NCBI GenBank assembly: GCA_021155985.1
Contig: JAJNBA010000005.1
Coordinates: 61,855 to 125,854 of the forward strand
DNA: 64,000 bases
Reading direction: 5' to 3'
From: Actinomycetes bacterium
GTDB lineage: Bacteria > Actinomycetota > UBA4738 > HRBIN12
In this document: positions 1 to 64,000 of the stretch, piece by piece
How the letters are laid out: the number at the start of each line of letters is the position of its first letter
How positions within the stretch are numbered: position 1 is the first letter of the stretch
Program-made: the position numbers and the translations under genes
The notes under the pieces: generated by a model
The model's database searches: none
The model's input: the letters and a program-made list of their open reading frames with translations, nothing else
Told to the model about the DNA's origin: nothing

Positions 1-44
1 GCTGGCGCGCAGATCTGACGCGCCGGCGATGTGACCGCAACGAG

Positions 45-1286
45 ATGAGGACCGATCCGGGGATCGAGGATCTCCTGCGCACACTTGCGCCGCAGGTCCT
101 CGGGACATTGGTGCGCCGGCATGGCCAGTTCGACGCGTGCGAGGACGCCGTCCAGGAGGCGTTGCTCGCCGCGGGGTTGGAGTGGCCAGGAGGCGGTGTC
201 CCTCGCGATCCTCGGGCGTGGCTCGTCACGGTCGCCTCTCGGCGTCTCGTCGATGGATGGCGGAGCGAGAGCGCGCGACGGCGCCGGGAGGAGATCACCG
301 TCGCGATGGAGGTCCCTGCTCCCGATGAGCGGACCGACCGTGACGACACGCTCACCCTCCTCTTCCTCTGCTGCCACCCCGCGCTGTCGGTGCCGTCGCA
401 GCTCGCGCTCACGCTGCGAGCCGTGGGTGGACTCACGACCGAGGAGATCGCCAAGGCGTTCCTCGTGCCCGAGGCCACGATGGCGCAGCGGATCAGCCGC
501 GCGAAGCAACGGATCAGGGATGCGGGAGCGCGGTTCGACCTTCCGCCCGAGCAGGATCGGGCCGAGCGACTGCGGGTCGTCCTGCAGGTCCTCTACCTCG
601 TCTTCAACGAGGGGTACGCGGCGACCGCGGGGCGCGGCGTCACCCGGGCGGACCTCACGGCGGAGGCGATCCGCCTCACACGGCTGCTCCATCGGCTGAT
701 GCCGGCCGATGGTGAGGTCGCAGGCCTCCTGGCCCTGATGCTGCTGACCGATGCCCGCCGCGCCGCTCGCGCCGACGAGGATGGCTCCCTCGTGCCGCTC
801 GCCGAGCAGCGCCGCGAGCTCTGGAACGCGGCCCTGATCGCGGAGGGCGTTTCGCTCGTGACGGGAACGCTGGGGTCGGCTCCCGTGGGCCCGTATCAGC
901 TCCAGGCGGCGATCGCGGCGATCCACGACGAAGCCCCGACGGCGGAGGCGACCGACTGGCCCCAGATCCTGGCGCTCTACGAGGTCTTGGAGCGCGTGTC
1001 GCCCGGGCCGGTCGTCACGTTGAACCGCGCCGTGGCGGTCGCCATGGTCCACGGTCCTCGAGCGGGCCTGGCCCTCCTCGGGACCATCGAGGCCGACGAT
1101 CGTATGACCCATACGCATCGGCTCGACGCCGTAAGGGGCCATCTCCTCGAGCTGGCGGGAGACGCCGATGCCGCCCGCGAGGCGTACCAGCGCGCAGCTC
1201 GGCGCACCGCGAGCCTCCCTGAGGCCCGCTACCTCGCCCTGCAGGCCGCCCGGCTCGAGTCCGCGCCGACGGACGCGAGCGAGTAG
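45..1286 (+). CDS. ECF-type sigma-70 family RNA polymerase sigma factor with extended C-terminal domain
   Basis: 413-aa ORF. N-terminal half reads as sigma regions 2 and 4 (LLFLCCHPALS, LTTEEIAKAFLVPEATMAQRISRAK). C-terminal YQLQAAIAAIHDEA...LNRAVAVAMVHGP block matches the extended ECF sigma factors I recall. Confidence 0.75.
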   Translation: MRTDPGIEDLLRTLAPQVLGTLVRRHGQFDACEDAVQEALLAAGLEWPGGGVPRDPRAWLVTVASRRLVDGWRSESARRRREEITVAMEVPAPDERTDRDDTLTLLFLCCHPALSVPSQLALTLRAVGGLTTEEIAKAFLVPEATMAQRISRAKQRIRDAGARFDLPPEQDRAERLRVVLQVLYLVFNEGYAATAGRGVTRADLTAEAIRLTRLLHRLMPADGEVAGLLALMLLTDARRAARADEDGSLVPLAEQRRELWNAALIAEGVSLVTGTLGSAPVGPYQLQAAIAAIHDEAPTAEATDWPQILALYEVLERVSPGPVVTLNRAVAVAMVHGPRAGLALLGTIEADDRMTHTHRLDAVRGHLLELAGDADAAREAYQRAARRTASLPEARYLALQAARLESAPTDASE

Positions 1287-1315
1287 GGACCACTCGACCG
1301 GGGTAGGGAGCCGGC

Positions 1316-1945
1316 ATGACCTCCGCGGCGGACTTCGTTCCCGATCGCACAACGCTCCCTGCGCTCCGGGAGGCGGCGGCGGAGTGCCGAGGGTGCGATC
1401 TGTACCGGGGCGCCACGCAGACCGTGTTCGGCGAGGGACCCCGCGGCGCGCGGATCGTGATGGTCGGCGAGCAGCCGGGCGACAAGGAGGACCTCGTCGG
1501 ACGACCCTTCGTGGGCCCGGCGGGCGGCCTCCGCGCTCGCGCGATCGAGGAGGCAGGTCTGTCCCGTGGCGACATCTACCTCACCAACGTCGTGAAGCAC
1601 TTCAAGCACGTCGTGCGGGGCAAGCGCAGGATCCACCGCAAGCCGGACATGGAGGAGATCCGGGCGTGCACGCCGTGGCTCGACGCGGAGCTCGAGCGGA
1701 TCGGTCCCGAGGTTCTCGTGCTCCTCGGGGCGACAGCGGCCCAAGCGATCCTCGGGCGGAGCTTCCGGGTGACCCGGCAACGAGGAACGTTCGTCGAGTC
1801 GCCACTCGCGCCGCTGGTGACCGCGACGGTGCATCCGTCCTCGATCCTCCGCTCGCGGGGCGACGCCGAACGGCGAGCTGCCTTCGAGGGCTTCGTCCGC
1901 GATCTCCGCACGGTCGCCCGCGCGTTGAAGGCCCGCGCGAGCTGA
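1316..1945 (+). CDS. Uracil-DNA glycosylase, family 4 (Fe-S type)
   Basis: 209 aa. Family-4 UDG motifs present: CRGCDLY cysteine pair, GEGPRGARIVMVGEQPG, PFVGPAGGLL-like segment, HPSSILR. Confidence 0.85.
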   Translation: MTSAADFVPDRTTLPALREAAAECRGCDLYRGATQTVFGEGPRGARIVMVGEQPGDKEDLVGRPFVGPAGGLRARAIEEAGLSRGDIYLTNVVKHFKHVVRGKRRIHRKPDMEEIRACTPWLDAELERIGPEVLVLLGATAAQAILGRSFRVTRQRGTFVESPLAPLVTATVHPSSILRSRGDAERRAAFEGFVRDLRTVARALKARAS

Positions 1946-2005
1946 GCCCGTATCATCGTCGCCGGCGCGCAGCGCCGTCCCGTTCGAAACGCCGGAGGAT
2001 CGAAC

Positions 2006-3232
2006 ATGAAGACGGAACCGAAGCTCGGATCGGCGGAGCTGATCGAGCTCGTCGATCGCCACAGCGCGCACAACTACCATCCCCTCCCCGTGGTCGTCGC
2101 GGAAGCCGAGGGAGCCTGGGTCACCGACGTCGAGGGCACGCGCTACCTCGACATGCTGGCCGCCTACTCCGCGCTGAATTTCGGCCACCGCCATCCCGAC
2201 CTGATCCGCGCGGCGAAGGAGCAGCTCGACCGGGTCACGCTCACCTCCCGAGCGTTCCACCACGACCTGTTCGGCCCGTTCTGCGAGCAGCTCGCCGATC
2301 TCTGCGGCACCGACATGGTGCTGGCGATGAACTCCGGTGCCGAGGGCGTCGAGACGGCGATCAAGACGGCCCGCCGATGGGGCTACGACGTGAAGGGCGT
2401 CCCCGAGGGCCGCGCCAAGATCGTGGTGTGCGACGGCAACTTCCACGGGCGCACGATCACGATCGTCGGGTTCTCCACCGATCCGTCGGCGACGGGAGGG
2501 TTCGGCCCGTTCACACCGGGGTTCGTGTCGGTCCCCTTCGGCGACGCCGGGGCGCTCGCGGCAGCCCTCGACGATCCCGACGTGGTGGCGTTCCTCGTGG
2601 AGCCGATCCAGGGAGAGGCCGGCGTCGTGATCCCGCCCGCCGGCTACCTCGCCGAGGTGCGAAGGCTCTGCACCGAGCGGAACGTGCTGATGATCGCCGA
2701 CGAGATCCAGACCGGCCTCGGCCGCACTGGCACGACGTTCGCCTGCGATCACGAGGACGTGGAGCCCGATGTCTATCTCCTCGGCAAGGCCCTGGGCGGC
2801 GGGATCCTCCCGGTCTCGGCGGTGGTCTCGCGTGCCGACGTCCTCGGCGTCTTCCGGCCGGGCGAGCACGGGAGCACGTTCGGGGGGAATCCGATCGCCT
2901 GCGCGGTGGGGCTCGAGGTGCTCCGCCTGCTGCGGACCGGCGAGTACCAGCAGCGCTCGAAGGACCTCGGGGCCTGGTTCCTCGAGCGGCTGCGCGAGGA
3001 GGCGCCCACGTCCGTCACGGAGGTGCGCGGGCGCGGCCTGTGGTTCGGGATCGAGCTCACGCCGGCGGCCGCGCCCGCGCGGGCCGTCTGCGAACGGCTC
3101 CTCGAGCTCGGGATCCTCGCGAAGGACACACACGAGACCACGGTTCGGCTCGCACCTCCGCTCATGGTCTCCCACGGTGATCTGGAATGGGCGTTGGAGC
3201 GGATCGTGAACGCCCTGTCCGAGCGGGCCTGA
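2006..3232 (+). CDS. rocD: Ornithine aminotransferase (ornithine--oxo-acid transaminase)
   Basis: 408 aa with strong class-III aminotransferase / OAT similarity (HNYHPLPVV, LDMLAAYSALNFGHRHP, LGKALGGG PLP-lysine region). GGAGGA Shine-Dalgarno upstream of the ATG. Confidence 0.85.
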   Translation: MKTEPKLGSAELIELVDRHSAHNYHPLPVVVAEAEGAWVTDVEGTRYLDMLAAYSALNFGHRHPDLIRAAKEQLDRVTLTSRAFHHDLFGPFCEQLADLCGTDMVLAMNSGAEGVETAIKTARRWGYDVKGVPEGRAKIVVCDGNFHGRTITIVGFSTDPSATGGFGPFTPGFVSVPFGDAGALAAALDDPDVVAFLVEPIQGEAGVVIPPAGYLAEVRRLCTERNVLMIADEIQTGLGRTGTTFACDHEDVEPDVYLLGKALGGGILPVSAVVSRADVLGVFRPGEHGSTFGGNPIACAVGLEVLRLLRTGEYQQRSKDLGAWFLERLREEAPTSVTEVRGRGLWFGIELTPAAAPARAVCERLLELGILAKDTHETTVRLAPPLMVSHGDLEWALERIVNALSERA

Positions 3233-3286
3233 GGGGGGTTCGGGGGCTCAAGAAGCGATCGCCGAGCGAGCGCAGCCCCGAGAGGA

Positions 3287-3622
3287 TCAGTCCCAGAGCC
3301 GCTCCACGTGCCAGCGATCGCGCTGGCGATCGTGGTACAGGTCCCACACGGCCCCACCGCGAGCTTCCACTCGCCAGTACTCACGATCCCGGCCGTCCTC
3401 CCACCAGCGGCCTTCGATCCGCCACCGTCCGATCACGTCGACGACCCGGTAGCGGCGGCCGCGCCATTCGAACCCCGAGGGCATCCCCGCATCCCGCTCG
3501 ACCCGCACCTCCTCGTCGAATCGCTTCGTCATGCGCGTCCCAACTCTTGGCGGCTCGTCCCGGAGTCGAACAGGTGTTCGGACGGGAGAGGGACGATACG
3601 CCTCCCCGGCGACATCCGTCAA
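3287..3622 (-). CDS. Hypothetical Trp/Arg-rich small protein (possible shorter start at MTKRFDE, ~3532)
   Basis: 111-aa ORF immediately downstream, on the same strand, of the SGNH hydrolase gene. Repeated W-x-x-R motifs (RWRIEGRWWEDGRDREYWRVEARGGAVWDLY). No recognised family. N-terminal 30 aa are low-complexity. Confidence 0.4.
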   Translation of the reverse strand: MTDVAGEAYRPSPVRTPVRLRDEPPRVGTRMTKRFDEEVRVERDAGMPSGFEWRGRRYRVVDVIGRWRIEGRWWEDGRDREYWRVEARGGAVWDLYHDRQRDRWHVERLWD

Positions 3623-3638
3623 GACATCGGAGGCGCGG

Positions 3639-4538
3639 TCAGGTCACTCCCACGAGGGCGGCTCGCATGTCCCGCACGATCGCTCTCGCCGCTCGGAGCT
3701 CACCCCTGTCCTCGTAGTGGGTTCCGTCCGGGCGAGCGAGCGATCCGCCCCACATCCGGTCGTCGCAGGGAGAGATGTTCGAGCGACAGATCGTGTCCGT
3801 GATCGTGATGAACACGGCTTCGTCCGGGTGGGCGACCGCGTACCGACGCAGCATCCGATTGTGCGGTTGCGTCACGTCCTTGTACCGATTCATCCGGAAG
3901 CGCCGCCACGCGCAGTTCATGGTGTCCTCACCCGCGCATCGTTCCGCGAACCCGACCCCGATCGGTTCGGTAGCCACGAACACGATCGTTCCGCCCCCCG
4001 CGCGCAGCCGAGCCAACGTGTCCTCGAAGGCGATGGCCCGGTGTCTCCAGAACCGATCGGACCCAGACCGCGCGAGCTCTCCCTCGGCCGTGAGGAACGG
4101 CATCGTCGACAGCCGGTCCCACCAGATCACGACGTCGGGATCGTGTTGCTGCACCAGGGACGCCTGGGTCGGAGGGACGAGTCCGGGGCACCGCTCAGGG
4201 TCCCCTTTGGGCTTGCCGCTCTTCGGCCAGGCGAGAGGGTCGCCGTAGACCGAGCAGATGGGCACCGCGGCGGAGACGAGGTCCCAGCCGAGCGTGTCGT
4301 CGAGCACGAGCCCCAGGGTGTCCACGAGATGGAGCGGCACCGAGTCGCCGGCGATGAGGGCGGTCAGTCCCTCCGCGAGCGTCGTCGCCGTGGGCTCGAT
4401 CCGCGCCGGGGCCGAGAGCACCTCGGCTTCGGGCGTCTCGAACGTATCGGTCACGAAGGTCACCACGAGGATCCCCACGGCGACCAGGAGGATCCCCACG
4501 CCGATGCGCGCCCGCTGCCTCCCGCCCGCGGTGCTCAT
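3639..4538 (-). CDS. Membrane-anchored SGNH/GDSL-family hydrolase
   Basis: Real start is the internal ATG at 4538 (MSTAGG...); the upstream part of track ORF 3639..5447 is antisense noise. One N-terminal TM segment (IGVGILLVAVGILVVTFV) followed by an SGNH domain (MLAGDSVP...DVVIWWDR...DGTHY). This domain is paralogous to the C-terminal domain of the acyltransferase at 5268..7301. Confidence 0.7.
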   Translation of the reverse strand: MSTAGGRQRARIGVGILLVAVGILVVTFVTDTFETPEAEVLSAPARIEPTATTLAEGLTALIAGDSVPLHLVDTLGLVLDDTLGWDLVSAAVPICSVYGDPLAWPKSGKPKGDPERCPGLVPPTQASLVQQHDPDVVIWWDRLSTMPFLTAEGELARSGSDRFWRHRAIAFEDTLARLRAGGGTIVFVATEPIGVGFAERCAGEDTMNCAWRRFRMNRYKDVTQPHNRMLRRYAVAHPDEAVFITITDTICRSNISPCDDRMWGGSLARPDGTHYEDRGELRAARAIVRDMRAALVGVT

Positions 4539-4607
4539 CACGCCCTCGCCCATGCCACACGGGATGCTACGAGAGACGATCGGGGTCGAGCCGATCGGAG
4601 ATACGGT

Positions 4608-5243
4608 GTGCTCTTGGTCTTCGAGCCCGGCGAGGGGATCGTGCTCCGGGAGGTGTGGCGTGGCCGCGTCTTCGAGGCGCGGCCGACGACCGTCGTCCGG
4701 GACGACCCCGATCAGTTGATCCTCCTGCTGCCAGGCGGTGCCCGGTGCGGGGTCCCGATCGGGGGGGACGGACGTGAGCTCAGACTTCCCGACCGCCCGT
4801 GGCGTCTCGAGATCCGGCCGCGAGGCGATCGGTCGATCCTGTCCTTCGCCTGGCCGGCAACGCCCTACTCCGTCCTGTTGTGGACCGCCCGCGACCATCG
4901 GCGGGTCTGGTACGTCAACCTGCAGGATCCGCTCACCCGTACCGCGATCGGGTTCGACACGGTGGATCACGCGTTGGACGTCGTGATCGAGCTCGATCGT
5001 TCCTCCTGGCGATGGAAGGACGAGGAGGAGCTCGCCGAGGCCGTCAGCGGCGGGCTCTTCACCGCCCAGGAGGCGGCGGACTTCCGAGCATGGGGTCTCA
5101 GGGCCGTCGATCGGATCATCTCGGAGAGCCCCCCCTTCGACCTCGACTGGGAGGGCTGGCACCCCGACCCGGACTGGCCACTCCCGGAGCTCCGGGAGGG
5201 GTGGGACGTCGATCCGGGGGTGAGCGACCGGGCAACGCCCTAG
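4608..5243 (+). CDS. DUF402 (FomD/YgaC-like) family protein
   Basis: Only the C-terminal ~210 aa of track ORF 3531..5243 look coding (GTG 4608, VLLVFEPGEG). DUF402-like core: WYVNLQDP...DLDVVIELDRSSWRWKDEEELAEAV. Divergently arranged with the SGNH gene. Confidence 0.6.
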   Translation: MLLVFEPGEGIVLREVWRGRVFEARPTTVVRDDPDQLILLLPGGARCGVPIGGDGRELRLPDRPWRLEIRPRGDRSILSFAWPATPYSVLLWTARDHRRVWYVNLQDPLTRTAIGFDTVDHALDVVIELDRSSWRWKDEEELAEAVSGGLFTAQEAADFRAWGLRAVDRIISESPPFDLDWEGWHPDPDWPLPELREGWDVDPGVSDRATP

Positions 5244-5267
5244 GCTGTACCGTGCCTCGGTCCGACC

Positions 5268-7301
5268 GTGCGGGGTGAGGTGCCACCTCGAGCGACCGAA
5301 GGCTCGATGAAGGTTGGCGCGATGAGTGGAGCACACGAGGAACGCGGATCGGCGGCGGCGGGATCGGGCGAGCCGGCGGCGGGAGGGCACGTTCGCGCGC
5401 TCGACGGGGTCCGGGCCGTCGCCGTCCTGCTGGTCCTGCTGTTCCACCTACGGTTCCCGGGCTTCTCCTCCGGGTTCCTCGGCGTGGACATCTTCTTCGT
5501 GCTCTCCGGGTTCCTGATCACGACGCTGCTGCTCACCGAGCACGATCGGACCGGACGTATCTCCCTGTCCGAATTCTGGGCGAGGCGGGCGAGGCGGCTG
5601 TTGCCCGCCCTCGTGATCCTCCTGCTCGTGGTGGCCGCCGTCACCTGGGCGCAGGGAACGTTCACCGAGCGGGCGTCCGTCCGCGGGGATCTCCTCGCGA
5701 CGACGGGCTACGTTGCCAACTGGCATCTCATCAACACGTCGAGCTACTTCGCCGACATCGGCATCGATTCCCCGCTCGAGCACACGTGGTCGCTCGCCAT
5801 CGAGGAGCAGTTCTACGTGCTGTGGCCGCTCGTCGTGGTCGGCATCGCCGCTCTTCTGAAGCGGCGACCACAGGTCGGCGTGGCAGGGGTCGCCGTGGCG
5901 GGATCCGTGCTTTCGGCGATGCTCCTGTGGCTGCTGTGGTCGGATGGGAACGTCGATCGCGCGTACATGGGGACGGATGCGCGGATCTTCGAGCCGCTGG
6001 TGGGGGCCGTCGGAGCAGCCTGCGTCGCCGTGCCGAGGGGTCGCCGTTGGATCGACCGCCGAGGAGGCCTCCTGTTCGCTCTCGGCGCGGTGGGGCTGGT
6101 GTCGGGCGTCGTCCTCGTCGCCCTCAGTCCCTCGAGCTACCCCGTCGGCGGGGCGATGCTCGTCACGCTGGCCACGTTGCTGGTCGTGATGTCGCTGTGG
6201 CTCGGCCACGGTGGCATCGTGATGCGGTCGCTCGGATGGGCGCCGATCGCATGGATCGGCGTCGTCTCCTACGGCGCCTATCTGTGGCATTGGCCGCTCG
6301 TCGTGTGGCTCGGGGCGAACGAGGGGACGGATGCAACGATCACCAGACGGCTGGGAGTCATCGTCGCGACCTTCGCGATCGCGGCGATCTCCTACCGGTT
6401 GATCGAGTCCCCCATCCGCCGGGGACGGGTACGCGCCGCAACGACCGAAGGCCCTCGCTCCCGCTCGGCGCGCCGGCTCCGCCGCACGCTCGTGGCGATC
6501 CCGGTCGCGCTGCTCGCGGTCGCCTCCATCTCGGTGGCGGCGACCCAGGTCCCGGTCGAGACGGGCTCGACACCGTCGCTGATGCTGGCCGGCGATTCCG
6601 TCCCACGCCATCTCACCGTCGCCCTGGATCGAGCGATGACCGATCGAGGATGGCGCCTGTTCTCGGCCACGTTCGGGTCCTGCCCCGTGACGGGCGAAGA
6701 ACCGGCGCGGGCCGATGGCACCCCGGTACGGTCGAGCACCCACTGCTCGACCCACGTGGTCCAGGAGCAGGACCGGATCGTGCAGACATCGGACCCCGAG
6801 ATCGTGATCTGGTGGGACCGATGGTCGCTCTCCGACTTCTTGACGCCCGCGGGAGAGGTCGTTCGATCGGGAACATCGCGCTACTGGGAGCTCCGGCGGG
6901 AGGGTGTGCGTCACGCCGTGGAACGGCTCAGCTCGGGCGGGGCGACGGTGGTCTTCGTCGCGACGGAGCCTCCCGGCGCCACGATCGGAGTGGAGCGATG
7001 TACCGAAGCCGACTGCCATCGGTTCGTTCGTCTCCAGATCGACCGCTATCACGACCTGACCGCGCGCTGGAACGCGATGCTGCAGCGGTTCGCCGAGCGA
7101 CATCCCGACCGCGCGTATTTCCTGAGCGTCACCGACGCGATCTGCCACACGGACGCGGCGCCGTGTGACGATCGCATCGACGGGGTCCCTGCTCGCCCCG
7201 ACGGCACCCACTACGAAGGGGTCGGCGAGTCCCTCGTGATCGCGACCCTCCTCCGCTTGATGGCTCCGGTCATGGATCCCCCGGCCGCACCCGCGTCGTA
7301 G
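5268..7301 (+). CDS. Acyltransferase family 3 (OatA-like O-acyltransferase) with C-terminal SGNH hydrolase domain
   Basis: 677 aa. N-terminal polytopic AT3 domain (LDGVRAVAVLLVLLFH, multiple TM segments). C-terminal SGNH domain (MLAGDSVPRHL...IVIWWDRWS...DGTHY). True start may be an internal ATG at 5307 or 5322. Confidence 0.85.
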   Translation: MRGEVPPRATEGSMKVGAMSGAHEERGSAAAGSGEPAAGGHVRALDGVRAVAVLLVLLFHLRFPGFSSGFLGVDIFFVLSGFLITTLLLTEHDRTGRISLSEFWARRARRLLPALVILLLVVAAVTWAQGTFTERASVRGDLLATTGYVANWHLINTSSYFADIGIDSPLEHTWSLAIEEQFYVLWPLVVVGIAALLKRRPQVGVAGVAVAGSVLSAMLLWLLWSDGNVDRAYMGTDARIFEPLVGAVGAACVAVPRGRRWIDRRGGLLFALGAVGLVSGVVLVALSPSSYPVGGAMLVTLATLLVVMSLWLGHGGIVMRSLGWAPIAWIGVVSYGAYLWHWPLVVWLGANEGTDATITRRLGVIVATFAIAAISYRLIESPIRRGRVRAATTEGPRSRSARRLRRTLVAIPVALLAVASISVAATQVPVETGSTPSLMLAGDSVPRHLTVALDRAMTDRGWRLFSATFGSCPVTGEEPARADGTPVRSSTHCSTHVVQEQDRIVQTSDPEIVIWWDRWSLSDFLTPAGEVVRSGTSRYWELRREGVRHAVERLSSGGATVVFVATEPPGATIGVERCTEADCHRFVRLQIDRYHDLTARWNAMLQRFAERHPDRAYFLSVTDAICHTDAAPCDDRIDGVPARPDGTHYEGVGESLVIATLLRLMAPVMDPPAAPAS

Positions 7302-7356
7302 CCGACCCCAGGCCGACCCTGGTGCGGTCGGCGAGCCGGTTGCCGGGAGCGACCGG

Positions 7357-8607
7357 GTGCGGGAGCCTGTGTCCGTGATCGACGTCGAGGCCGTCCGCGC
7401 CCGCTTCCCGGCCCTCGCCCGCGTCGGTGACGACGGCCGGCCGCGGGTCCTCGTGGATGCCCCCGGTGGCTCCCAGGTGCCGCAGGACGTGATCGAGGCG
7501 GTGTCTCGCCACTACCGCCGTGGGATGAGCAACACGCACGGCGCGTTCGCGACGAGCGAGGAAACGGACGCCGTGATCGGAGAGGCTCGCCGAGCCGCCG
7601 CGGACTTCACGGGAGCCGATCCCGACGAGATCGTCTTCGGTCCGAACGCGACGAGCCTGCTGCTCCATGTGTCCCGATCGTTCGCGAAGACGCTGGAACC
7701 GGGCGACGAGGTGGTCGTCACCCGGTTGGACCACGATGCGAACGTCCGACCGTGGGTGCTCGCGGCTGCGGACGCCGGCGCCACCGTGCGATGGGTGGAC
7801 GTCCACGCGGACGACGTCACGATCGACGTCGCGTCCTTCGACGCGGCCCTGTCGCCGCGGACGAAGTTCGTCGCGTTCACGCTCGCGTCCAACGCCGTCG
7901 GCACGATCCCTGCCGCCCACGATCTGGTCGCCCGGGCGAAAGCGGTGGGCGCCGTCGTCGCGCTCGATGGGGTCCATCTGGCGCAGCACCGTCTCCCGGA
8001 CCTCCACGGGCTCGGCGCCGACCTGCTCGTGTGCTCTCCGTACAAGTTCTTCGGGCCGCACCTCGGTGTCCTCGCGGCGGAGCGGAGCATCCTCGCGTCC
8101 TGGTCGCCGTACAAGCTGATCCCGTCGTCGGACGACGTCCCCGAGCGATGGGAGACCGGGACCCAGAACCACGAGGGCCTCGCCGGCCTCACGGCGGCCG
8201 TGGAGTATCTCGCGGGGCTCGCCACCGTCTCCGACACCGGTCGGCGGGACCGACTCGCTGCCGCCTACGAGGCGATCACCACACACGAGCGGATGCTGGC
8301 GGATCGGTTCCTCGCCGGTCTCGCGAGCCTCCCCTCCGTTCGCCTCTGGGGCATCGCCGACCGCGATCGCAGCGGTGAGCGGACCCCGACGTTCGCGATC
8401 CGCGTGGGCGACGACCATCCGGCCGAGACGGCGAAGGCGCTCGCGGCGCGCGGCATCTTCGTCTGGGACGGCGACTACTACGCCCGCGAGATCATGGTCC
8501 GCCTCGGACTGTTCGACACGGGCGGTGCCGTCCGCATCGGCTTCTGTCACTACCACTCGCCTGACGAGGTGGATCGGGTGCTGGACGCGCTCCGCGAGCT
8601 CGGCTAG
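7357..8607 (+). CDS. Class V aminotransferase-fold PLP enzyme, cysteine desulfurase-like (SufS/CsdA-related)
   Basis: 416 aa. RFPAL...YLD.AGGSQ.P N-terminus, CSPYKFFGPHLGVL PLP-lysine motif, overall cysteine-desulfurase-like fold. Ten nt upstream of the next gene. Confidence 0.8.
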   Translation: MREPVSVIDVEAVRARFPALARVGDDGRPRVLVDAPGGSQVPQDVIEAVSRHYRRGMSNTHGAFATSEETDAVIGEARRAAADFTGADPDEIVFGPNATSLLLHVSRSFAKTLEPGDEVVVTRLDHDANVRPWVLAAADAGATVRWVDVHADDVTIDVASFDAALSPRTKFVAFTLASNAVGTIPAAHDLVARAKAVGAVVALDGVHLAQHRLPDLHGLGADLLVCSPYKFFGPHLGVLAAERSILASWSPYKLIPSSDDVPERWETGTQNHEGLAGLTAAVEYLAGLATVSDTGRRDRLAAAYEAITTHERMLADRFLAGLASLPSVRLWGIADRDRSGERTPTFAIRVGDDHPAETAKALAARGIFVWDGDYYAREIMVRLGLFDTGGAVRIGFCHYHSPDEVDRVLDALRELG

Positions 8608-8617
8608 CGACGTCGGC

Positions 8618-11732
<3,115 letters not shown>

Positions 11733-11735
11733 CCG

Positions 11736-12779
11736 ATGTCCGCGATCCGGATCCTGGCCGGGATGGGGGCCGCCGCGTTGGTCGTCCTCGCGGTGCGCGG
11801 CTACGACCGCAGGAACATCAGCCGGCTGAACCTGATCATCCTGTTCGGTCTGTGTGCGGCGGTCGCGGCGCTGGCGATCTATCCGCCGCTGTTCGATCCG
11901 ATCCTCCGCACGTTCGACTTCGAACGCGGTACCGACGGCGTGATCTTCGCCCTGCTCGTCGCCGTCTTCGTGCTGTTCTTCCTGTACCTCCGCGCCCAGA
12001 CCACGGCCGATACGAACGAGCGGAGCATCCGTCTGCTCGTCGAGGCGCTCGGTGAGGAACGGTTCGACTGGGATCGAGCGGAGGGCCTGCCGGACGGCCA
12101 GCGGCTCGTCACGATCTGCCCGGCGTTCAACGAGGCCGAGAACGTGGCGGCCGTGATCAAGCAGATCCCGGCGATGATCGAGGGCCATCACGTGGTCCCC
12201 GTCGTGGTGAGCGACGGCTCGACCGACGGGACGGCCGCCGTGGCGCGCGAGGCGGGCGCGTACGTCGCCGAGCTCCCGATCCGGCGGGGAGGCGGGCTGG
12301 CGCTCCGCGTGGGCTACGAGATCGCCTTGCAGCTCGGCGCCCAGATCGTGGTCACGCTGGATTCCGACGGACAGCATCTGCCCGAGGAGATCCCGATCGT
12401 GATCGCGCCGATCCTCGCAGGGGAGGCCGACTACGTGAACGGCTCACGGCTGCTCGGGTCGTTCGAGCGAGAGAGCGTCGTCCGGCACCTCGGCGTGCAC
12501 GTGTTCTCCCGCATCATCACGCTCCTCACCGGCCGCCGGATCACCGACCCCTCCTCCGGGTACCGGGCGGCGCGCGCCGACCTGCTCGAGCGCGTCGTGC
12601 TGAAGCAGGATCAGTTCTGGTCGACGGAGATCCTGATCGAGGCGCTGCGACATCGCGCTCGGGTCGTCGAGGTGCCGGTCACGTTCCTCGCCCGCGCCGG
12701 CGGAGAATCGAAGAAGCCGAAGTCCTTCCGCTACGGCTGGAACTTCCTGAAGGTCATCATCCAGACCTGGCTCCGGTAG
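11736..12779 (+). CDS. GT2 polyprenyl-phosphate glycosyltransferase (DPM1/GtrB/ArnC-like) with N-terminal TM segments
   Basis: 347 aa. ~3 N-terminal TM helices then a GT-A domain with CPAFNEAENV, VSDGSTDGT and DSDGQH (DxD) motifs typical of the dolichyl/undecaprenyl-phosphate sugar synthase family. Starts 3 nt after sqdB. Confidence 0.85.
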   Translation: MSAIRILAGMGAAALVVLAVRGYDRRNISRLNLIILFGLCAAVAALAIYPPLFDPILRTFDFERGTDGVIFALLVAVFVLFFLYLRAQTTADTNERSIRLLVEALGEERFDWDRAEGLPDGQRLVTICPAFNEAENVAAVIKQIPAMIEGHHVVPVVVSDGSTDGTAAVAREAGAYVAELPIRRGGGLALRVGYEIALQLGAQIVVTLDSDGQHLPEEIPIVIAPILAGEADYVNGSRLLGSFERESVVRHLGVHVFSRIITLLTGRRITDPSSGYRAARADLLERVVLKQDQFWSTEILIEALRHRARVVEVPVTFLARAGGESKKPKSFRYGWNFLKVIIQTWLR

Positions 12780-13689
12780 CGAACGCGACGGCCACGTCCC
12801 CGGCGAGCCCCGCGTTCGCCTCGAGCAACGCGAGGTTGGCCTCGAGGGAACGACCGCCCGTCTCCTCCCCGAGACACGTGAGCAGGAACGGCGTCAGGTC
12901 GCGACCGCGGATGCCCTCGCGTTCGGCCCGATCCTCGGACCGCCGTGCCGCGGCCTCGACCTCGACGGGGTCCATCGCGAGGGCGACGTCGATCGGGTTG
13001 CAGAGCAGGAGGGTCGATCGGGTGTCCAGTGCGATCGCGGCCTCGAGCGCCGCGGCAGCGTCCGCCGGCGTGTCCACGCGATGTTCCAGCAGGACGGTCG
13101 ACTCGCGCGCCAGGAAGAAGGGAAGGCGGTCGACGCCGTAGCCGAGAAGGCTCACGCCGAGCTCCTCGAGGCGTTCCGCGGTCAACAGCGGATCGACGAT
13201 CGACTTCGGTCCGCTGCACACCAGGAGTCCTGGCGTCCGCGACAGCTCCACGAGATCGGCGCTGACGTCCGGATGCGACCCGCGGTGCACGCCGCCGATG
13301 CCTCCCGTCGCGCTCACGGCGATCCCGGCGCGCGCGGCGGCCCAGATCGTCGCCGAGACGGTGGTCGCGCCGAGGCCGCCGCGGACGCACGCCGCGGGGA
13401 GGTCGCGCCGCGCGACCTTGTCGGCCCGCCCGGGCTCCGTGAAGGGATCGAGCTCGGCCTCGCTGAGCCCGACCACCACCTCGCCGCCGACCACCGCGAC
13501 CCAGGCGGGCAGGGCTCCCGCCCCGCGGATCGCGCCGGCCATCCGCTCGATGCACTCCACGTTGTCGGGATGCGGCAGTCCCTGGCCGATCACGCTGGTC
13601 TCGAGGCACACGACCGGCCTCGCGGTGACCACCGCGCGATCGACCTCCTCACCGAGCCGGATCCGCACGCTCACGACGCCGACGGCCAC
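12757..13689 (-). CDS. psuG: Pseudouridine-5'-phosphate glycosidase
   Basis: 310 aa with strong YeiN/PsuG (indigoidine synthase A-like) similarity. 3' end overlaps the convergent GT2 gene by 23 nt. Confidence 0.9.
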   Translation of the reverse strand: MAVGVVSVRIRLGEEVDRAVVTARPVVCLETSVIGQGLPHPDNVECIERMAGAIRGAGALPAWVAVVGGEVVVGLSEAELDPFTEPGRADKVARRDLPAACVRGGLGATTVSATIWAAARAGIAVSATGGIGGVHRGSHPDVSADLVELSRTPGLLVCSGPKSIVDPLLTAERLEELGVSLLGYGVDRLPFFLARESTVLLEHRVDTPADAAAALEAAIALDTRSTLLLCNPIDVALAMDPVEVEAAARRSEDRAEREGIRGRDLTPFLLTCLGEETGGRSLEANLALLEANAGLAGDVAVAFATGARSG

Positions 13690-14534
13690 ACGGACGCACT
13701 CGCGGCGACCTCCGCTCCGGCCCGACAGGCGCGGTGGAGTGATGCCTCAGGGTCGATCCCCCGCGCGAGCGAGGCGAGGAGGACCCCGTCGAACGCATCC
13801 CCCGCCCCCGTGGGGTCTCGTTCGTCGATCGCGTCCGCCTGCGCCTCGAAGACCGACCCATCGACGACGAGCACGGCGCCGGAAGCTCCGCGCTTGACGG
13901 CGACCACACGATAGCGCTCACCGAGCTCGCGCGCCGCGTCGATCGGGCCCAGCGACGTCAGCGCCTCAGCCTCTCGCTCGTTCGCCAGGACGACGGATGC
14001 TCCGGACGCGAGCTCGTGGAACCTGTCGGGACCGATCGCCTCGACGAGGGGCCAGGTGGCGGCCTCCACCGCGATCCATCCGGCCCGTGACCGGCGGATC
14101 GCCTCGACCCCGGCTCGCTGCGCACCGTCCTGGAGGAGGAGGTAGCCGGACACCAGCACGGCCCCGGCGACGAGCTCCGGTGGGAGGTCATCGGGCCGGA
14201 GCCTGGCGTTCGCCCCGCGGTCCGCCACCATCGATCGCTCCCCCGCCTCGAACACGACCAGCATCGTGCCCGAGGGAGCATCCGGATCGTCCACGAGCGC
14301 CGCCTCGACGCCGCGGACCTCGAGCTCGGTGCGGAGCAGCCGTCCCACGAGGTCGCCCCCCACCCGGCCGTGGACGCGCGCCGTCGCGCCCGTCGCCGCG
14401 GCCCACACCGCGGCGTTGCCCGAGGTCCCCCCGGGCTGGAGGGCGACGCGCCCGTGAACGTCCCCGCCCCGGGCGAGCTCTCCTGCGTCGACGCGCACAT
14501 CCAGCATCACGTCGCCGACGCAGATCAGGTCCAT
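13671..14534 (-). CDS. psuK: PfkB-family carbohydrate kinase, probable pseudouridine kinase
   Basis: Real start is ATG 14534 (MDLICVGDVMLDV); upstream part of track ORF 13671..15248 is noise. Ribokinase-fold motifs (GGTSGNAAV, DPTGAGDAF). Overlaps psuG start by 19 nt. Confidence 0.8.
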   Translation of the reverse strand: MDLICVGDVMLDVRVDAGELARGGDVHGRVALQPGGTSGNAAVWAAATGATARVHGRVGGDLVGRLLRTELEVRGVEAALVDDPDAPSGTMLVVFEAGERSMVADRGANARLRPDDLPPELVAGAVLVSGYLLLQDGAQRAGVEAIRRSRAGWIAVEAATWPLVEAIGPDRFHELASGASVVLANEREAEALTSLGPIDAARELGERYRVVAVKRGASGAVLVVDGSVFEAQADAIDERDPTGAGDAFDGVLLASLARGIDPEASLHRACRAGAEVAASASVWPSAS

Positions 14535-14584
14535 CGCGCCGAGGGTACCGGGAGAGACAGCGACCCGCGTCAGGACCGGCGCCG

Positions 14585-15664
14585 TCAGGCGTCGGCGCCG
14601 GCGGCATCGGCCGCCCACGCGCCGAACGCTCCCCAGAAGGGATCGAGGCCGGGGTGGACGAGGGGCTCTTCGCGACCGTCCACGACGAGCCGATGCCCTT
14701 CCGCGCGTGGGATCAGTTCGCCCGCGATGGCGGCGTCGATCCCGGCGCCCGCGAGCAGCTCCACGAAGGCGTCGGCGCGCGCGGGCACGACGGTCGCGAT
14801 CAACGAGCCCTCGCTGATCGCGGTGTACGGGTCGATGCCGAGGTGCTCGCACACGGCGCGCACCTCCGGCCGGACCGGGATGCGGTCCCGATCCACACGG
14901 ATCCCGTTGCCGGACGCGATCGCCACTTCGAGCAGCCCACCGAGCACCCCGCCCTCGGTCGCGTCGTGCATCGACGTCACGCCGTCCTCGCGCAGGCCGA
15001 ACCCACGGGCGAGCACGGCCTCGGGAACCACCGTCATCGACTCGAAGAGGGAGTCGGCGGCGCGCAGCGTGTCCTTCCCGACGGCGGACCCCAGCCGATC
15101 GGGGAACGTGGCGGCGAACAGAGCGGTCGTCTCGATCGCCGCTCCCTTCGTCACCACGACGGCATCGCCCGCGCGCGCCATCGTCGGGGTGACGAACGCG
15201 TCGGCCGGCCCGAGCGCCAGGCAGGTCGCTCCCCCCACCATCGGCCACTCACACCCGTCGTAGCGACCCGTGTGGCCCGTCACCACCGCGATCCCGAGGT
15301 CCTCGCACGCGCCGTGGAACGCGTCCCATAGGAGGGTGAGCTCCTCGTCGGAGATCGAGGGCGGCAGGTTCAGGTCGACGGACATCCAGCGAAGCGGCAG
15401 GCCGCTCGTGGACGCGTCGGACGCGAGGATGTGGACGGCGAACCATGCGGCCCGCTCCCACCCGTACGCCGGCACCACGAAGACGGGATCGGCAGTGAGC
15501 GCCATGGCGACGCCGTCGGCCACGCGGACCACGCCCACGTCGACGCCGTGCTGGGGACCGACGAGCACGTCCTCGTCACGGGCACCGAGTCGTCGCAGGA
15601 TGACCTGCTCGAACAGCTCGGGCGTGGCCTTCCCGGTCCGCTGCTCGCGCGGTGGTGCGCTCAT
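14585..15664 (-). CDS. AIR synthase-related protein (PurM/HypE/ThiL superfamily); possibly a thiamine-monophosphate kinase analogue
   Basis: 359 aa with PurM-like N- and C-terminal domains (VTGHTGRYDG, DATEGGVLGGLLE). ATGA overlap with the thiE stop at 15661..15664. Confidence 0.7.
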   Translation of the reverse strand: MSAPPREQRTGKATPELFEQVILRRLGARDEDVLVGPQHGVDVGVVRVADGVAMALTADPVFVVPAYGWERAAWFAVHILASDASTSGLPLRWMSVDLNLPPSISDEELTLLWDAFHGACEDLGIAVVTGHTGRYDGCEWPMVGGATCLALGPADAFVTPTMARAGDAVVVTKGAAIETTALFAATFPDRLGSAVGKDTLRAADSLFESMTVVPEAVLARGFGLREDGVTSMHDATEGGVLGGLLEVAIASGNGIRVDRDRIPVRPEVRAVCEHLGIDPYTAISEGSLIATVVPARADAFVELLAGAGIDAAIAGELIPRAEGHRLVVDGREEPLVHPGLDPFWGAFGAWAADAAGADA

Positions 15665-16308
15665 GCCCGACGGTCCTCGTAGCTGTCATCCACCACGGCC
15701 CGCAGCTCCCGGACGGCCACGGTCGGATCATCGGCGGTCGCGACGGCGCCGATCACCGCGATCCCCGCCGCCCCTGCCACGAGGACGTCCCGAGCGTTAC
15801 GCGCGTCGATCCCGCCGATGCCGACGACCGGCAGCGCGGTCACTCCGACCACCGTCCGGACGCCTTCGAGTCCCATCGCGATCGCCTCGGGCTTCGTGGA
15901 GGTCTCCCACACGGTCACGCCGAGGTAGTCGGCGCCGGCGGCCTCCGCGGCCCGGGCCTCCTCGACGCTCCCGACGCTCACGCCGAGGATCCGTTCCGGG
16001 CCGAGCCGTCCCCGTACCGCGTGCACGTCCTCGTCCTGTCCGATGTGCGCCCCGGCGGCGTCGCAGCGGATCGCCACCTCCACCCGGTCGTTCACGAGGA
16101 ACAGGACGCCCGCCTCTCCGCAGCTCCTCGCGAGGACCGCCGCGAGCGGCAGCAGGCGGTCGTCGGAGAGCTCCGGAGCACGAAGCTGGACCGCGGTGGC
16201 GCCGCCTTCCACCGCCGCCGTCGCGATCTCGCCGTGCGCGCGACCGGAGACGAGGGTCCCGGTCGTCACGACGTACAGGTCGAGCGCTCTGGGCTCGAGT
16301 CTCGCCAT
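15661..16308 (-). CDS. thiE: Thiamine-phosphate synthase
   Basis: 215 aa from ATG 16308 (MARLEPRALDLYVVTT...); the rest of track ORF 15661..17286 is noise. ThiE TIM-barrel motifs (LRAPELS, HIGQDED, GADYLGV, GGI). Confidence 0.85.
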   Translation of the reverse strand: MARLEPRALDLYVVTTGTLVSGRAHGEIATAAVEGGATAVQLRAPELSDDRLLPLAAVLARSCGEAGVLFLVNDRVEVAIRCDAAGAHIGQDEDVHAVRGRLGPERILGVSVGSVEEARAAEAAGADYLGVTVWETSTKPEAIAMGLEGVRTVVGVTALPVVGIGGIDARNARDVLVAGAAGIAVIGAVATADDPTVAVRELRAVVDDSYEDRRA

Positions 16309-16311
16309 CGC

Positions 16312-16400
16312 TCCCTCCGCCGGCATTGCCCGGTTCAGGTCCTGCGGGTCGCGGGGCGGTCCCCGCCTCTCAGCCCGGCCGTGTCCGAGCTCCCCGAGTG
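16312..16400 (-). promoter_or_regulatory. TPP (THI-box) riboswitch in the thiE 5' leader
   Basis: Minus-strand RNA: ACUCGGGGAGCUCGGACACGGCCGGGCUGAGAGGCGGGGACCGCCCCGCGACCCGCAGGACCUGAACCGGGCAAUGCCGGCGGAGGGAGCG-AUG. Carries the conserved CUGAGA, ACCC, GACCUGA, UAAUGCCGGCG and GGAGGGA blocks; the Shine-Dalgarno is embedded in the 3' strand. Confidence 0.8.
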
Positions 16401-16421
16401 GTCGGTCGCAGGATACCCGTG

Positions 16422-17240
16422 TCAGACGGCGACGCGCCGCCGCGCCCGGCCGATCTCCAGCTCGCGTCGCACCTTCTTCCAATCGCTGGCCTTCGTGCTG
16501 AAGAGCACGTCGGTGACGATCTGGAACAGACCCAACGCGAGCAGGACGACCACCGTCCACCCGGGCGCGCCGGTCGCGGGCGCGAGCGCGAGCGCGAGGA
16601 AGGGCGCCAGCTTCGTCGCGACCGCCCCCGACGCGTGCATCCACGCACGACCGGTCGGCGTGGCGCGCAGGTAGGTCGCGTAGTCGGTCTTCAGCCCGGG
16701 CAACGGCGGCGGCGGGATCACGAAGAAGTAGCGCCGGAACCGGATCCCCACGAGTCGTCCCACGACGTAGTGCGCGGACGAGTGGAGCCCGACCATCCAC
16801 GCCAGCGCCGCCACGAGCAAGGCGACGCCGACCGCGGTCCGTGACTCGGAGGAGGTATCGATCGCGAAGAGGACCGCGGCCCAGGCCGCCAGCACGCCCA
16901 CCGCGATCGTGGCGGCCAAGAGTGCGTTCCCGAGCCAGAGCGGCACCCGATGAGGGAACCGGGCATCGAACGCCCTCGCGTCGATCCGGCCCACCTGGTC
17001 GGCGTACCGATGGATCAGCTCGTCGTCGCGCTTGATCAGACCGACCATCCGCCAGAAGCCGAGCCGGCGAAGATCGATGTCCCCCGCATCGACCGCCGCC
17101 TCGATCCGGTCGAGCTCTGCTCCGAGTCCCCCCGAGGGACTTCCCCCAGCTTCCACGGTTGCCTCCAGGTCCGGCGGTACGATGCGCCGGACGCGCTCCG
17201 ACCCTGCCCTCGAGCGCTTCCCTAGGGAGGAGAGCACCAT
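16422..17240 (-). CDS. Hypothetical integral membrane protein
   Basis: 272 aa from ATG 17240 (MVLSSLGK...). Four-plus hydrophobic helices and an unusual IPPPPLPGLKTDYATYL segment. The rest of track ORF 16422..19013 is antisense to the kinase gene. Confidence 0.55.
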   Translation of the reverse strand: MVLSSLGKRSRAGSERVRRIVPPDLEATVEAGGSPSGGLGAELDRIEAAVDAGDIDLRRLGFWRMVGLIKRDDELIHRYADQVGRIDARAFDARFPHRVPLWLGNALLAATIAVGVLAAWAAVLFAIDTSSESRTAVGVALLVAALAWMVGLHSSAHYVVGRLVGIRFRRYFFVIPPPPLPGLKTDYATYLRATPTGRAWMHASGAVATKLAPFLALALAPATGAPGWTVVVLLALGLFQIVTDVLFSTKASDWKKVRRELEIGRARRRVAV

Positions 17241-17312
17241 CGCAAGGAGTATCACGCAGCCGGCGCCCCCGCACGGCGGAGGGCATGCATTCGTCACGCT
17301 CGACGGCCGCGC

Positions 17313-19043
17313 GAGGTCGCGATCAAGGTCCTTCACCGTTCCCTCGCAGGTGATCCTGCCTTCGTCGATCGGTTCCGCCGCGAGGCCCGCGCCGCGGCCA
17401 GCCTCTCTCACCCGAACATCGTCGCCGTCTACGACTGGGGCGCCGTCGACGGCGTCTACTACATGGTCATGGAGTACGTGCGAGGCCCGAGCGTCCGGCA
17501 CCTGCTGAACGAGCAAGGACGGATGGAGCCGGCCCAGGCCGCGGAGATCCTCCGCCAATCGCTCCTCGCGCTCGGGCACGCTCACCGCGAGGGCTTCGTC
17601 CATCGAGACATGAAGCCCGAGAACCTCCTCGTGACGCAGGAAGGCGTGGTCAAGGTCGCCGACTTCGGGCTCGCTCGAGCGTACGCCGACGGCCGCGTGA
17701 CGCAGGCCGGGGCGGTCACCGGCACGGTGCAGTATCTGGCGCCAGAGCAGATCCGCGGCGAGCCGGCCGATCCGCGAAGCGACCTCTACTCCCTCGGCAT
17801 CGTGGCCTACGAGCTCCTGACCGGGAAGCTCCCGTTCACCGGCGAGACCGCGATGGCCGTGGCCTACAAGCACCTCTCGGACCGCGTCCCCGCTCCCTCG
17901 TCCGTCCTGCCGGACCTGCCGGCCGAGCTGGACGGCTTCGTGGCTGCCGCGACCGATCGCGACCGAGAGCTCCGGCCCGAGTCCGCCGACGTGATGCGGA
18001 TGGACCTCGATGTGCTCTCGCACCAGCTCCCCCCGGCCCGGAAGCTCTCCACGATCGTTCGGGAGATCCCGTCCGTGACGGTGGAGGGAGGAGAGACGAC
18101 CGAGGTGGGGGTGAGGCTCGAGACCTCGGTCCCCCGCATGGAGCGCCATCGGAAGCGCCGGAGGTTCGTCAAGAGGGTCCTCGGCGCGGTCGCGCTGGTG
18201 GCGCTGTTGACGGCGGCCGCGTGGGGCACGTGGACGTACGCGATCCCGCACACGGCCGTGATCCCCGCGCTCGTCGGTGAGACCGTCGAGAACGCGACGG
18301 ATCGGCTCACGAGCCTCGGGTTCGACGTCACGCGGGCTCCCGGTGAGTACTCGATGCAGGTTCCCGACGGCCACGTGAAGCAGATCCAGCCGGCCGCCGG
18401 CGCGGAGCGCGATGTCGGCACCACCATCACGATCGTCCCGTCGCTCGGACCGCCGCCGGTGGACGTTCCCAGGGTGCGAGGAGAGCTCCTCCCGGACGCG
18501 CGCGAGGCGATCGCGGGGGCGGGCTTGCACGTGGCGGCCGTCAGACATCGGTTCGATCGGGAGGTGCCCGAGGGTCACGTGATCGGCGTGCAGCCCGACG
18601 CCCCGAGGCTCCCCCGGGGGACGTCGGTCACGGTGATCGTCAGCGACGGCCCGAAGCCGGTGGCGATCCCCGACGTCGGCGGCATGACGGAAGACAGGGC
18701 GGTCGATGCGCTCACCGCGAAGGACTTCGAGGTCGTGATCGAGGAGGACTTCTCGAACAAGGTCGCGCGCGGACGAGCCCTGGGAACCGATCCGGCGAGC
18801 GGGACCGAGCTCCAGCCCGGTGAGACGATCGTGTTGCGGGTCTCGCTCGGGCCCGAGTTCTTCGCCAGTCCCGACTTCGGCGGCATGACGGTCGACGACG
18901 CGCGCGGGCTCGCGGATAGCGTCGGGCTGGAACTCACCGCGCTCCCGGTCCCCGGCAGCAGTGGCGGCTCCATCGTGAGCCAGCTCCCGCCCGCCGGCAC
19001 GCGGGTTCGCCACGGCTCCACGATCACCGTCTACTACGCGTGA
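17313..19043 (+). CDS. Ser/Thr protein kinase with C-terminal PASTA repeats (PknB-like); N-terminus disrupted or uncertain
   Basis: Track ORF starts at 17463 (MVMEYV). In-frame kinase sequence extends upstream to EVAIKVLHRSLAGDPAFVDRFRREARAAASLSHPNIV (from ~17313) with no start codon. The glycine-loop region lies in another frame (GGGHAFVTLDGRAR). HRDMKPENL, DFG and APE motifs are intact. One TM, then 3-4 PASTA repeats. Confidence 0.7.
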   Translation, partial: EVAIKVLHRSLAGDPAFVDRFRREARAAASLSHPNIVAVYDWGAVDGVYYMVMEYVRGPSVRHLLNEQGRMEPAQAAEILRQSLLALGHAHREGFVHRDMKPENLLVTQEGVVKVADFGLARAYADGRVTQAGAVTGTVQYLAPEQIRGEPADPRSDLYSLGIVAYELLTGKLPFTGETAMAVAYKHLSDRVPAPSSVLPDLPAELDGFVAAATDRDRELRPESADVMRMDLDVLSHQLPPARKLSTIVREIPSVTVEGGETTEVGVRLETSVPRMERHRKRRRFVKRVLGAVALVALLTAAAWGTWTYAIPHTAVIPALVGETVENATDRLTSLGFDVTRAPGEYSMQVPDGHVKQIQPAAGAERDVGTTITIVPSLGPPPVDVPRVRGELLPDAREAIAGAGLHVAAVRHRFDREVPEGHVIGVQPDAPRLPRGTSVTVIVSDGPKPVAIPDVGGMTEDRAVDALTAKDFEVVIEEDFSNKVARGRALGTDPASGTELQPGETIVLRVSLGPEFFASPDFGGMTVDDARGLADSVGLELTALPVPGSSGGSIVSQLPPAGTRVRHGSTITVYYA

Positions 19044-19879
19044 TCCTGGGCGCCCACGTCCGGCGCAGGCACACCGGCATCGAGGGAGCGATCGAGGAAG
19101 CCGAGCTCCGGGGCGCCGACTGCCTCCAGATCTTCGTCTCCAACCCGCGGGCGTGGGCCGCTCCCCGGTACGACGGACCGCAGGTCGGGCGGTTCCTCGA
19201 TGCCCTCACGGCGAGCGGCCTGCGGCCGTGTGTGGCGCATCTGTCCTATGTAGGCAACGTCGCGTCCTGGGATCCCACGACGCTCCAGCGCACCCGGGAG
19301 CTCCTCCTCGGAACCGTGCACGCGTGCGACGCGCTGGGGGTGGATCTCTTGGTCGTCCATGCCGGAGCCGGCGGGCCGCAGGATCGTGATACGGCGTTGG
19401 GAGCAGCAGTGGAGAGCTTCCGGCTGGCGGTGAGCGAAGCCGACCGCACGCGGGTGGTGGTCGAGCTGATGGCCGGCACCAGCGGTGCCGTCGCCTCCGT
19501 GCCGAGCGAAGCCGAGGAGCTGTGCACGGCGGTGGACGATGAGCGACTCGGCATCTGCCTCGACACCGCGCACCTGTTCGCGGCCGGCGTTCCCCTCGAC
19601 GTCGCCGACGGCGTGGAGGGGCTCGCCCAGGAGCTTCGCGCTCGCGCGCTCGACCACCGTCTGGCCCTGGTCCACGCGAACGACTCGGTCTTCGAGCGTG
19701 GCGCCCGCCGCGATCGTCATGCCGACATCGGCGACGGGCAGATCGGTGAGGAGGGCTGGCGGGCGCTGGCGAACGATCCCGTGCTCGGCTCGGTTCCCTG
19801 GATGCTCGAGACGCCCGGAGATGCCGATCGCCAACGGAGGGACATCGCCCACCTGCGGCGCCTCGCGGCTCCGGATTAG
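19040..19879 (+). CDS. nfo: Deoxyribonuclease IV (AP endonuclease family 2)
   Basis: 279 aa with xylose-isomerase-like TIM-barrel Nfo similarity (AHLSYVGN, LLVVHAGA, CLDTAHLFAAG). 4-nt overlap with the kinase stop. Confidence 0.85.
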   Translation: MILGAHVRRRHTGIEGAIEEAELRGADCLQIFVSNPRAWAAPRYDGPQVGRFLDALTASGLRPCVAHLSYVGNVASWDPTTLQRTRELLLGTVHACDALGVDLLVVHAGAGGPQDRDTALGAAVESFRLAVSEADRTRVVVELMAGTSGAVASVPSEAEELCTAVDDERLGICLDTAHLFAAGVPLDVADGVEGLAQELRARALDHRLALVHANDSVFERGARRDRHADIGDGQIGEEGWRALANDPVLGSVPWMLETPGDADRQRRDIAHLRRLAAPD

Positions 19880-19905
19880 ACTCCGCGCCGGGAGGAGGAG
19901 TGCTT

Positions 19906-20154
19906 GTGGACGACGCTTCCGATCGGCTCCTGCGGGTCATCGAGGAGTACGAACGAGTGGCCGAGTCGGTCACCCCCGACGACGCGATCCGCACCTTCGA
20001 CGAGACGACCCTGCAGCTCTTCTGGCAACGCTGGCCGCACGTGAGCTCGTGGGGTGGCGCGCTCTGGCGTCAGCTGAACGACGACCTGGCCGATCCCGCC
20101 ACCCCGGCCGGGGATCTCGAGACCCATGAGGTCGGCGGCGAGGGCGGCGGTTGA
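19906..20154 (+). CDS. Hypothetical small acidic protein
   Basis: Track ORF 19900..20154. High GC3, non-Arg-rich composition. GGAGGAGGAG Shine-Dalgarno 7 nt before GTG 19906. No recognised family. Confidence 0.45.
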   Translation: MDDASDRLLRVIEEYERVAESVTPDDAIRTFDETTLQLFWQRWPHVSSWGGALWRQLNDDLADPATPAGDLETHEVGGEGGG

Positions 20155-20175
20155 GATGGAGCCTGAGGAGCGGAC

Positions 20176-20559
20176 ATGGCCACGCTGAGGGAGATCATGA
20201 CGCCGGAGGTGTTCTCGACCACGCCGAGCACACCCGTCGCGGACGTCGCGGCCAGCATGCTGAAGGGGCGCTTCGGATCGGCGCTGGTGATGGAGGGATC
20301 CACGTTGATGGGGATCTTCACGGAACGCGACGTGCTCCGCGCCGCCGCCGCGCGCGCCGACCTGACCTCGACGCGCGTCGTCGACTGGATGACCGGGGAT
20401 CCGGTCACCGCGAGACCCGACATGGAGACCGGTGAAGCCACCGAGATCATGATGAGTCAAGGCTTCCGCCATCTGCCGGTGGTGGACGGGACGACCATCG
20501 CGGGCATCGTGAGCTTCCGGGACATCCTGAGGACCCGCATCCGGCGCGTCACACCGTGA
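20176..20559 (+). CDS. CBS domain-containing protein
   Basis: 127 aa with a tandem CBS pair (MTPEVFSTTPSTPVADVAASM..., GFRHLPVVDGTTIAGIVSFRDIL). GAGGAG Shine-Dalgarno. Confidence 0.8.
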   Translation: MATLREIMTPEVFSTTPSTPVADVAASMLKGRFGSALVMEGSTLMGIFTERDVLRAAAARADLTSTRVVDWMTGDPVTARPDMETGEATEIMMSQGFRHLPVVDGTTIAGIVSFRDILRTRIRRVTP

Positions 20560-20617
20560 CGGGGTCCGAGGGTGGAACGGCGACCTTCGACGTCAGGTCC
20601 GCGCGTTCGCCGACCAC

Positions 20618-22459
20618 GTGATCGAAGGGATCGAGCGAGCGCGCTGGGGGAGCCAGCGCACGAGGAAGCTCTGGTTCGAGATCCTGGTCGCGGTGGTCCT
20701 CCCCGCGGGGATCATCGCGGCGATCTACCTGGTCCCGTTCGTCGCCGACCCCTCGACGATGCCGTTCGGCGTCGACACGTCCACCTACATCTGGCGGACC
20801 AACGTGGTCCACGATCTCGGGATCGCGTCCCTCAACCCGGACGAGACGAACGCCCCCAAGCCGCTGGGCGATCGCCCCGGATACCCTCTCGTGCTGAGCC
20901 TCCTTCGATCGACGACGGGCCTCTCGTCCTTGTCGCTGATGTGGCTGGCGCCGGCTCTGTTCTCGGCCGCGCTGGGTCTGGCGACCGGCTCACTCGCCTC
21001 TGATGGGGCGCTGGAGCGACGTGCTCGCTCCGGTGCCATCGCCGTCGCGGTCGGTGGCTCGGCGTTCGTCGCATGGACCGCCGTCGGCTACGCCGCGAAT
21101 CTCGCTCTCGATGTGGTCGCGATGGCGGCCGCGGTCATGACGCTCGAGGTCGCCCGTGGTCGCCGCGGTGTCTGGGCCGGAGCCGTCCTCGTCGTCGGAG
21201 CGGTCCTCCTGCATTGGATGTTCGCGCTCCTGTTCGTCGCGATCCTCGCGGTGACGGCGGTCATCCGCTCCGTCCGCCTCGGTGATGAAGAGGATCGATC
21301 GCCACGCGTGGCCCTCGGCAGGCTCGCCAGGATGCTCGCGATCGGCACGGTGGTCGGCGTGATCGGTCTCCTGCTCCTGGCGCCGCAGCGCCCCTCACGT
21401 CTGCCCGAGGTCGATCCCGCCCGCCCGGGTCCGGCGGGGAGGGTCGAGTTGCGCCTCCCCGCCCTCGCCCTTCCGGTCACGATCCCGCTCGCCGCCCTCG
21501 GATCGGCACTCCTCGTCTCCGATCGGAGGCGCCGGAGTGCCGGGGTTCTCCTGGGCATCTGGGCGTCCCTCGGGGTCATCAGCATCGTGGCCTGGTTCCT
21601 CCTCGAGCTGCCACTCCCTCCCTACCGTTGGGCCGGATTCGCACTCGGGATCCCGATCGCGCTCGTGCTCGGAGCGTTCGCTGCCGGCGACCTCCTCGAA
21701 CGACGCGGTCGGCGCCTCCTCGCCTCCCTCGCCATCGCGGGAGCCCTGGCGGCGACGATCGGCCTCGTGGGAGCGGGCGCATCCGTGTGGTGGAGCCGAG
21801 AGCCGACCCTGGAAGCGGATGAGTTCGGGCAGCTCCGCACGCTCTCGTCCTACGTCGGATCGCTGCCGCCGCAGACGAGGATCGTGATCCTCATCGAGGC
21901 GTACCGGGAACGGGCTCCCTTCAACCGTGCGTGGACGGTGTTGCCGGCAGATCGACTGCGCTTCATCACGATGATCCCTGCGAGGATCGACGAGCACGCC
22001 CCCGATCTCGGACTCCCACCCGCCGCCCGCGAGCGGGCGGGGACCGTCGTGGTGTCTCTGGATGCCTACCGGGAACCGCCGGGCGTCGGACGCTCCCTCG
22101 GCCCGGGCGTCCACCTCATCTTCGGTCCCGATCCCGAGGGGATCCAGGTCGGACAGCCGCCACGGGCACCACCTCCGATCCATCTGGCCGCGTCGGTGGT
22201 GGTCCTCCTCGCACTCTTGGCCTTCAGCGGCGGGGGGTGGGCGTCCCTCACCGATCTGCCCGGTATCGGCGTCATGTCCGTGGCCCCGGCGTTCGGCGTG
22301 GGGATCCTGACATCGGTCGGGCTCCTGGCTAGCCGCGCCGGCGTCCCGCTCCACCCACCGTGGGGGACGGTCCTCGTCGCGGCCGTGGGGATCGCCGGGT
22401 GGGTGATGGCCTTCGTGCAACGAGGCCGCCCGCGTGTGGGCGAGGACCGGTCGGGCTAG
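20618..22459 (+). CDS. Large polytopic membrane protein, paralog of 8618..10522 (candidate GT-C-type glycosyltransferase)
   Basis: 613 aa, GTG start. Shared motifs with 8618..10522: TSTYIWRTNVV vs TPYYVWRTRAV, LHWMFALLFVA vs THWVFAALFLL, and C-terminal SVAPAFGVGILTSVGLLASRAG vs LAPAFGVAAIVLVGTAASRLG. Confidence 0.65.
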   Translation: MIEGIERARWGSQRTRKLWFEILVAVVLPAGIIAAIYLVPFVADPSTMPFGVDTSTYIWRTNVVHDLGIASLNPDETNAPKPLGDRPGYPLVLSLLRSTTGLSSLSLMWLAPALFSAALGLATGSLASDGALERRARSGAIAVAVGGSAFVAWTAVGYAANLALDVVAMAAAVMTLEVARGRRGVWAGAVLVVGAVLLHWMFALLFVAILAVTAVIRSVRLGDEEDRSPRVALGRLARMLAIGTVVGVIGLLLLAPQRPSRLPEVDPARPGPAGRVELRLPALALPVTIPLAALGSALLVSDRRRRSAGVLLGIWASLGVISIVAWFLLELPLPPYRWAGFALGIPIALVLGAFAAGDLLERRGRRLLASLAIAGALAATIGLVGAGASVWWSREPTLEADEFGQLRTLSSYVGSLPPQTRIVILIEAYRERAPFNRAWTVLPADRLRFITMIPARIDEHAPDLGLPPAARERAGTVVVSLDAYREPPGVGRSLGPGVHLIFGPDPEGIQVGQPPRAPPPIHLAASVVVLLALLAFSGGGWASLTDLPGIGVMSVAPAFGVGILTSVGLLASRAGVPLHPPWGTVLVAAVGIAGWVMAFVQRGRPRVGEDRSG

Positions 22460-23079
22460 GGCTCCAACTCCGCCCGTGCACCCTCTTGGTAGGAGTACCG
22501 CTCCTCGCCGAACGGCTCGGCGTGGATGTGATACCCGCGGACCTCCCAGAAGCCCCGCTTGTTCTCGTCGACGAACTCGAGCCCCGTGAGCCATTTCGCG
22601 CTCTTCCAGGCGTACCGCTTCGGCACGACGAGCCGGAGCGGCCACCCGTGCTCCGGCTCGAGATCCTGTCCCCCGTTCGCCCACGCGACCAGGACGTCCT
22701 CGTCGCTCATCGCCTCGAGGGAGAGGTTCGACGTGTAGCCGTACTCGCAGTGGGCGATCACCCACTTCGCCTCCGGCGTGGGCTTCACCAGCTCGAGCAG
22801 CGTCCGGAACGAGACCCCGTGCCAGGAGTTGTCCAGCGTCGTCCATCCGGTCACGCAGTGCATGTCGGCCGGCACGTCGGCGTTCGGCAGGGCGCGGAGC
22901 TCCTGGTAGGAGAGCGTCACGGGGTTCTCCACCAGTCCGGCGAGCTCCAGGTCCCAGTTCGTCCCGTCGAAGGTCGGGATCGGCCCGTAGTGCAGCACCG
23001 GCCAGGTCTTCACCAACCGCTGCCCCGGCGGGATGCGCGCGGCGATCTCCGGCGGATAGTTCTTCGAGAACAGGGCCAT
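22456..23079 (-). CDS. Molybdopterin-dependent oxidoreductase, sulfite-oxidase family (YuiH/MsrP-like, soluble)
   Basis: 207 aa from ATG 23079 (MALFSKNYPPE...). ATGA overlap with the ltaE stop. SO-family Moco-binding motifs (HCVTGWT, WHGVSF, RLVVP.RY..KW). Confidence 0.75.
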   Translation of the reverse strand: MALFSKNYPPEIAARIPPGQRLVKTWPVLHYGPIPTFDGTNWDLELAGLVENPVTLSYQELRALPNADVPADMHCVTGWTTLDNSWHGVSFRTLLELVKPTPEAKWVIAHCEYGYTSNLSLEAMSDEDVLVAWANGGQDLEPEHGWPLRLVVPKRYAWKSAKWLTGLEFVDENKRGFWEVRGYHIHAEPFGEERYSYQEGARAELEP

Positions 23080-24134
23080 CAGCGTCCTCTCTCCGACGCG
23101 AGCGCACGCCACGCATCCAGCGCGACCGCGACGCCGGTGTCGTCGATATCGAGGTGTGTGACCATCCGGATCTGCCCACCCGAATGCGTCACGCCCACCC
23201 CGAGGGCGGCCAGCCGCTCGATGGTCTCGAGCATCGGCATCCCCACGGCTTCGGTGTCGACGAAGACCATGTTCGTTTCAACCTGTTCGAGGTCGACGGA
23301 GCCGGGCAGCGTCTCGGCCACGCCCTCGGCGAGATGGCGGGCGCGTTCGTGGTCCTCGTGGAGGCGCTTCGGGCCCTCCTCGAGGGCGATCAGGCCGGCC
23401 GCGGCGACGATCCCGGCCTGACGCCAGGCGCCGCCGTACAGGATCTTCAGGCGCCGGGCCTCCCGCGCCATGTCCGCCGGCCCGCACAGGACGGAGCCGA
23501 TCGGAGCGCCGAGGCCCTTCGAGAGACAGAACATCACGGTGTCGACCTCGGCGGCGATCTCCGCCGCGTCGTTCTGGCCGGTCGCGGCCGCGTTGAAGAT
23601 CCGAGCCCCGTCGAGGTGGATCGGCACCCCCGCGTCGTTCGCCACCTTCCGAACCGCACGGAGCTCGTCGATCGGCATCACGCGTCCGCCGGCCCCCCCG
23701 ACCGTGTTCTCCACGGACAGGAGGTCGATCACCTCGACGTCGTAGAACTCGTCGGGTTCGAGGAGCTGTGCAGCCTGCTCGGCATCGATCCAGCCACGTG
23801 GGCCGGGATCGATGGTGCGGTAGGCGATGCCTGCCAACGCCGCTGCCGTCATCACCTCGACGCTGGTGACGTGCAGGCCGGCCGCCGCCGCGACGAGGTG
23901 TCCGGGTCCTTCGAAGTGCAGTCGCAGCCCGATCTGGTTCGCCATCGTCCCGGTGGGCACGAACGCGCTGGCTTCCTTGCCGACGGCTTCCGCGCAGCGC
24001 TCCTGGAGCAGGTTCACGGTCGGGTCGTCGTCGTACCAGTCGTCGCCGACCTCGGCCTCGGCCATCGCGCGACGCATCGCCTCGGACGGCTTCGTGACCG
24101 TGTCCGAACGGAGGTCGACCCGGAAGGAGCTCAT
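23079..24134 (-). CDS. ltaE: Low-specificity L-threonine aldolase
   Basis: 351 aa. LRSDTVTKPS N-terminus, PLP-lysine region FCLSKGLGAPIGS. Strong threonine-aldolase similarity. Confidence 0.85.
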   Translation of the reverse strand: MSSFRVDLRSDTVTKPSEAMRRAMAEAEVGDDWYDDDPTVNLLQERCAEAVGKEASAFVPTGTMANQIGLRLHFEGPGHLVAAAAGLHVTSVEVMTAAALAGIAYRTIDPGPRGWIDAEQAAQLLEPDEFYDVEVIDLLSVENTVGGAGGRVMPIDELRAVRKVANDAGVPIHLDGARIFNAAATGQNDAAEIAAEVDTVMFCLSKGLGAPIGSVLCGPADMAREARRLKILYGGAWRQAGIVAAAGLIALEEGPKRLHEDHERARHLAEGVAETLPGSVDLEQVETNMVFVDTEAVGMPMLETIERLAALGVGVTHSGGQIRMVTHLDIDDTGVAVALDAWRALASERGR

Positions 24135-24183
24135 GGCCGCCGAGTGTATCGGCGGTGCTCAGGCGCCGTCGGCGCGGCCGACC

Positions 24184-25332
24184 TCAGTAGAGGAACATCG
24201 GCTTGCCGTCGACGTGGCGGATCTTCGGGCGATACTCGTCGGCGTCGTAGAGCGCGTCCACGTCGGCTCTCTTGACGCCCTGGCGGACGACCTCGAGCGG
24301 CACGTTCACGTAGCTGCCGTTCCGGAGCGCCACGAGTCGTCCGTGCGTTCCCTCGAGCAACAGATCCGCCGCCATCACCGCGTAGTTGATCGCCACCATC
24401 AGGTCGAGCGAGTCCGGCTGGCCCGAGCGCATCAGATAGCCGATCTGCTGGTAGATGATCCCCTCGCCGGTGATCTCCTTCAGGGCCTCGCCGGTCTGCG
24501 CGCCGATCCCGCCGAGCTTGCGATGGCCGTACGCGTCCGCGGTGCCGCCCATCACCATCTCGCCGCCGACGAAATGCGCGCCCTCCGAGATCGTGGTCAT
24601 CGCGTACCGCGACGGGTTCTTCCTCTTGTCGTCCATCAGGAACGTGGCGAGCTTCTCGACGTCGAACGGGACCTCGCTGATGATGGCGCGGTCCATCCCC
24701 GAGAGGTAGGCGGATACCAGCGAGGTCTCACCGCTGTACCGGCCGAACACCTCGACGACCGCCAGCCGCTCGTGCGACCCGGCGCTCGTGCGGAGCTGGT
24801 GGATGAAGATCACCGTGCGGGTGACCGCCGTGGAGAAGCCGATGCAGTAGTCGGTGCCGTGGACGTCGTTGTCCATCGTCTTCGGGACGGCCACCACGGG
24901 CACGCCCTCGTCGTGGAGCCGGAGCGCGAACGAGAGCGTGTCGTCGCCGCCGATCGGGATCATCGCGTCGATCCCGAGGTGGTCGAGCACCTTCATCACG
25001 TGGGACGTGTGGTCCCTGGCCTCGTCGTTGACTCGACCGGCCTTCAGGAAGTCGGGCTCGTCCGCGGCGCGGACCTTCGCCGGGTTCGTCCGCGACGTGT
25101 GCAGGATCGTGCCCCCGGTCCGGTCGATCGTTCGGACCACGTCGGGATCGAGCCGGACCGTGTGGGTGGCCGTGGAGGCCGGGTCGTCGGGGTCGAGTTC
25201 CAGCATGCCCCCCCAGCCGCGACGGATGCCGACGACATCGTGGCCCTCCTGGACGGCCCGGGTCGTCGCGGCCTTGATGCACGCGTTCAGGCCGGGGACG
25301 TCGCCGCCTCCCGTGAGGATGCCGATGCGCAT
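24184..25332 (-). CDS. 6-phosphofructokinase, long group-III form with PPi-type signature residues (GGDDT, PKTMDND)
   Basis: 382 aa. [41 protein letters not shown]. Confidence 0.85.
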
Positions 25333-25362
25333 GCGTCGACCCTACAACCGGCCCGCGTCGAC

Positions 25363-26391
25363 CTACCCGAAGAAGACCTCGGCCTCCCGATACAGCTCCA
25401 CCGGGACCAGGTTGCGCTCCGACACCGCCTCGGTGATCGGCACGTCGCGGATGTCCTGGGCCTTCCGCGCGACCATCCGGCCCCAGCCGCCCGCGGCCGC
25501 CAGGTCGGCGGCGGCGACACCGAACCGGGTGGCGAGGACCCGGTCGAACGAGACCGGCGTGCCTCCCCGCTGGACGTGGCCGAGGATCGTGACGCGCGTC
25601 TGGAACCCGGTCCGTTTCTCGATCTCGGGTGCCAGATGATTCGCGAGGCCGCCGAGCCTCGGGAAGCCGTTCTCGTCGAATGGGGCCTCCGGGAGCTCCA
25701 GCGTTCCGTCTGCAGGCACCGCACCCTCGGCGACCACCACGATCGAGAACGAGCTGCGGCTGGCGTGACGGTGGCGCAGGTGGTCGCAGATCCCGTCGAT
25801 GTCGAAGGGCTGCTCGGGGATCAGGATCGTGTCGGCTCCCCCGGCCATCCCCGCGTAGACGGCGATCCAGCCGGCGTACCGGCCCATGACCTCGACCAGC
25901 ATCACCCGGTCGTGGCTCTCCGCGGTGGTGTGGAGCCGATCGATCGCGTCCGTGGCGACCTGGACCGCCGTGTGGAACCCGACCGTGACGTCGGTCCCCG
26001 CGAGGTCGTTGTCGATCGTCTTCGGGATCCCCACGATGCGCACGCCCTCGTCCGCGAGCCGGACCGCGGCGCCGAGCGTCCCCTCGCCGCCGATCACGAT
26101 CAACCCGTCCAGCTCGTGCTCGGCGATGGTCGCGACGACGGTGGCGGGACCATCCTCGTGGCGGTAGGGGTTCGCGCCAGAGGAGCCGAGGATCGTCCCC
26201 CCGCGCGGCAAGATGCCGGTCGTGTCGGCGATCCCGAGCGGCTGGGTCGCGCCGTCGAGGACGCCACGCCACCCGTCCTGGAACCCAACGAACGCCATGC
26301 CGTGGAACCGGATGCCGCGGCGGACCACCGCCCGGATCACGGCGTTCAGTCCCGGGCAATCGCCTCCGCCGGTGAGGATCCCGAGGCGCAT
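25363..26391 (-). CDS. pfkA: 6-phosphofructokinase, actinobacterial ATP-type signature (GGEGT, PKTIDND)
   Basis: 342 aa. [41 protein letters not shown]. Tandem with the paralog at 24184..25332. Confidence 0.85.
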   Translation of the reverse strand: MRLGILTGGGDCPGLNAVIRAVVRRGIRFHGMAFVGFQDGWRGVLDGATQPLGIADTTGILPRGGTILGSSGANPYRHEDGPATVVATIAEHELDGLIVIGGEGTLGAAVRLADEGVRIVGIPKTIDNDLAGTDVTVGFHTAVQVATDAIDRLHTTAESHDRVMLVEVMGRYAGWIAVYAGMAGGADTILIPEQPFDIDGICDHLRHRHASRSSFSIVVVAEGAVPADGTLELPEAPFDENGFPRLGGLANHLAPEIEKRTGFQTRVTILGHVQRGGTPVSFDRVLATRFGVAAADLAAAGGWGRMVARKAQDIRDVPITEAVSERNLVPVELYREAEVFFG

Positions 26392-26443
26392 CGCGCCACC
26401 CTACCGAAGCGTTCCCCCGAACCCCCGCCGGTAGGATGCACAC

Positions 26444-26590
26444 GTGCTCGCGATCAACGGGTTCCTCGAGTGGTTCTTCCTCGGGCTGCTGTCCCTCCTG
26501 GTGGTGGCGGTCACCCTCTTCGGGTTGTACATGGCGCTCCAGCTCTTCAGGAACCCCGGGCGCTCGCCCCGTCCTCCCGGCTCGCTGTGA
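26444..26590 (+). CDS. Possible small hydrophobic protein (48 aa)
   Basis: GTG-initiated ORF VLAINGFLEWFFLGLLSLLVVAVTLFGLYMALQLF..., a single TM helix with high GC3. Below the track's length cutoff. Overlaps the 3' end of the EEP gene. Confidence 0.3.
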   Translation: MLAINGFLEWFFLGLLSLLVVAVTLFGLYMALQLFRNPGRSPRPPGSL

Positions 26591-27251
26591 GCCCGAGGTC
26601 CGCCACGACCATCAGATGGTCGGAGGCGGTGCCCCCCGCGGTCCACGCGCGGAGCGGCCGGAACGCTCGCCCCGCGAACAGGTAGTCGATCCGCGCCGTG
26701 GGCGCGTGGGAGGGATACGTCGCGCCGGAGCCCTCGCCCGCGGCCTCCCAACAGTCCGGGGCGAGGCCGGCGAGCGACGACGGACCAGGCTGGCCCGGGA
26801 GGGCGTTCAGGTCTCCCCCCACGACGAAGGTGGCGGCCGATCCCTCGAGCATCGCCAACAGCTGTTCGACGTGCTGCGCGCGTTCGCTCCTGTCCAAGCC
26901 GAGATGCACCGACAGCACGGAGAGGCGGGGGTCGGCGTCGGCGAGCATCGCACCTCGCGGATACAGGAGGGAGCCCCCCGAGAACCGACGGAGACGGTGG
27001 GAGACCGTGGCGGCCAGCCCTCGCCGGATGAGGACCGCGTTCTGGATCCTTCGGCGTGGGAACGCCCATGGGTCGGCACACACCAGCATGCCGAGGCGCT
27101 CGCCGACGGTCCGGAGGCGCCGGCGAGGACCGGACTCCTGCAGCAGCACGATGTCGGTCTGCTCGGCCCGGATCACGTGAGCGATCTCGTCCACGCCGGC
27201 GCGCATCCCGTGGACGTTCCAGGTGCCGACGCGGAGCGTGTCGCCGTTCAC
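26547..27251 (-). CDS. Endonuclease/exonuclease/phosphatase (EEP) family protein
   Basis: 234 aa with EEP motifs (VGTWNVHG, VLLQE, GGDLN, SDH). Confidence 0.8.
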   Translation of the reverse strand: MNGDTLRVGTWNVHGMRAGVDEIAHVIRAEQTDIVLLQESGPRRRLRTVGERLGMLVCADPWAFPRRRIQNAVLIRRGLAATVSHRLRRFSGGSLLYPRGAMLADADPRLSVLSVHLGLDRSERAQHVEQLLAMLEGSAATFVVGGDLNALPGQPGPSSLAGLAPDCWEAAGEGSGATYPSHAPTARIDYLFAGRAFRPLRAWTAGGTASDHLMVVADLGLTASREDGASARGS

Positions 27252-28186
27252 GACGGGACGATCTCGGTGCCCGCCTCGCCGCGGAGCACCGCCGGCGCCT
27301 CGTCGAGGTCACCGATCATCACGCGGGTCCCGCCGGCCTCGAGGAAGTCGATCGCGGCCTGGACCTTCGGTCCCATCGAGCCGGCGCCGAACTCCCCACG
27401 TTTCAGCAGGTCCGCGGCCTCGTCGGCGGTCATGCGATCGATCGCGTCCGGATAGAGCGTGCCGAACCCTCGCTGGACCTTCTGCACGTCGGTGAGGATC
27501 AGCAGCGTGCTCGCCTCCACCTCGGCGGCGAGGATCGCGGCCGCCAGGTCCTTGTCGACCACGCCTTCCTTGCCGATCAGACGTGGCCCCTTCTCGATCA
27601 CGGGTACCCCTCCCCCACCGCCGGCGATCACGATCACCCCGTCGGCGACCAATCGCTTCACGATCGGCGTCTCGACGATCGAGTAGGGACGCGGGGACGG
27701 CACGACCCGACGCCACCCACCGTGCGGGTCCTCCTTCATCACCCAGTGGCGTTGCTCCTCGAGCCTGTGTGCCTGGGCCGCGGTGTAGAAGGGACCGATG
27801 AACTTCGATGGCTTCCGGAAGGCCGGGTCCTGCGGTCGGACCCGCGTCAGCGTGAGCACCGTGGCGACCGGGCGCTCCATCCCTCGCTCGAAGAAGACGT
27901 CGCCGATCGTCACCTGGAGCAGGTAGCCGATCAGCCCCTGACTCTCGGCGCCACAGACGTCCAGTGGCATCGGGGACACCGTCTTGGCCGCGGCCTCCTG
28001 CTGGATCAGGATGCGTCCCACCTGCGGGCCGTTGCCGTGCGTGACGACGACCTCCCACCCCTCGGCAGCGATCTCGGCGATCCGCTCCGCGGCGGTGCGG
28101 GCCGCCCGATACAGCTCCTCGAACGTGTCGTCGGCACCGCGTCGGAGCAGCGCGTTGCCGCCGAGCGCGACGACGACGCGTTCCAT
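27248..28186 (-). CDS. arcC: Carbamate kinase
   Basis: 312 aa of amino-acid-kinase fold with canonical carbamate kinase motifs (VVALGGNAL, VVTHGNGPQVG, AGGGGGVPV). 4-nt overlap with the downstream gene. Confidence 0.85.
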   Translation of the reverse strand: MERVVVALGGNALLRRGADDTFEELYRAARTAAERIAEIAAEGWEVVVTHGNGPQVGRILIQQEAAAKTVSPMPLDVCGAESQGLIGYLLQVTIGDVFFERGMERPVATVLTLTRVRPQDPAFRKPSKFIGPFYTAAQAHRLEEQRHWVMKEDPHGGWRRVVPSPRPYSIVETPIVKRLVADGVIVIAGGGGGVPVIEKGPRLIGKEGVVDKDLAAAILAAEVEASTLLILTDVQKVQRGFGTLYPDAIDRMTADEAADLLKRGEFGAGSMGPKVQAAIDFLEAGGTRVMIGDLDEAPAVLRGEAGTEIVPS

Positions 28187-28229
28187 GTTCGGCGGCTCCC
28201 TTCACCTGCTTCGCTCGGGGCGGAGTCTG

Positions 28230-29540
28230 TTACACGACCGGCCGCAGCACGTCGAGCAGCTGCGGCGATTCCGGAAGCACGTCGAGGTCGTACCGCACCC
28301 GAACGGCGGGCTTGCGGATGTCGATCACATGACGGAGGTCGATCGGCGTCCCGATCACCACCAGGTCGGCGTTCGCTGCGTCGATGATCTTCGCCATCTC
28401 GTCGAGCTGACCCTGGCTGTAGCCCATCGCGGGCAGGACCGCTCCCACGTCGTATCTCTCGAACGTCTCGGCGATCGTCCCCACCGCCCACGGCCGCGGA
28501 TCCACGATCTCGGCGGCGCCGGAGCGCTGCGCCGCCACCACACCGGCGCCGATCTTCATCTCCCCGTGCGTGAGCGTCGGACCGTCCTCGACCACGAGCA
28601 CCCGTTTCCCGGCGATCGCAGCGGGATCGTCCACCGTCACCCTCGAGTTGGCCTTCACCACGGTGGCCATCGGATTCGTCTGCGCGATCGTCTCCTCGAG
28701 CCGCGCGACCTGTTCCGGCGTCGATGAATCCATCTTGTTGATCAGGATCACGTCGGCCCGGCGGAGGTTGGCCTCGCCGGGGTGATACCTCGTCTCGTGG
28801 CCCACCCGGAGAGGATCGACGAGCGCGATGTGAACGTCCGGCAGGTAGAAGGGAAGATCGTTGTTCCCTCCGTCCCACAGGAGCACGTCGCCCTCGGACT
28901 GTGCCTGCTCGAGGATCGCGGCGTAGTCGACGCCCGCGTAGATCACGGTTCCCGTGGTGATGTGTGGCTCGTACTCCTCACGCTCCTCGATCGTGCAGTG
29001 GTGGCGATCGAGATCCTCGAGCTCCGCGAACCGTTGGACGCGCTGCGCCGTGAGGTCGCCGTACGGCATCGGATGGCGCACCGCGACCACCTTCTTGCCG
29101 GCCTCCTTCAGGGTCGCTGCGACCGCGCGGGTCGTCTGCGACTTCCCGACGCCGGTGCGGACGGCCGTCACGGCCACGGTGGGGATGGCAGGCTTCAGCA
29201 TCGTGGCGTCCGGCCCCAGCAGCAGGAAGTTCGCTCCGGCCGCGAGCGCCTCGCTCGCCTTGTGCATGACGTGCTCGTGCGAGACGTCGGAGTAGGCGAA
29301 CACCACGTCGTCCACCTTGAGCTGGCGGATCAGCCGTGAGAGCTCGTCCTCCTCGTGGATCCGGATCCCGTCCGGGTAGCGCTCCCCGGCGAGCTTCGCG
29401 GGATAGGTCCGGTCGTCGATGTACGGGATCTGCGTCGCGGTGAACGCGACGACCTCGGTGGAGGGGTCGTCGCGGAAGACGACGTTGAAATTGTGGAAGT
29501 CGCGGCCGGCGGCTCCCATGATCAGGACACGACGCGACAT
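28230..29540 (-). CDS. P-loop protein of the cyclic-2,3-diphosphoglycerate-synthetase-like family (assignment from recollection)
   Basis: 436 aa. N-terminal MSRRVLIMGAAGRDFHNFN and Walker-A GVGKSQT. Overall size and architecture match my recollection of cPGS homologs. No other family fits better from sequence alone. Confidence 0.5.
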   Translation of the reverse strand: MSRRVLIMGAAGRDFHNFNVVFRDDPSTEVVAFTATQIPYIDDRTYPAKLAGERYPDGIRIHEEDELSRLIRQLKVDDVVFAYSDVSHEHVMHKASEALAAGANFLLLGPDATMLKPAIPTVAVTAVRTGVGKSQTTRAVAATLKEAGKKVVAVRHPMPYGDLTAQRVQRFAELEDLDRHHCTIEEREEYEPHITTGTVIYAGVDYAAILEQAQSEGDVLLWDGGNNDLPFYLPDVHIALVDPLRVGHETRYHPGEANLRRADVILINKMDSSTPEQVARLEETIAQTNPMATVVKANSRVTVDDPAAIAGKRVLVVEDGPTLTHGEMKIGAGVVAAQRSGAAEIVDPRPWAVGTIAETFERYDVGAVLPAMGYSQGQLDEMAKIIDAANADLVVIGTPIDLRHVIDIRKPAVRVRYDLDVLPESPQLLDVLRPVV

Positions 29541-29693
29541 GCCGAGGTCCTTTCAGGAGAGGGTGGTGTGATGCGCGGGCAGATGCGCGAGGCGCCCGCT
29601 CTTCGGGAACGACTGTAGTCCAACGCGGGCCCGGACGACCTGGCCTAGACTCCTGCCCTCGTGGAGGAGGAACGGCCGGAGACAGGATCACCG

Positions 29694-31327
29694 GTGGGCG
29701 CGTTCTCGCCGACGCGCGGACGTCGTTCGCAGCGCTCGGCCGGTCGTTCCGGTCCCCCGATATCGCGAAGGCGCTGGCGGCCTACCTCGCGTTCACGATC
29801 ACCGAATGGGCGGCGTTCATCGCGCTGATCGTCTACGCGTACGAGGACGGCGGCAGCGTCATGGTCGGTCTGGCGAGCCCCTTGCAACTGATCCCCGCCG
29901 CGCTCATCGCACCGGTGGGGTCGGTCCTCGGAGATCGGCACCGCCGCGAGCGGGTGTTGCTGTACGCCTATGCCTCGCTCAGCGCGACGACGACGCTGGC
30001 CGCCGTCGCATTGCTCACCACCGCTCCGGCCCCGCTCGTCTACGCGTCGGCCACGACCGCGGGGTGGATGATCACGCTCGTCCGTCCCACGCATGCCTCC
30101 CTCCTCCCGCGGGTGGCTCGCACGCCGGAGGAGCTCTCGAGCGCCTTCGCTGCGAGCAGCCTCCTCGAGAGCTTCAGCATCCTCCTCGGCCCACTCCTCG
30201 CCGGTGGACTGATGGCGCTGGCGCCGGGTTCTCTTTCGCGATCCCGCGTGGTGGATGCCGCCCTCGCCGCGATGCTCTTCCTGGGCACCGTGAGCGTGGC
30301 TTCGATCCGGGTACGCACGGAGCCCGCGAAGGAGGGAGGGACGTCCGGCGTCCGGGTCGTCGCATCCGATGCCGTCGAGGGCGTCCGGGCGGTGGCCCAG
30401 GATCGCCGTTCGCTGCTCCTGATGGCGACGGTGGGGCTCTCGATGGTCCAGCTCGGGTTCGTCGACGTGTTGATCGTGGTCCTCGCCGTCGACTCGTCGG
30501 CACGGGCGACGCCGGCGTCGGCTTCCTTACCGCCTCGATCGGCGTCGGCGCCGTCGTGGGAGCGACGCTCGCGGTCGGCCTCGCGGCGCGGTGGCGGGCA
30601 TCCCGATCGTTCCGGTGGGGGGTCTCGTGGAGCGGACTCTCGATCGCCGGGATCGCCGCGCATCCGGCTCTGGCGGGCTTCTTCCTGGCGATGAGCGGGG
30701 TGGGAGGCGCGCTCGCCGATGTCAACGGGCGGGTGATGCTTCAGCGATTGATCCTGGACAAGCAGCTGTCACGCGCGTTCGGGGTTCTGGAGTCGGTCTA
30801 CATGGCCGGCGAGGGTCTCGGCTCCTTCCTCGCGTCGCTCATCATCGTCGCGATCGGGCCTCGATGGACCTTGTTGATCGCCGGCGTCCTCCTGCCGGCC
30901 GTCGCCCTGCTGGGTCGCCGAGCCCTCATCGCGCTCGACGTCGGGATCCGGATCCCCTCGGAAGAGATGGCGCTCCTGCGATCGACGCGGTTCTTCACCC
31001 CGCTCCCCACGCCGATGCTCGAACGACTGGCGAGGAACCTCGTCCCGATCCACGTGCCGGATGGATCCGTCGTGATCACGCAGGGCGACGCGGGCGATCG
31101 CCTACGCGATCGTCGAAGGCGCGGTGGAGGTTCTCGAGGGTGGTCGGCGGATCGGGACGCTGGGGCCGGGCGGATCGTTCGGAGAGATCGCCCTGATCCG
31201 CGATGTCCCCCGGACCGCGACCGTGATCGCCACGACCGAGAGCAAACTCCTGGCGCTCGATCGGGACGAGTTCCTCCGGGCCATCACCGGTCAGAGGCGG
31301 CATCGGAGGAGGCCGACGGACTGGTGA
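29694..31327 (+). pseudogene. MFS transporter fused to a C-terminal cNMP-binding domain, disrupted by >=3 frameshifts
   Basis: Coding signal hops frames: GTG 29694 MGAFSPTR (frame 0) -> SFAALGRSFRSPDIAKALAAYLAFT...LIVVLAVDS (frame 2, through ~30492) -> GTGDAGVGFLTASIG...QGDAGDR (frame 1, through ~31100) -> [41 protein letters not shown] (cNMP-binding, ends 31327). Confidence 0.6.
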
Positions 31328-31378
31328 CGGAGCGGCTCGACGAACTGGAGGCGACCCGCGAACCGTAACCGAGGGAGA

Positions 31379-32200
31379 TCAGATCGGGGACCAGCCGGCC
31401 GCCGCCACGTGCCCGAAGGGACGGCCGAAGTGCCCGACGCAGACCGTCCATCCTTCCCTGTCCGCGGCGTCGATCCAGAGCGCGCGATGCTCTGCCGCGA
31501 GCTCGGGATCCTCGTCGTGGTTCGACCGCCACGTGGGATGGACCACCTGAGGCGTCGTGTGGAGGAGGTCGCCGACGAGCAGCAAGGTGGCGTCCGCTTG
31601 CTCCAGCTGGACCACCCGGTGCCCCGGCGTGTGCCCGGGTGCGTGCCGCAGGGAGAGCCCCGGCATGACCTCGTGATCCGTCGGGTCGAGGTCGAGCATG
31701 CCGAGCCCCTCGAGGCCGGCCATCGCGAAACGGCCCGTGAAGTCCTTCGGCGTCCGGTGGGTAGCGAAGAACGTCCAGTCCTCCGGATGCACGTGGTACC
31801 GAGCGTTCGGGAACAGCGGACTGCCGTCGCCCGCGCACGCGCCGCCCGCATGGTCGCCGTGCAGGTGCGTGAGGATCACGTGCTGCACGCTGTCCGGAGA
31901 GACCTCGATCGCGGCGAGCTCATCCTCGAGCCGCCCCGCGACGTCGAAGGGTGGTCGGCCGAGGCCGCCGATCCCCGTATCGACGAGCACCGGGCCATCC
32001 GGGTGGCGGATCAGGAAGGCGTGGACGTGCCACGCCCAGCTCTTCGCGTCGTCGGGAGGGAACGCCCACGGGAACCGGGAGCGGTGTTCTCCCCAGTCGA
32101 CGTCGTGGCCGGGCGCCTCGTCGTCGAGCGGCAGAGGCGCCCATCCATCGCAGAGGGGCACGACCTCGAACGATCCGAGCGTGAACGGCTCGTGCGGCAC
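31379..32200 (-). CDS. MBL-fold metallo-hydrolase
   Basis: 273 aa. THLHGDHAGG metal-binding motif and beta-lactamase-like fold. Confidence 0.8.
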   Translation of the reverse strand: MPHEPFTLGSFEVVPLCDGWAPLPLDDEAPGHDVDWGEHRSRFPWAFPPDDAKSWAWHVHAFLIRHPDGPVLVDTGIGGLGRPPFDVAGRLEDELAAIEVSPDSVQHVILTHLHGDHAGGACAGDGSPLFPNARYHVHPEDWTFFATHRTPKDFTGRFAMAGLEGLGMLDLDPTDHEVMPGLSLRHAPGHTPGHRVVQLEQADATLLLVGDLLHTTPQVVHPTWRSNHDEDPELAAEHRALWIDAADREGWTVCVGHFGRPFGHVAAAGWSPI

Positions 32201-32209
32201 CCCACGAGC

Positions 32210-32791
32210 CTAGCGGCGAGGCGCGCGCTCGACGTCGGCCGGCTCGTCGATATCCACCAGGGTCCGACGCCCCGGATCGAGGGCGGCCCAGGAAGGCTCG
32301 TCCACCACCACGGTCCGGACGGCCGAGAGGAGATCCCGGAGCCTTCGCCGTCCACTCCCGAGGAGGACCGCGACGGCATCCGCGGCCGGCTCGGTCCGCA
32401 CGACGCAGGGAAGCGGCCTGGCGTCCCCGCCATCGGAGAGGATGACCGCCACGGCGCCGGTCTCCCGGCCTGCCCGGAGCATCTCCCGGAGCACGGGCGG
32501 TTGGAGGTCCGGCATGTCGCCGCCCGCCACGATCGCCCACGTCGCATCGGCGATCTCGAGCCCCGCAGCCAACCCGCGGAGCGGGCCCTCGTCGGCGGTC
32601 GAGTCACGAGCGAAGGTGACGGAGGCACCGGCGGGCATGGACGGTTCCTCGATCTGGGGGCCGATCACCACGACGACGCGATCGCAGATGTCGAGGAGTC
32701 GGAGGACCGGATGGTGGAGCAACGGCCGACCGTCGATCTCCTCGGCGAGCTTGTCGCGGCCGAACCGTCGGGAGCGGCCTCCCGCGAGCAC
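32210..32791 (-). CDS. mobA: Molybdenum cofactor guanylyltransferase
   Basis: 193 aa. LAGGRSRRFGRDK N-terminal motif of MobA, GTG start. Sits immediately downstream of the formate dehydrogenase genes. Confidence 0.8.
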   Translation of the reverse strand: MLAGGRSRRFGRDKLAEEIDGRPLLHHPVLRLLDICDRVVVVIGPQIEEPSMPAGASVTFARDSTADEGPLRGLAAGLEIADATWAIVAGGDMPDLQPPVLREMLRAGRETGAVAVILSDGGDARPLPCVVRTEPAADAVAVLLGSGRRRLRDLLSAVRTVVVDEPSWAALDPGRRTLVDIDEPADVERAPRR

Positions 32792-32804
32792 GATCCCGGC
32801 GACG

Positions 32805-33767
32805 CTATCTCGGTCGTCGGTCGTCGCGACCCCTCCGACTCTGCACGTAGGAGAACCCGAACCGCCCCTTGATGCAGAGGTGGCCGCTCGTCACCGAGTG
32901 GTCCTCCGGCGACGATACCTTGACGATCTCGTTGTCTTGGACGTGCACTTCCAGCTCGCACCCCACGCCGCAGTACGGGCAGATCGTGTTCGTAACGGTC
33001 TGCGCGTCCTCGTCCCACGTCTCCTCCGCTCGCATGTCGTGCTCGGACTTGAACATCAGGGCACCGGTGGGACAGACACCGATGCAGTTCCCGCAGTACA
33101 CGCATGCGGACTCGTCCAGCGGCACGGCGAACTCCGTGGAGATCCTCGCGTCGAAGCCGCGACCTGCCACCGCGATCGCGAACGTGTTCTGCGCATCGAC
33201 CCCGCACGCTTCGACGCACTTGTAGCAGAGGACGCACCGCTCATAGTCGCGGACGTACAGCTCGTTGTCCACCTTCACGGGCTGGGCGACGGTCTCCGCG
33301 ATCGTCGGGTCGGGGTCATGATGGTGACCGGCCCACCGCTCGTCGCGCTCGCCGGTCTCCATCGGTTCCATCGCGGCCCCGTAGCGCGACGGATCCGCTC
33401 CGTACTCCCCCATCCATCGGAGCCAGTCGGTGGAGGCGAGGCTCGTGTCCACGCTCGAGGCGAGGAACTCCATCACGAGCTTCCGCGAATGGCGCACGCG
33501 CTCGGTATCGGTCTGCACCTTCATCCCGTCCTCGACGGGCCGGGAGCACGCCGGGACCAACACGCGCGAGCCCTCTACCTCGACCATGCAGACCCGGCAG
33601 GCGTTGACCGGCGTGAGGTTGCCCGCGTAGCACATCGTCGGTGTATCCACGCCCTCCGCCCGGCAGGCGTCCAGGATCGTCGCACCTTCGGGGGCCCGCG
33701 TCGTTCGACCGTCGATCTCCAGGTCGAGGAGCCGCCGGGGCCGGTCGAGCGGCACGGCCTGGCTCAC
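32805..33767 (-). CDS. Formate dehydrogenase alpha subunit, N-terminal Fe-S module (NuoG/FdsA-N-like: 2Fe-2S, 4Fe-4S ferredoxin domains and the FS0 CxxCxxxC...C motif)
   Basis: GTG 33767 overlaps the upstream stop (GTGA). MSQAVPLDRPRRLLDLEIDGRTT...CRVCMVEV..., CVLCYKCVEAC, CVYCGNCIGVCP, ICPYCGVGCELEVHV...GHLCIKGRFGFSYVQ. Ends exactly where the catalytic subunit (35694..37628) begins by alignment to E. coli FdhF. Confidence 0.8.
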   Translation of the reverse strand: MSQAVPLDRPRRLLDLEIDGRTTRAPEGATILDACRAEGVDTPTMCYAGNLTPVNACRVCMVEVEGSRVLVPACSRPVEDGMKVQTDTERVRHSRKLVMEFLASSVDTSLASTDWLRWMGEYGADPSRYGAAMEPMETGERDERWAGHHHDPDPTIAETVAQPVKVDNELYVRDYERCVLCYKCVEACGVDAQNTFAIAVAGRGFDARISTEFAVPLDESACVYCGNCIGVCPTGALMFKSEHDMRAEETWDEDAQTVTNTICPYCGVGCELEVHVQDNEIVKVSSPEDHSVTSGHLCIKGRFGFSYVQSRRGRDDRRPR

Positions 33768-35626
33768 GCGGCACCCCCGTCGAAGACGCCCAGCTTGGAG
33801 ATCGCGGACTGGACGGCGTTGGCCGCCGTCTGTCCGAGGCCGCAGATCGACGCGTCGCGCATCACCCGGGCCACCTCGTCGATCAGGGCGAGCTCGTCCT
33901 GGGCGGAGCCGATCGGGGTCCCCGCCACGAGCCGATGGAGCGCTTCCTCCTGCCGCACGGTTCCCACGCGGCACGGCACGCACTGCCCACAGCTCTCGTC
34001 GCGGAAGAACCGTGCGATCCGCAAGCACAGATCGACCAGGTCCGCGCGCTCGTCGAAGACCATGATCACGCCGGATCCGAGCGTGTAGCCGCCCTGTCGC
34101 GCGTCCTCGAACGTCAGCCTCGCATCGAGCATGTCCGGGCCCACGAACCCCCCGGCCGCTCCACCCAGCAGGACCGCCTTCAGCGTGCTCCCCCGAGGGA
34201 CACCGCCGGCGAGTGCGATCAGGTCGCGGACGGTCGCCCCGTGCTCGACCTCGTAGACACCGGGTCGCTCAACGGCACCGGAGAGACAGAACAGCCTGGG
34301 TCCGGTGGACCCCTCGGTGCCGATCGCAGCGTAGGCGTCGGCTCCGATCCGGAGGACCTCCAGGACGTTGATCAGGGTCTCCACGTTGTTGATCGCCGTC
34401 GGTCTGCCGAACACACCGAACGTGACCGGGAACGGCGGCTTGTTCCTCGGCTCTCCGCGCTTCCCCTCGAGCGAGTTGAACAGGGCCGTCTCCTCCCCAC
34501 AGATGTAGGCTCCGGCGCCGCGGCGGAGCTCGATGTCGAAGGTCCTGCCGCTGCCCATCACGTCGTCACCGAGGGATCCGTGCCGTCGCGCCTCTCCGAT
34601 CGCGTGCTCCATCCGCTCGGTCGCGAGCGGATATTCACCCCGGATGTACACGAAGCCTCGGTCGGCACCACACGCGAACCCCGCGACCGTCAACGACTCC
34701 ACCACAGCGAACGGGTCTTGCTCCATCACCACGCGGTCCTTGAACGTGCCCGGCTCGGACTCGTCGGCGTTGCAGACCACGTAGCGAGGCCCCGCGGGCT
34801 GGGTGGACACGGCCTGCCACTTGACGCCGGTCGGGAACGCGGCCCCGCCGCGACCCAGGAGCTTCGCTTCGGTGATGGCCTCGATCACGCGGCCTGGACC
34901 CATCTCGTACGCCGCGCGCAGCGCCTCGTACCCTCCGTGCGCGCGATAGTCGTCGATCGACGTGGGGTCGACGACGCCGGCGCGACGGAGCAAGCGCAGG
35001 CTGTCTCGGGATCCCGCATCCGCCGTCTGCGGAGCTCCCACGCCGCCGGCGCAGATGACGGCGGAGTCCGGCGCGACGACCTCGGCCACGGTCTCGCGCG
35101 TCGCGCCGCCGAGGGCGACCTCCGGTCGTCCCGCCCGCTGCGCGAAGACGGCCGGCGCCTGCTCGCACATGCCGAGGCACGGCGAACGGACCCACGTCCA
35201 GCCGCCGGCGTCTGCCCCTTCCGGCCCCGCGTCGCGCTCGAGCTCCCCGCAGAGGGCGAGGCCGCCGGCTCCCCTGCACGCGAGGTCGTCGCACACGTGG
35301 ACCACGTTGGCGGGTCGCTCCTCGACGCTGAACATCGCGTAGAACGTCGCCACGCCGTACGCCTCGGCCGGCGGAACGGAGAGCCGCTGGCACACGTAGT
35401 TCAGCCCTCCGCGGCTGATCCAGCCGACCCCCGCCTGGAGCGCGTGCAGGGCCGGCAGCAGCAGGTGCCGCTGCTCGCGCGCCTCGCGACCGGCGCGGAC
35501 GACGCGGAGATCGTCCGCGCTCCGCTCGGTGGCGCCCACCCAGCCGGTCTCCGGCGGCCCGAGGAGCCCGTCGACCGCGGCACGTTCTTCCGCGGTCGGC
35601 GCGGCCTCCATCAGATGCAGGTCCAC
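33764..35626 (-). CDS. NAD(H)-binding diaphorase subunit, fused NuoE-like (2Fe-2S thioredoxin-like) and NuoF-like (FMN, NADH, 4Fe-4S) domains (FdsG-FdsB fusion)
   Basis: 620 aa. CDDLACRGAGG...C...C NuoE motif, then GGAAFPTGVKW, GEYPLA, CGQCVPCR NuoF motifs. Confidence 0.85.
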   Translation of the reverse strand: MDLHLMEAAPTAEERAAVDGLLGPPETGWVGATERSADDLRVVRAGREAREQRHLLLPALHALQAGVGWISRGGLNYVCQRLSVPPAEAYGVATFYAMFSVEERPANVVHVCDDLACRGAGGLALCGELERDAGPEGADAGGWTWVRSPCLGMCEQAPAVFAQRAGRPEVALGGATRETVAEVVAPDSAVICAGGVGAPQTADAGSRDSLRLLRRAGVVDPTSIDDYRAHGGYEALRAAYEMGPGRVIEAITEAKLLGRGGAAFPTGVKWQAVSTQPAGPRYVVCNADESEPGTFKDRVVMEQDPFAVVESLTVAGFACGADRGFVYIRGEYPLATERMEHAIGEARRHGSLGDDVMGSGRTFDIELRRGAGAYICGEETALFNSLEGKRGEPRNKPPFPVTFGVFGRPTAINNVETLINVLEVLRIGADAYAAIGTEGSTGPRLFCLSGAVERPGVYEVEHGATVRDLIALAGGVPRGSTLKAVLLGGAAGGFVGPDMLDARLTFEDARQGGYTLGSGVIMVFDERADLVDLCLRIARFFRDESCGQCVPCRVGTVRQEEALHRLVAGTPIGSAQDELALIDEVARVMRDASICGLGQTAANAVQSAISKLGVFDGGAA

Positions 35627-35693
35627 GGCAACCTTCGCTTCCAGGGGGCTGCGCTCGCGCCTTCGACGCTCGCTCCTCGGGTCCCCGGCCCCG

Positions 35694-37628
35694 TCACTCG
35701 CCGCCCCCGCCGCCGCTCGCGACGGCCGGTTCCTCGAGCTTCTCCACGCGGACCGCGGTCGCCTTGAACTCCGCCGTCCCCGACTTCGGATCCCAAGCGT
35801 CGATCGTGAGGTTGTTCACGTCCACCTGGTCGGGGAAGTGCAGCGTCATGAACAGGAGACCGGGTCGCAGGCCCAGGGCGAGCCGGACCGGCGCCACGAC
35901 CTCGCCTCGTCGGGAGAGAACCCGGACCCGCTCCCCCTCGCGGAGCCTGAGGCGCTCCGCGTCCTCCGGGGACATGTCCAGTGTCTCCTCGCGTCGGAGC
36001 GGCGAGGTGTACTCGCCGGTCTGCACGCCGGTGTTGTAGGAGTCCAACCGACGACCGGTGGTGAGCCGGAACGGGTAGTCCTCGTCGAGCTCGTCTACGG
36101 GGGGCTCGTAGAGCACGACGGAGAACGGCGCCTTCCTCCCCTGCTCTGCCGGATCCTCGGACCACAGCCGCCCATGGAGGAACGTCGTTCCGGGATGCTC
36201 GTCGTCCGGGCACGGCCATTGGATCCCACCGAGCTCCTCGAGCCGCTCCCACGCCATCCCGGCGTGCATCGGCGACAGGCGCCGGACCTCCTCCCACACG
36301 TCGTGAGCGGAAGGGTCGCCCCAGTCGTGCCCCAGTCGAGCGGCGAGCTGCGCGATGATCCAGATGTCGTCCCGGGCATTCCCCGGTGGTTGCAGCGCGG
36401 GCCGCACGCGTTGCACGCGCCGCTCGCTGTTCGTCACGGTCCCCTCCGATTCGAACGCCGAGTTCGCCGCCGGCAGCACGACGTCGGCCATCTCCGCGGT
36501 GTGCGTCAGGAAGATGTCCTGGACGATCAGGATGTCGAGGTTGGCCAGGAGCTTGTGCGTGCGCTGGTTGTCGGCCTCGGAGGCCGCCGGGTTCTCTCCG
36601 ATCACGTAGAGCGCTGTGAGCTCGCCTTCCTCCATCGCCTCGAACATCTGGGAGAGATGCCACCCCTTCTTGGGGTTGATCTTCGATCCCCACTCCTGCT
36701 CGAAGCGAGCCCGCACGACATCGTTCTCGACCTCCTGGAAGCCGGTCAGGTGGTGAGGGATCGCGCCCATGTCGCCACCGCCCTGGACGTTGTTCTGGCC
36801 CCGCAGCGGGTTCAGCCCCGATCCGTACGTCCCCACGTGCCCGGTCAGAAGGCCGAGGTTGATCAGGGCCAGCACGTTGTCGGCGGCGTTGTGATGCTCC
36901 GTGATCCCGAGGGTCCAACAGATCATGGCGCGGTCCGCCTTGGCGTAGGCGTGCGCCACCTCGCGGATCACGTCCGCCGGGATCCCGGTGACCTCCGCGC
37001 CCCGCTCGAGCGTCCAGTCCATCACCGAGGCCACGTAGTCATCGAAGTCCGTCGTCGCGAGCTCGATGAACGCGCGGTGATGCAGATCGTTCACGATGAT
37101 CTCCCGAGCCATCGTGTTCGAGAGCGCGATGTCGGTCCCGACATCCAGGCCGAGCCAGAGGTCGCCCCACTCGGCGGACTCGGTGCGGCGGGGGTCGACG
37201 ACGATCAGTCGCATGCCCTTGTGGATCCCCTTCAGGACATGGTGGAAATAGATCGGGTGCGCCGCCCGGGCGTTCGAGCCCCAGAGCATCATGAGGTCGA
37301 CGTGCTCGACCTCCTCGTATGAGCTGGTACCGCCTCCGGCACCGAAGACCGTGGCCAGACCGACCACGCTCGGCGCGTGTCAGGTGCGGTTGCAGCTGTC
37401 GATGTTGTTGCTGCCGAGGGCCTGACGGAAGAACTTCTGGGCTGCGAAGTTCATCTCGTTCGTGGCCTTCGAGCAGCTGAACAGGCCGACCCCCGTGCCG
37501 CCGTGACGCTCCGTGGCGGCCCGCAACCCGTCGGCGGCCCGGTCGAGGGCCTCCTCCCAGGTCGCGACGCGCAGCTCGCCGTCCTCGCGCACCATCGGCT
37601 CGGTGAGTCGGGTGAGCCCGTTCGGCAT
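35694..37628 (-). CDS. fdhA: Formate dehydrogenase catalytic (molybdopterin) subunit, selenocysteine-containing; in-frame TGA at 37380..37382 read as Sec
   Basis: ATG 37628 with AGGGAG Shine-Dalgarno (MPNGLTRLTEPMVREDG...). ...GSNNIDSCNRT-TGA-HAPSVVGLATVFGAGGG aligns with E. coli FdhF ...NNVDCCARV-U-HGPSVAGL. Track ORFs 37380..38246 and 35694..37367 are the same frame split only by this TGA. Downstream RGQNNVQGGGDMG and other bis-MGD domain motifs present. Confidence 0.8.
37336..37358 (-). promoter_or_regulatory. Candidate bacterial SECIS hairpin downstream of the FDH UGA
   Basis: mRNA 5'-CUGG(C)CAC GGUCUUCG GUGCCGG-3' starts about 24 nt after the UGA. 7-bp stem with one bulge and a GGUC-containing apical loop, as in fdhF-type SECIS elements. 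Confidence 0.45.
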
Positions 37629-37754
37629 CCCGCTCCCTTCTGGTCGTGCTGGCCGTCGATCAGCAGCCGGACGTCCCGGCCGCACGGCGATTCTAGGCCC
37701 CTGCGGTGCCCCCGGGATGGGAGTTGGAACGCCGCGCCGTCTACCGTGTGCGGG

Positions 37755-38558
37755 ATGACCGAGCGTGGCTCCACGCGGGAACGTGCCCGCGAGCGGGGAG
37801 GCCTCCTGGATCGCCTGCGAGGCCGGAGGTCGCGGATCTCGCCCCACCCCGGCCCGGTGGACGCGGAGCAGGACGCGTCCACCAGCAAGTCGGGGGCGCT
37901 CCGCGCCGCGATCTTCGGGATGAACGACGGGCTCGTGTCGAATCTCTCCCTCATCTTCGGCGTGGCCGGATCGGTCGTGGAGCGTGACGTGGTGGTCATC
38001 GCCGGGATCGCCGGTCTTCTCGCGGGAGCGTTCTCGATGGCGGCAGGCGAATACGTCTCGATGAAGGTGCAGCGGGAGGTCTTCGAGCAACTGATCCACA
38101 GGGAGGCCCATGAGATCGCCACGCAGCCCGAGGAAGAGCTGCAGGAGCTCGCGGCGATCTACGAATCCAAGGGCATCGGGGCGGAGACCGCGGCGACGAT
38201 CGCCGCCGAGCTGATGAAGGATCCGCAGATCGCGCTGGCGACGCACGCACGCGAGGAGCTCGGGATCGACATGGAGGAGGGCCTCGGCTCCCCGTGGGCG
38301 GCCGCCGGATCCTCGTTCGGGACGTTCGCGATCGGTGCCGCGGTCCCGCTCCTGCCCTTCCTGTTCACGTCGGGCGGCTCGGCGGTCGCCGTCTCCGCCG
38401 GCCTCTCGGGGGTGACCCTGTTCGCCGTGGGCAGCGCGATGACCGTGCTCACCGGTCGGAGCGCGTTGTTCTCGGGCGCGCGGATGCTCGCGATCGGCGC
38501 GGTCGCCGCGACGATCACGTACGGGGTCGGCGCCCTACTGAACGTGGCCGTCTCTTAG
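37755..38558 (+). CDS. VIT1/CCC1-family (vacuolar iron transporter-like) membrane protein
   Basis: Real start ATG 37755 (MTERGSTRERA...); upstream part of track ORF 37377..38558 is antisense to fdhA. FGMNDGLVSN motif and C-terminal TM helices. Divergent from fdhA, convergent with fdhD (4-nt overlap). Confidence 0.8.
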   Translation: MTERGSTRERARERGGLLDRLRGRRSRISPHPGPVDAEQDASTSKSGALRAAIFGMNDGLVSNLSLIFGVAGSVVERDVVVIAGIAGLLAGAFSMAAGEYVSMKVQREVFEQLIHREAHEIATQPEEELQELAAIYESKGIGAETAATIAAELMKDPQIALATHAREELGIDMEEGLGSPWAAAGSSFGTFAIGAAVPLLPFLFTSGGSAVAVSAGLSGVTLFAVGSAMTVLTGRSALFSGARMLAIGAVAATITYGVGALLNVAVS

Positions 38559-39403
38559 TTCGCGTCTCCGACACGTTCGGGATGCGTGTACACGTTCAGC
38601 CGCTCATCGCGGACGAAGCCGACCAGCGTCATGCCGAACCGCTCGCCCGCCTCCACCGCGAGGGATGAGGGCGCGCTCACCGCGCTCACGATCGGGATGC
38701 CGGCGACCGCCGCCTTCTGCACGATCTCGAAGGAGAGCCGGCCACTCACCTGGAGGACGTGGTCCGCGAGCGGGACTCGACCGGCCAGCACCTGCTCCCC
38801 CACGACCTTGTCCACGGCGTTGTGACGGCCCACGTCCTCTCGGACGGAGACGACGCGACCGTCCGGGGAGAAGAGACCGGCTGCGTGGAGGCCCCCCGTC
38901 CGTTCGAAGACCTTCTGGGCCTTCCGGAGTGCATCGGGAAGGCCGAGCAGAGTGGCGGCATCGACGGTCGTTCCGGTGGCGACTGGGGCGCACCGGACCT
39001 CGATGTCGTCGAGGGCCGCCTTGCCACACACCCCGCAGGACGAAGTGGCGTAGAAGTTCCGCTTGAGACGGTCGAAGTCGAACGGCCGCACGAGCGTGAC
39101 CGAGACGATGTTGTACTGCTGATCCTCGCCGGGGAGCGTGTCGCAGTAGGCGACCCGGCTCACGTCCCCGGGCACGATCAGGCCCTCGGTGAACAGGAAG
39201 CCCACGGCGAGCTCGAAGTCGCCACCAGGGGTCCGCATGGTGACGGCCACGGAGCGCTGTTCCTGACCAGGGCCTTGCACACGGATCTCGAGCGGCTCCT
39301 CGGCGGCCAGGGTGTCGGTCCGCTCCGAGCGGACCCCGTCGTTCATCGCGACGACGTGCACGTTCGCGATGTTCCGGCGGAGAGGCTGCGCTGCGGTCGC
39401 CAT
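38555..39403 (-). CDS. fdhD: Formate dehydrogenase accessory sulfurtransferase
   Basis: 282 aa from ATG 39403 (MATAAQPLRRN...). FdhD motifs SSCGVCGKAAL, DVGRHNAVDKV. Confidence 0.85.
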   Translation of the reverse strand: MATAAQPLRRNIANVHVVAMNDGVRSERTDTLAAEEPLEIRVQGPGQEQRSVAVTMRTPGGDFELAVGFLFTEGLIVPGDVSRVAYCDTLPGEDQQYNIVSVTLVRPFDFDRLKRNFYATSSCGVCGKAALDDIEVRCAPVATGTTVDAATLLGLPDALRKAQKVFERTGGLHAAGLFSPDGRVVSVREDVGRHNAVDKVVGEQVLAGRVPLADHVLQVSGRLSFEIVQKAAVAGIPIVSAVSAPSSLAVEAGERFGMTLVGFVRDERLNVYTHPERVGDAN

Positions 39404-39532
39404 GGGAACGATTATCGTCCTTCCGAGGTGCGCGGAACGGGCGATGACCGCACGGCTCCTCACCACCCGGCTCGGACCCGAGCACGAGCGCCTAGGAACG
39501 GACTGGCCCCCTCCTCGCGCTACGCTCGCGAC

Positions 39533-39859
39533 GTGACGCGCCGCACCTGGATGTTCGTTCTCGTCGTGGCGATCCTCGGGGCCGCCGTGGGGCTCGTGTA
39601 CGTGATCGTGTACGACCCGCTGTGCATGTATCCCGCCGGGATCCTGGATCCTGCCCCCGGCGGATGCGCGCATGATGAGATCTTCGGGTGGCAGCCGGGG
39701 TCGCTCGCGGTCCCCATATGGACGCTGATCGGGCTGGTGGGTGGTGGACTCGTCGGCTGGGTCGCAGCGGGGCCGATGACACCCATCCGCTGGCTGCTGA
39801 TCGGGTTCGTCGTCGTCGTTGGTGTGATCGCCTACTTCGCCTGGGTGTACACGGGGTGA
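39533..39859 (+). CDS. Hypothetical small membrane protein (~100-108 aa)
   Basis: C-terminal part of track ORF 38759..39859. GTG 39533 or ATG 39551 (MFVLVVAILGAAVGLVYVIV...). Three hydrophobic helices, high GC3. Confidence 0.45.
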   Translation: MTRRTWMFVLVVAILGAAVGLVYVIVYDPLCMYPAGILDPAPGGCAHDEIFGWQPGSLAVPIWTLIGLVGGGLVGWVAAGPMTPIRWLLIGFVVVVGVIAYFAWVYTG

Positions 39860-39932
39860 CAACATGAGGAGGCCTTCCCATCGTCCCCAAGCACGTCGGC
39901 GGCGAACGCAGGGTGTCCGGGATCGAACCGCG

Positions 39933-41147
39933 CTAGTGGGAGACGGCGGCGGCGGCGATCTCGGAGACGAGCTCTCGCTTCCAGAACCGCTCCAGCGCGA
40001 ACGGCGCGATCAGATCGGGGACCTGGTTGTCGGCGATGAGGTCGGCCATCGTGACGCCGACGATCGGTGTGGCTTTGAAGCCGTAGGTTCCCCAGCCGCC
40101 GTCGATCAGGAAGCCCTCCACGTCCGTGAGGCCCATGATCGGCGAGTAGTCGGGCGTCACGTCGCAGAGCCCTCCCCAGGCTCGCATGAGTTTCACCTTG
40201 CCGAGCATCGGGAGGAGCTCGAGGGAATGGGCCGCCGTGACCTCGAGGAAGTCGAGCGTCGACTCCTGCGAGTACGACGTGTAGGGCTCGATCTCCGAGC
40301 CGATCAACACCTCGCCCCGGTCGGTCTGCGAGATGTACACGTGCAGCGTGGCCGAGACCAGGATCACATCGAGGAAGGGCTTCAGCGGCTCCGTCACGAA
40401 CGCCTGCAGCGGGTGCGTGACGATCGGCGTCTCCACCCCCGCCATGCGGCAGACCTCGCTCGTCCATCCCGCCACCGCCGAGATGACGATGCCCGCGGCG
40501 ATGTCGCCCCGGTTCGTCCGGACGCCGGTGACGCGACCGTCGCGGACGTCGATGTCGGTCACGTCGGTGCCCTGATGGATGTGCACACCCATCCGGTCGG
40601 CCATCCGCGCGTACGCCCAGACGACGGCGTCGTGGCGGATCACGCCCCCCGGCGGGTGGTAGAGCGCGGCCATGATCGGGAAGTCGGGGTGGGTGGAGAG
40701 ATCGAGCTCCGGGCAGAGCTTCGCGATCTCGTCCGGGTAGATCACCCGCGAGTCCACGCCGAGGAGCCGGTTCACCTCTGCGCGCTCGTGCGCGACGATC
40801 ACGGCGCGCTCGGCATGGGCGAGGGTCAGGTGGCCCTCCTGGGAGAGCAGGAGGTTGTAATCCAGCTCCTGCGCGAGCTGCTCGTAGAGCCGGAGGGACT
40901 CCTTGTAGAAGGCCACGCCCTCCGGCGTTCGGTAGTTCGCCCGGACGATCGTCGTGTTGCGGCCGGACCCGCCGGCGCCGATGTAGCTCTTGTCGAGGAC
41001 CGCGACGTCGCGGATGCCGCGCTTCGCCAGCTCGTAGGCGATCGCGAGCCCGTGGGCGCCGCCGCCGACGATCACGACGTCGTAGGCATCCTTCATCTCG
41101 TGACGGCGCCACATCCGCCACGGCCTGAAGTACCGGATCGGGTGCAT
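39933..41147 (-). CDS. soxB: Heterotetrameric sarcosine oxidase beta subunit family (SoxB; could equally be N-methylglutamate dehydrogenase subunit)
   Basis: 404 aa from ATG 41147 (MHPIRYFRPWRMW...). FAD motif DVVIVGGGAHGLAIAYELA. ATGA overlap with the soxG stop. Confidence 0.85.
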   Translation of the reverse strand: MHPIRYFRPWRMWRRHEMKDAYDVVIVGGGAHGLAIAYELAKRGIRDVAVLDKSYIGAGGSGRNTTIVRANYRTPEGVAFYKESLRLYEQLAQELDYNLLLSQEGHLTLAHAERAVIVAHERAEVNRLLGVDSRVIYPDEIAKLCPELDLSTHPDFPIMAALYHPPGGVIRHDAVVWAYARMADRMGVHIHQGTDVTDIDVRDGRVTGVRTNRGDIAAGIVISAVAGWTSEVCRMAGVETPIVTHPLQAFVTEPLKPFLDVILVSATLHVYISQTDRGEVLIGSEIEPYTSYSQESTLDFLEVTAAHSLELLPMLGKVKLMRAWGGLCDVTPDYSPIMGLTDVEGFLIDGGWGTYGFKATPIVGVTMADLIADNQVPDLIAPFALERFWKRELVSEIAAAAVSH

Positions 41148-41773
41148 CAGCGCCAGCCTTCCGCTCGGAGGGCCTGCCACCCGGCCGGCGCGCCGCCGAG
41201 GCTCGTCACGATGCCCGAGAGCGTCTCCCACACGTACCGGCCGAACTCTGTGGCCACGAACACCTCGAGGAGGGGGAACGGGAGTTCGCGGCGGACCAGC
41301 AGCGCCCGGACCTCGGCGATCGGTGCGCCGGCCGCCGCGCCCGGCGGAAGGGTCGAGGGATCCCACGAAGTGGCACGCTGGACCACCTCCGGCAACGCCG
41401 GCCCGGCCAGCGCCACGCCGGCGAACAGGTGGGTCACGTCGGTCACCATCGCCCCGGCCCCGGCGACGGGTTCGATCGCCCGGATCAGCCTCCCTTCCGC
41501 GTCTGGCGCTCCGAGCAGCACCGCCCACTCCGCCGAGATCCGCGCGAGGACGGTGTCGGCCGGCGAGGGCAGCGCCTCCGGGATGCGGCCCCGGATGTCC
41601 ACCTTGGCGCGTGCCGTGATGTCCGCGATCGCCACGCGATCGCGGATCGCCGCGCGCTCCTCCGCGTGGTTCCCGTACGAGGCGGGGATCTCCCATCCCG
41701 CCTCCTCCACGAACACCGCCCCGCGGCGCGACGACAGCCGCGCCGCGGGTGAGCGCCGGATGGCCGTGCTCAC
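41147..41773 (-). CDS. soxG: Sarcosine oxidase gamma subunit family
   Basis: 208 aa from GTG 41773 (overlaps the soxA stop as GTGA). SoxG-like sequence ...VSTAIRRSPAARL...FGRYVWETL.... Confidence 0.7.
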   Translation of the reverse strand: MSTAIRRSPAARLSSRRGAVFVEEAGWEIPASYGNHAEERAAIRDRVAIADITARAKVDIRGRIPEALPSPADTVLARISAEWAVLLGAPDAEGRLIRAIEPVAGAGAMVTDVTHLFAGVALAGPALPEVVQRATSWDPSTLPPGAAAGAPIAEVRALLVRRELPFPLLEVFVATEFGRYVWETLSGIVTSLGGAPAGWQALRAEGWR

Positions 41774-44580
41774 GACCGGAGCCTCTCGCCGCGCGGGTCG
41801 TAGAACGGATCGATCCGGACCGTTCCGATCGTGTGGCTCCCGCCGAACTGGATCTCGAACGTGCTGCCGTCCGCGGCCCACTCCGCGGGCACCCACGCCA
41901 GCCCGACCACGCCACCGACGGCCTCGCTCCGCCTCGCCGAGGTGACCCGGCCGACCCACGCTCCCTCGCGCACCACGGACGCGCCTTCGGGCGGCAGCCA
42001 GCGCTCCGGCGCCGTGAACCCGACGAGCCGCTCGAGCGGGCCCCGCTCCTTCAAGTCGCGGAGCGACCGCAGACCGAGGAAGTCCTCCTTGTCGTCCTTC
42101 ACCATCCAGCCGAGCCCCGCCTCGTAGGGATCGGATTCGGCGTCCGTGTCCTGTCCCACGAGGATGTGCTGCTTCTCCAGGCGGAGGATCCGCTGGGCCT
42201 CCAGACCGAAGGCGACGATCCCGTGGGAGCGACCGGCCCCCATCACGGCGTCCCACAGGTGCTCGCCGTAGGCGGACGGGAAGTGGATCTCGTAGCCCGT
42301 CTCCCCCACGAAGCCGATCCGCAGCACCAGCGAAGGCACGTCCGCCACCGCCATCCTGGTCGCGGTCATGTACGGCATCGCCGACCCGGAGACGTCCGCG
42401 TCCGTGAGCGAGGTCATCACGTCGCGGGCTCGGGGCCCGGCCAGGTTGACGGCCCCGTAGGCCCCCGTCACGTTCAGGATGAGCGCGTCGAGGCCCCAGT
42501 CCGCGTTCCACCAGGTGATCCATCGTTCCAGCGCGGCCGTGTTCCCCGTCGTCACCGTGACGAAGAACTCATCGTCGGCCAGGCGAACGACGGCTCCGTC
42601 GTCGAGGATGACTCCCTCGTCGTTGAGCATCACGCCGTACCGGACCCGTCCCACGGCGAGGTCCGAGAACCGGTTCGGGTAGAGCCGTTCGAGGAGCTCG
42701 ACCGACTCGGGGCCTTTGATCCGGAACGTGCCGAGGGTGCTCACGTCGATCAGGCCGACTCGGTTTCGGACGGCGGCGACCTCCGCTTCGGGGGTCGTGT
42801 AGTGGTGAGGACGTCGCCAGTCCCCGGCCCACATGAACTCCGCGCCCGCGGCGACGTGCCGGTCGTGCATCGTCGTCTCCTTGCGCGGGGTGAGCCGGGC
42901 GCCGGCCAGCGTGCCCATCTCCACCGGTACCCACGGCGGCCGCGACGTGGTGGGCGACGTCTCGGCGAAGGACCGGCCCGTGATTGCGCCGCAGAGTCGT
43001 TGCGACGAGGCCATGCACGCCTTCCCCTGACAGGGGCCCATCGTGATCGTCGTGTAGCGCTTGAGGAGCTCCATCGAGTCGAACCCCTCGGCCGCGGCCG
43101 TCGTGAGCTCCTTCGCGGTCACGTCCATGCAGACGCAGGCGAACTGTTTCCCGGACGCCGCCGATGCCTCCGGCGGTAGGACGATCGGGTCTCCGGATCG
43201 AGCGGCCTCGCTCCGGAGTGCCGCGATCGACGCCGCGTCCACCGGGTGTCCCGATCCCGCCGCTGCCTCGAGACCCGCGAGCCTTCCTTGCGCCACGGAG
43301 GCCTCCGGAGAGCGGGCCCCCGCCACCGCCCCCACGGCCCACATGCGATCGGGCATCTCGTCCGGGAGGAAGGCCTGCAACGTCTCATCGAAGACCAAGC
43401 GCGCTCCGGCCTGCGCGAGGAGGTTCGTGGACGGCGTCTGCACGCAGGCGTTCACGACGAGATCGCAGGAGACCTTCTGCCCCGACGTCGCGCCGACGGT
43501 GCCGACGGACACGGCGCTCACCCGCCGCCGCCCGTGCGCGGACAGGATCGTGGCTCCGGCGAACACCGGGAACCCCTCCGGCCAGCCACCGTCGGAGCGG
43601 AGATCGACGACCGTCACCTCCGCTCCGGCGTCCTTCAGGGCCCAGGCGGTCGAGTAGCCGACGTTGTCGCCGGTGAGGACCACCGCCCGCCGGCCGGGGA
43701 GCACGCCGTAGCGGTGGAGCAGCAGATGCACGGCGGACGAGAGCATCACGCCGGGAAGGTCGTTGCCGGGGAACACCGCGGATCCCTCGACCGCCCCCGT
43801 GGCGAAGATCACGTGTTGGGCGCGGATCCGATACAGGGCGTCCGGCCCCGACGCCCCGATCAGCCCGCCACCGAAGACCCCGAACGCCGCCGTCTCCGCC
43901 AGGAACCGTGCTCTTGACCCGAGGGCTTCCCGCGCGAGCGCCGATCGGAGGGTGCTGCTCGCTTCCCCCAGGAGGTGGCCGCCGGCCTCGCGGCCCTGGT
44001 CGAGCAGGACGACCGATGCCCCCGCCTTCGCGGCCTCGGCCGTGGCCGCGAGGCCGGCCGCCCCGGCACCGATCACGAGGACGTCGGGGTGCAGGTTGAT
44101 CCGCCGGCGCCGCCGGTGATCGGGCTCCTGGGGCACCCTGCCCAGCCCGGCCTTCGAACGGATGTAGGGCTCCACGAGGGGCCATGCCCAGTGAGGGTGC
44201 TGGAAGATCTTGTAGTAGAAGCCCGGCGGCATCATGAACGAGAACGTGTTCAGCCATCCGTGGATGTCCCGGTCGGCGGAGGGCCATGCGTTCTGGCGTT
44301 CGACCCGCATGCCTTCCCGCGCGGGCTCGGTACAGGCGCGCACGTTGGGGATCCCGTCGATCTGCATCAGGCAGTTCGGGCACGAACCCGTCATGCACGA
44401 CAGCCCGCGGGGCCGGTGGTACTTGAACGACCGACCCGTGATCGTGACGCCCGCCGCCGCCAGCGCCGATCCCACGGTGTCCCCTTCGAACGCGGCGATC
44501 GTCCTGCGCTCGAGCCGGAACCTGATCCGCCGGTCGCGCCGGATCGCTTCGCCCTGACGCGCCGGGAGACGTTCGCTCAC
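41770..44580 (-). CDS. soxA: Sarcosine oxidase alpha subunit family
   Basis: 936 aa from GTG 44580 (GTGA overlap with the soxD stop). GDTVGSALAAAGV...SFKYHRPRG, NAD/FAD dinucleotide fold VLVIGAGAAGLAA, C-terminal folate-binding GcvT-like domain. Confidence 0.85.
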   Translation of the reverse strand: MSERLPARQGEAIRRDRRIRFRLERRTIAAFEGDTVGSALAAAGVTITGRSFKYHRPRGLSCMTGSCPNCLMQIDGIPNVRACTEPAREGMRVERQNAWPSADRDIHGWLNTFSFMMPPGFYYKIFQHPHWAWPLVEPYIRSKAGLGRVPQEPDHRRRRRINLHPDVLVIGAGAAGLAATAEAAKAGASVVLLDQGREAGGHLLGEASSTLRSALAREALGSRARFLAETAAFGVFGGGLIGASGPDALYRIRAQHVIFATGAVEGSAVFPGNDLPGVMLSSAVHLLLHRYGVLPGRRAVVLTGDNVGYSTAWALKDAGAEVTVVDLRSDGGWPEGFPVFAGATILSAHGRRRVSAVSVGTVGATSGQKVSCDLVVNACVQTPSTNLLAQAGARLVFDETLQAFLPDEMPDRMWAVGAVAGARSPEASVAQGRLAGLEAAAGSGHPVDAASIAALRSEAARSGDPIVLPPEASAASGKQFACVCMDVTAKELTTAAAEGFDSMELLKRYTTITMGPCQGKACMASSQRLCGAITGRSFAETSPTTSRPPWVPVEMGTLAGARLTPRKETTMHDRHVAAGAEFMWAGDWRRPHHYTTPEAEVAAVRNRVGLIDVSTLGTFRIKGPESVELLERLYPNRFSDLAVGRVRYGVMLNDEGVILDDGAVVRLADDEFFVTVTTGNTAALERWITWWNADWGLDALILNVTGAYGAVNLAGPRARDVMTSLTDADVSGSAMPYMTATRMAVADVPSLVLRIGFVGETGYEIHFPSAYGEHLWDAVMGAGRSHGIVAFGLEAQRILRLEKQHILVGQDTDAESDPYEAGLGWMVKDDKEDFLGLRSLRDLKERGPLERLVGFTAPERWLPPEGASVVREGAWVGRVTSARRSEAVGGVVGLAWVPAEWAADGSTFEIQFGGSHTIGTVRIDPFYDPRGERLRS

Positions 44581-44867
44581 GCGGGCGCGGCCTCCTGCTC
44601 CTCGTCCCGCGGGCGGTCCTGCGGCCGGTACGTCCGCCGGATCTCGTTCGTCGTCGTGTGCCGCTCCGCCAGGAACCACGCCCGACAGCCACTCTGGTGC
44701 ACCCACCACTCGGTCTGCCAACCGTTCACGTTCCGGCGGAAGTACAGGGCGGCGGCCAGTTCCCGGTCGGTCGCCGACGGGCTCGCGCGGCGGGTGGTCT
44801 CGCCGCCGAAGGAGAACTCGAGGGCCTCGCGCGGCCCGCAGTTCGGACACGTGATCAGGAAGGTCAC
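44577..44867 (-). CDS. soxD: Sarcosine oxidase delta subunit family
   Basis: 96 aa (track ORF 44577..44867), GTG start. MTFLITCPNCGPREALEFSFGGE...WQTEWWVHQSGCRAWF matches the SoxD zinc-binding fold. Confidence 0.8.
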   Translation of the reverse strand: MTFLITCPNCGPREALEFSFGGETTRRASPSATDRELAAALYFRRNVNGWQTEWWVHQSGCRAWFLAERHTTTNEIRRTYRPQDRPRDEEQEAAPA

Positions 44868-45222
44868 CCCGCTCCTCCGATCCCGGCCTCGTCCGAGCGC
44901 CGAGGACGCGCGTGAGACTATCGCGTCGCCACCTGGGCATGTACAACAGCCACCAGCCTGCCATCGCGATCAGCGCCAGCGGGAACAGAGGCCGGTCGGT
45001 GAGCGTCGCAAGCAGCACGACACCGAGCCCGATCGCGCTCCCCAGCACCATCGCCTGGATCCGGAATCCGCGCATGTCGCGCATCACGCCTTCATATTCC
45101 TCGGCGGGGATCTGACTCGTGTCCCATCGACGTCCACACGAAGGGCACGTCCAGGTTTCGCCGTACGGGATCCGCTCTACGGCCGTGCAGTCGCACGTCA
45201 CGGTGATCGGTGGACCCTTCAC
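44868..45222 (-). CDS. Possible zinc-ribbon / two-TM small protein whose frame has no stop before running into soxD (frameshift or artefact)
   Basis: First ~118 codons of track ORF 41770..45222: MKGPPITVTCDCTAVERIPYGETWTCPSCGRRWD... then two hydrophobic helices. High GC3 up to exactly the soxD start, after which the frame turns Arg/Pro-rich. Confidence 0.3.
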
Positions 45223-45371
45223 GTCGCGGATGGTACACGCCCCTTCTCACATGCCGTTCGGCGCAACCCGCTCAGATTGAACGCCTCGGTCACGTCGTGC
45301 TATACCGCCGCCAGCGGTTCCGGCGGCGCTCGGGGCCGGGAGGCCGAGCTTCCGGAAAGGGAGGGGGTCAA

Positions 45372-46895
45372 GTGGCTGAGGTCACGGCGCAGGCGACGAT
45401 CGAGGAACGCCAGCTCCTGAAGTCGCTCAACTGGTGGGACGGGTTCGTGATCGCCCTGTGCAATCCGGGGTTCCTGATCGCCTCCCTGGGCTTCACGCTG
45501 GCCACCGTGGGGGCGTTGGGCTCCGTGGTGCTGTGGGGTATCTCCGCGGTGGTGGGACTGCTGCAGAACTGGATCTACTCCGAGACCGCCGCGATGTTCC
45601 CCGACAAACCGGGCGGGATCGCGCTGTACGCACACGAGGGCTGGCGGAGGTACTTCAATCTCATCGGTCCGATCTCGGCATTCGGGTACTGGATCGGCTG
45701 GTCCGTCGTGCTGTCCATCTTCGGCAACCTGATCGGATCGCTCGTGGTGGCCGAGTGGCTCCCGAACTCGGTCGACACCGTGTTCTTCACCTCACCCTTC
45801 GACGTCGCGATCGGTCCCGCGAACCTGATCGGGATCGGGATCGTCGTCGCCGTCTGGCTCTTCAACATCTTCGGGGTCAAGCCCTCCCTCGCCGTCGGCT
45901 ACGTGACCGGCGTGCTCCTGATGATCCCGCTCGCGATCTTCATCGTGGTCCCCTACTTCACCGGGGACTGGCTGAGCTCGAACGTCACGTTCGAGGATGT
46001 CGCGTCGAACGGCGAGTTCAGCCTGTTCGGGATCTCGATGATGTGGTTGTTCATCATGTGCTGGTCCGCGTACGGGATCGAGGTGTCGGCGAGCTTCGCC
46101 CCGGAGTTCCACGACACGAAGCGTGACACGGCCCTGGCGCTCAGGTCGGCCGCCGCGTTCTCGCTGGCCGTGTACATCCTGCTCCCGTTGGGCCTCGGCG
46201 GCGTGGTAGGCACGGCGGGTGACTCGGGCGCGTACTACGTCGAGGCGTTCAAGTCGATCGTGGGGAACACGCTGGGCGGCCTCGCGATCGTGTCGCTGCT
46301 CGCGAGCCTGATCCTCTCGATGAACTCCGCGACGGCCGACGGCGGACGTGCCCTCTACGGGATCGCTCGCGACGACATGACGATCAAGTGGCTGTACCAC
46401 CTGAACAAGTACCACGTGCCCGCTCGCGGGATGACCGTGGATATGGTGGTGAACGTCGGGTTGATCCTGCTCCTGGGGGCGAGCAACCTCGCCATCCTGT
46501 ACATGTCGAACATCGGCTACGTGCTGGCGCACGTGTTCGCGCTCTCCGGGTTCCTGCTGCTACGGCGAGACCGCCCCGACTGGCCGAGGCCGATCAAGGT
46601 GAACCCGGTCTGGGTCGGGCTGGCGTGGCTCCTCGCCGCGTTCAATCTCATCCTGGTGCTCTTCGGCGTGACGCAGAGCGACCTGGCTGCGTTCGTCGGG
46701 TTCTACGAGTTCGCGGGCGCGCCCTTGTACATCGGATTGGGCGTCCTGATCCTGTCGGTCCTGCTGTTCTTCTACCGGCGGGTGGTCGAGGATCGGAAGC
46801 CCATCACGTTCCGGGATCTGGACGTTCCCACCATGCCCAACGAGGACCAGATGCGGATGCTCCGTGAGGAGGTTATGCCCGATCGACCCTCGTAA
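45372..46895 (+). CDS. APC-superfamily amino acid/amine permease
   Basis: About 507 aa from GTG 45372, which is in frame with track ORF 45210..46895, with a GGGAGGGGG Shine-Dalgarno. Twelve TM helices and APC family features. Confidence 0.8.
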   Translation: MAEVTAQATIEERQLLKSLNWWDGFVIALCNPGFLIASLGFTLATVGALGSVVLWGISAVVGLLQNWIYSETAAMFPDKPGGIALYAHEGWRRYFNLIGPISAFGYWIGWSVVLSIFGNLIGSLVVAEWLPNSVDTVFFTSPFDVAIGPANLIGIGIVVAVWLFNIFGVKPSLAVGYVTGVLLMIPLAIFIVVPYFTGDWLSSNVTFEDVASNGEFSLFGISMMWLFIMCWSAYGIEVSASFAPEFHDTKRDTALALRSAAAFSLAVYILLPLGLGGVVGTAGDSGAYYVEAFKSIVGNTLGGLAIVSLLASLILSMNSATADGGRALYGIARDDMTIKWLYHLNKYHVPARGMTVDMVVNVGLILLLGASNLAILYMSNIGYVLAHVFALSGFLLLRRDRPDWPRPIKVNPVWVGLAWLLAAFNLILVLFGVTQSDLAAFVGFYEFAGAPLYIGLGVLILSVLLFFYRRVVEDRKPITFRDLDVPTMPNEDQMRMLREEVMPDRPS

Positions 46896-46917
46896 CGATC
46901 CGTGATCCACCGGAGGA

Positions 46918-46947
46918 GGGGGCGCTCAGCCGCCCCCTTCTTCGTCC
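46918..46947 (+). terminator. Putative intrinsic terminator after the permease gene
   Basis: GGGGGCG-CUCAGC-CGCCCCC perfect 7-bp GC stem followed by UUCUUCGU. Confidence 0.45.
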
Positions 46948-47014
46948 CCGGAGCCCGGCGTTGCCCGCTCCGCGAGCCGCGCTAGCATGAGGCGGTTCCC
47001 GTCAGGAGGTCGAG

Positions 47015-48418
47015 ATGACAGACAAGATGTGGGGTGGCGAGCCGTTCTGGGGCCTCGGATACGACTGGGATCCCGATTGGGTCTACACGGACAAGCAGAA
47101 GGAGCTGCGCGCCACCCTGATCGAGCTCTGCGAGAAGGAGCTCCGCGCCAACGCCAAGCGCTTCGACGACGAGCTGATGTTCCCCCGTCGCAACCTGGAG
47201 CTTCTCGGCGAGCACGGCTTCCTCGCGCTGACGGTGCCGGAGGGATACGGAGGCCTGGGCGAGAACCACGTCGCCTACTCGATGGTCTGCGAGACGATCG
47301 CGCGGTACGGCTGCGCGTCGACCGCGATGTGCTACGTGATGCACATGGGCGCGGTGAACGCGATCATGCTGCGCGCCACCCCCGAGCTGATCGACAAGTA
47401 CATCCGACCACTCAACTCCGGCAAGATCGGCACGCTCTCCTACTCCGACCCCGAGACGGGCTCGCACTTCTGGTACCCGATCTCCTCCGGCGCCGAGCGC
47501 TCGAACGGCGGCTTCAAGGTTCGGAAGAAGGCATCGTGGACCACGTCGGGGGGCTTCGCCGACTTCTACGTCGTGCAGACCACCAGCCCGGATTTCTCCG
47601 GCTACGACGACCTGTCGGTCTTCGTCGTCGACGGCGAGCACATCCAGGCGCAGCCGTCGCTGTGGGATGCGCTCGGGCTCCGGGGCAACCAGTCGGGGCC
47701 GATCGAGATCGACAACATCGAGATCCCGGCGGAGCAGCTCGTCGGCCCGACCGGCGACGGCGCGAACTCGAACGACGAGTCCGTGGACCCCTGGTTCCTG
47801 GTGGGCTCCGCGTCGGTGTGGAACGGCCTGGCCCTCGGAGCGATCGACATCGCGAAACGCCACACCACGCGCAAGAAGCACGTCGATGTCGGACTGCGGG
47901 TGGCGGACTACCCGACCATCCAGGACTACGTCGGCGAGGCGGTGATGGACACGAACGCCTCGCGGCTGTTCACGCTGTCCGTCGCCCAAGCGATGGACGG
48001 CGCCACGGAGAACAACACGGTGAACCCCGGCCCGGGTGAGCTGGCCCGTGGGAACTTCCTCCACTGGGCGTGGCAGATCAAGTTCGAGGCGGCGAAGAAC
48101 ACCGCGCACGTCGTCGACAAGATGCTCCACGCCTGCGGGGGCTCCGGCTACAAGCGCGACATGGAGCTCGAGCGCTACCTCCGGGACGCGAAGGCCGGCT
48201 GGGTGATGGGCCCGACGAACGAGGTGCTCCGCCAGTTCGTCGGCAAGGCCGTGCTGCTGGGTTTCGACTCCCTCGACTACTGGAACCAGTCCTACAATCG
48301 ACGGGCCGTGGAGAACGAGGTCAAGAAACTCGACGCCGCCGGCAAGCGGGAGCTCGCCGAGCAGCTGTTCAAGGAGGCCGACGAGCAGGCGTCGAAGGAA
48401 CCGGCGGCCAAGGGCTGA
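47015..48418 (+). CDS. Acyl-CoA dehydrogenase family protein
   Basis: 467 aa. ACAD three-domain pattern (N-terminal helical, middle beta, C-terminal helical; ...YKRDMELERYLRDAK). GGAGG Shine-Dalgarno. Confidence 0.8.
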   Translation: MTDKMWGGEPFWGLGYDWDPDWVYTDKQKELRATLIELCEKELRANAKRFDDELMFPRRNLELLGEHGFLALTVPEGYGGLGENHVAYSMVCETIARYGCASTAMCYVMHMGAVNAIMLRATPELIDKYIRPLNSGKIGTLSYSDPETGSHFWYPISSGAERSNGGFKVRKKASWTTSGGFADFYVVQTTSPDFSGYDDLSVFVVDGEHIQAQPSLWDALGLRGNQSGPIEIDNIEIPAEQLVGPTGDGANSNDESVDPWFLVGSASVWNGLALGAIDIAKRHTTRKKHVDVGLRVADYPTIQDYVGEAVMDTNASRLFTLSVAQAMDGATENNTVNPGPGELARGNFLHWAWQIKFEAAKNTAHVVDKMLHACGGSGYKRDMELERYLRDAKAGWVMGPTNEVLRQFVGKAVLLGFDSLDYWNQSYNRRAVENEVKKLDAAGKRELAEQLFKEADEQASKEPAAKG

Positions 48419-48423
48419 GGCCG

Positions 48424-50763
48424 ATGGCGATCTCGTCCGGCCGCCGCAGCCTGACCGTCCCCGGCCTGCTGCCCGAGGACCCGTACCTGGAGCGGTACTG
48501 GGTGCGGCCGGGAGGTGCCACGGTGCTCGCTCTCGAGGGCGACGACCGGCTGACGATCCGAGATCCCGACGGCGGCCAGGCCGCCGAGGTCACGGCGCTC
48601 GCGCCGGACGGATCGGAGGACGCCGCCGCTCTCGGCGCGCGAGCCGACGCCCCCGCGACGGTGCTCCGCTCGCTGATCGGGTCCGGGGCCGACGGCGCGC
48701 GAGACGTGATCGACGCCCTGGCCGGCCACGGACTGGATCCCACGCATGCGACCGCCGTCCGGCTGTTCGGGCAGTGGTCGCCGGCCGGCTCGGTCCACTC
48801 GTTCACGGCCGAGCGGCCCGTAGTCGTGGTGATCGCGGCGCCCGAGGGCGCGTCCGTGCTCGAGGGGGGGGTACCGGCATCGGATCTCGATGTGGAGGTG
48901 CGCCGGACGCGCCCTCGGACCCACGACCAGCTCGAGCTTCCTCCCCCGCTCGCGGAACCCCGCCTGGACTTCCGGGTCGACCGGGCCACGGCGCTGTCCT
49001 ACGAGGTGAAGGCCGGGGAGTACATCCAGATCATCGACCTCCAGGGGAAGCAGTGCTCGGACTTCCTCGCGTTCCATCGACGGAAGCTCGAGGACGGGAT
49101 CGAGCGTGGGTTCGACCCGACGATCACCCGCACGCTGATGGGCAACGCGTTCCCCCAGCCGGGGCTGTACTCGAAGTTCTACGACCTCGACATGGACGTT
49201 CTGGTCGAGGTGATCCGGGACACGGTGGGACGGCACGACTCGTTCCTGCTGGCCTGCACGTCCCGGTACTACGAGAGCCTCGGGTACTTCGGCCACACGA
49301 ACTGCACCGACAACTTCAACGGACAGCTCGAGACGTACGCGATCGCGCCGCGGAAGGGTTGGCAGGCGCTCAACTTCTTCTACAACACGATGTTCGCGAC
49401 CGATCACCTCCTCGTCTTCGACGAGCCGTGGTCCCGGCCGGGCGACTACGTCTTGCTGCGTGCCGCCACGGACCTGGTCTGCGCCTCGAGCGCATGCCCC
49501 GACGACGTGGACCCGGCGAACGGATGGGACCCGACCGAGGTGCACGTGCGTGTCTACTCCCCGGAGCACACGTTCTCAGCCGCGATCGCGCACCGGGTGA
49601 CGCCCGACGCCGAACCGACCCTCACGACCGAGACCGGCTTCCACCCTCGGATCTCGGCACTCACGAGCCGGACCACGGAGTACAACGGCTACTGGCTGCC
49701 GACGAGCTTCGACAACCACGGGGCGACGGACGAGTACTGGGCATGCCGGGAGCGTGCCGCGATCATGGACCTCTCGCCGCTCCGGAAGTTCGAGGTGCTG
49801 GGACCGGACGCCGAGGCGTTGCTGCAGGCCACCGTGACGCGCGACGTCCGACGGCTCTCGGACGGCCACGTCGTCTACACGGCGATGTGCAACGAGGACG
49901 GCGGGATGATCGACGACGCGACGATCTTCCGGATCGCAGACACGAACTTCCGGTTCGTCGGCGGGGGCGAGTACGACGGCGTGTGGCTCAGGGAACAGGC
50001 GTCGCGGCTCGGCCTCAACGCCTTCGTGAAAGAATCCACCGACCACCTCCACAACGTGGCGGTCCAAGGTCCGGCGAGCCGGGCGCTCCTCGAGGAGATC
50101 GTCTGGACGCCCCCCGCGCAGACGCCGTTCGGCGCGCTCGAGTGGTTCCGGTTCTCCGTGGGCCGGGTCGGCGGTCCGACCGGCGTCCCCGCCGTGATCT
50201 CGCGGACCGGGTACACGGGTGAGCTCGGCTACGAGATCTTCTGCCACCCGAAGGACGCGCCGACGGTGTGGGACTCGATCTGGGCCGCCGGAGAGCCGCA
50301 CGGCCTCCTGCCGCTGGGCCTGGACGCGCTCGACATCCTCCGGATCGAGGCCGGGCTGATCTTCGCCGGATACGAGTTCGACGATCAGGTCGATCCGTTC
50401 GAGGCGGGCATCGGTTTCACGGTCACGAAGGCCAAGGACGAGGACTACGTCGGGCGCGAGGCGCTCCGCGAGCGTCGCGACCATCCGCAGCGGACCCTGG
50501 TCGGCCTCGACCTTGCGGGGAACGAGCCGGCCGGGCACGGCGACGGCGTGTACGTCGATCGTCAGCAGGTGGGAGTGGTCACCAGCGGAACCCGCTCGCC
50601 GATCCTGAAGAAGAACATCGCGCTCGCCCGTGTCGCGGTGCAGCACCGTGACCCTGGCGCCGCCCTCGAGGTGGGCAAGCTCGACGGGCACCAGAAGCGG
50701 ATCCCGGCGACGGTCGTACCGTTCCCCTTCTACGACCCCGAGAAGACGCGGCCTCGTTCCTGA
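48424..50763 (+). CDS. Fusion protein: N-terminal DUF1989-like (urea-carboxylase-associated family) region plus C-terminal aminomethyltransferase (GcvT-like, folate-binding) domain
   Basis: Real start ATG 48424 (MAISSGRRSLTV...), GAGG Shine-Dalgarno; the upstream 118 codons of the track ORF overlap the ACAD end and are noise. DUF1989-like blocks AGEYIQIIDLQGKQCSDF, CTSRYYESLGYFGHTNCTDNFN. GcvT blocks from ACRERAAIMDLSPLRKFEVLGPDA to GYTGELGYEIF. Confidence 0.75.
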   Translation: MAISSGRRSLTVPGLLPEDPYLERYWVRPGGATVLALEGDDRLTIRDPDGGQAAEVTALAPDGSEDAAALGARADAPATVLRSLIGSGADGARDVIDALAGHGLDPTHATAVRLFGQWSPAGSVHSFTAERPVVVVIAAPEGASVLEGGVPASDLDVEVRRTRPRTHDQLELPPPLAEPRLDFRVDRATALSYEVKAGEYIQIIDLQGKQCSDFLAFHRRKLEDGIERGFDPTITRTLMGNAFPQPGLYSKFYDLDMDVLVEVIRDTVGRHDSFLLACTSRYYESLGYFGHTNCTDNFNGQLETYAIAPRKGWQALNFFYNTMFATDHLLVFDEPWSRPGDYVLLRAATDLVCASSACPDDVDPANGWDPTEVHVRVYSPEHTFSAAIAHRVTPDAEPTLTTETGFHPRISALTSRTTEYNGYWLPTSFDNHGATDEYWACRERAAIMDLSPLRKFEVLGPDAEALLQATVTRDVRRLSDGHVVYTAMCNEDGGMIDDATIFRIADTNFRFVGGGEYDGVWLREQASRLGLNAFVKESTDHLHNVAVQGPASRALLEEIVWTPPAQTPFGALEWFRFSVGRVGGPTGVPAVISRTGYTGELGYEIFCHPKDAPTVWDSIWAAGEPHGLLPLGLDALDILRIEAGLIFAGYEFDDQVDPFEAGIGFTVTKAKDEDYVGREALRERRDHPQRTLVGLDLAGNEPAGHGDGVYVDRQQVGVVTSGTRSPILKKNIALARVAVQHRDPGAALEVGKLDGHQKRIPATVVPFPFYDPEKTRPRS

Positions 50764-50765
50764 CG

Positions 50766-51644
50766 ATGGGCGGCCTGATCGAGTCCTTCACGCAGGAGCA
50801 GGTCGAGGCGTTCCACCAGGACGGCTTCCTGATCGTCGAGGAAGGGCTGGTCTCCGAGAAGGCTCTCGAACTCCTCGAGGAACGCTACCTCCGCCTCTTC
50901 GACGGCGAGTACGAGACCGGGATCAAGCCGGACGAGGTCAATTGGGTCAAGGGCAGGGATCCCGAGGATCGCACCCGGCAGCTCTGCAACGCCTGGCGCG
51001 CCGACACCGTGATCGCGGCCCAGGTCCTGTCGGCGAGGATCGGCCGCCTCGCGGCCCAGCTGATGGGCTATCCGGGCGTGCGGATCCTCCAGGACAACGT
51101 GCTCTGGAAGCCGCCCGGCACCAAGGCGATCGGCTTCCACCAGGACGGATCCTACGCCGACTACCTGGTACCCCCGGAGATGGTGACGTGCTGGATGTCG
51201 CTGCACGAGACCCAGGCGGACGCCGGGCCGATCGCCTACGTGCGTGGGTCGAACCACTGGCCGTGGACACCGCCGGAGCGGTCGCAGTTCCATGCGCCCG
51301 ATGACTGGCTCGCCGGCGTCCGGGACGCGAAGCCCGCGGACGCGGAGATGGACATCATGCCGGTCGTCGTGAAACCGGGCGGCGGCGCGTTCCACCACAA
51401 CCTCACGTGGCACGGCTCCGAGCCGAACACGAGCGGCACCGTTGCGCGGATGGCCTTGGTCTCCCACATGCTCCCTACCACCGCGCGGTTCCACCACCGC
51501 AACGTCGACCTGATCTACTCGCGCTATCGGCGCCGGGGCGACACCGCGATGGACGAGTCGTTCTTCCCCGTGCTCTGGGACGAGACGGGCCATCGGACGA
51601 CATGGCTCGAGGAGCTCCCCGAGATCGAGGAAGCGATCGAGTAG
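50766..51644 (+). CDS. Phytanoyl-CoA dioxygenase (PhyH) family Fe(II)/2-oxoglutarate oxygenase
   Basis: 292 aa. HxD...H facial triad candidates (GFHQDGSY, WHGSEPN). Starts 3 nt after the previous stop. Confidence 0.8.
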   Translation: MGGLIESFTQEQVEAFHQDGFLIVEEGLVSEKALELLEERYLRLFDGEYETGIKPDEVNWVKGRDPEDRTRQLCNAWRADTVIAAQVLSARIGRLAAQLMGYPGVRILQDNVLWKPPGTKAIGFHQDGSYADYLVPPEMVTCWMSLHETQADAGPIAYVRGSNHWPWTPPERSQFHAPDDWLAGVRDAKPADAEMDIMPVVVKPGGGAFHHNLTWHGSEPNTSGTVARMALVSHMLPTTARFHHRNVDLIYSRYRRRGDTAMDESFFPVLWDETGHRTTWLEELPEIEEAIE

Positions 51645-51650
51645 CGAGGA

Positions 51651-51669
51651 GGGACGAGTCAGTCGTCCC
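51651..51669. terminator. Bidirectional terminator-like hairpin between convergent genes
   Basis: GGGACGA-GUCAG-UCGUCCC, a perfect 7-bp stem lying between the PhyH stop (51644) and the stop of the minus-strand gene (51659..51661). Confidence 0.35.
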
Positions 51670-52639
51670 GGAGCCGTCCGGCGAGCACCTCCAGCATCGC
51701 CCACGCCGCTCGAGGCTCGCGCTCGACCGTGCTCCGCACGAGGTCGCGCGAGATCGCGAGGGCCCGCAACGGCGACACCGCCACGACGTCGGCACTCCGC
51801 GGTCGCCCGTCGATCACCGCGATCTCCCCGAAGAACTCGCCCTCCCCGAAGGTCGACAGCGCGTTCCCCTCCCGTTCCACGCGAGCTTCGCCTTCGATGA
51901 TCACGAAGAGCTCATCTCCCGGTTCGCCCTCCCGCACGACGAACTCCCCCGGCTCGAACGTTCGCTCGACCCCCTCCGCCGTGATCACGGCCAGGATCTC
52001 CGGGGGGAGCGACGAGAACACGGGGGCGCGCTCGAGGAGGTGCCGGTACCGCCCGCCCTGGAACAGCAGAGGCCGTCCTTCCCCGTACCTCGCGTACTCG
52101 ACCTGTCCCACGAACAAGGAGTGATCGCCACCCCAGTTAGACCGCACCACCTTGGCCACCAGATGGGCGAGCGCCCCGCGCACGAGGGGCGTGTCATGGA
52201 CCAGGTCGAATCCGACCTCTTCCGTCCCCTCGGTCGCGCGGCCCGCGAAGCGATCGGAGAGGGACCGCTGCTCATCCGCGAGCACGCTGATCCCGTACCG
52301 GCGACCCTCGTGGAGGAGAGCGTGCATCTTCGCCCGGCGGTCCACCGAGATCACCACGAGCGGCGGCCGGAGCGACACCGACATGAAGGCGTTCGCCGTC
52401 ATGCCGTGCACCTGCTCACCGTCTTGCGTGGTGATCACGGTCACTCCGGTCGCGAACATCCCCAGCGTGCGGCGGAAGGCGGCCGCCGGGTCCTGTCCCG
52501 GCTCGCCCGCGATCTCGAGCTCGTCGGCGTCCGGGGTGTCATCCGGGAACGTCTCCCCGATCCCCACCGGGGCGAACCCACCGTGGACCGGCAGGTCGAA
52601 CTCGACCGGACGCGCCGAGGAGGCGGGGCGCTCGGCCAC
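51659..52639 (-). CDS. Flavin reductase (HpaC/NADH:FMN oxidoreductase-like) fused to a C-terminal cyclic-nucleotide-binding domain
   Basis: GTG 52639 directly follows the upstream stop (alternative ATG 52459). Flavin reductase core AAFRRTLGMFATGVTVITT. cNMP-binding FEPGEFVVREGEPGDELFVIIEGEARV...FGEIAVIDGRPRSADVVAV. Confidence 0.7.
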   Translation of the reverse strand: MAERPASSARPVEFDLPVHGGFAPVGIGETFPDDTPDADELEIAGEPGQDPAAAFRRTLGMFATGVTVITTQDGEQVHGMTANAFMSVSLRPPLVVISVDRRAKMHALLHEGRRYGISVLADEQRSLSDRFAGRATEGTEEVGFDLVHDTPLVRGALAHLVAKVVRSNWGGDHSLFVGQVEYARYGEGRPLLFQGGRYRHLLERAPVFSSLPPEILAVITAEGVERTFEPGEFVVREGEPGDELFVIIEGEARVEREGNALSTFGEGEFFGEIAVIDGRPRSADVVAVSPLRALAISRDLVRSTVEREPRAAWAMLEVLAGRLRDD

Positions 52640-52641
52640 GC

Positions 52642-53988
52642 CTAGCTCCAGGGGTACGGAGAGTGACTGACGGGGTGCAGCTTCCCTTCGGCGAAGCGGG
52701 AGAAACGGAACGGCTCGAGGAGACCCTGCGGCTCGCCGAGGAGCTCCTTCGCGACGAGCTGCCCGATCCCGATCATCTTGTAGCCGTGGTTCGAATCGGC
52801 GACCACGTAGGCGTTGTCCACGAAGCGGTCGAAGACGGGGAAGCTGTCGGGCGTGAACGCGCCGATCCCCCCGGTGGGCGCCTTCCGGTACAGCCCGCGC
52901 TTCCCCTCGAACCGCTTGTGACAGTGCGCGAGCGCCGCCGTCCACATACGTTCGAACTCCGGCGTCACGACGAACTCCGTGCTCAGGTGGCCGTAGGGAT
53001 CGACGGCCACGTCGTCGGCGGGCTGGTCCACGACCCACGGCATCGCGCCGCCCTGGACGCCACCGAAGTTGACGTCGGGCTTGTAGTAGATGCCCCAGAG
53101 CTCCTCGGTCACGATGGAGCCGTCCATGTCGTCGATCAGCGGCGCGTCCGTGTCCACGTGCACGACCGGCGGCATGTTGCCCTCGTTGTCCAGCAGGTAG
53201 CTCGGGTCGACGCCGAGCGTGCCCTCCTGGAGGCACCAGTACGTCCACATCGGCCGCTCGTAGACGTTCCCGTCGCGCCCCTTCACGTCCACCACGCCGG
53301 GCAGGTCGAGCATGCGCCAGAAGTCGCGGACCCAGGGGCCGGCCGCGACCACGACCTGCTCGCAGGCGATCGCGCCTCGGTCCGTCTCGACCGCGGCGAC
53401 CGCTCCCCCGCCGACCCGGAACCCGGTCACCGACACCGGTGCGTGGAGGATGACACCGAGCCCCTCGCTCTTGGCGCGCAGGCCCCGCATCGAGGGCATG
53501 TTCTCCGCGTAGCCACCCTTCTTCTCGTGCAGGACCGCCGTGATCTTCTTCGCCTGCCAGTCCGAGAAGATCGACTCCATGTACGAGCGGCAATCGTCCT
53601 CGCCCTCGATCAGCTCCGACGTGTAGCCGATGGCCTGCTGCTGCTCGTAGATCGTCCGGACGTCGGACCGCATCACCTCTGGCGCGATCTGGAGGTAGCC
53701 GATCGGGTGGTAGTGGAAGGCTTCCGGGTCCGATTCCCAGACCTGCACCGAGTGGGCCATCAGCTCCCGCATCGCCGGCTGGAAGTAGTTGTTACGGATC
53801 ACACCGCACGCGATCCCGGACGGTCCCGCCCCGATCCCGGTCTTGTCGAGGATCACGATGTCGCCCCCGTCACCCTCGCCGCGGCGTTCGAGCTCCTTCG
53901 CGAGATGCCAGGCCGTGGAGAGGCCGTGGATGCCGGCACCGATCACGACGAACCGCGCGCTCCCGGGGAGCTCCACCGTGCGGACCAC
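52642..53988 (-). CDS. FAD-dependent oxidoreductase (DAO family; PuuB / sarcosine-oxidase-beta-like)
   Basis: 448 aa. FVVIGAGIHGLSTAWHLA dinucleotide-binding motif and DAO-family C-terminus. Confidence 0.8.
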   Translation of the reverse strand: MVRTVELPGSARFVVIGAGIHGLSTAWHLAKELERRGEGDGGDIVILDKTGIGAGPSGIACGVIRNNYFQPAMRELMAHSVQVWESDPEAFHYHPIGYLQIAPEVMRSDVRTIYEQQQAIGYTSELIEGEDDCRSYMESIFSDWQAKKITAVLHEKKGGYAENMPSMRGLRAKSEGLGVILHAPVSVTGFRVGGGAVAAVETDRGAIACEQVVVAAGPWVRDFWRMLDLPGVVDVKGRDGNVYERPMWTYWCLQEGTLGVDPSYLLDNEGNMPPVVHVDTDAPLIDDMDGSIVTEELWGIYYKPDVNFGGVQGGAMPWVVDQPADDVAVDPYGHLSTEFVVTPEFERMWTAALAHCHKRFEGKRGLYRKAPTGGIGAFTPDSFPVFDRFVDNAYVVADSNHGYKMIGIGQLVAKELLGEPQGLLEPFRFSRFAEGKLHPVSHSPYPWS

Positions 53989-54012
53989 CTTTCGTGTCGG
54001 ATCGGGCCGATT

Positions 54013-55125
54013 CTAGGGTCTCGCGGTACACACGCAGAACAACGTTCCCTGCGGGTCGGACATCGTCGTCCAGCGGCTGCCGCCGTCCGCCGTCTCGTCG
54101 ATCGTCCACTCCACCGTCGCGCCGAGTCCTCGAAGCCGAGTCACCTCCGCGTCGACGTCGTCGACCCGGAGATCGAGGTGGACGGGGTTCTTCCCGGGCC
54201 CGATCGCGTCCACCTGCTGGATCACCACGGCGGGTCGCGCGTCCCCCGCCGGAGGGACGAGCACGACGAAGGGGCCGCGCGCCGAGCGTCGCTCGTAGCC
54301 CAGCGCCGCCTGCCAGAACGCCACCGCGCCGGCGGAGTCCGTCGCGTCGATCGTGACCTCGATCGACGCCGTCAGGGGACCCCGACCTCCTCCCTCCCAG
54401 ATCCCCAGCGTCCGGTCGTCGTCCTGCCACTCCTCATGGAGCTCCCACTGGACACCGAGGACGAACGAGGAGGATCCGGGCATCTCCACGGCTTCGATCG
54501 TTCCATGAGGCGCCCAGGCAACGGCCTCCAAGCCCGTCCCCAGATCCTTGACCGCCTGATGGTGGTAGCTGTCGACCTCCGCATGCTCGCCCAGGTGCGA
54601 CGCGAGCAGGGAGCCGGGCTTCACATCGACCGGATGCGTGGGATGTGGCGGCCGGGGCGCTCCTTCGAGCGTCGCCGTCACCAGCGCTCGCCATTCGCCC
54701 CACTTCGCCCCCGGATGGTCCGCCCCGCCCCGTGGGAACTCCTCCAGGTCCCCGTAGAGCGTTCCGCCCAGGGCGACGTTCAGGACCTGGCATCCGCGGC
54801 ACACGCCGAGGACGGGCACCTCTTCCTCTACCGCGAGCAGCGCGTACGACAGGTCGATCTCGTCGAGGAACGGCTGCCCGGGGAGGTGCTTCGGATGTGG
54901 CTCTTCTCGGCCGTACCGCCACGCCTCGATGTCGCGCCCGCCGGCCAGGACCAACCCGTCGATCCGCTCGATCAGCTCGACCCGATCCTCCTCGCGTTCG
55001 TAGAACGGCAGGAGGACGGGGAGGGCGCCCGCTGCGAGGAGCGGGCGCCCGTACCCGTAGCCGTAGTAGTCGCCGTAGTCGGCGAAGCCTTCCGAGATCG
55101 CGACCAGCGGGCGCCGATCCGTCAT
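54013..55125 (-). CDS. Gamma-glutamyl-amine hydrolase-like class-I glutamine amidotransferase (peptidase C26, PuuD-like) with C-terminal VOC/glyoxalase domain
   Basis: 370 aa. C26 triad context GVCRGCQ, SYHHQAV, GVQWELHEE. C-terminal ~120 aa glyoxalase-like domain. Confidence 0.75.
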   Translation of the reverse strand: MTDRRPLVAISEGFADYGDYYGYGYGRPLLAAGALPVLLPFYEREEDRVELIERIDGLVLAGGRDIEAWRYGREEPHPKHLPGQPFLDEIDLSYALLAVEEEVPVLGVCRGCQVLNVALGGTLYGDLEEFPRGGADHPGAKWGEWRALVTATLEGAPRPPHPTHPVDVKPGSLLASHLGEHAEVDSYHHQAVKDLGTGLEAVAWAPHGTIEAVEMPGSSSFVLGVQWELHEEWQDDDRTLGIWEGGGRGPLTASIEVTIDATDSAGAVAFWQAALGYERRSARGPFVVLVPPAGDARPAVVIQQVDAIGPGKNPVHLDLRVDDVDAEVTRLRGLGATVEWTIDETADGGSRWTTMSDPQGTLFCVCTARP

Positions 55126-55147
55126 GGATCCGACCTCGGCACCCTCG

Positions 55148-55582
55148 TCAGTGGCCGGCGGGACGTTCCCAGCCTTCCAGCACCGGCGGCGTCCAGTCCG
55201 TTCCCACCGTCTCGGATCCCTCGACCCACGGTCCGAGCTCGGGTTGCGGGAACTTCGCGTGCTTCGCCTTCAGCTGGATCCCGTAGGAGTTGCCCTCGAT
55301 CAGGTGCTTCATCAGGACCTTGCGGGCGATCTCGTCCTCGCGCCCGCCGGGGATGTCGAAGTAGATCTTCAGGAACGAGTTCGAGTAGCGATCGAACACC
55401 GCGGCCACGCCGTCCTCCTGCAGCAGCGTGACGTCTTCGAGCCAGTTCAGGTCCTGGCCCGGTGTGAGCGTGTCCAGATCCACGTCCTCCACGAGGGAGA
55501 TGTCCTCCTGGTACGGGAACCGTCGGCCGGCGAGCTCCTCGGCGTCGATCCCGATCTTCGTCGAGAGGTGCGGCTCGTTCAT
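55148..55582 (-). CDS. Hypothetical protein (144 aa) embedded in the glutamate-synthase-like cluster
   Basis: ATG 55582 with GAAGGGA Shine-Dalgarno (MNEPHLSTKIGIDAEEL...). The upstream part of track ORF 55148..56809 is antisense noise. No family recognised. Confidence 0.5.
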   Translation of the reverse strand: MNEPHLSTKIGIDAEELAGRRFPYQEDISLVEDVDLDTLTPGQDLNWLEDVTLLQEDGVAAVFDRYSNSFLKIYFDIPGGREDEIARKVLMKHLIEGNSYGIQLKAKHAKFPQPELGPWVEGSETVGTDWTPPVLEGWERPAGH

Positions 55583-55611
55583 GACGTCCCTTCTGACCCT
55601 GATCGGTGGTT

Positions 55612-57015
55612 TCAGCCGGGGAACTGCCCGGTATCGGCGAGGTACTTCTGCATCATCGTCTTGATGTCCTCGAGCGTCTCCTTGTCCGTGACGCCGGGGA
55701 TGTAGTCGGTACCGGCGAGCGGCACCTTCGCCATCGCGGCCGCCTCCACGGTGAGCGCGCAGAGGTCTTCCGGCTCCAGCGAGTGGACGTCGGTCTTGCC
55801 GCAGGCGCGGGCGAGCATCTGGAGCTCCATCGTCATCGCCGTCAGGAAGTTGTAGACGCGTTCGGCTGCCGAGTCGACCTCGAGCCGCTTGCGCAGCTCC
55901 GGATCCTGCGTCGTGATCCCGACCGGGCACCGGCCGGTGTGGCAGTGGTAGCACTGACCGGCCGGCACGCCGACGGTGCCCTCGTAATCGGTGACCCCGG
56001 GGATCTCCTTGTTGCAGTTCAGGGCCATCAGCGCCGAGTGTCCGATCGCGACCGCCGTCGCGCCGAGGGCCAGGCACTTCGCGACGTCCGCGCCGTTGCG
56101 GATCCCGCCGGCCACGACCAGGTCCACCTCGTCCACCAGGCCGACATCCTCGAGGGCGCGACGAGCCTCGGGGATCGCGGCCATCAGCGGGATGCCGGTC
56201 TCCTCGGCGGCGATGTGGGGGCCGGCCCCCGTCGAGCCCTCGGCCCCGTCGAGGTAGATGATGTCCGGGCCGCACTTCGCGGCCATCCGCACGTCGTCGT
56301 AGACGCGGGCCGCGCCCAGCTTCAGCTGGATCGGGATCCGGTAGTCGGTCGCCTCGCGAACCTCCTGGACCTTCAGCGAGAGGTCGTCGGGCCCGAGCCA
56401 GTCCGGATGCCGGGCGGGCGAGCGCTGATCGATCCCGGCGGGGAGCGATCGCATCTCGGCCACCTGCTCGGTGACCTTCTGGCCCATCAGGTGGCCGCCG
56501 AGCCCGACCTTGCACCCCTGACCGATGAAGAACTCGCACGCGTCGGCCAGCATCAAGTGGTGCGGGTTGAACCCGTACCGCGACTGGATGTTCTGGTAGT
56601 ACCACTTCGTCGAGAGGTCCCGCTCGGGCGGGATCATCCCGCCTTCCCCCGAGCAGGTGGCCGTGCCGGCCATCGAGGCGCCCTTCGCGAGCGCCATCTT
56701 GGCCTCGAGCGACAGCGCGCCGAACGACATCCCCGTGATGTAGATCGGGATGTCGAGCTCGATCGGGTGCGTCGCGAAGCGGGCGCCGAGGACCGTCCTC
56801 GTGTCGCACTTCTCGCGGTAGCCCTCGATCACGAAGCGGGTCAGGGTGCCGGGCAGGAACATCAGCTGGTCCCAGCCGGGCATCGGCTTGAACATCGAGA
56901 ACCCGCGCATCCGGTAGCGACCGAGCTCCGACTTCACGTGGATGTCGTTGATGACCTCCTCCGTGAAGATGGGGCTCCGCCCCAGGACCTCCTTGCGGGA
57001 GGACACCTCCGCCAT
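55612..57015 (-). CDS. mgsC: Glutamate synthase-family FMN-binding domain protein (GltB domain-2-like; N-methylglutamate synthase subunit C-like)
   Basis: 467 aa. TIM-barrel FMN domain motifs (PIYITGMSFGALS, GEGG, LDGAEGSTGAGP, CHTGRCPVGI). Confidence 0.85.
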   Translation of the reverse strand: MAEVSSRKEVLGRSPIFTEEVINDIHVKSELGRYRMRGFSMFKPMPGWDQLMFLPGTLTRFVIEGYREKCDTRTVLGARFATHPIELDIPIYITGMSFGALSLEAKMALAKGASMAGTATCSGEGGMIPPERDLSTKWYYQNIQSRYGFNPHHLMLADACEFFIGQGCKVGLGGHLMGQKVTEQVAEMRSLPAGIDQRSPARHPDWLGPDDLSLKVQEVREATDYRIPIQLKLGAARVYDDVRMAAKCGPDIIYLDGAEGSTGAGPHIAAEETGIPLMAAIPEARRALEDVGLVDEVDLVVAGGIRNGADVAKCLALGATAVAIGHSALMALNCNKEIPGVTDYEGTVGVPAGQCYHCHTGRCPVGITTQDPELRKRLEVDSAAERVYNFLTAMTMELQMLARACGKTDVHSLEPEDLCALTVEAAAMAKVPLAGTDYIPGVTDKETLEDIKTMMQKYLADTGQFPG

Positions 57016-57043
57016 ATCGTCTCCTTCGGTCTCCGCCGGCGGC

Positions 57044-57835
57044 TCAGATGACGAGCTTCTTCTCGCTCGGCTCGAGGTTGTCGTAGTTGTAGAGCATCTT
57101 GCCGCACACGAACTTCTGGAACGCGGGTGGGGTCCCGAGGCCGTAGATCCGGAACTTGCGCTCGATCAGCTCGGTGTCGGCGTCGGTCCACTCCCCCTCG
57201 ACGCAGTCGATGCCGAGGGATTTCACCGATCCGGCGACGTAGATCTGGCCGTCGTACATCGAGTCGCCGAGGCCGGGGCCGACGTCGCCGAGGATGATCT
57301 GGCGGCCGCGCTGCATCATGAACGCGGTCATCGTGCCGGCGTCGCCGCCGACGATGATCGTGCCGCCCTTCTGGTCGATCCCGGTTCGGGCCCCGACGCT
57401 CCCGTGCACGACGAGGTCACCGCCGCGCATCGCCGCGCCCGTGAGGGACCCGGCGTTCTTCTCGATCACCACGACGCCGGACATCATGTTCTCGCACACC
57501 GACCAGCCGACCCGTCCGGTGACGGTGATCTCCGGGCCGTCGATCAGCCCGAGCCCGAAGTAGCCCAGGGAGCCTTCGTACCGGATCCGGCAACGCTGCA
57601 GGATCCCGACGCCGATCGAGTGCTTCGCGCCCGGGTTCCGCACGGTGACGTCGAGGATCCTCAGCTCGTAGAGCAGCCACCGGAGCTCCAGGTTGATCTG
57701 GCGGGTCGTCAGCTCCGTCGCGTCGAAGCTCGCCGCGGCCCCGTCGATGTCGGAGACCTTGGGGACCTCCGCGTGCGGCTCGGCGAGGCCGCGCGCGTCG
57801 TACGTGGTGCGCCGGGCCCCGCTCATCGTGTCCAC
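57044..57835 (-). CDS. mgsB: Glutamate synthase GXGXG-domain protein (GltB domain-3-like; MgsB-like)
   Basis: 263 aa. Beta-helix GXGXG repeats (GSLGYFGLGLIDG, GRVGWSVCENMMSG, GSVGARTG). 13-nt overlap with the mgsA-like gene. Confidence 0.8.
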   Translation of the reverse strand: MDTMSGARRTTYDARGLAEPHAEVPKVSDIDGAAASFDATELTTRQINLELRWLLYELRILDVTVRNPGAKHSIGVGILQRCRIRYEGSLGYFGLGLIDGPEITVTGRVGWSVCENMMSGVVVIEKNAGSLTGAAMRGGDLVVHGSVGARTGIDQKGGTIIVGGDAGTMTAFMMQRGRQIILGDVGPGLGDSMYDGQIYVAGSVKSLGIDCVEGEWTDADTELIERKFRIYGLGTPPAFQKFVCGKMLYNYDNLEPSEKKLVI

Positions 57836-58752
57836 ACGAGCACCTGCCCTTCGTAGGGATCCGTCGTCTCGATCTCGCGGTTCAAGACCGCGCGGATCGC
57901 GATCTCCTCCGACGCCATCGCCACGATGCCGTCGGACTCGTACAGGACGAGGGGTTTGGCGGCCATCTCGTCCTTCGCCACACCGAGCGCGTCCTGCGTG
58001 ACCGCCATGTAGGTGAACACGCCGTCGAGCTCATCGAGACTCCTGTGCATCGCATCCTCGAGGGAGTCGCCGTCGGCCATCTTCTCGGCGAGGTAGACGG
58101 CGATGATCTCGGAGTCGCACTCCGACTGGAACCGGTGACCGCTGGACTCCAGACGGCGCTTCCACTGGAAGTAGTTCGTCAGCTGCCCGTTGTGGACGAC
58201 CGCCACGTCGGAGAACGGATACGCCCAGTACGGGTGGGCGCCGGAGATGTCGACGTCGGATTCCGTGGCCATCCGCACATGCCCGATCGCGTGGGTGCCG
58301 CTGAACCCGCCGAGCCGGTAGAGATCCGAGACCTCCTGGGCGTCGCCCAGATCCTTCACGATCTCCAGGGAATGCCCGAGCGAGAGCACCTCGCACCCCG
58401 GCACGTCCTCGAGGTAGTCGGCCAGCGCCTTCATGTCGCCGTCATAGCGCACCGTCGCCCGGTAGGCGTATTCCGTCTCCCGCTCGACGCGATCCACCGA
58501 GGCGCCGATCTTGTGGAGGCGGGATTCCACCTCCTGGCGATGGCGCTCGAGTCGCTCCTTGAAGTCGAAGTCGCGTGGGTCGTTCGCATCGGCGAGCTTG
58601 AAGCGGATCACGACGAGCTCGGATGGCTCCCCGAAGAGCGCGTATCCGGACGAGTCGGGGCCGCGGTGCTTCATCGCCTGGAGCATGCGTGTCATCTCGC
58701 TCCCGACGTCAGATGAGCCGTCGCGATGGATGATGCCTGCGATGCCGCACAT
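57823..58752 (-). CDS. mgsA: Class-II (Ntn) glutamine amidotransferase domain protein (GltB domain-1-like; MgsA-like)
   Basis: 309 aa from ATG 58752 (MCGIAGIIHRDG...). Cys2 nucleophile and Ntn-amidotransferase core. Confidence 0.8.
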   Translation of the reverse strand: MCGIAGIIHRDGSSDVGSEMTRMLQAMKHRGPDSSGYALFGEPSELVVIRFKLADANDPRDFDFKERLERHRQEVESRLHKIGASVDRVERETEYAYRATVRYDGDMKALADYLEDVPGCEVLSLGHSLEIVKDLGDAQEVSDLYRLGGFSGTHAIGHVRMATESDVDISGAHPYWAYPFSDVAVVHNGQLTNYFQWKRRLESSGHRFQSECDSEIIAVYLAEKMADGDSLEDAMHRSLDELDGVFTYMAVTQDALGVAKDEMAAKPLVLYESDGIVAMASEEIAIRAVLNREIETTDPYEGQVLVWTR

Positions 58753-58817
58753 GGAGGGAAGAGCTCCTTTCTCGGTTCTTTGGTCGCCTCGTCTTCGGTC
58801 CTCGGGTCCTCTCGCTC

Positions 58818-60125
58818 CTAGGGAAGCACGTCCAGGTACTCGGCGACGTCCCAATCACTGACCGTCCCGATGAACCGCTTCCACTCATCCGTCTTGTAGT
58901 GCATGAACACCCGGTACATGTCTCCTGGGAGCGCCGTCTTCACCACGTCGTCCGCTGGGGGCCCCGGATCCAGGTTGCGGGCCAGTCCGTCCTTCATCGC
59001 CATCAGGAGCGCGGCGAACGACAGGTACGGGTTCACTGCCGAGTCCACGGACCGGTACTCGTACCGTCCGGGCGCCGAGATCCGCAGCGCGGTCGTCCGG
59101 TTCTGGAACCCCCAGTCGGCGAAGATCGGCGCCCAGAACCCCGCGTCGGCGAATCGCCGGTAGGAATTCACGGTCGGGGAGGTGATGCAGGTGAGCGCCC
59201 GGAGGTGCTCCAGCACGCCGCCGATCGCGTGCAGGCCGATCTTGCCCGGCACCCGCGGATCGTCCCCGTCGGGCATGAACATGTTCTCGTCGCCCTGCCA
59301 CAGCGAGATGTTGTGGTGGCAGCCGTTCGCGGAGACGCCCATGAACGGCTTCGGCATGAAGCACGCGAACGCGTTCATCTCCCTGCCGACCTGCCGGCAG
59401 ATCTGGCGGTAGGTCGTGAGTCGGTCGGCGGTGGCCTCGGCTTTGTCGAACATGAAGTTCAACTCGAGCTGTCCGGGCGCGTCCTCGTGATCCCCCTGGA
59501 TCATGTCGAGCCCCATGGCGTCGCCGTACTCCATCACCTTGTGGATGATCGGCTGGAGCTCGGAGAACTGGTCGATGTGGTAGCAGTACGGCTTGGTCTT
59601 GCCGTCCACCGACGGCGTGCCGTCGGGGTTCGTCTTCAGCCACATCATCTCCGGCTCGGTGCCGGCCCGGAGGTGCAGGCCCGTCTCCGCGGTGAACTCG
59701 TCGTGGAGCCGCTTGAGGTTGCCCCGGCAGTCCGACGTCAGGAACGCGCCGCCGTCGACCTCTTCCTCGCGGCCCCGGAAGAGCGTGCAGAAGACCCTCG
59801 CGGTCTTCCGGTCCCACGGCAGAACGCAGAACGTCTCGACGTCGGGGATGCCGACGAGCTCCCGGGCCTCCGGACCGTAGCCGATGTAGTTGCCGAGCCG
59901 GTCGACGAACAGGTTGGCGGTCGACCCGTACACGAGCTGGAAGCCCTTGTGCGCGATCGTCTCCCAGTGTTTGGCCGGGATACCCTTGCCCATGATTCGC
60001 CCGGTGACGGAGACGAACTGGTAGTACATGTACGTCACGCCTTCGGCCTCGATCTGCCGGCGAACCTCCTTGATCGCATCGTCGCGCCCGGACCGCTCCA
60101 CGAACTGCTCGATGTCGGTGGCCAA
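58818..60125 (-). CDS. gmaS: Glutamine-synthetase-family gamma-glutamyl-amine ligase (gamma-glutamylmethylamide synthetase / PuuA-like)
   Basis: About 435 aa from TTG 60125 with AAGGGAGG Shine-Dalgarno (MATDIEQFVERSGRDDAIKEV...). GS catalytic-domain motifs and beta-grasp N-domain VTYMYYQFVSVTGRIMGKGIP. The rest of track ORF 58818..61298 is noise. Confidence 0.8.
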   Translation of the reverse strand: MATDIEQFVERSGRDDAIKEVRRQIEAEGVTYMYYQFVSVTGRIMGKGIPAKHWETIAHKGFQLVYGSTANLFVDRLGNYIGYGPEARELVGIPDVETFCVLPWDRKTARVFCTLFRGREEEVDGGAFLTSDCRGNLKRLHDEFTAETGLHLRAGTEPEMMWLKTNPDGTPSVDGKTKPYCYHIDQFSELQPIIHKVMEYGDAMGLDMIQGDHEDAPGQLELNFMFDKAEATADRLTTYRQICRQVGREMNAFACFMPKPFMGVSANGCHHNISLWQGDENMFMPDGDDPRVPGKIGLHAIGGVLEHLRALTCITSPTVNSYRRFADAGFWAPIFADWGFQNRTTALRISAPGRYEYRSVDSAVNPYLSFAALLMAMKDGLARNLDPGPPADDVVKTALPGDMYRVFMHYKTDEWKRFIGTVSDWDVAEYLDVLP

Positions 60126-60287
60126 CTGACGCCTCCCTTCGGCGACCCTCCCGCGGGCCGGCTGGGCGCATCCTACGTCGAGTGCCCTGACCCGCGCCAC
60201 GCGCCGGACCTCGGTCCGCGGTCCGTAGGTGAGGGGTATCCTCACGCAGCCCCGGAACAGCCGGCGGGACCGAGGGGAGGCGAGGCC

Positions 60288-61958
60288 GTGAAGAGCGGGC
60301 TGGAGATCGCGCAGGAGGCCGTCCTTCGGCCCATCACCGACGTCGCGGCGGACGCCGGGATCCTCGGGGACGAACTCGAGCAGTACGGCCGATCGAAGGC
60401 GAAGGTCTCGCTCTCGATCCTCGATCGCCTGGCCGACCGGCCCGACGGCAAGCTCGTCATCACCACCGCCATCACCCCCACGAAAGCGGGCGAGGGCAAG
60501 ACGACGACGTCGATCTCGCTCGCCCAGGGCATGGGGAAGATCGGCAAGGACGTGATGCTGTGCCTCCGCGAACCGTCGATGGGACCCGTCTTCGGGATCA
60601 AAGGGGGCGGTAATGGAGGCGGCTACGCCCAGGTCGTCCCGATGGAGGAGATCAACCTGCACTTCAACGGCGACTTCCACGCCGTCCAGGCGGCGCACAA
60701 CCTCCTCGCGGCGGCTCTGGATGCATCGATCTACCACGGGAACGCGCTCGGGATCGACCCGGTCTCGGTGACCTGGCCCCGGACCCTCGACGTCAACGAT
60801 CGCGAGCTCCGGTACTCGGTGGTGGGGCTCGGGGGCAAGCTGCACGGCGTCCCGCGGGAGAACCAGTTCGTGATCGTGGCCGCCTCCGAGATCATGGCGG
60901 TGCTCGCGCTCTCGAACGACCTTCCCGATCTCCGGGCGCGGCTCGGCCGGATCGTGGTGGCCTCCACGTACGACGGGACACCGGTCACGGCCGAAGCGCT
61001 GCGGGTCGCCGGCGCGATGGCGGTGATCATGAAGGAGGCCATCAAGCCGAACCTCGTCCAGACGCTCGAGGGGCAGCCCACGCTGATCCACGCGGGGCCG
61101 TTCGGGAACATCGCGCACGCGAACAACTCGATCATCGAGGATCGGATCGCGCTGAAGCTCGCCGACTACGTCGTCACCGAAGCCGGGTTCGCCTCCGATC
61201 TGGGGTTCCAGAAGTTCTGCGACATCGTGTGCCGCATGGGCGGCTTCACTCCCTCCGCCGGCGTGCTCGTCACGACCGTACGCGCCACGAAGTCCCACGG
61301 CGGCATGCCGTTCGACCAGCTCGCGACCGAGGACGTCGAGGCCTTACGGCTCGGGATCGATAACCTCGCGGCGCACATCGGCATCGTGCGCGAGTACGGC
61401 CTCCCGTGCGTGGTCTCGATCAACGCCTTCCCGACCGACACCGGAAAGGAGATCGAGACGATCAGGGAGCTCGCGGGCGGCGCCGGTGCCGAGACCGTGG
61501 TGGTGAACCGGGCGTTCGCGGAGGGCGGCGCCGGCGCCACCGAGCTCGCCGAGGCCGTCGTCGCCGCGTGCGAGCAGCCGAGCTCGTTCCACCAGCTCAC
61601 GCCCGACGGCGCGCCGCTCAAGGAGCAGATCGAGGCGATCGCCACGCGGATCTACGGAGCGGACGGCGTCGACTACCAGGCTCAGGCCGAGAAGGACCTC
61701 GCCCGCATGGAGCAGCTCGGGTTCGGTGCGATGCCCGTGTGTATGGCCAAGACCCACCTCTCGCTGAGCCACGACCCGCTCCTGCTGAACAGGCCGACCG
61801 GCTACCGGCTCCCCGTCCGGGGTGTCGTGCCCAGCGCCGGCGCCGGGTTCGTGGTCGTGCTGTGCGGCGACATGCAACGGATGCCCGGCCTCGGCAAGAC
61901 ACCCGCGTTCATGCACGTCGACATGGACGCCGAGGGCCGCACCGTCGGCCTCTTCTAG
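60288..61958 (+). CDS. fhs: Formate--tetrahydrofolate ligase
   Basis: 556 aa from GTG 60288 with GGGGAGG Shine-Dalgarno (VKSGLEIAQEAVLRPI...). TPTKAGEGKTTT P-loop and strong FTHFS similarity throughout. Confidence 0.9.
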   Translation: MKSGLEIAQEAVLRPITDVAADAGILGDELEQYGRSKAKVSLSILDRLADRPDGKLVITTAITPTKAGEGKTTTSISLAQGMGKIGKDVMLCLREPSMGPVFGIKGGGNGGGYAQVVPMEEINLHFNGDFHAVQAAHNLLAAALDASIYHGNALGIDPVSVTWPRTLDVNDRELRYSVVGLGGKLHGVPRENQFVIVAASEIMAVLALSNDLPDLRARLGRIVVASTYDGTPVTAEALRVAGAMAVIMKEAIKPNLVQTLEGQPTLIHAGPFGNIAHANNSIIEDRIALKLADYVVTEAGFASDLGFQKFCDIVCRMGGFTPSAGVLVTTVRATKSHGGMPFDQLATEDVEALRLGIDNLAAHIGIVREYGLPCVVSINAFPTDTGKEIETIRELAGGAGAETVVVNRAFAEGGAGATELAEAVVAACEQPSSFHQLTPDGAPLKEQIEAIATRIYGADGVDYQAQAEKDLARMEQLGFGAMPVCMAKTHLSLSHDPLLLNRPTGYRLPVRGVVPSAGAGFVVVLCGDMQRMPGLGKTPAFMHVDMDAEGRTVGLF

Positions 61959-62322
61959 CCCTCGCAGCCGACCGGGCGTCGGAGGCACCGGCCGCGGCGA
62001 GGTGCCTGCGCCCACTCCGGACCGGGTGTTCCCCACCTGGCTCCGCTCCGAGCGGTATGGAACGATCGGATCGTGAGCGCCACCGCGACCGTCGCCGCCC
62101 TGCCTCGAACCCTCGGTGACGCGATGGCTCCGCGCGTGCGGGCGGCGGCCATCGTGGCGATCGGAGCCGGCGCCTTCGTCGTGGCGAGGCCGTGGCTCCC
62201 CCCGCCGGACCGTCCCGCGCGGGTTGGTCTTCGGCGGGTTCCTGCTGGCGACGATGGGCGCCTCGGTGATCGATGCGGGCAACGCCGACTTCGTGATCCT
62301 GGGGATCGCCTCCTGAATAGCG

Positions 62323-62673
62323 ATGTTCCCCGCGCTGTTCCTCGCGTTCGGAGTGGTTGCCTCGGCGGCGTACGCGGCTCTGGAGGCGCGGGTGCCGGCG
62401 GCCACCGCGCTCTCGCCTCGGATGTGGGCGGTCTCGGCGATCTGCGCCCTGCCGCTGATCCCGGGCGTGATCGGCCTGGCATTCGGGTTCGAGACGAAAC
62501 TCGGCATCCCGCTCGTCGCCGCGTGGGTGGCGATGCTCGCCGTTCCCGCCGTCGAGCGACGCGGACGTCACGGCACGGCGCAGATGCTCCGCGTCGGCGC
62601 GACGGCGGGGATGCTGGTCGTCGTCGGGCTCTCGGGTGCCGAGTACGTCGATAACGCGATCACGATCCTCTAG
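62323..62673 (+). CDS. Hypothetical small membrane protein (possibly the 3' part of a frameshifted / TGA-interrupted longer gene beginning near 62073)
   Basis: 116 aa, 4 hydrophobic helices, high GC3. Same frame as the upstream hydrophobic stretch ...GLVFGGFLLATMGASVIDAGNADFVILGIAS, from which it is separated only by TGA at 62317. Confidence 0.4.
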   Translation: MFPALFLAFGVVASAAYAALEARVPAATALSPRMWAVSAICALPLIPGVIGLAFGFETKLGIPLVAAWVAMLAVPAVERRGRHGTAQMLRVGATAGMLVVVGLSGAEYVDNAITIL

Positions 62674-62683
62674 CGGTGCCGCC

Positions 62684-63118
62684 TCAGCGGTCCCCGTCGA
62701 CCTCGTCCTCATCCTCGTCGGACGCGGTCACCACGCAGAATTCGTTGCCCTCGGGATCGAGCATGACGCACCACGTGCTGCCGTCCTCCTCGGCCCAGTT
62801 CCGGACGTGGGCCCCGAGCTCCTCCAAGCGCTGCACCTCGTCCTCGAGGGGCCCGTCCGCGCCCAGGTCCAGGTGGACGCGATTCTTCGCGGCCTTCTCC
62901 TCCGGCACCTCGGTGAAGAACAGGACGGGCAGTTCGGCGCCGACGGGTGGTTGGACCATCACCGATGGATCGTCCTCCGGGTCGTAGATCCCCTTCGACG
63001 CGAGGCGTTCGAGCTCCTCCTCGTCGTACGGGGCGACGGACCACCCCAGCGCATCCGCCCAGAAGCGGGCGAGCGGCGCGGCATCGTGGCAATCGAAGAC
63101 GACCGATTCGATCCTCAC
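62684..63118 (-). CDS. VOC-family (glyoxalase/bleomycin-resistance/dioxygenase fold) protein
   Basis: 144 aa (MRIESVVFDCHDAAPLARFWADALGW...). Single VOC domain. Confidence 0.75.
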   Translation of the reverse strand: MRIESVVFDCHDAAPLARFWADALGWSVAPYDEEELERLASKGIYDPEDDPSVMVQPPVGAELPVLFFTEVPEEKAAKNRVHLDLGADGPLEDEVQRLEELGAHVRNWAEEDGSTWCVMLDPEGNEFCVVTASDEDEDEVDGDR

Positions 63119-63168
63119 CGTCCTCGAAGCCTAGGCCAAGCAGCAGGTGGGCGCTCGGGTCGGAACCT

Positions 63169-63801
63169 TCAGGAGGAAAGACGCAGGAGGAAGGCTTCCT
63201 CCAGCTGCTGGAGGAGGGCGTCTGCCCGCGCTCGCAACGCGTCACACTCGTCGACGAGCCCTTGACCCGTCGCTTCGTCCTTGAAACCGGCGGCGTTGAT
63301 CCGAACGTTCGCCATGGCGGCGAGGGCGGCCGCGAACAGGAGCTGTCCCGCCGAGTAGCCGTCGGAGGCCGCGTGGGGGTTCCCCAGCGCGGTCGCATCC
63401 TCCGCCAGTTCCATCAACCCGACTGCTCGCGTCGCGAGCTGGAGCGGGACGGCCGCGGCGCCCGCGTACGCCTCCTGGATCCGCATCGTCCGCGAGGACT
63501 TCTCCTCGTCCGTCCCCTTGGGGAGCCGGAACGCGTCCATCACCGACTGGAACGCGGCGGCGTCCTCGTCGGCGAGGGCCAGGAAGGTCTCGCGCTCCCC
63601 CTCCGCCGAGTCCACCAAGGAGCGCATGCGGGCGTCCAGATCCTCGAAGCCTTCCTTCCCGACGGTGAGGTGGCCCACCATCGCGATCAGGGCCGCCCCC
63701 ATCGCCGCGGCGACCCCGGCGGCAGCACCACCCCCCGGGGTCGGCGATGCCGAGCCGAGCTCGTCCAGCCACGAACCGATCGCGTCGTCGCGCGTGCCCA
63801 T
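63169..63801 (-). CDS. Methenyltetrahydrofolate cyclohydrolase / formiminotetrahydrofolate cyclodeaminase family protein (FtcD C-domain-like)
   Basis: ATG 63801 with GGAGAGAGAGGAGA Shine-Dalgarno (MGTRDDAIGSWLDELGSASPTPGGGAAAG...); an alternative GTG lies at 63828. All-helical cyclodeaminase domain. Confidence 0.8.
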   Translation of the reverse strand: MGTRDDAIGSWLDELGSASPTPGGGAAAGVAAAMGAALIAMVGHLTVGKEGFEDLDARMRSLVDSAEGERETFLALADEDAAAFQSVMDAFRLPKGTDEEKSSRTMRIQEAYAGAAAVPLQLATRAVGLMELAEDATALGNPHAASDGYSAGQLLFAAALAAMANVRINAAGFKDEATGQGLVDECDALRARADALLQQLEEAFLLRLSS

Positions 63802-63838
63802 CGAGGTCTCCTCTCTCTCCCTTTCCACGAGATCGGGC

Positions 63839-64000
63839 TCAGCCGGTCTCGACCAGCCGTTCCAGGATCTGCGTCTCCGGCGAGAAGCCGGCGAGTCGCA
63901 CGTGCTCCGCCGTTCCGCCCGGAAGGGCCGCCTCCGGCGCGAGGCCGACGATCTCGGAGTCGATCACCTCGAGCCCGCGTGCGGCCGCCGCGCGCACGAC
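63839..64000 (-). CDS. Glutamate formimidoyltransferase domain protein, C-terminal fragment (gene continues beyond the window)
   Basis: Minus-strand translation ...VVRAAAARGLEVIDSEIVGLAPEAALPGGTAEHVRLAGFSPETQILERLVETG ends with a stop at 63839..63841. The reading frame is open to the window edge. Confidence 0.55.
   Translation of the reverse strand, partial: VVRAAAARGLEVIDSEIVGLAPEAALPGGTAEHVRLAGFSPETQILERLVETG

Follow-up and report, generated by a model that had tools for sequence, protein, structure and literature searches.

A formate dehydrogenase alpha subunit divided between two genes that flank its diaphorase gene, with a probable selenocysteine codon, in an actinomycete genome and its relatives

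In the 64-kb stretch of actinomycete DNA analysed here (the window), a formate dehydrogenase (FDH) has its alpha subunit divided at the exact border of the FS0 [4Fe-4S] domain with the first MGD-binding domain, and the two halves are encoded by separate genes in the order catalytic half, NuoEF, Fe-S half and mobA, all on the minus strand (Table 1). The locus probably specifies a soluble, NAD+-linked, selenocysteine-containing Mo/W-bisMGD FDH of the FdsABG/FDH1 kind, which would consist of three polypeptides and not of two to four. Judging from the sequence comparisons set out below, the split FDH appears to be a real enzyme variant, shared by 80 or more bacterial genomes whose labels span several phyla.

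Table 1. Features of the split FDH locus, in window positions and in the direction of transcription
Feature	Position	Strand	Remarks
fdhD (FdhD/NarQ sulfurtransferase/chaperone, FDH maturation)	38555..39403	-	Pfam FdhD-NarQ 1.3e-68; upstream of catalytic gene
Shine-Dalgarno-like AGGGAG	37633..37638	-	five bases 5' of catalytic-half ATG; direct sequence reading
Catalytic half of FDH alpha subunit	35694..37628	-	644 codons including one UGA; own start; no FS0 domain
In-frame TGA, codon 83 of catalytic gene	37380..37382	-	canonical selenocysteine position, SCNRT-TGA-HAPSV
SECIS-like hairpin, fdhF-type	37339..37376	-	directly 3' of UGA; comparative alignment
NuoE-NuoF fusion (FdsG+FdsB equivalent)	33764..35626	-	620 aa; NAD(H)/FMN diaphorase with [2Fe-2S] and [4Fe-4S] site
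GTGA overlap	33764..33767	-	Fe-S gene GTG start shared with NuoEF TGA stop
Fe-S half of FDH alpha subunit	32805..33767	-	320 aa; GTG start
mobA-like molybdenum cofactor guanylyltransferase gene	32210..32791	-	Pfam NTP_transf_3 2.4e-31; 13 nt from Fe-S gene, downstream

The two halves are complementary at the break, which, set against FdhF/FdsA, has neither removed nor doubled a residue. By Pfam the Fe-S protein comprises Fer2_4 (residues 13-88), two Fer4 domains (about 177-236) and Molybdop_Fe4S4 (257-309); it carries the FS0 motif CPYCGVGC...HLCIKG, ends 11 residues past ...YVQ, and has the ligand motifs for a [2Fe-2S] cluster, two ferredoxin-type [4Fe-4S] clusters and the FS0 [4Fe-4S] with its relay residue Lys300. 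The catalytic protein begins at the ATG at 37628 with MPNGLTRLTEPMVRE and consists of Molybdopterin (PF00384, residues 7-430, 8e-68) and Molydop_binding (PF01568, 520-624, 1.4e-26); Pfam found no FS0 domain (PF04879, Molybdop_Fe4S4) in it. The NCBIfam model TIGR01591 is shared out between the two proteins: its positions 1-50 fall on residues 261-310 of the Fe-S half and its positions 52-672 on residues 6-628 of the catalytic half, the latter at 636.3 bits, which is below the family cut-off of 666.25. Similarly, residues 25-304 of Rhodobacter capsulatus FdsA (6TG9_A) are collinear with the Fe-S half (1.7e-43) and residues 308-934 align with the catalytic half, as do residues 61-691 of E. coli FdhH. 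The catalytic protein shares with FdhF/FdsA-type catalytic subunits the Sec/Cys-His pair and Arg, in the motifs CNRT-U-HAPS and RGQNNVQG, and both molybdopterin domains, and it lacks an N-terminal FS0 with relay Lys on the same chain and a score above the cut-off. The original prediction had placed the 2Fe-2S and 4Fe-4S domains and the full FS0 motif on one ORF, and the Mo-bisMGD domain behind its own AGGGAG-ATG start on the other, and had the halves meeting at adjacent aligned residues; the sequence, Pfam and the alignments above agree with this. The gene coordinates likewise confirm the swapped order of the halves on one strand, with the diaphorase gene between them and mobA last, as well as the GTGA overlap that was taken to couple the Fe-S gene to the diaphorase gene; such an ATGA or GTGA overlap is seen in most related loci and points to translational coupling.

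The further claim of intact starts and stops for both pieces holds only if one codon is recoded: the frame 35694..37628 is not uninterrupted, and its in-frame TGA, at which a plain ORF list cuts the gene into 37380..38246 and 35694..37367, had been overlooked. This UGA most likely encodes selenocysteine. The TGA is kept at the codon 83 position in 64/64 related catalytic genes, and Sec83-His84 together with Arg276 (RGQNNVQG) are invariant in all 54 related sequences compared. Counted from the U of the UGA, the candidate SECIS hairpin pairs +7..+12 with +39..+44 in a lower helix and +15..+21 with +27..+33 in an upper helix, which closes on the loop GGUCU at +22..+26. Since single-sequence folding 3' of the UGA was no better than shuffles (z = -0.6), support for the hairpin was drawn from the comparative alignment. 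The upper helix is 93% paired over 56 distinct sequences, one of its pairs swaps from G:C to C:G in 15 of these with zero violations, and a covariation score as high as that observed occurred in 0/500 shuffles; a +3-slide control also scored high, as expected in GC-rich coding DNA. Support for the lower helix is weak, with 81% pairing overall and one of its pairs open in most sequences. No SECIS family of Rfam matched the window at gathering thresholds or the UGA region at permissive ones, where matches were at chance level only. Two marks of a bacterial selenoprotein gene, a conserved in-frame UGA at the catalytic Cys/Sec position and a 3' hairpin with covariation, are present. A search of the window for tRNA-Sec, selA, selB and selD found none, so we infer Sec decoding in this genome from its relatives: in locus L075 a tRNA-Sec flanked by selD and selB adjoins the operon, and selD or selB lies within 7 kb of it in four further loci (L043, L044, L047 and L053). 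The hairpin, the universal TGA and the sel genes near the operon in relatives are together the grounds for reading the UGA as recoded.

Around these genes, a divergent VIT1 gene sits between fdhD and the catalytic gene, and sarcosine oxidase-like and GcvT-type genes adjoin the operon. In most loci the operon has an fdhD homologue close by. The intergenic gaps of the operon (67, 13 and 9 nt) are too small for an fdsD-like gene inside it, and clustering of neighbouring ORFs, which is noisy in high-GC DNA, gave no conserved small ORF that might encode an extra FdsD-like subunit. A scan for promoters and terminators, uninformative in DNA of 70% GC, found no sites.

In the enzyme we propose, the Fe-S half, as the N-terminal piece, would keep the usual place of fdsA, immediately behind the diaphorase gene and coupled to its translation, and the catalytic half, the C-terminal piece, would be translated upstream in this genome from its own ribosome-binding site and start. 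We infer that the halves assemble in trans and that NAD+ is the acceptor. Formate would be oxidised on the catalytic protein, which supplies Sec83 as ligand of the Mo/W centre, together with His84 and Arg276. Electrons would then move via the pterin to the FS0 cluster, a step predicted to cross a subunit interface because FS0 and Lys300 (equivalent to FdhH Lys44) sit on the other protein; from FS0 they would travel along the Fe-S protein by way of its two [4Fe-4S] clusters and its [2Fe-2S] cluster, then reach the [4Fe-4S] and the FMN in NuoEF, and finally NAD+. The chain of R. capsulatus FDH runs bisMGD-A1(FS0)-A2-A3-A5-B6-FMN and leaves A4, which lies at the dimer interface, off the pathway (PMC7171172); ligands for A1, A2, A3 and A5 are present in the Fe-S half and those for A4 are absent, the stretch aligned with this His-ligated cluster of RcFdsA (Fe-S residues ~103-125) being free of Cys. 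The physiological role is presumably to oxidise formate arising from the neighbouring sarcosine/methyl-group oxidation genes.

The diaphorase bears on what this complex does. NuoEF contains 2Fe-2S_thioredx (residues 50-163), Complex1_51K (251-422), SLBB and NADH_4Fe-4S (533-611) by Pfam, matches TIGR01959 nuoF at 3.6e-133, and has among its PDB relatives FdsB (6VW7_B, 6TG9_B) and the fused beta subunit of Methylorubrum extorquens FDH1 (7E5Z_B). Its best PDB matches are the HydB/NfnB subunits of electron-bifurcating enzymes, and metal-dependent FDHs are reversible (PMC7171172), which would suit a real complex with another job, acting as a CO2 reductase or using NADP+ or ferredoxin (electron bifurcation) instead of oxidising formate with NAD+. 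We consider this unlikely. Bifurcating HydB subunits carry extra C-terminal ferredoxin domains, whereas NuoEF ends with NADH_4Fe-4S at residue 611 of 620 and has none; the neighbouring methyl-group oxidation genes yield C1 units; and most hosts are labelled as lineages commonly recovered from soil, their aerobic life being an assumption.

Whether the halves are partners was judged against 80 related genomic loci, independent assemblies from many studies, some of which are too short upstream to show the catalytic gene. The loci carry labels of at least six phyla, including Actinomycetota, Chloroflexota, Acidobacteriota and Gemmatimonadota, and a stand-alone Fe-S gene is present in 80/80, its ORF ending 1-33 aa past the F-x-VQ / FS0 motif. 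The best 120 protein clusters (78-95% identity) are likewise all stand-alone, at 308-392 aa with the FS0 domain last. The mobA gene follows the Fe-S gene only in the closer loci labelled Actinomycetota (L001-L036, L061 and L064) and not in more distant ones. Conceivably, NuoEF and the Fe-S protein form a self-contained HoxU/NuoG-like diaphorase serving another enzyme, in which case the FS0-like domain would be an evolutionary leftover comparable to cluster N7 of complex I and the catalytic protein would do without FS0, as some DMSO-reductase-family enzymes do. In keeping with this, the best NCBIfam scores of the Fe-S protein are to hydrogenase and NuoG/HoxU family models and its JGI name is HndD; in one locus (L033) the Fe-S gene stands without NuoEF or a catalytic gene within 7 kb; and in the Chloroflexota loci the catalytic gene is in another transcription unit, with genes on the opposite strand between it and the NuoEF and Fe-S genes. 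The Chloroflexota layout equally speaks for the proposed enzyme, since it shows the two halves to be independent of each other. We nevertheless find it very unlikely that the halves are not partners: L033 apart, an FS0-less catalytic gene lies upstream of NuoEF in every locus that extends far enough; all 16 Cys ligands (the four of FS0 and 12 outside it) and the relay Lys300 are invariant in 81/81 Fe-S-half sequences, unlike a decaying remnant; the break neither loses nor repeats a residue; and no hydrogenase or other alternative catalytic partner is encoded near the operon.

The original prediction took the locus for a functional fission, not a frameshifted pseudogene, and named a contiguous fdsA in close relatives as the outcome that would speak against it; the close relatives have stand-alone genes only, and the conserved split, the dN/dS values and the invariant ligands uphold the prediction, with selenocysteine and the family-wide occurrence to be added. 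A broken, stop-interrupted or misassembled fdsA, as might be suspected from the TGA inside the catalytic frame and from frameshift-like breaks, typical of error-prone assemblies, in nearby genes of the window and of one close relative, can be practically dismissed, given that the same order, break point and TGA recur in independent assemblies from many studies and several phyla labels, that differing sequencing technologies and assemblers (k141/k127 short-read contigs, long-read MFD contigs) exclude a shared systematic error, that dN/dS against the closest relatives is 0.07-0.13 for all three genes, as under purifying selection, and that repeats or recombination sites able to re-join the halves at the gene boundaries amount to short chance matches only. 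The split arrangement is an old, widespread trait of a family and not a peculiarity of this genome.

Several candidates for fused or rejoined forms were set aside. Five proteins of the representative library that were apparently longer or 44-57% identical (P0125, P0127, P0166, P0218 and P0253) proved to be frameshifted fragments and not fusions or distant members, and P0227 and P0236, which are fused, are not FDHs, with the Sec/Cys-His site missing and a NuoE domain present. Identity to the nearest fused relatives does not exceed 44%. A search of the plasmid collection for an annotated cultured example returned nothing beyond canonical fused fdsA/fdhF genes, none above 36% identity. Neither a split intein nor protein ligation was accepted: the tail of the Fe-S protein, variable and basic, has 1-33 aa, too few for an intein fragment, and the gene order does not suit read-through.

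FS0 stands on the pterin-binding chain in every structurally characterised FDH, nitrate reductase and NuoG relative matched here; if it acts in trans in the split FDH, the enzyme would be a natural test of how much the covalent link matters for electron transfer and cofactor insertion. In the literature searched, a 2026 FDH review and one neighbourhood-analysis paper included, both by term look-up, nothing came up that describes an alpha subunit of FDH broken behind FS0, and the only 'split' cases were annotation splits at a Sec TGA, for example PTH_1711/PTH_1712. We lean, by a little, towards regarding this as the first described MopB enzyme with FS0 and the relay lysine in trans, a NuoEF/Fe-S 'socket' with a separately matured Sec/bisMGD 'plug' that has spread through at least six phyla labels (lineages commonly recovered from soil), probably by horizontal transfer, and has largely been missed by annotation. 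Gene callers cut the alpha subunit into three ORFs of 82, ~568 and 320 aa, none of which passes the family cut-off, and the split FDH is for that reason largely invisible to annotation; because the ORFs are split and the catalytic half falls below the TIGR01591 cut-off, the capacity for formate oxidation and the use of selenium may be under-counted in Actinomycetota, Chloroflexota and Acidobacteriota. The design also suggests that FDHs might be engineered in modules, one diaphorase socket taking different catalytic plugs. More speculatively, the split may let the Sec/bisMGD protein and the Fe-S scaffold mature independently, and termination at the UGA would give only an 82-residue peptide and not a long Fe-S fragment competing for the diaphorase. 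Fused relatives of the Sec type are also known here (P0223 and P0270).

Among known systems, the closest solved relative of the Fe-S half is RcFdsA, of the NAD+-dependent Mo-FDH FdsABG(D) of R. capsulatus and Cupriavidus necator (PDB 6TG9/6TGA; operon fdsGBACD). Both systems have a NuoE/NuoF-like diaphorase with an FMN/NAD site, a HoxU-like region with a [2Fe-2S] and two [4Fe-4S] clusters, and the cofactor chain bisMGD-FS0-2x[4Fe-4S]-[2Fe-2S]-[4Fe-4S]-FMN (PMC7171172); the part that encodes the Fe-S clusters comes after the diaphorase gene here, as fdsA comes after fdsB, and an FdhD-type chaperone gene occurs in both. FdsA is, however, one 958-aa chain, whereas here two genes with separate starts and stops, split in 80 loci, encode proteins cut after FS0, with the catalytic gene moved upstream. 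In place of FdsA Cys386 a selenocysteine is predicted, FdsG and FdsB form one protein, and the A4 cluster of the R. capsulatus dimer interface, with its His/Cys3 ligands (His117, Cys121, Cys124 and Cys130 of RcFdsA; PMC7171172), is absent. Identity over the Fe-S part is in the 30-40% range, at ~35% by tblastn to proteobacterial fdsA/fdhF genes. The tungsten alpha-beta enzyme FDH1 of M. extorquens (PDB 7E5Z/7VW6) has, as here, a NuoE-NuoF fusion for its beta subunit (7E5Z_B matches residues 223-609); its alpha subunit matches both halves, but is a single 989-aa chain with an ordinary residue at the active-site position (PDB sequence).

E. coli FdhH (FdhF; PDB 1AA6/1FDO) shares the Sec-His site, the Arg of RGQNNVQG and the FS0 motif CxxCxxxC...CxK. 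It differs in bearing FS0 on its own chain (residues 1-60) and in feeding a hydrogenase complex, not a NuoEF diaphorase. The candidate SECIS resembles that of E. coli fdhF: in both, the hairpin follows the UGA directly and its apical loop contains GGUCUG, equally far from the UGA. The active-site residue of M. extorquens FDH1 is presumably Cys. HoxU of the NAD+-reducing [NiFe] hydrogenases resembles the Fe-S half in being a small Fe-S protein in its own right, homologous to the N-terminal part of NuoG/FdsA, and in linking a NuoEF-type diaphorase with a catalytic module (NF005745 HoxU 1.5e-39; PMC7171172), but it has no Molybdop_Fe4S4 (FS0), its module border falling at FdsA ~250 and the present cut at ~305. 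A precedent for a MopB catalytic unit on two polypeptides is formylmethanofuran dehydrogenase FwdB/FwdD (FmdB/D; PMC7171172), whose subunit B model TIGR03129 matches the catalytic half weakly; there the cut removes a C-terminal cap domain and FS0 is kept on the catalytic chain, whereas here a cut on the N-terminal side parts FS0 from the metal cofactor.

The alpha subunit of the formate dehydrogenase (FDH) is encoded by two genes, a catalytic half and an Fe-S half, on either side of a NuoE-NuoF fusion (NuoEF). The Fe-S half has the Pfam domains Fer2_4, two Fer4 and, at residues 257-309, Molybdop_Fe4S4, the FS0 [4Fe-4S] cluster domain. Both the sequence and Pfam bear out the coordinates, the motifs, the order of the genes, the AGGGAG-ATG start and the GTGA overlap named in the original prediction of a divided alpha subunit. 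The gene between fdhD and the catalytic half belongs to the VIT1 family, which is iron/manganese transporter-like, and is likewise sited in the close relative L081.

Features of the window and of related loci
Feature	Location	Coordinates	Strand	Remarks
fdhD	window	39403..38555	-	first of the set in transcription direction
VIT1 gene	window	37755..38558	+	divergent
Catalytic half of FDH alpha subunit	window	37628..35694	-	Pfam: Molybdopterin and Molydop_binding only
NuoE-NuoF fusion	window	35626..33764	-	620 aa; 67-nt spacer from catalytic half
Fe-S half of alpha subunit	window	33767..32805	-	320 aa; GTG start overlaps NuoEF stop (GTGA)
mobA	window	32791..32210	-	13 nt past Fe-S half
Metallo-beta-lactamase-fold gene	window	32200..31379	-	9 nt past mobA
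MFS_1/cyclic-nucleotide-binding fusion	window	29806-31368	+	ORFs 29861-30694 and 29806-31368 differ in frame
Orthologue of MFS_1 fusion	L081	10401-12098		565 aa
436-aa ORF	window	28230-29540	-	
Carbamate-kinase-like gene	window	27248-28186		
C1/methyl-group oxidation genes	window	39933-45246	-	
C1/methyl-group oxidation genes	window	48499-50763	+	
fdhD, selD, tRNA-Sec, selB	L075	214-3172	-	tRNA-Sec at 1176-1268
Gap between catalytic gene and NuoEF	L072	2028-4125	-	similar in L034, L041, L044, L049, L050, L059, L066, L067
Stand-alone Fe-S gene	L033	7001-8011	+	71% identity

The NCBIfam model TIGR01591 (Fdh-alpha, 672 positions) is shared out between the two proteins, positions 1-50 matching Fe-S residues 261-310 and positions 52-672 matching catalytic residues 6-628. 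Aligned to solved structures, the Fe-S half covers R. capsulatus FdsA 25-304; the catalytic half covers FdsA 308-934 and, in other enzymes, residues 61-691 of E. coli FdhH and 64-683 of M. hungatei FdhA. The junction in fused relatives reads ...KGRFGFDF(x5)RLTxPLIR...; the Fe-S protein ends in ...KGRFGFSYVQSR and a basic tail of nine residues, and the catalytic protein begins with MPNGLTRLTEPMVR. Judged by these alignments the cut is exact, with no residue lost or repeated between the halves. The border between the HoxU-like and FdhF-like modules of FdsA is at about residue 250 (PMC7171172); the actual cut is not at this natural border but about 55 residues past it, so FS0 and the relay lysine stay on the Fe-S protein.

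The split is widely shared. A protein search with the Fe-S half returned proteins of 308-392 aa with the FS0 domain at the end in all of its best 120 clusters (78-95% identity). A genomic scan with one genome per species gave several hundred matching stretches, and we analysed the 80 best of these loci (65-94% identity). The Fe-S ORF stops 1-33 residues past an F-x-VQ motif in all 80 loci and overlaps NuoEF by ATGA or GTGA in most of them; except for L033, every locus reaching far enough upstream has the catalytic gene 5' of NuoEF, on the same strand and with the same start residue. The labels of the records include Actinomycetota, Chloroflexota, Acidobacteriota, Gemmatimonadales, Verrucomicrobiia and Vulcanimicrobiota, among others; a few MAGs may be mislabelled, but the taxonomic breadth of the layout is clear. 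In comparisons with the closest relatives, all three genes have a dN/dS of 0.07-0.13 (dS 0.5-0.85). All 16 Cys ligands of the Fe-S half (four for [2Fe-2S], eight for two ferredoxin-type clusters, four for FS0) and its Lys300 are invariant in 81 sequences, as are Sec83, His84 and Arg276 of the catalytic half in 54. An assembly error or a pseudogene is excluded by this shared layout, the conserved TGA codon (below), the dN/dS values and the invariant ligands, and the functional fission that had been proposed is upheld. Nor do close relatives carry the contiguous fdsA that would have spoken for a misassembly: the nearest truly fused FDH-type relatives in a representative library (P0223, P0270, P0230, P0249 and P0263) are only 38-44% identical in the Fe-S part. 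On this comparative sequence evidence, the split family is a discrete, conserved clade.

Apparent intermediates between split and fused forms were rejected as frameshifted fragments. In two library proteins, P0227 (961 aa) and P0236 (976 aa), this N-terminal Fe-S region is fused, together with FS0, to a degenerate MopB domain and a C-terminal NuoE-like domain; they were rejected as FDHs because the MopB domain has no Sec/Cys-His site and a NuoE domain is present, and are NuoG/Stn-like instead. They show that the N-terminal Fe-S module recombines easily.

The layout has variants. In Chloroflexota loci, 0.6-4 kb separates the catalytic gene from NuoEF; the one gap read, that of L072, holds an opposite-strand adenosine deaminase-like ORF and a PIN-toxin-like pair (read from translations), so that the alpha-subunit halves sit in different transcription units. 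In L033, a Chthonomonadaceae-labelled MAG, neither NuoEF nor the catalytic gene lies within 7 kb of the Fe-S gene on either side; this could be a relocated gene, one with another partner, or a binning oddity.

The catalytic half contains an in-frame TGA at 37382..37380 (...NNIDSCNRT-TGA-HAPSVVGL...), at the active-site Sec/Cys position of FdhF-type enzymes and followed by His. The original prediction gave the limits of this ORF correctly and overlooked the codon, which is the reason that the catalytic frame appears as two pieces in a mechanical ORF list. TGA occupies the active-site codon in 64/64 related loci covering it. The 40 nt 3' of the UGA can form a hairpin with the apical loop GGUCU at +22..+26 (counted from the U of UGA), matching the E. 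coli fdhF SECIS in both loop sequence and distance. Across the 65 sequences aligned (56 distinct), pairing in the upper helix is 93%, and one of its pairs changes from G:C to C:G in 15 sequences without a single violation, the substitutions being synonymous and at the third positions of Val and Ala codons; pairing support for the lower helix is weaker. A +3-slide control likewise scored high, as expected for GC-rich coding sequence, single-sequence folding of the region after the UGA was unremarkable, and Rfam has no model matching the element. We found no Sec machinery within the 64-kb window. In L075, a Thermoleophilaceae MAG, a block of fdhD, selD (with the motif SHGAGCGCK), tRNA-Sec and selB (GHIDHGKT) directly adjoins the catalytic gene, and selD or selB is at most 7 kb away in L043, L044, L047 and L053. 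We conclude that the catalytic half is most likely a selenoprotein gene, and infer Sec decoding in the source genome from these relatives.

Canonical operons run fdsG-fdsB-fdsA (fdsGBACD; PMC7171172, PMC12571268). Like fdsA after fdsB, the Fe-S gene of the window still directly follows the diaphorase gene, to which it is translationally coupled. One rearrangement with its breakpoint just past FS0 could have relocated the 3' two-thirds of fdsA, and would account for the fission as well as for the "swapped" order. The catalytic half has 62-70% identity across phyla, which suggests later horizontal spread of the split FDH.

The product is most likely a soluble three-protein NAD+-linked selenoenzyme. 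Electrons in R. capsulatus FDH pass along bisMGD-A1(FS0)-A2-A3-A5([2Fe-2S])-B6-FMN, the His-ligated A4 cluster, at the dimer interface, standing outside this chain (PMC7171172). The Fe-S protein of the window carries every ligand for A1, A2, A3 and A5 and, unlike R. capsulatus FDH, has no Cys in the stretch aligned to the A4 site. The FS0 lobe would dock on the catalytic protein where FdhH residues 1-60 would sit, and the first electron step, from the pterin to FS0 via the lysine, would cross a subunit interface. We infer trans assembly, NAD+ specificity, the metal and the catalytic direction. NuoEF supplies [4Fe-4S], FMN and NAD(H) sites and a NuoE-type [2Fe-2S]. Bifurcating HydB-type subunits carry extra C-terminal ferredoxin domains; Pfam finds none in NuoEF, a domain make-up that argues against electron bifurcation. 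The presence of fdhD and mobA fits maturation of a sulfurated bisMGD cofactor.

Genes for C1/methyl-group oxidation lie nearby; their products are an FAD oxidoreductase resembling SoxB, a large protein resembling SoxA (Fer2_4, SO_alpha_A3, GCV_T) and one with DUF1989 and GCV_T. Between them are genes for an amino-acid permease and for a protein like acyl-CoA dehydrogenases. These sarcosine-oxidase-like/GcvT-type genes fit a scheme in which C1 units are disposed of as CO2 and NADH is gained, and their context fits formate production upstream of FDH in the pathway. On the other side, the MFS_1 fusion seems frameshifted and its L081 orthologue is intact; it is either a pseudogene or an assembly indel error. 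The 436-aa ORF is coding-like (GC3 0.90), adjoins the carbamate-kinase-like gene and matches nothing in Pfam at E <= 1e-5; its L081 counterpart is called as two ORFs (263 and 173 aa), which suggests indel errors of the L081 assembly.

For the alpha subunit of L081, a gene caller gives ORFs of 82, 568 and 320 aa, and the complete catalytic half scores 636 bits, below the TIGR01591 cut-off of 666. The literature searched, beyond which descriptions may exist, yielded no account of FS0 on a separate polypeptide, whether in an FDH or in another MopB enzyme. What is new is the subunit architecture; the class of enzyme, its cofactors, its chemistry and Sec decoding were known before. NuoEF is similar to the M. 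extorquens FDH1 beta subunit (7E5Z_B). Stand-alone HoxU, unlike the Fe-S half, is without FS0, and FwdB/FwdD is a known precedent of a divided MopB catalytic unit, but one that is cut at the C-terminal cap.

Follow-up and report, generated by a model that had tools for sequence, protein, structure and literature searches.

Is the TGA codon that interrupts a formate dehydrogenase (FDH) reading frame in this stretch of actinobacterial DNA a stop, or is it read as selenocysteine (Sec)? The codon lies in a 64-kb window (the whole stretch of DNA analyzed, from a MAG), in which the public annotation records only positions 35694..37367, a 557-aa protein with a GTG start at 37367 (NCBI MCD6020661.1); both the NCBI and the JGI gene callers give this shortened version starting at GTG. 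The initial annotation took the TGA for the Sec codon at the FdhF site, with a SECIS element downstream, and, since a UGA recoded as Sec would make the two 'ORFs' one gene, merged them—a core reading for which we found strong comparative support. We hold it to be very probable that the minus-strand gene running from 37628 to 35694 encodes one 644-residue selenoprotein, with the UGA recoded at the FdhF active-site position and a SECIS element downstream. Recoding of an FDH UGA as Sec is of a well-known kind, and gene callers routinely annotate a truncated gene at such sites.

The codon and its context can be read directly from the DNA. On the minus strand, 37382–37380 is TGA within the translated context SNNIDSCNRT-*-HAPSVVGLATVFGAGGG, and the frame past it stays open down to 35694, running into ORF 35694..37367 as initially described. 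The full gene (35694..37628, minus strand), assigned to the catalytic subunit of a Mo/W-bisPGD formate dehydrogenase, starts with an ATG at 37628 preceded by GAAGGGAG, comprises 644 sense codons with the UGA as codon 83, and ends in another TGA (35696–35694). In the mechanical ORF 37380..38246, coding sequence is confined to the final 82 codons, and upstream of the ATG the composition changes to that of a divergent plus-strand VIT1 gene. When the window was scanned for in-frame stops with coding composition on both sides, only the site at 37382–37380 fell inside a protein domain; the three others flagged were 45577, 54015, and 11730, where two genes of the same frame lie next to each other.

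The product matches the Pfam domains Molybdopterin (E 8e-68) and Molydop_binding (E 1.4e-26), PDB chains of FDHs (E 1e-146 to 1e-121), and profile positions 52–672 of NCBIfam TIGR01591 (Fdh-alpha), the latter at 636.3 bits, under the cutoff of 666.25. The TGA falls opposite Sec140 of E. coli FdhF both in the MG1655 record and in the PDB alignments, which bore out the proposed match between the two sites (SCNRT-U-HAPSVVGL here, CARV-U-HGPSVAGL in E. coli FdhF), and the following base is a C, giving the same UGAC tetranucleotide as in E. coli fdhF. Together with its conservation, this alignment marks codon 83 (37380..37382, minus strand) as a predicted Sec codon that would supply the Mo/W ligand. 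The translation contains the active-site motifs U83-H84 and LNPLRGQNNVQG, the latter being the RGQ motif; the U/C-H plus RGQ definition and the motif classes of FDHs are described in PMC8808070. The predicted Sec-bearing peptide of the 644-aa product is T-U-HAPSVVGLATVFGAGGGTSSYEEVEHVDLMMLWGSNAR.

We fetched the gene from 80 related species-representative genomes (protein identity 73–95%), which together with the window gene gave 81 sequences. Codon 83 was TGA in 80/80 relatives, and across the 81 sequences it was never TAA, TAG, or a sense codon. The 82 codons preceding it were without stops in all 81, started with ATG at the same place in 76/81, and had diversities of 0.14/0.12/0.27 at the three codon positions; both sides of the TGA show purifying selection with protein-type conservation. 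Codons +1 to +4, which separate the TGA from the annotated GTG, encode an invariant His-Ala-Pro-Ser while their synonymous sites vary, the Ser codon even switching between AGC and TCN; that these amino acids are kept despite synonymous change argues that translation passes through the UGA.

These data bear on the alternative that the TGA is a genuine stop, leaving a pseudogene or a further split into an 82-residue peptide and a 557-residue protein initiated at GTG 37367. The NCBI and JGI callers annotate exactly this arrangement, the window's genes end in TGA more often than in either other stop codon, the alpha subunit is truly split elsewhere in this lineage, and Sec machinery was not seen nearby (see below for both). 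However, the resulting protein would be deprived of its metal ligand (Sec/Cys) and of His84, which is essential, the stop would have to be TGA in all 81 sequences, and the supposedly untranslated codons +1 to +4 keep their amino acids through the serine codon switches, the codons upstream of the GTG being fixed by protein and hairpin constraints. Purifying selection on either side of the TGA, at 73–95% identity, rules out a pseudogene. In addition, one relative—P0102, at locus L083, 69% identical over its full length—has TGC at codon 83 and encodes one continuous 646-aa protein, a Cys ortholog of the kind that the initial annotation had suggested looking for. We therefore regard termination at codon 83 as highly improbable and retain read-through into a 644-residue product.

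A general reassignment of UGA can be ruled out because TGA is the ordinary stop of 12/23 Pfam-supported genes in the window, the end of the FDH gene itself included. Nor is the codon plausibly a sequencing or assembly error for TGC or TGT (Cys). The source is a MAG, and among the related long-read loci five (L006, L017, L049, L062, and L076) carry probable frameshift errors in the Fe-S gene, as judged from split tblastn alignments; yet the TGA recurs in 80 genomes that were assembled independently in many projects, as well as in >100 database clusters (JGI, ENA, NCBI, Logan), which effectively refutes this explanation and leaves it a negligible probability. In the protein database the family is recorded in shortened form: 119/120 of the best protein clusters are not full-length, most measuring 550–565 aa and all covering only 78–86% of the query.

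Recoding of UGA as Sec calls for a SECIS element, and the initial annotation had placed one about 24 nt past the UGA, as a CUGGCCAC/GUGCCGG hairpin (37358–37336). The complementarity is present and overlaps the element described below, but it is not the conserved structure: of the seven pairs, two cannot form in 37/62 and 44/62 distinct relatives, respectively, and the minimum-free-energy fold of the region leaves it unused. We rejected it as the SECIS because it is only 81% paired across relatives, with no covariation. Instead, RNAalifold on its own recovered a two-stem hairpin (37339..37376, minus strand) that lies further 5′, beginning 4 nt past the UGA. Its lower stem, GCGCC/GGUGC (37376–37372 / 37343–37339), is separated by an internal loop or bulge region from an upper stem, GUGGUC/GGCCAC (37367–37362 / 37356–37351), which is capped by the apical loop GGUCU (37357..37361), nt 22–26 when numbered from the U of the UGA.

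We assign this hairpin as a bacterial SECIS element from its RNAalifold consensus, its pairing, and its compensatory changes. Across the relatives, 99.9% of 682 cells in the two stems are paired; 41 cells carry changes on both sides of a pair, compared with 0 when partners were slid by 1–2 columns, and the covariation score was reached by 0/500 shuffles. Compensatory changes recur in two pairs: on an NJ tree built on the gene body, a G-C/C-G swap required at least 11 changes, and a lower-stem pair that appears as U-A, G-U, A-U, G-C, and C-G at least 13. In E. coli fdhF, G23 and U24 of the SECIS contact SelB. Here, none of the 81 sequences departs from the loop GGUCU (G22–U26), even at the third position of its Gly GGT codon, which is four-fold degenerate, whereas other Gly codons nearby vary freely (diversity 0.47–0.74); in codons +6 to +8 (GTC GGT CTG), too, every third position is the same in all 81 sequences. 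The GGUCU hairpin also has the conserved apical-loop G that serves as a criterion for bacterial SECIS elements (PMC1794560, Fig. 4 legend). The bulged U17 typical of the E. coli fdhF SECIS is absent, U17 pairing with A31 in 80/81 sequences and forming U-G in one, and the upper stem has no irregularity other than a U20-G28 wobble.

The Cys relative P0102/L083 provides a natural control for the SECIS role, in that the hairpin is degraded where the UGA is replaced: it has GGC CTC GAC in place of GTC GGT CTG, with 3/6 upper-stem and 2/5 lower-stem pairs broken and the loop changed. Profile searches and thermodynamics contributed little. A search of the whole window at gathering score gave no SECIS or tRNA-Sec family in Rfam, and one of 37250–37450 at E<=10 gave only chance-level matches on the opposite strand. 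The folding energy of the 53-nt fold did not differ from that of shuffled sequence (z = –0.5) and is uninformative because the sequence is 70% GC. Support for the hairpin thus comes from comparative data rather than from thermodynamics.

The initial annotation expected the genome to encode selA, selB, selD, and a tRNA-Sec elsewhere. None of these occurs in the 64-kb window, nor within ±10 kb of the gene in the 80 relatives (~1.4 Mb of flanks). tblastn with E. coli SelA/B/D (of these queries, SelA was confirmed as 100% identical to an E. coli record) gave no match in any of the 80 loci or in the window itself, and the same was true of Arthrobacter SelA/B/D; ARAGORN reported a tRNA-Sec in none of the loci and detected that of an Arthrobacter locus, used as positive control. 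The lack of sel genes near the FDH gene is mildly unexpected because many Sec users that have just one selenoprotein carry them flanking fdhA (PMC1794560). Among Sec-using bacteria, FdhA is the most widespread selenoprotein, found in 67/75 genomes (PMC1794560).

The accompanying remark that Sec use is uncommon in Actinobacteria did not hold up. Approximately 40% of 244 mycobacterial genomes carry Sec machinery and a Sec-FDH (PMC13449736), which documents such enzymes in Actinobacteria, and a Sec island was also found on an Arthrobacter plasmid (pYA7-1a, locus L084). SelA is widespread in Micrococcaceae; the named organisms among the best 120 matches of Arthrobacter SelA in the protein database all belong to this family. 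Actinobacteria have furthermore been reported to possess tRNA-Sec of the 8/4 type (PMC5389517).

We also weighed recoding to something other than Sec: Cys, inserted through a SelB-like factor and a tRNA-Sec-like tRNA-Cys(UCA), or hairpin-stimulated near-cognate read-through. In its favor, Sec genes were found neither in the window nor in the relatives' flanks, the sequence indicates recoding and a SelB-type hairpin without telling which amino acid enters, and selC* tRNA-Cys systems, which can read UGA as Cys, do exist (PMC5389517). However, selC*/selB* have been proposed in some Deltaproteobacteria and a few metagenomic contigs, with none described from Actinobacteria, and the genomes that encode them possess the entire Sec system as well (PMC5389517), while canonical Sec-FDHs with full machinery are common in Actinobacteria (PMC13449736). 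A Cys codon would moreover be the simpler solution, and one relative uses it (TGC); that a costly UGA plus SECIS is kept in 80 species argues for a Sec-specific catalytic benefit. Non-Sec decoding hence appears very unlikely to us, and Sec remains our preferred assignment for codon 83.

In the Sec-dependent mechanism that we propose, the UGA at codon 83 would be decoded as selenocysteine: the hairpin at 37376–37339 in the mRNA would be bound by SelB carrying Sec-tRNA(Sec), and SelB would compete with release factor 2 in bringing Sec to the ribosome. We infer this involvement of SelB and tRNA-Sec, and with it selenium incorporation, from the sequence. Sec83-His84 and the Arg of the RGQ motif would then form the formate-oxidizing active site, comparable to Sec140, His141, and Arg333 of FdhF.

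The genes around the catalytic subunit suggest with which partners it might work. Directly downstream lies a NuoE-NuoF fusion (33764..35626, minus strand), identified by Pfam (2Fe-2S_thioredx, Complex1_51K, SLBB, and NADH_4Fe-4S) and NCBIfam (nuoF_fam and nuoE_fam) as a diaphorase partner with a 2Fe-2S cluster, an FMN/NAD(H) site, and a 4Fe-4S cluster. Its stop is overlapped (GTGA) by the GTG start of a 320-aa Fe-S subunit (32805..33767, minus strand), which has NuoG-like 2Fe-2S and 4Fe-4S domains and an FS0 domain (Pfam Fer2_4, Fer4_7, and Molybdop_Fe4S4) and in which the CxxCxxxC...C motif and the CIKG lysine are readable. Upstream of the FDH gene, in 73/80 loci, is fdhD (38555..39403 in the window, minus strand; Pfam FdhD-NarQ; NCBIfam NF001943 at 315.9 bits, over the cutoff of 269), for the sulfurtransferase that maturation of the FDH Mo/W cofactor requires. 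Genes for folate-linked C1 and sarcosine catabolism fill the window.

The FS0 iron-sulfur domain of the alpha subunit is encoded two genes downstream of the catalytic part. Pfam finds no Molybdop_Fe4S4 (FS0) domain in the 35694..37628 product, and the C-terminus of the Fe-S subunit corresponds to TIGR01591 profile positions 1–50. The alpha subunit is thus split, and the split is conserved, with the order Mo subunit–NuoEF–Fe-S subunit kept in about 70 loci. A non-exhaustive literature search on split FdsA turned up nothing relevant. Taken as a whole, the system could represent an undescribed FDH architecture, a proposal that we put forward tentatively and would sooner doubt than assert: an NAD(H)-linked enzyme of the FdsA type that depends on Sec, with alpha split after FS0 and permuted order (Mo/Sec part, NuoEF, Fe-S part), conserved in no fewer than 80 species of soil Actinomycetota that are uncultured and apparently aerobic, with Sec machinery that lies apart from the selenoprotein gene and may be non-canonical.

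In the assembled enzyme, the NuoE-NuoF fusion would act as the FMN/NAD+ module, the separate Fe-S protein would contribute the FS0 [4Fe-4S] cluster, and FdhD would mature the cofactor. Formate:NAD+ activity and NAD+ coupling are suggested by the domain content and the NuoEF partner, and the enzyme would likely serve to oxidize formate released in the catabolism of sarcosine and folate-linked C1 units. In >100 database clusters, MCD6020661.1 among them, the enzyme appears in a 554–558-aa form that is missing the metal ligand; the true product is probably the 644-aa selenoprotein, and a selenium requirement should consequently be counted when the metabolism of this soil lineage is reconstructed. 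Such a protein would place Sec in a cytoplasmic FdhF/FdsA-type FDH from a lineage of Actinomycetota that is abundant and uncultured, with its gene linked to folate-C1 and sarcosine catabolism, unlike the membrane-associated FDH-O-type selenoenzymes of mycobacteria. More speculatively, an NAD-linked FDH that contains Sec and comes from organisms presumed to be aerobes might be of interest for enzymatic CO2 reduction.

Among known systems, E. coli FdhF belongs to the same family (PDB chain 1aa6, matched at E 7e-121), has its UGA at the homologous codon, and shares the U-H and RGQ motifs. GGUC occupies nt 22–25 of both SECIS elements, within the same Gly-Leu codons, but in the hairpin described here the loop measures 5 nt, the lower stem is 5 bp long and GC-rich, and a U-G wobble is present while the bulged U17 is missing. 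The FS0 [4Fe-4S] domain, in-chain in FdhF, is encoded by a separate gene here, and whereas FdhF feeds hydrogenase 3, the partner here is of NuoEF type.

The Sec-FDH islands of the same phylum—the mycobacterial 'fdhA-fdoG' FDH-O (PMC13449736) and that of Arthrobacter sp. YA7-1 (pYA7-1a, L084)—likewise have an in-frame UGA, an annotation that tends to be split in two, and a SECIS directly 3′. Their enzymes, however, are of FDH-N/O type, ~1060–1110 aa long and accompanied by 4Fe-4S as well as NrfD-type membrane subunits, and their neighbors are the genes selD-selC-selA-selB, whereas no sel gene was found within 10 kb of the gene in the 80 genomes studied here. The present enzyme is of the cytoplasmic FdhF/FdsA type, and its catalytic subunit scored 163.7 bits against NCBIfam formate_DH_Act, for which the cutoff is 1400.

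Its catalytic domain corresponds to approximately residues 310–985 of Rhodobacter capsulatus FdsA (PDB 6tg9) and Methylobacterium extorquens FDH1 (7e5z/7vw6), at E 1e-123 to 1e-129. NuoG-like 2Fe-2S/4Fe-4S domains and an adjacent maturation gene of the fdhD/fdsC type are common to both systems, and the NuoE/NuoF FMN module is fused here as in the beta subunit of M. extorquens FDH1. Characterized NAD+-dependent enzymes of the FdsABG/FDH1 type use Cys, in contrast to the UGA, predicted to specify Sec, of the present gene. Their alpha subunit is a single chain of ~960–990 aa, whereas here it is divided between two genes, split after FS0, with the order of its parts reversed around the NuoEF gene. 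The Cys ortholog P0102/L083, from the same clade, has the same FdhD–Mo subunit–NuoEF–Fe-S operon and a nearby FTHFS gene, and differs in carrying TGC, with both stems and the loop of the SECIS degraded.

The TGA in question lies at 37382–37380 (−), in the translated context ...SNNIDSCNRT-*-HAPSVVGLATVFGAGGG..., and the frame following it stays open down to a terminal TGA at 35696–35694 (−), bearing out the initial annotation in its reading that the same frame continues into the ORF at 35694..37367. Codon-position GC marked this frame as coding from ~37630 to 35694, with the signal beyond 37630 flipping to a plus-strand gene. The start was placed at an ATG at 37628, with GAAGGGAG just before it, and the gene thus runs to 644 sense codons, of which the TGA is number 83. 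The remainder of the mechanical ORF 37380..38246 overlaps a divergent VIT1-family gene and is non-coding in this frame. That gene (Fe/Mn transporter; 37755–38558, +), inverted relative to fdhD and the FDH catalytic gene and placed between them, occupies this spot in only 18 of the 80 related loci, which all belong to the window's closest clade; most other loci, as well as L083, the locus of a Cys homolog, have fdhD immediately upstream of the FDH gene.

The encoded protein matched the Pfam domains Molybdopterin (E 8e-68) and Molydop_binding (E 1.4e-26), and its best NCBIfam model was TIGR01591, formate dehydrogenase subunit alpha (636 bits; profile positions 52–672 of 672). The closest solved structures were formate dehydrogenases (top match 7bkb_D, E 1e-146), including HDCR FdhF (7qv7_S), M. 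extorquens FDH1 (7e5z_A), R. capsulatus FdsA (6tg9_A) and E. coli FDH-H (1aa6_A, E 7e-121), with alignments beginning at around residue 60 or 310–370 of the matched chains. The proposed match to the FdhF Sec site held: in the E. coli MG1655 record, the fdhF TGA (codon 140; ...CARV-*-HGPSVAGL...) aligns codon for codon with that of the window. FDH active sites are defined by a neighbouring His and an RGQ motif (PMC8808070), and the translation contains both the His next to the TGA and the RGQ motif (LNPLRGQNNVQG).

In a protein-database search, 119 of the best 120 clusters (69–100% identity) were not full-length, all covering only 78–86% of the query, which argues that gene callers cut the gene at the TGA codon. 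This mis-annotation is systematic across NCBI, JGI/IMG, ENA and Logan: most products are recorded as 550–565 aa proteins starting at Val88 (clusters P0001, which is NCBI MCD6020661.1, P0011 and P0119 begin MVGLATV), and they are without the first 87 residues, His84 and the Sec ligand included. The sole full-length match among the best 120, P0102 (646 aa, 69%), carries Cys at the TGA position. A scan of species-representative genomes yielded 80 loci, from MAGs of uncultured Actinomycetota, whose genes are 73–95% identical; the suggested check for Cys in orthologs gave TGC in P0102, and the homologous codon is TGA in 80/80 of these loci. That the TGA is an assembly error is excluded by its presence in these 80 independent assemblies, leaving this explanation with virtually no probability.

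Across the 82 codons upstream of the TGA, the 81 sequences (window plus 80 loci) contained zero stops, 76 had an ATG at the same place, and diversity was 0.14/0.12/0.27 at codon positions 1/2/3, a pattern characteristic of a segment that is translated and under selection. Between the TGA and the GTG start used in the databases, codons +1 to +4 (His-Ala-Pro-Ser) have invariant amino acids and freely varying third positions, with the Ser codon swapping between AGC and TCN. That the amino acids are kept despite synonymous change indicates that ribosomes pass through the TGA in this frame. A genuine stop, be it in a pseudogene or as an extra split of the gene, is contradicted by this translated fashion of conservation, by the exclusive use of TGA and by the continuity of the Cys ortholog, and would cost the protein its metal ligand and His; we regard it as very improbable. 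Elsewhere, TGA is an ordinary stop, terminating 12 of the 23 Pfam-supported window genes, this one included, which argues for site-specific recoding and led us to reject codon reassignment.

The immediate context of the UGA (codons −3 to +1, AAC CGC ACC UGA CAC; 37371–37391, −) was invariant at all positions, those at the ends of the CGC and ACC codons included, in 81/81 sequences, and nearby codons are variable. This suggests a constraint beyond protein sequence, possibly related to recoding efficiency or extra pairing; RNAalifold returned weak pairs between these columns and columns 52–59. An in-frame-stop scan requiring coding-like composition on both sides also flagged 11730 (+), 45577 (−) and 54015 (−). 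The first (TGA at 11730–11732, +) separates the same-frame ORFs 10557..11732 and 11736..12779 and is followed one codon on by an ATG, so it most likely marks the boundary of two adjacent genes rather than a recoding site.

From an alignment of 66 nt around the TGA (window plus 80 loci), unguided RNAalifold predicted two stems 3′ of the TGA: counting from the U of UGA, a lower stem of nt 7–11 with 40–44 (37376–37372 with 37343–37339, −) and an upper stem of nt 16–21 with 27–32 (37367–37362 with 37356–37351, −), the latter enclosing the loop GGUCU (37361–37357, −). Standard pairs made up 99.9% of 682 stem cells; two-sided changes occurred in 41 cells, compared with 0 when partners were slid by 1–2 columns, and the covariation score was reached by 0 of 500 shuffles. 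Pair 18–30 is G-C in 59 sequences and C-G in 22, and pair 9–42 appears as U-A, G-U, A-U, G-C and C-G, with one mismatch. A neighbour-joining tree from 1.5 kb of gene body requires at least 11 and at least 13 changes of state at these pairs, respectively, so that compensation was recurrent and not inherited from a single event. Both covarying columns correspond to four-fold degenerate third codon positions. In codons +6 to +8 (GTC GGT CTG), which form the stem top and loop, third positions were invariant (81/81); four other Gly codons just downstream had a diversity of 0.47–0.74. The folding energy of the hairpin region (z = −0.5) was uninformative here.

The Cys homolog, whose operon is otherwise identical, serves as a natural control: with TGC in place of TGA, it reads GGC CTC GAC and has an altered loop, with 3/6 upper-stem and 2/5 lower-stem pairs broken. 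The initial annotation was right that a SECIS-like hairpin lies downstream (37376–37339, covarying), but wrong about its stem. The stem it named, CUGGCCAC/GUGCCGG (37358–37336), is unconserved, with two of seven pairs open in 37 and 44 of 62 distinct sequences, and shows zero covariation; its 5′ arm is shared with the 3′ strand of the true upper stem, and the window's minimum-energy fold takes the two-stem hairpin instead. In E. coli fdhF, the loop GGUC likewise occupies nt 22–25 and the same Gly-Leu codons; the window element differs in its 5-nt loop, a U20-G28 wobble and the lack of a bulged U17. SelB contacts G23 and U24 in the E. coli and Moorella systems, and by analogy may do so here. 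On the evidence as a whole, we consider it highly probable that the TGA encodes Sec and that the hairpin is its SECIS. Recoding to a non-Sec residue, such as Cys via a selC*-like tRNA (PMC5389517), is without precedent in this phylum and would have no rationale, given that a relative functions with a plain Cys codon; its chances appear very slim.

ARAGORN detected no tRNA in the 64-kb window and, across the 80 loci, no tRNA-Sec, and did detect tRNA-SeC in the control locus L084 on an Arthrobacter plasmid (pYA7-1a of Arthrobacter sp. YA7-1); unusual 8/4 tRNA-Sec forms are known from Actinobacteria (PMC5389517). tblastn with SelA/B/D from E. coli (SelA query confirmed as 100% correct) or from the fdh-selD-selC-selA-selB island of the Arthrobacter plasmid gave no match in the window or ~1.4 Mb of flanks, and the best 120 matches to Arthrobacter SelA in the protein database were all Micrococcaceae or carried no name. 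Across the window and the flanks of the 80 loci, the Sec machinery is clearly unlinked to the FDH gene. The control locus itself (NZ_CP110115.1 19387–44589) holds a complete Sec island on a conjugative plasmid, with a Sec-containing FDH-N/O-type fdh, 4Fe-4S and NrfD subunits, selD, tRNA-Sec, selA and selB. The island is bordered by genes for a Tn3-family transposase, a recombinase and an integrase, and is a ready means for the Sec trait to move horizontally between Actinobacteria.

The split in the alpha subunit falls exactly at TIGR01591 position 50/52, with positions 1–50 and 52–672 on two genes. The catalytic gene (35694–37628, −) lacks the FS0 Molybdop_Fe4S4 domain, which forms the C-terminus of a NuoG-like Fe-S protein (32805–33767, −) two genes downstream, past a NuoE-NuoF fusion (33764–35626, −). 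This permuted order is kept in ~70 related loci as well as in L083, which has the Cys form, and no published description of a split or permuted FDH alpha turned up in a limited search of the literature. In L006, L017, L049, L062 and L076, the Fe-S subunit matched by tblastn in 2–3 pieces in different frames (~13800–14800, locus coordinates), most likely owing to assembly indel errors and not true frameshifts.

From domain content and context, we infer the following sequence of events. As the ribosome nears, SelB with Sec-tRNA(Sec) would bind the hairpin at its apical end and, competing with RF2, would decode UGA83 as Sec. Sec83, His84 and the RGQ arginine would form a Mo/W active site oxidising formate, its cofactor sulfurated by FdhD (38555–39403). 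Electrons would pass to the FS0 [4Fe-4S] and further Fe-S clusters on the separate 320-aa Fe-S protein, and then to the FMN/NAD+ site of the NuoE-NuoF fusion. Operon neighbours include FTHFS in 47/80 loci and fdhD in 73/80, and folate-C1/sarcosine genes abound in the window (sarcosine oxidase alpha and beta, GCV_T proteins, FTHFS and a beta-eliminating lyase), which points to a role in oxidising formate from C1 catabolism. The same neighbourhood (39933–45222, −; 48070–50763, +; 58899–61958, +; 23079–26391, −) also holds a DUF1989 + GCV_T fusion and two phosphofructokinase paralogs, and the formate-tetrahydrofolate ligase gene is preceded by a long open N-terminal frame that is probably non-coding.

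Among bacterial selenoproteins, FdhA is the most frequent (67 of 75 Sec-using genomes; PMC1794560), Sec-FDHs are known in Actinobacteria (~40% of 244 mycobacterial genomes), and the splitting of their genes at UGA by annotation pipelines has been described in mycobacteria (PMC13449736). The probable Sec recoding here is thus a well-understood phenomenon of a kind already known in FdhA and Actinobacteria, and the value of the finding lies in annotation, plus a modestly unusual enzyme architecture. The Sec machinery is linked to the FDH gene in many single-selenoprotein bacteria (PMC1794560), in mycobacteria (PMC13449736) and on the Arthrobacter plasmid, unlike in this lineage. Moreover, whereas the actinobacterial examples are FDH-O-like, the window enzyme is FdhF/FdsA-like and cytoplasmic, with a NuoEF partner.

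Follow-up and report, generated by a model that had tools for sequence, protein, structure and literature searches.

The question raised by this locus is what a set of N-methylglutamate (NMG) pathway genes is doing in the company of an acyl-CoA dehydrogenase (ACAD)-fold gene, a DUF1989-GcvT fusion and a flavin reductase gene, which an initial annotation took to break up the pathway within a catabolic island and to hint at betaines as substrates. We analysed a window of 64,000 nucleotides, the whole stretch of DNA under study, from an uncultured soil bacterium of the Actinomycetota with affinity to the Thermoleophilia, and compared it with 80 related loci (10 kb on either side of tdm), 52 of which have full flanks. 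On the strength of sequence comparisons we consider it probable that the cluster takes trimethylamine N-oxide (TMAO), and probably trimethylamine (TMA) and dimethylamine (DMA), through monomethylamine (MMA) and the NMG pathway to glutamate-bound nitrogen, folate-bound C1 units and CO2. The pathway itself is known; what would be new is the lack of Tmm and Dmm, the flavoprotein and flavin reductase beside the demethylase, and a ligase of the glutamine synthetase (GS) family that is not canonical.

The DNA is approximately 70% G+C and genes were therefore called by third-position GC (Table 1). These calls reproduced the gene coordinates of the initial annotation and all of its domain calls hold, the Pfam matches of the cluster genes being far above their cut-offs throughout; a methylated-amine catabolic cluster with an NMG pathway, a Sox/Mgd-type heterotetramer and folate C1 enzymes is likewise supported. 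Two genes had been missed, one encoding a protein of 144 residues and the other a Zn-ribbon membrane protein, and the sox genes lie in the order D-A-G-B rather than B-D-A-G. The term island has to be given up, since the base composition of the cluster is not distinct from that of the surrounding DNA and its gene order is the same in three related genomes (L008, L016 and L054). The cluster is conserved and chromosomal, not a mobile island, and is shared among Thermoleophilia-like relatives of the host.

Table 1. Genes of the cluster and its flanks in the window, with their principal matches or features.
Feature	Coordinates	Strand	Length (aa)	Match or feature
MobA-like molybdenum cofactor guanylyltransferase	32210..32890	-		NTP_transf_3, 114 bits
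Fe-S module of formate dehydrogenase alpha, separate gene	32805..33760	-		2Fe-2S, 4Fe-4S, Molybdop_Fe4S4
NuoE/NuoF-type diaphorase subunit, NAD-linked formate dehydrogenase	33764..35626	-		Complex1_51K, 2Fe-2S_thioredx, NADH_4Fe-4S
Formate dehydrogenase Mo subunit	35694..37631	-		In-frame TGA (37380-37382) at Sec position; motif SCNRT-TGA-HAPSVVG
FdhD, formate dehydrogenase sulfurtransferase	38555..39865	-		NF001943, 314 bits (above 269 cut-off)
Sox/Mgd-type beta subunit	39933..41147	-	404	DAO domain, 228 bits
Sox/Mgd-type gamma-like subunit	41147..41773	-	208	GCV_T fold, 66.8 bits
Sox/Mgd-type alpha subunit	41770..44580	-	936	Fer2_4, NAD/FAD fold, SO_alpha_A3, GcvT folate domains
Sox/Mgd-type delta subunit	44577..44867	-	96	SoxD, 93 bits
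Small Zn-ribbon protein c5	44868..45222	-		Two TM helices; divergent from permease gene
APC-family permease, TmoP-like	45372..46895	+	507	AA_permease_2, 128 bits
ACAD-fold flavoprotein	47015..48418	+	467	ACAD N, M and C domains
TMAO demethylase Tdm (by sequence)	48424..50763	+	779	DUF1989, GCV_T, GCV_T_C
PhyH-family Fe(II)/2-oxoglutarate dioxygenase	50766..51644	+	292	PhyH, 82 bits
NAD(P)H:flavin reductase (HpaC/StyB type) with cyclic-nucleotide-binding domain	51659..52639	-	326	Flavin_Reduct, 126 bits; cNMP_binding, 74 bits
Divergent DAO-family FAD oxidoreductase DAO2	52642..53988	-	448	DAO domain, residues 13-233 only
Gamma-glutamyl-amide hydrolase (PuuD/IpuF-like) with VOC/glyoxalase domain (C26-VOC)	54013..55125	-	370	Peptidase_C26, 170 bits; Glyoxalase_6, 87 bits
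Orphan protein hyp144	55148..55582	-	144	Between mgsC and C26 hydrolase
NMG synthase subunit C-like (FMN glutamate-synthase domain)	55612..57015	-	467	Glu_synthase, 306 bits
NMG synthase subunit B-like	57044..57826	-	260	GXGXG, 53.5 bits
NMG synthase subunit A-like (class-II amidotransferase)	57823..58752	-	309	GATase_6, GATase_7
GS-family gamma-glutamyl-amine ligase	58818..60125	-	435	Gln-synt_C, 244 bits
Formate-tetrahydrofolate ligase Fhs	60288..61958	+	556	FTHFS, 804 bits
FTCD_C protein	63169..63801	-	210	FTCD_C, 192 bits
Formiminotransferase-like fragment, cut by window end	63842..64000	-	53 (C-terminal)	Pfam FTCD, weak (E 0.004)

Comparison with known proteins identifies the DUF1989-GcvT fusion as the TMAO demethylase Tdm, an enzyme already known from methylated-amine breakdown. 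It passes the NCBIfam equivalog NF053776 (1161.9 bits; cut-off 1100), scores 898 bits against the solved Paracoccus TDM (9q59) and conserves all three Zn ligands of that enzyme (C278, C294 and C358) as well as the Asp pair D213/D360 (given also as D220/D367); F327 is replaced by Tyr (Y320 in the window protein). Tdm would convert TMAO to DMA and formaldehyde, the latter being passed to tetrahydrofolate. With the fusion read as Tdm, the genes thought to interrupt the NMG pathway instead extend it upstream to TMAO and DMA, and not to betaines. Plasmid pPR19E02 of Rhizobium shows a similar joining of the upstream TMAO/DMA part, with tdm, tmm and dmm next to its gmaS-mgs genes. Import of the substrate would fall to the APC-family permease, whose likeness to TmoP also goes against betaines; its best NCBIfam match is the TMAO permease NF053774, at 211 bits far under the cut-off of 690, and an APC permease is present in 43 of the 52 full-flank loci. 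Homologues of c5 are paired with such a permease in 40 of the 80 loci, and c5 of the window has a diverged C-terminus and reads without a stop codon ahead of the soxD/soxA region.

Of the partners of tdm, the ACAD-fold flavoprotein and the flavin reductase with a cyclic-nucleotide-binding domain are the best conserved, and their presence is not incidental. In all 74 cases the ACAD gene immediately precedes tdm in the same orientation, and it is present in 51 of the 52 full-flank loci, and its product is more conserved across loci than Tdm (79-99% as against 63-96% identity). The pairing spans orders of Thermoleophilia, complete genomes such as OY970162.1 and OY969768.1 included, and searches seeded with the ACAD protein again found tdm, reductase, GS, mgs, DAO2 and PhyH genes nearby in a lineage whose ACAD is 63% identical. 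The reductase gene is no more than 10 kb from tdm in 41 of 52 loci. Among 60 loci it is the immediate downstream neighbour in 45, and it shares the strand of tdm in 22; the best NCBIfam matches of its product are reductase components of two-component monooxygenases, at about 130 bits and under the cut-offs. ACAD relatives at 36-47% identity are naturally fused to an FNR-type NAD(P)H reductase (FAD_binding_6 and NAD_binding_1), or have this module encoded next door, and reductase-fused homologues occur also in crustaceans. In the window protein the catalytic Glu is absent, 'YEGT' being replaced by 'MGPT' and the IVD-type Glu position by Trp, and FAD-binding motifs such as 'SWTTSGG' and 'GGSGY' are retained; 'M-G/A-P' in place of YEGT is also seen in generic FadE16-like relatives, whose function is unassigned. 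Homologues of Tmm, DmmA, DmmB and DmmC were found neither in the window nor in the 80 related loci (within 10 kb of tdm), whereas Tmm and Dmm genes flank tdm on the Rhizobium plasmid.

We infer that the ACAD-fold protein and the HpaC-type reductase are a candidate two-component monooxygenase for methylated amines that would stand in for Tmm and/or Dmm and act immediately before or after Tdm. The favoured reaction would be N-oxygenation of TMA to TMAO in place of Tmm, possibly with N-oxygenation of DMA too, and a close alternative would be oxidative demethylation of DMA to MMA in place of DmmDABC. The characterised ACAD-fold flavin monooxygenases catalyse oxygenation at a heteroatom (N or S) or hydroxylation of an aromatic ring, and none is known to hydroxylate the carbon of an unactivated methyl group. 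It is possible, though in our view doubtful, that the pair is simply the missing DMA monooxygenase (DMA to MMA and formaldehyde), TMAO being obtained by import only and TMA not being oxidised. Given a TMAO-type permease, Tdm and an MMA-consuming NMG module, the conversion of DMA to MMA is left as the sole step without an enzyme; no extra enzyme gene other than that of the ACAD is nearly universal, DmmABC is absent from these loci, and in 13 of the 37 full-flank loci with mgs neither DAO2 nor PhyH lies within 10 kb. However, such a reaction departs from the heteroatom and ring chemistry of the known enzymes, there is no separate DmmD-like folate-binding protein to trap the formaldehyde, and we reason that DMA breakdown would have no obvious role in the crustaceans that carry fused homologues.

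Under the preferred route through MMA, formation of NMG would be the task of the MgsABC-like trio, probably together with hyp144. Identity to the proteins of Paracoccus aminophilus pAMI6, where mgsABC is next to glnT, is 54% for MgsC, 36% for MgsB and 34% for MgsA, and the MgsC-like protein is 52% identical to Rhizobium MgsC. That the trio might be the remains of a decayed gltB is ruled out by these identities, by a domain order (A-B-C) unlike that of GltB and by 65-94% conservation across 28-45 related loci. Hyp144, for which no match was found in Pfam, NCBIfam or PDB, has a mean column identity of 77% over 18 genomes. Its gene occurs in 36 of the 52 loci, follows the distribution of mgsC and always lies downstream of it; it is possible that the protein is an extra NMG synthase subunit.

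NMG would then be converted to glutamate and methylene-THF by the SoxDAGB-type enzyme acting as NMG dehydrogenase (Mgd), an assignment that gene context alone favours, as sequence does not separate Mgd from sarcosine oxidase. The beta subunit scores 452 bits against soxB (TIGR01373; cut-off 529) and the alpha subunit 757 bits against soxA (TIGR01372; cut-off 1164). Beta is 44% identical (359 bits) to Corynebacterium TSOX beta as against 41% to the sox-family beta encoded near mgs/gmaS on pAMI6, and alpha is 32% identical to pAMI6 alpha. The earlier annotation placed these proteins in a family that includes Mgd, and no firm grouping with sarcosine oxidases is seen. As to context, L005 has soxD-soxA directly after mgsABC and in the same orientation, three further loci (L036, L038 and L080) have sox genes next to tdm, GS or fhs, and the position of the gamma-like gene after the alpha gene is kept in L001, L008 and L016; no more than about 7-10 loci have sox genes close to tdm.

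It seems to us unlikely that SoxDAGB is a true sarcosine oxidase and that DAO2 oxidises NMG in the host lineage, even if the identity to the Corynebacterium enzyme would suit this, as would retention of the first His of the beta-subunit 'KHDH' motif (here 'RHDA'), which we take to be the carrier of the covalent-FMN histidine. Of the 52 loci, 34 have DAO2 and seven have SoxA; DAO2 tracks the mgs operon more often than sox does, and is directly after mgsABC-hyp144 in several genomes. Yet DAO2 has no folate domain and resembles N-methyl amino acid oxidases only weakly (its best PDB match scores 52 bits), the window holds no betaine, dimethylglycine or creatine genes to supply sarcosine, and the alignment of soxD-soxA with mgsABC in L005 also counts against this reading. 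DAO2, PhyH and the C26-VOC hydrolase are taken to be accessory enzymes. Candidates for DAO2 are NMG, DMA or gamma-glutamylmethylamide, and its former description as 'PuuB-like' is sound for membership of the DAO superfamily and for nothing more specific. The PhyH protein matched no NCBIfam family; its gene is present in 25 of the 52 full-flank loci, often in the order ACAD>Tdm>PhyH.

The ligase that would convert MMA to gamma-glutamylmethylamide is predicted to be a gamma-glutamylmethylamide synthetase from its active-site residues and gene context. By sequence it and canonical GmaS are not orthologues; it belongs to a non-canonical clade and has GmaS-type active-site residues. It scores 269 bits against the GmaS model TIGR03105, below the cut-off of 470, is 43-46% identical to IpuC-like GS genes compared with 28-30% to canonical GmaS, and falls in a neighbour-joining tree within a Thermoleophilia clade beside IpuC-like gamma-glutamyl-alkylamide synthetases; the name gmaS can thus be kept for function and context, not for orthology. 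Housekeeping GlnA is ruled out by a Trp in place of the flap Glu and by 'DHE' in place of the GS motif 'HHE', and 'DHE...ELN' matches residues D177, E186 and N188 of RhGmaS. An Ipu/Puu-like role, in which gamma-glutamylation would serve mainly the breakdown of polyamines or larger primary amines and not of methylamine, is in line with the gamma-glutamylated alkylamines suggested by the initial annotation but is improbable. The nearest annotated relatives of the ligase (42-46% identical) do sit in such alkylamine clusters, alongside genes for aldehyde dehydrogenases, P450/ferredoxin and hydrolases of the PuuD-like type, and in the operon here a PuuD-like hydrolase is encoded together with a DAO oxidase. 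But aldehyde dehydrogenase, P450 and aminotransferase genes were not found in the window's cluster, the hydrolase (71 bits against PuuD NF008471; cut-off 266) is present in only nine of 52 loci, mainly close relatives, Tdm would supply methylated amines, and 20 of the 21 related-locus members of the ligase clade adjoin mgs genes. Least credible is an ordinary acyl-CoA dehydrogenase lying beside tdm by chance: true ACADs are the best sequence and fold matches, nearer than known ACAD-fold monooxygenases (AF2 model, pLDDT 69; top Foldseek matches, TM about 0.67), and the FAD-binding motifs are kept, but the pairing across Thermoleophilia orders and in the 63%-identical lineage, the lost Glu, the reductase-fused relatives and the absence of ETF or beta-oxidation genes nearby in domain searches of the window all argue against it.

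In the last step of the proposed methylated-amine pathway, the FTCD_C protein and Fhs would carry C1 units to formate, and a selenocysteine NAD-linked formate dehydrogenase would oxidise formate to CO2. Fhs passes NF010030 (773 bits; cut-off 652). The FTCD_C protein, at 161 bits under the 275 cut-off of FchA (NF045657) and with a formiminotransferase-like gene upstream, would be either a methenyl-THF cyclohydrolase (FchA-like) or a formimino-THF cyclodeaminase, and no methylene-THF dehydrogenase was seen within the window. The selenocysteine formate dehydrogenase genes adjoin the cluster on the left, where FdhD flanks it, a gene order shared with L008 and L016. In the Mo subunit the part after the TGA matches TIGR01591 (530 bits) and the 83 residues before it match Molybdopterin profile positions 1-79, and the last 50 residues of the Fe-S module match Fdh-alpha profile positions 1-50. 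The diaphorase subunit scores 444 bits against nuoF_fam and the MobA-like protein 83 bits, under the cut-off, against TIGR02665.

On sequence evidence the cluster is best read as the known methylated-amine pathway with a non-orthologous GmaS, an orphan protein linked to the mgs genes, and a strongly supported candidate for a methylamine monooxygenase. Genes were called from third-position GC and frame continuity because the window is about 70% G+C and raw ORF lists were swamped by spurious frames; all proteins of 38.5-64 kb were scanned against Pfam and NCBIfam, and those of the remaining stretch against Pfam. The window yielded no Rfam family, and a scan of it for promoters and terminators gave sites no more frequent than expected by chance. 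All of the genes named in the initial annotation were recovered in their places with strong domain matches, and its interpretation of the region as catabolic for methylated amines was right in kind; the region has N-methylglutamate (NMG) genes and also a TMAO demethylase (Tdm). It had also called the region an island. The GC content is flat across the region, and in the close relatives L008, L016 and L054 (three of the related loci) the genes between fdhD and the GS gene run in the same order, which argues for a conserved chromosomal cluster and rules out a mobile, horizontally acquired one.

Coordinates of features of the amine cluster and its flanks in the window
Feature	Position	Strand	Remark
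Two adjacent phosphofructokinase-family genes	24184-26391	-	products of 382 and 342 aa, scoring 226 and 350 bits for Pfam PFK; outside the cluster
Fe-S N-terminal module including Molybdop_Fe4S4	32805-33760	-	separate gene downstream of the NuoE/F fusion
Formate dehydrogenase Mo subunit	35694-37631	-	in-frame TGA at 37380-37382 in SCNRT-U-HAPSVVG
SoxDAGB-type genes	39933-44867	-	
Small Zn-ribbon membrane protein	44868-45222	-	two TM helices; not called initially
ACAD-fold protein	47015-48418	+	
Tdm	48424-50763	+	779 aa
Flavin reductase	51659-52639	-	
DAO2	52642-53988	-	
hyp144	55148-55582	-	acidic 144-aa orphan directly after mgsC; not called initially
MgsABC-like genes	55612-58752	-	
GS-like ligase	58818-60125	-	
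Hydrophobic 118-aa ORF	62317-62673	+	high third-position GC, no family match
Stand-alone Glyoxalase_6 (VOC) gene	62684-63118	-	between fhs and the FTCD_C gene
FTCD_C gene	63169-63801	-	
Formiminotransferase-like gene	63842-64000	-	cut by the window end

Judged by its sequence, the 779-aa protein is a TMAO demethylase. It scores 1161.9 bits against the NCBIfam equivalog NF053776 (cut-off 1100) and 898 bits against Paracoccus TDM, whose structure is solved (9q59), and its single chain carries an N-terminal DUF1989 core (Pfam, 153 bits) with GCV_T (230) and GCV_T_C (74) at the C-terminus. Three Zn cysteines and substrate-contacting aspartates have been described for the Paracoccus enzyme (PMC13619132). 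In the alignment to 9q59 the cysteines C285, C301 and C365 are conserved as C278, C294 and C358 and the substrate residues D220 and D367 as D213 and D360, while F327 is conservatively changed to Tyr320. The window protein is predicted to convert TMAO to dimethylamine (DMA) and formaldehyde; a term search of the text of PMC12560246 turned up no mention of the substrate range of Tdm or of substrate analogues. This gene had been described as a DUF1989-GcvT fusion breaking up the pathway, and with tdm missed, the other "interrupting" genes were misread as well and taken to suggest a broader substrate range that might include betaines. On the Rhizobium hidalgonense plasmid pPR19E02 the genes tmm, dmmDABC, purU, gmaS and mgs all lie within 10 kb of tdm, so that tdm beside NMG genes is the normal organisation of the pathway rather than an indication that betaine or other substrates are used. 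For the APC permease the best family is the Methylocella TMAO permease model, at 211 bits far below the cut-off of 690.

A scan of a genome collection with Tdm returned at least 576 stretches encoding relatives, the nearest of them 96% identical to the window protein. Among the best 80, which with 10 kb on either side of tdm (full flanks in 52) were used for comparison, 79 come from uncultured Actinomycetota/Thermoleophilia (Gaiellales, Solirubrobacterales, Thermoleophilaceae); the best 80 also include L039, from a record titled Bifidobacterium breve. Uncultured soil Thermoleophilia-like Actinomycetota, as their sequences indicate, carry tdm and the NMG pathway with none of the known monooxygenases near tdm. 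Methylated amines connect the carbon and nitrogen cycles, and to our knowledge the bacterial pathway for them is known almost entirely from Proteobacteria; our literature search found no paper linking Thermoleophilia lineages to methylated-amine genes.

The proteobacterial pathway, as in Methylocella silvestris and Ruegeria pomeroyi, consists of Tmm, Tdm, DmmDABC, GmaS, MgsABC and MgdABCD, and was compared here through the clusters of R. hidalgonense pPR19E02 and Paracoccus aminophilus pAMI6. The window shares its logic, from TMAO through DMA, monomethylamine, gamma-glutamylmethylamide and NMG to glutamate, together with an orthologous Tdm (57% identical), a TmoP-like permease, homologous MgsABC, a Sox/Mgd-type heterotetramer and adjoining folate C1 enzymes. 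It differs in having an ACAD-fold protein and an HpaC-type reductase at tdm instead of an FMO-type Tmm, DmmA, DmmB and DmmC, in a ligase from another GS clade, in an extra 144-aa gene after mgsC, in the sox gene order D-A-G-B, in extra DAO, PhyH and C26-VOC genes, and in its host, an uncultured soil actinobacterium. Rhizobium Tmm, DmmA, DmmB and DmmC as queries gave zero tblastn matches at E 1e-6 in the 64-kb window and the 80 loci, and those of DmmD fell only on the GcvT domains of Tdm and SoxA.

The pairing of the ACAD-fold gene with tdm is close to invariant. When the window proteins were compared with all 80 loci by tblastn, the gene directly preceded tdm on the same strand in all 74 cases, with a median of 36 nt between the aligned ends; it was present in 51 of the 52 loci with full flanks, and the other loci without it are cut off upstream of tdm. 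The protein is also better conserved (79-99%) than Tdm itself (63-96%). Pfam recognises ACAD N, M and C domains and the FAD-binding motifs are kept, but the catalytic Glu of ACADs is absent, "YEGT" having become "MGPT", and the IVD-type position is occupied by Trp260. The nearest named family is the uncharacterised Rv1679/FadE16, at 221 bits below its cut-off of 600, and other NCBIfam scores are lower (acryloyl-CoA reductase 128, SfnB 67, HsaA 53, DszC 38). AlphaFold gave an unusable model from the single sequence (pLDDT 38) and one of pLDDT 69 from a 36-sequence alignment; with the latter, Foldseek returned only ordinary ACADs (TM 0.66-0.69), a result that leaves dehydrogenase and oxygenase indistinguishable.

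The clade to which the protein belongs is marked by N- and C-terminal extensions of its own and forms a tight family. A word-index search gave 1,498 relatives at E <= 1e-10, the best 120 all at least 82% identical, and a search of 1.84 billion representatives showed a sharp fall-off. In the nearest outliers (36-47% identity) the protein is fused to an NAD(P)H reductase module of the FNR type, and one further outlier is followed immediately by a gene with a FAD_binding_6 reductase domain. An ACAD-like clade at 63% identity is found on two ENA contigs (L090 and L093, both with frameshifted gene calls) among genes for DAO2, GS, mgsABC, PhyH, flavin reductase and tdm. On these contigs an OpuAC-type ABC transporter replaces the APC permease, and a glutathione-dependent formaldehyde-activating (GFA) gene and an Oxidored_FMN gene are also found. 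Among 72,556 plasmids of PLSDB there was no close homologue (best 35%), so the proteobacterial tdm plasmids gave no comparison. Three of the fused homologues are from crustaceans, Homarus americanus (XP_042236428.1, P0125; KAG7160971.1, P0143) and Notodromas monacha (CAD7277120.1, P0151). They are 36-47% identical products of intron-containing genes (loci L084 and L086) and have the same terminal extensions as well as a cytochrome-b5-reductase-like FAD/NAD module.

The flavin reductase, a Flavin_Reduct domain joined to a cNMP-binding domain, matches in NCBIfam the reductase components HpaC, StyB and HsaB of two-component monooxygenases. It occurs no more than 10 kb from tdm in 41/52 loci, and is adjacent downstream of tdm in 45 of 60, on the same strand in 22. 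Of the 74 loci with a tblastn match to the reductase, 33 have an alignment that reaches into the cNMP domain. We know of no description of an HpaC-type flavin reductase fused to a cNMP-binding domain, and the fusion, conserved in part of the loci, suggests that flavin reduction could be controlled by cAMP or cGMP.

From this arrangement we infer that the ACAD-fold protein may be the oxygenase component of a two-component flavin monooxygenase, acting on a methylated amine at the pathway step next to Tdm; no paper was found that links an ACAD-fold or two-component enzyme to tdm. Group D ACAD-fold monooxygenases (DszC; the amino-sugar N-oxygenases DnmZ, ORF36 and KijD3; isobutylamine N-hydroxylase) share with it the ACAD fold without the acyl-CoA catalytic base, and likewise have a separate NAD(P)H:flavin reductase encoded nearby, although similarity to them is low, as the DszC and SfnB scores and 48 bits for DnmZ indicate. 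It is quite possible, if short of an even chance, that the pair is an N-oxygenase that makes TMAO from trimethylamine (TMA) in place of Tmm, and perhaps acts on DMA too. N-oxygenation has precedents within the ACAD fold in the nitrososynthases and isobutylamine N-hydroxylase, tmm is found near tdm in other pathway clusters (about 4 kb apart on pPR19E02 and adjacent in M. silvestris), and ACAD-fold homologues occur in animals. A somewhat doubtful alternative is that the pair is a DMA-demethylating monooxygenase replacing Dmm, in favour of which DMA demethylation is the only step without an assigned enzyme and neither DAO2 nor PhyH lies nearby in 13 of the 37 full-flank loci with mgs; many tdm carriers have no DMA monooxygenase, which has been called a metabolic bottleneck (PMC5520151). 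That the pair does something else altogether seems about as likely as this alternative. Two points count against the oxygenase idea as a whole: the protein is closer to true ACADs (118 bits) than to the known ACAD-fold oxygenases, and the "M-G/A-P" replacement is common to the uncharacterised FadE16-like proteins.

Returning to N-oxygenation, the pair might, as a tentative and rather improbable extension, constitute an unrecognised class of methylamine N-oxygenase which would convert TMA to TMAO and possibly DMA to N,N-dimethylhydroxylamine, with Tdm removing methyl groups stepwise and all the formaldehyde passing to folate, and which in the abundant Thermoleophilia of soil would take the place of Tmm as well as DmmDABC. 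If this were true, the reductase-fused lobster and ostracod homologues would become candidates for animal TMAO-making enzymes; these fusions raise the possibility of a role for this enzyme class in animals. The ACAD-tdm pair with the flavin reductase provides a concrete and clonable candidate for the missing TMA/DMA-oxidising step.

The GS-like ligase is, by its sequence motifs, not a housekeeping GlnA, a possibility that the initial annotation had left open. The flap Glu of GS ("PGYEAP") is replaced by Trp in "AGFWAP", as in RhGmaS W300, and "HHE...EVD" of GS has become "DHE...ELN", corresponding to the GmaS catalytic Asp177 and Glu186 together with Asn188; the motif QGDHEDAPGQLELN matches QIDHEDANGQFEIN of 9qur, where GS instead has "SHHEV...HEVD". 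This residue mapping follows the motif pattern, the RhGmaS residues Trp300 of the flap and catalytic Asp177 and Glu186 having been reported (PMC7948447). In the ammonium-binding loop, where GS has Asp50' and RhGmaS Ala48', the window "FVDR" aligns with GS "YFDG" and the Asp may be kept; 9qur is deleted here.

The ligase is not, as far as sequence comparison goes, an orthologue of canonical GmaS either. It scores 269 bits against TIGR03105 (canonical GmaS, "type III glutamate-ammonia ligase", glnT), below the cut-off of 469.6, and is 28-30% identical to the canonical GmaS of Rhizobium and P. aminophilus, compared with 42-46% to GS-family genes of Ipu/Puu-like alkylamine clusters (Paracoccus, Ruegeria, Rhodococcus). 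In a neighbour-joining tree, built with no bootstrap, it falls outside the canonical GmaS clade and forms one clade with 21 Thermoleophilia sequences from the related loci, sister to an IpuC-like group. The mgs genes adjoin the ligase gene in the window and in 20 of the 21 members of this clade. We conclude that the ligase is predicted to work as a GmaS and to have arisen independently among the gamma-glutamyl-amine ligases. The usual gmaS marker targets the canonical clade and would not detect these organisms.

Among annotated proteins, those most closely related to the ligase are the IpuC-like gamma-glutamyl-alkylamide synthetases of Ruegeria, Paracoccus TOH and a Rhodococcus opacus plasmid. 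As in Ipu/Puu-type clusters, a PuuD/IpuF-like C26 hydrolase is encoded in the operon, but here it is fused to a VOC domain, a form present only in close relatives, and the ligase gene is followed by mgsABC and not by an aldehyde dehydrogenase or P450. The Puu-type set proposed initially was not borne out: the Peptidase_C26 domain is found by Pfam, but the PuuD model reaches only 71 bits against a cut-off of 266, and the cluster is without an aldehyde dehydrogenase. The supposed PuuB-like oxidase does belong to the DAO family, as a divergent member with no PuuB match.

GS genes 41-44% identical to canonical GmaS are present in some Thermoleophilia tdm loci (L012, L026, L040), and a second mgsC, 77% identical to Rhizobium MgsC, in others (L061, L071, L076). 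These suggest a second NMG gene set of proteobacterial type in some Thermoleophilia, possibly acquired horizontally.

Three separate mgs genes in the order A-B-C encode the class-II GATase, GXGXG and FMN glutamate-synthase domains (Pfam), and their products are 34%, 36% and 54% identical to proteins encoded beside glnT on pAMI6. This order differs from that of the domains in GltB, and tblastn shows the genes to be conserved across 28-45 of the 80 loci; they are therefore not fragments of a decayed gltB, an origin that had been considered for them and is now ruled out. In Thermoleophilia mgsC is always directly followed by hyp144, with a mean column identity of 77% over 18 genomes. The hyp144 protein had no match in Pfam, NCBIfam or the PDB, the PDB and Pfam being queried by profile search, and it may be a fourth subunit of NMG synthase.

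The sox genes had been placed, in the order BDAG, in the family that includes the NMG dehydrogenase Mgd. The order is in fact delta-alpha-gamma-beta, and the four subunits, encoded together, genuinely belong to the heterotetrameric sarcosine oxidase family; pairwise identity does not separate Mgd from sarcosine oxidase. All four have the same domains as the heterotetrameric sarcosine oxidases (TSOX) of Corynebacterium (1VRQ/1X31) and Stenotrophomonas (2GAG), the window differing in gene order and in a context of methylamine and not of sarcosine or betaine. NCBIfam scores lie below the cut-offs for soxA (757 against 1164 bits), soxB (452 against 529) and soxD (83 against 116.5), and the gamma protein has no NCBIfam soxG match. 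Against Corynebacterium TSOX the beta subunit scores 359 bits, and it retains the first His of the "KHDH" motif, which we take to be the carrier of covalent FMN. Its identity, 44% to TSOX beta and 41% to the sox-family beta protein of pAMI6, does not discriminate, the pAMI6 protein itself being 51% identical to TSOX. Gene context favours SoxDAGB as the predicted NMG dehydrogenase, since soxD-soxA directly and contiguously follow mgsABC in L005, the sox genes adjoin GS, fhs or tdm in L036, L038 and L080, and no source of sarcosine was found in the window. DAO2 must be regarded as a serious alternative NMG oxidase because it is present in 34 of the 52 full-flank loci, whereas SoxA occurs in 7, and its gene frequently comes straight after mgsABC-hyp144; its PDB matches are weak and N-terminal.

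At the C1 end, Fhs is above its NCBIfam equivalog cut-off and the FTCD_C protein is FchA-like but below cut-off. As the FTCD_C gene comes after the formiminotransferase-like gene, the two may represent a split FtcD rather than a methylotroph-type cyclohydrolase FchA. The left flank of the cluster carries fdhD and the genes of an NAD-linked formate dehydrogenase, followed by a mobA-like gene. The in-frame TGA makes the Mo subunit probably a selenoprotein, and since its Fe-S module is encoded by a separate downstream gene, fdhA is both split and permuted. It is proposed that the cluster and this formate dehydrogenase together could carry methyl groups all the way to CO2.

The Zn-ribbon gene is paired divergently with the APC permease gene in 40 of the 80 related loci. 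The window copy diverges after "YMPRWRR" with no stop codon before the soxD/soxA region, which may be due to a frameshift, to an error in sequencing or to a genuine change. Unrelated housekeeping genes occupy the first 32 kb of the window.
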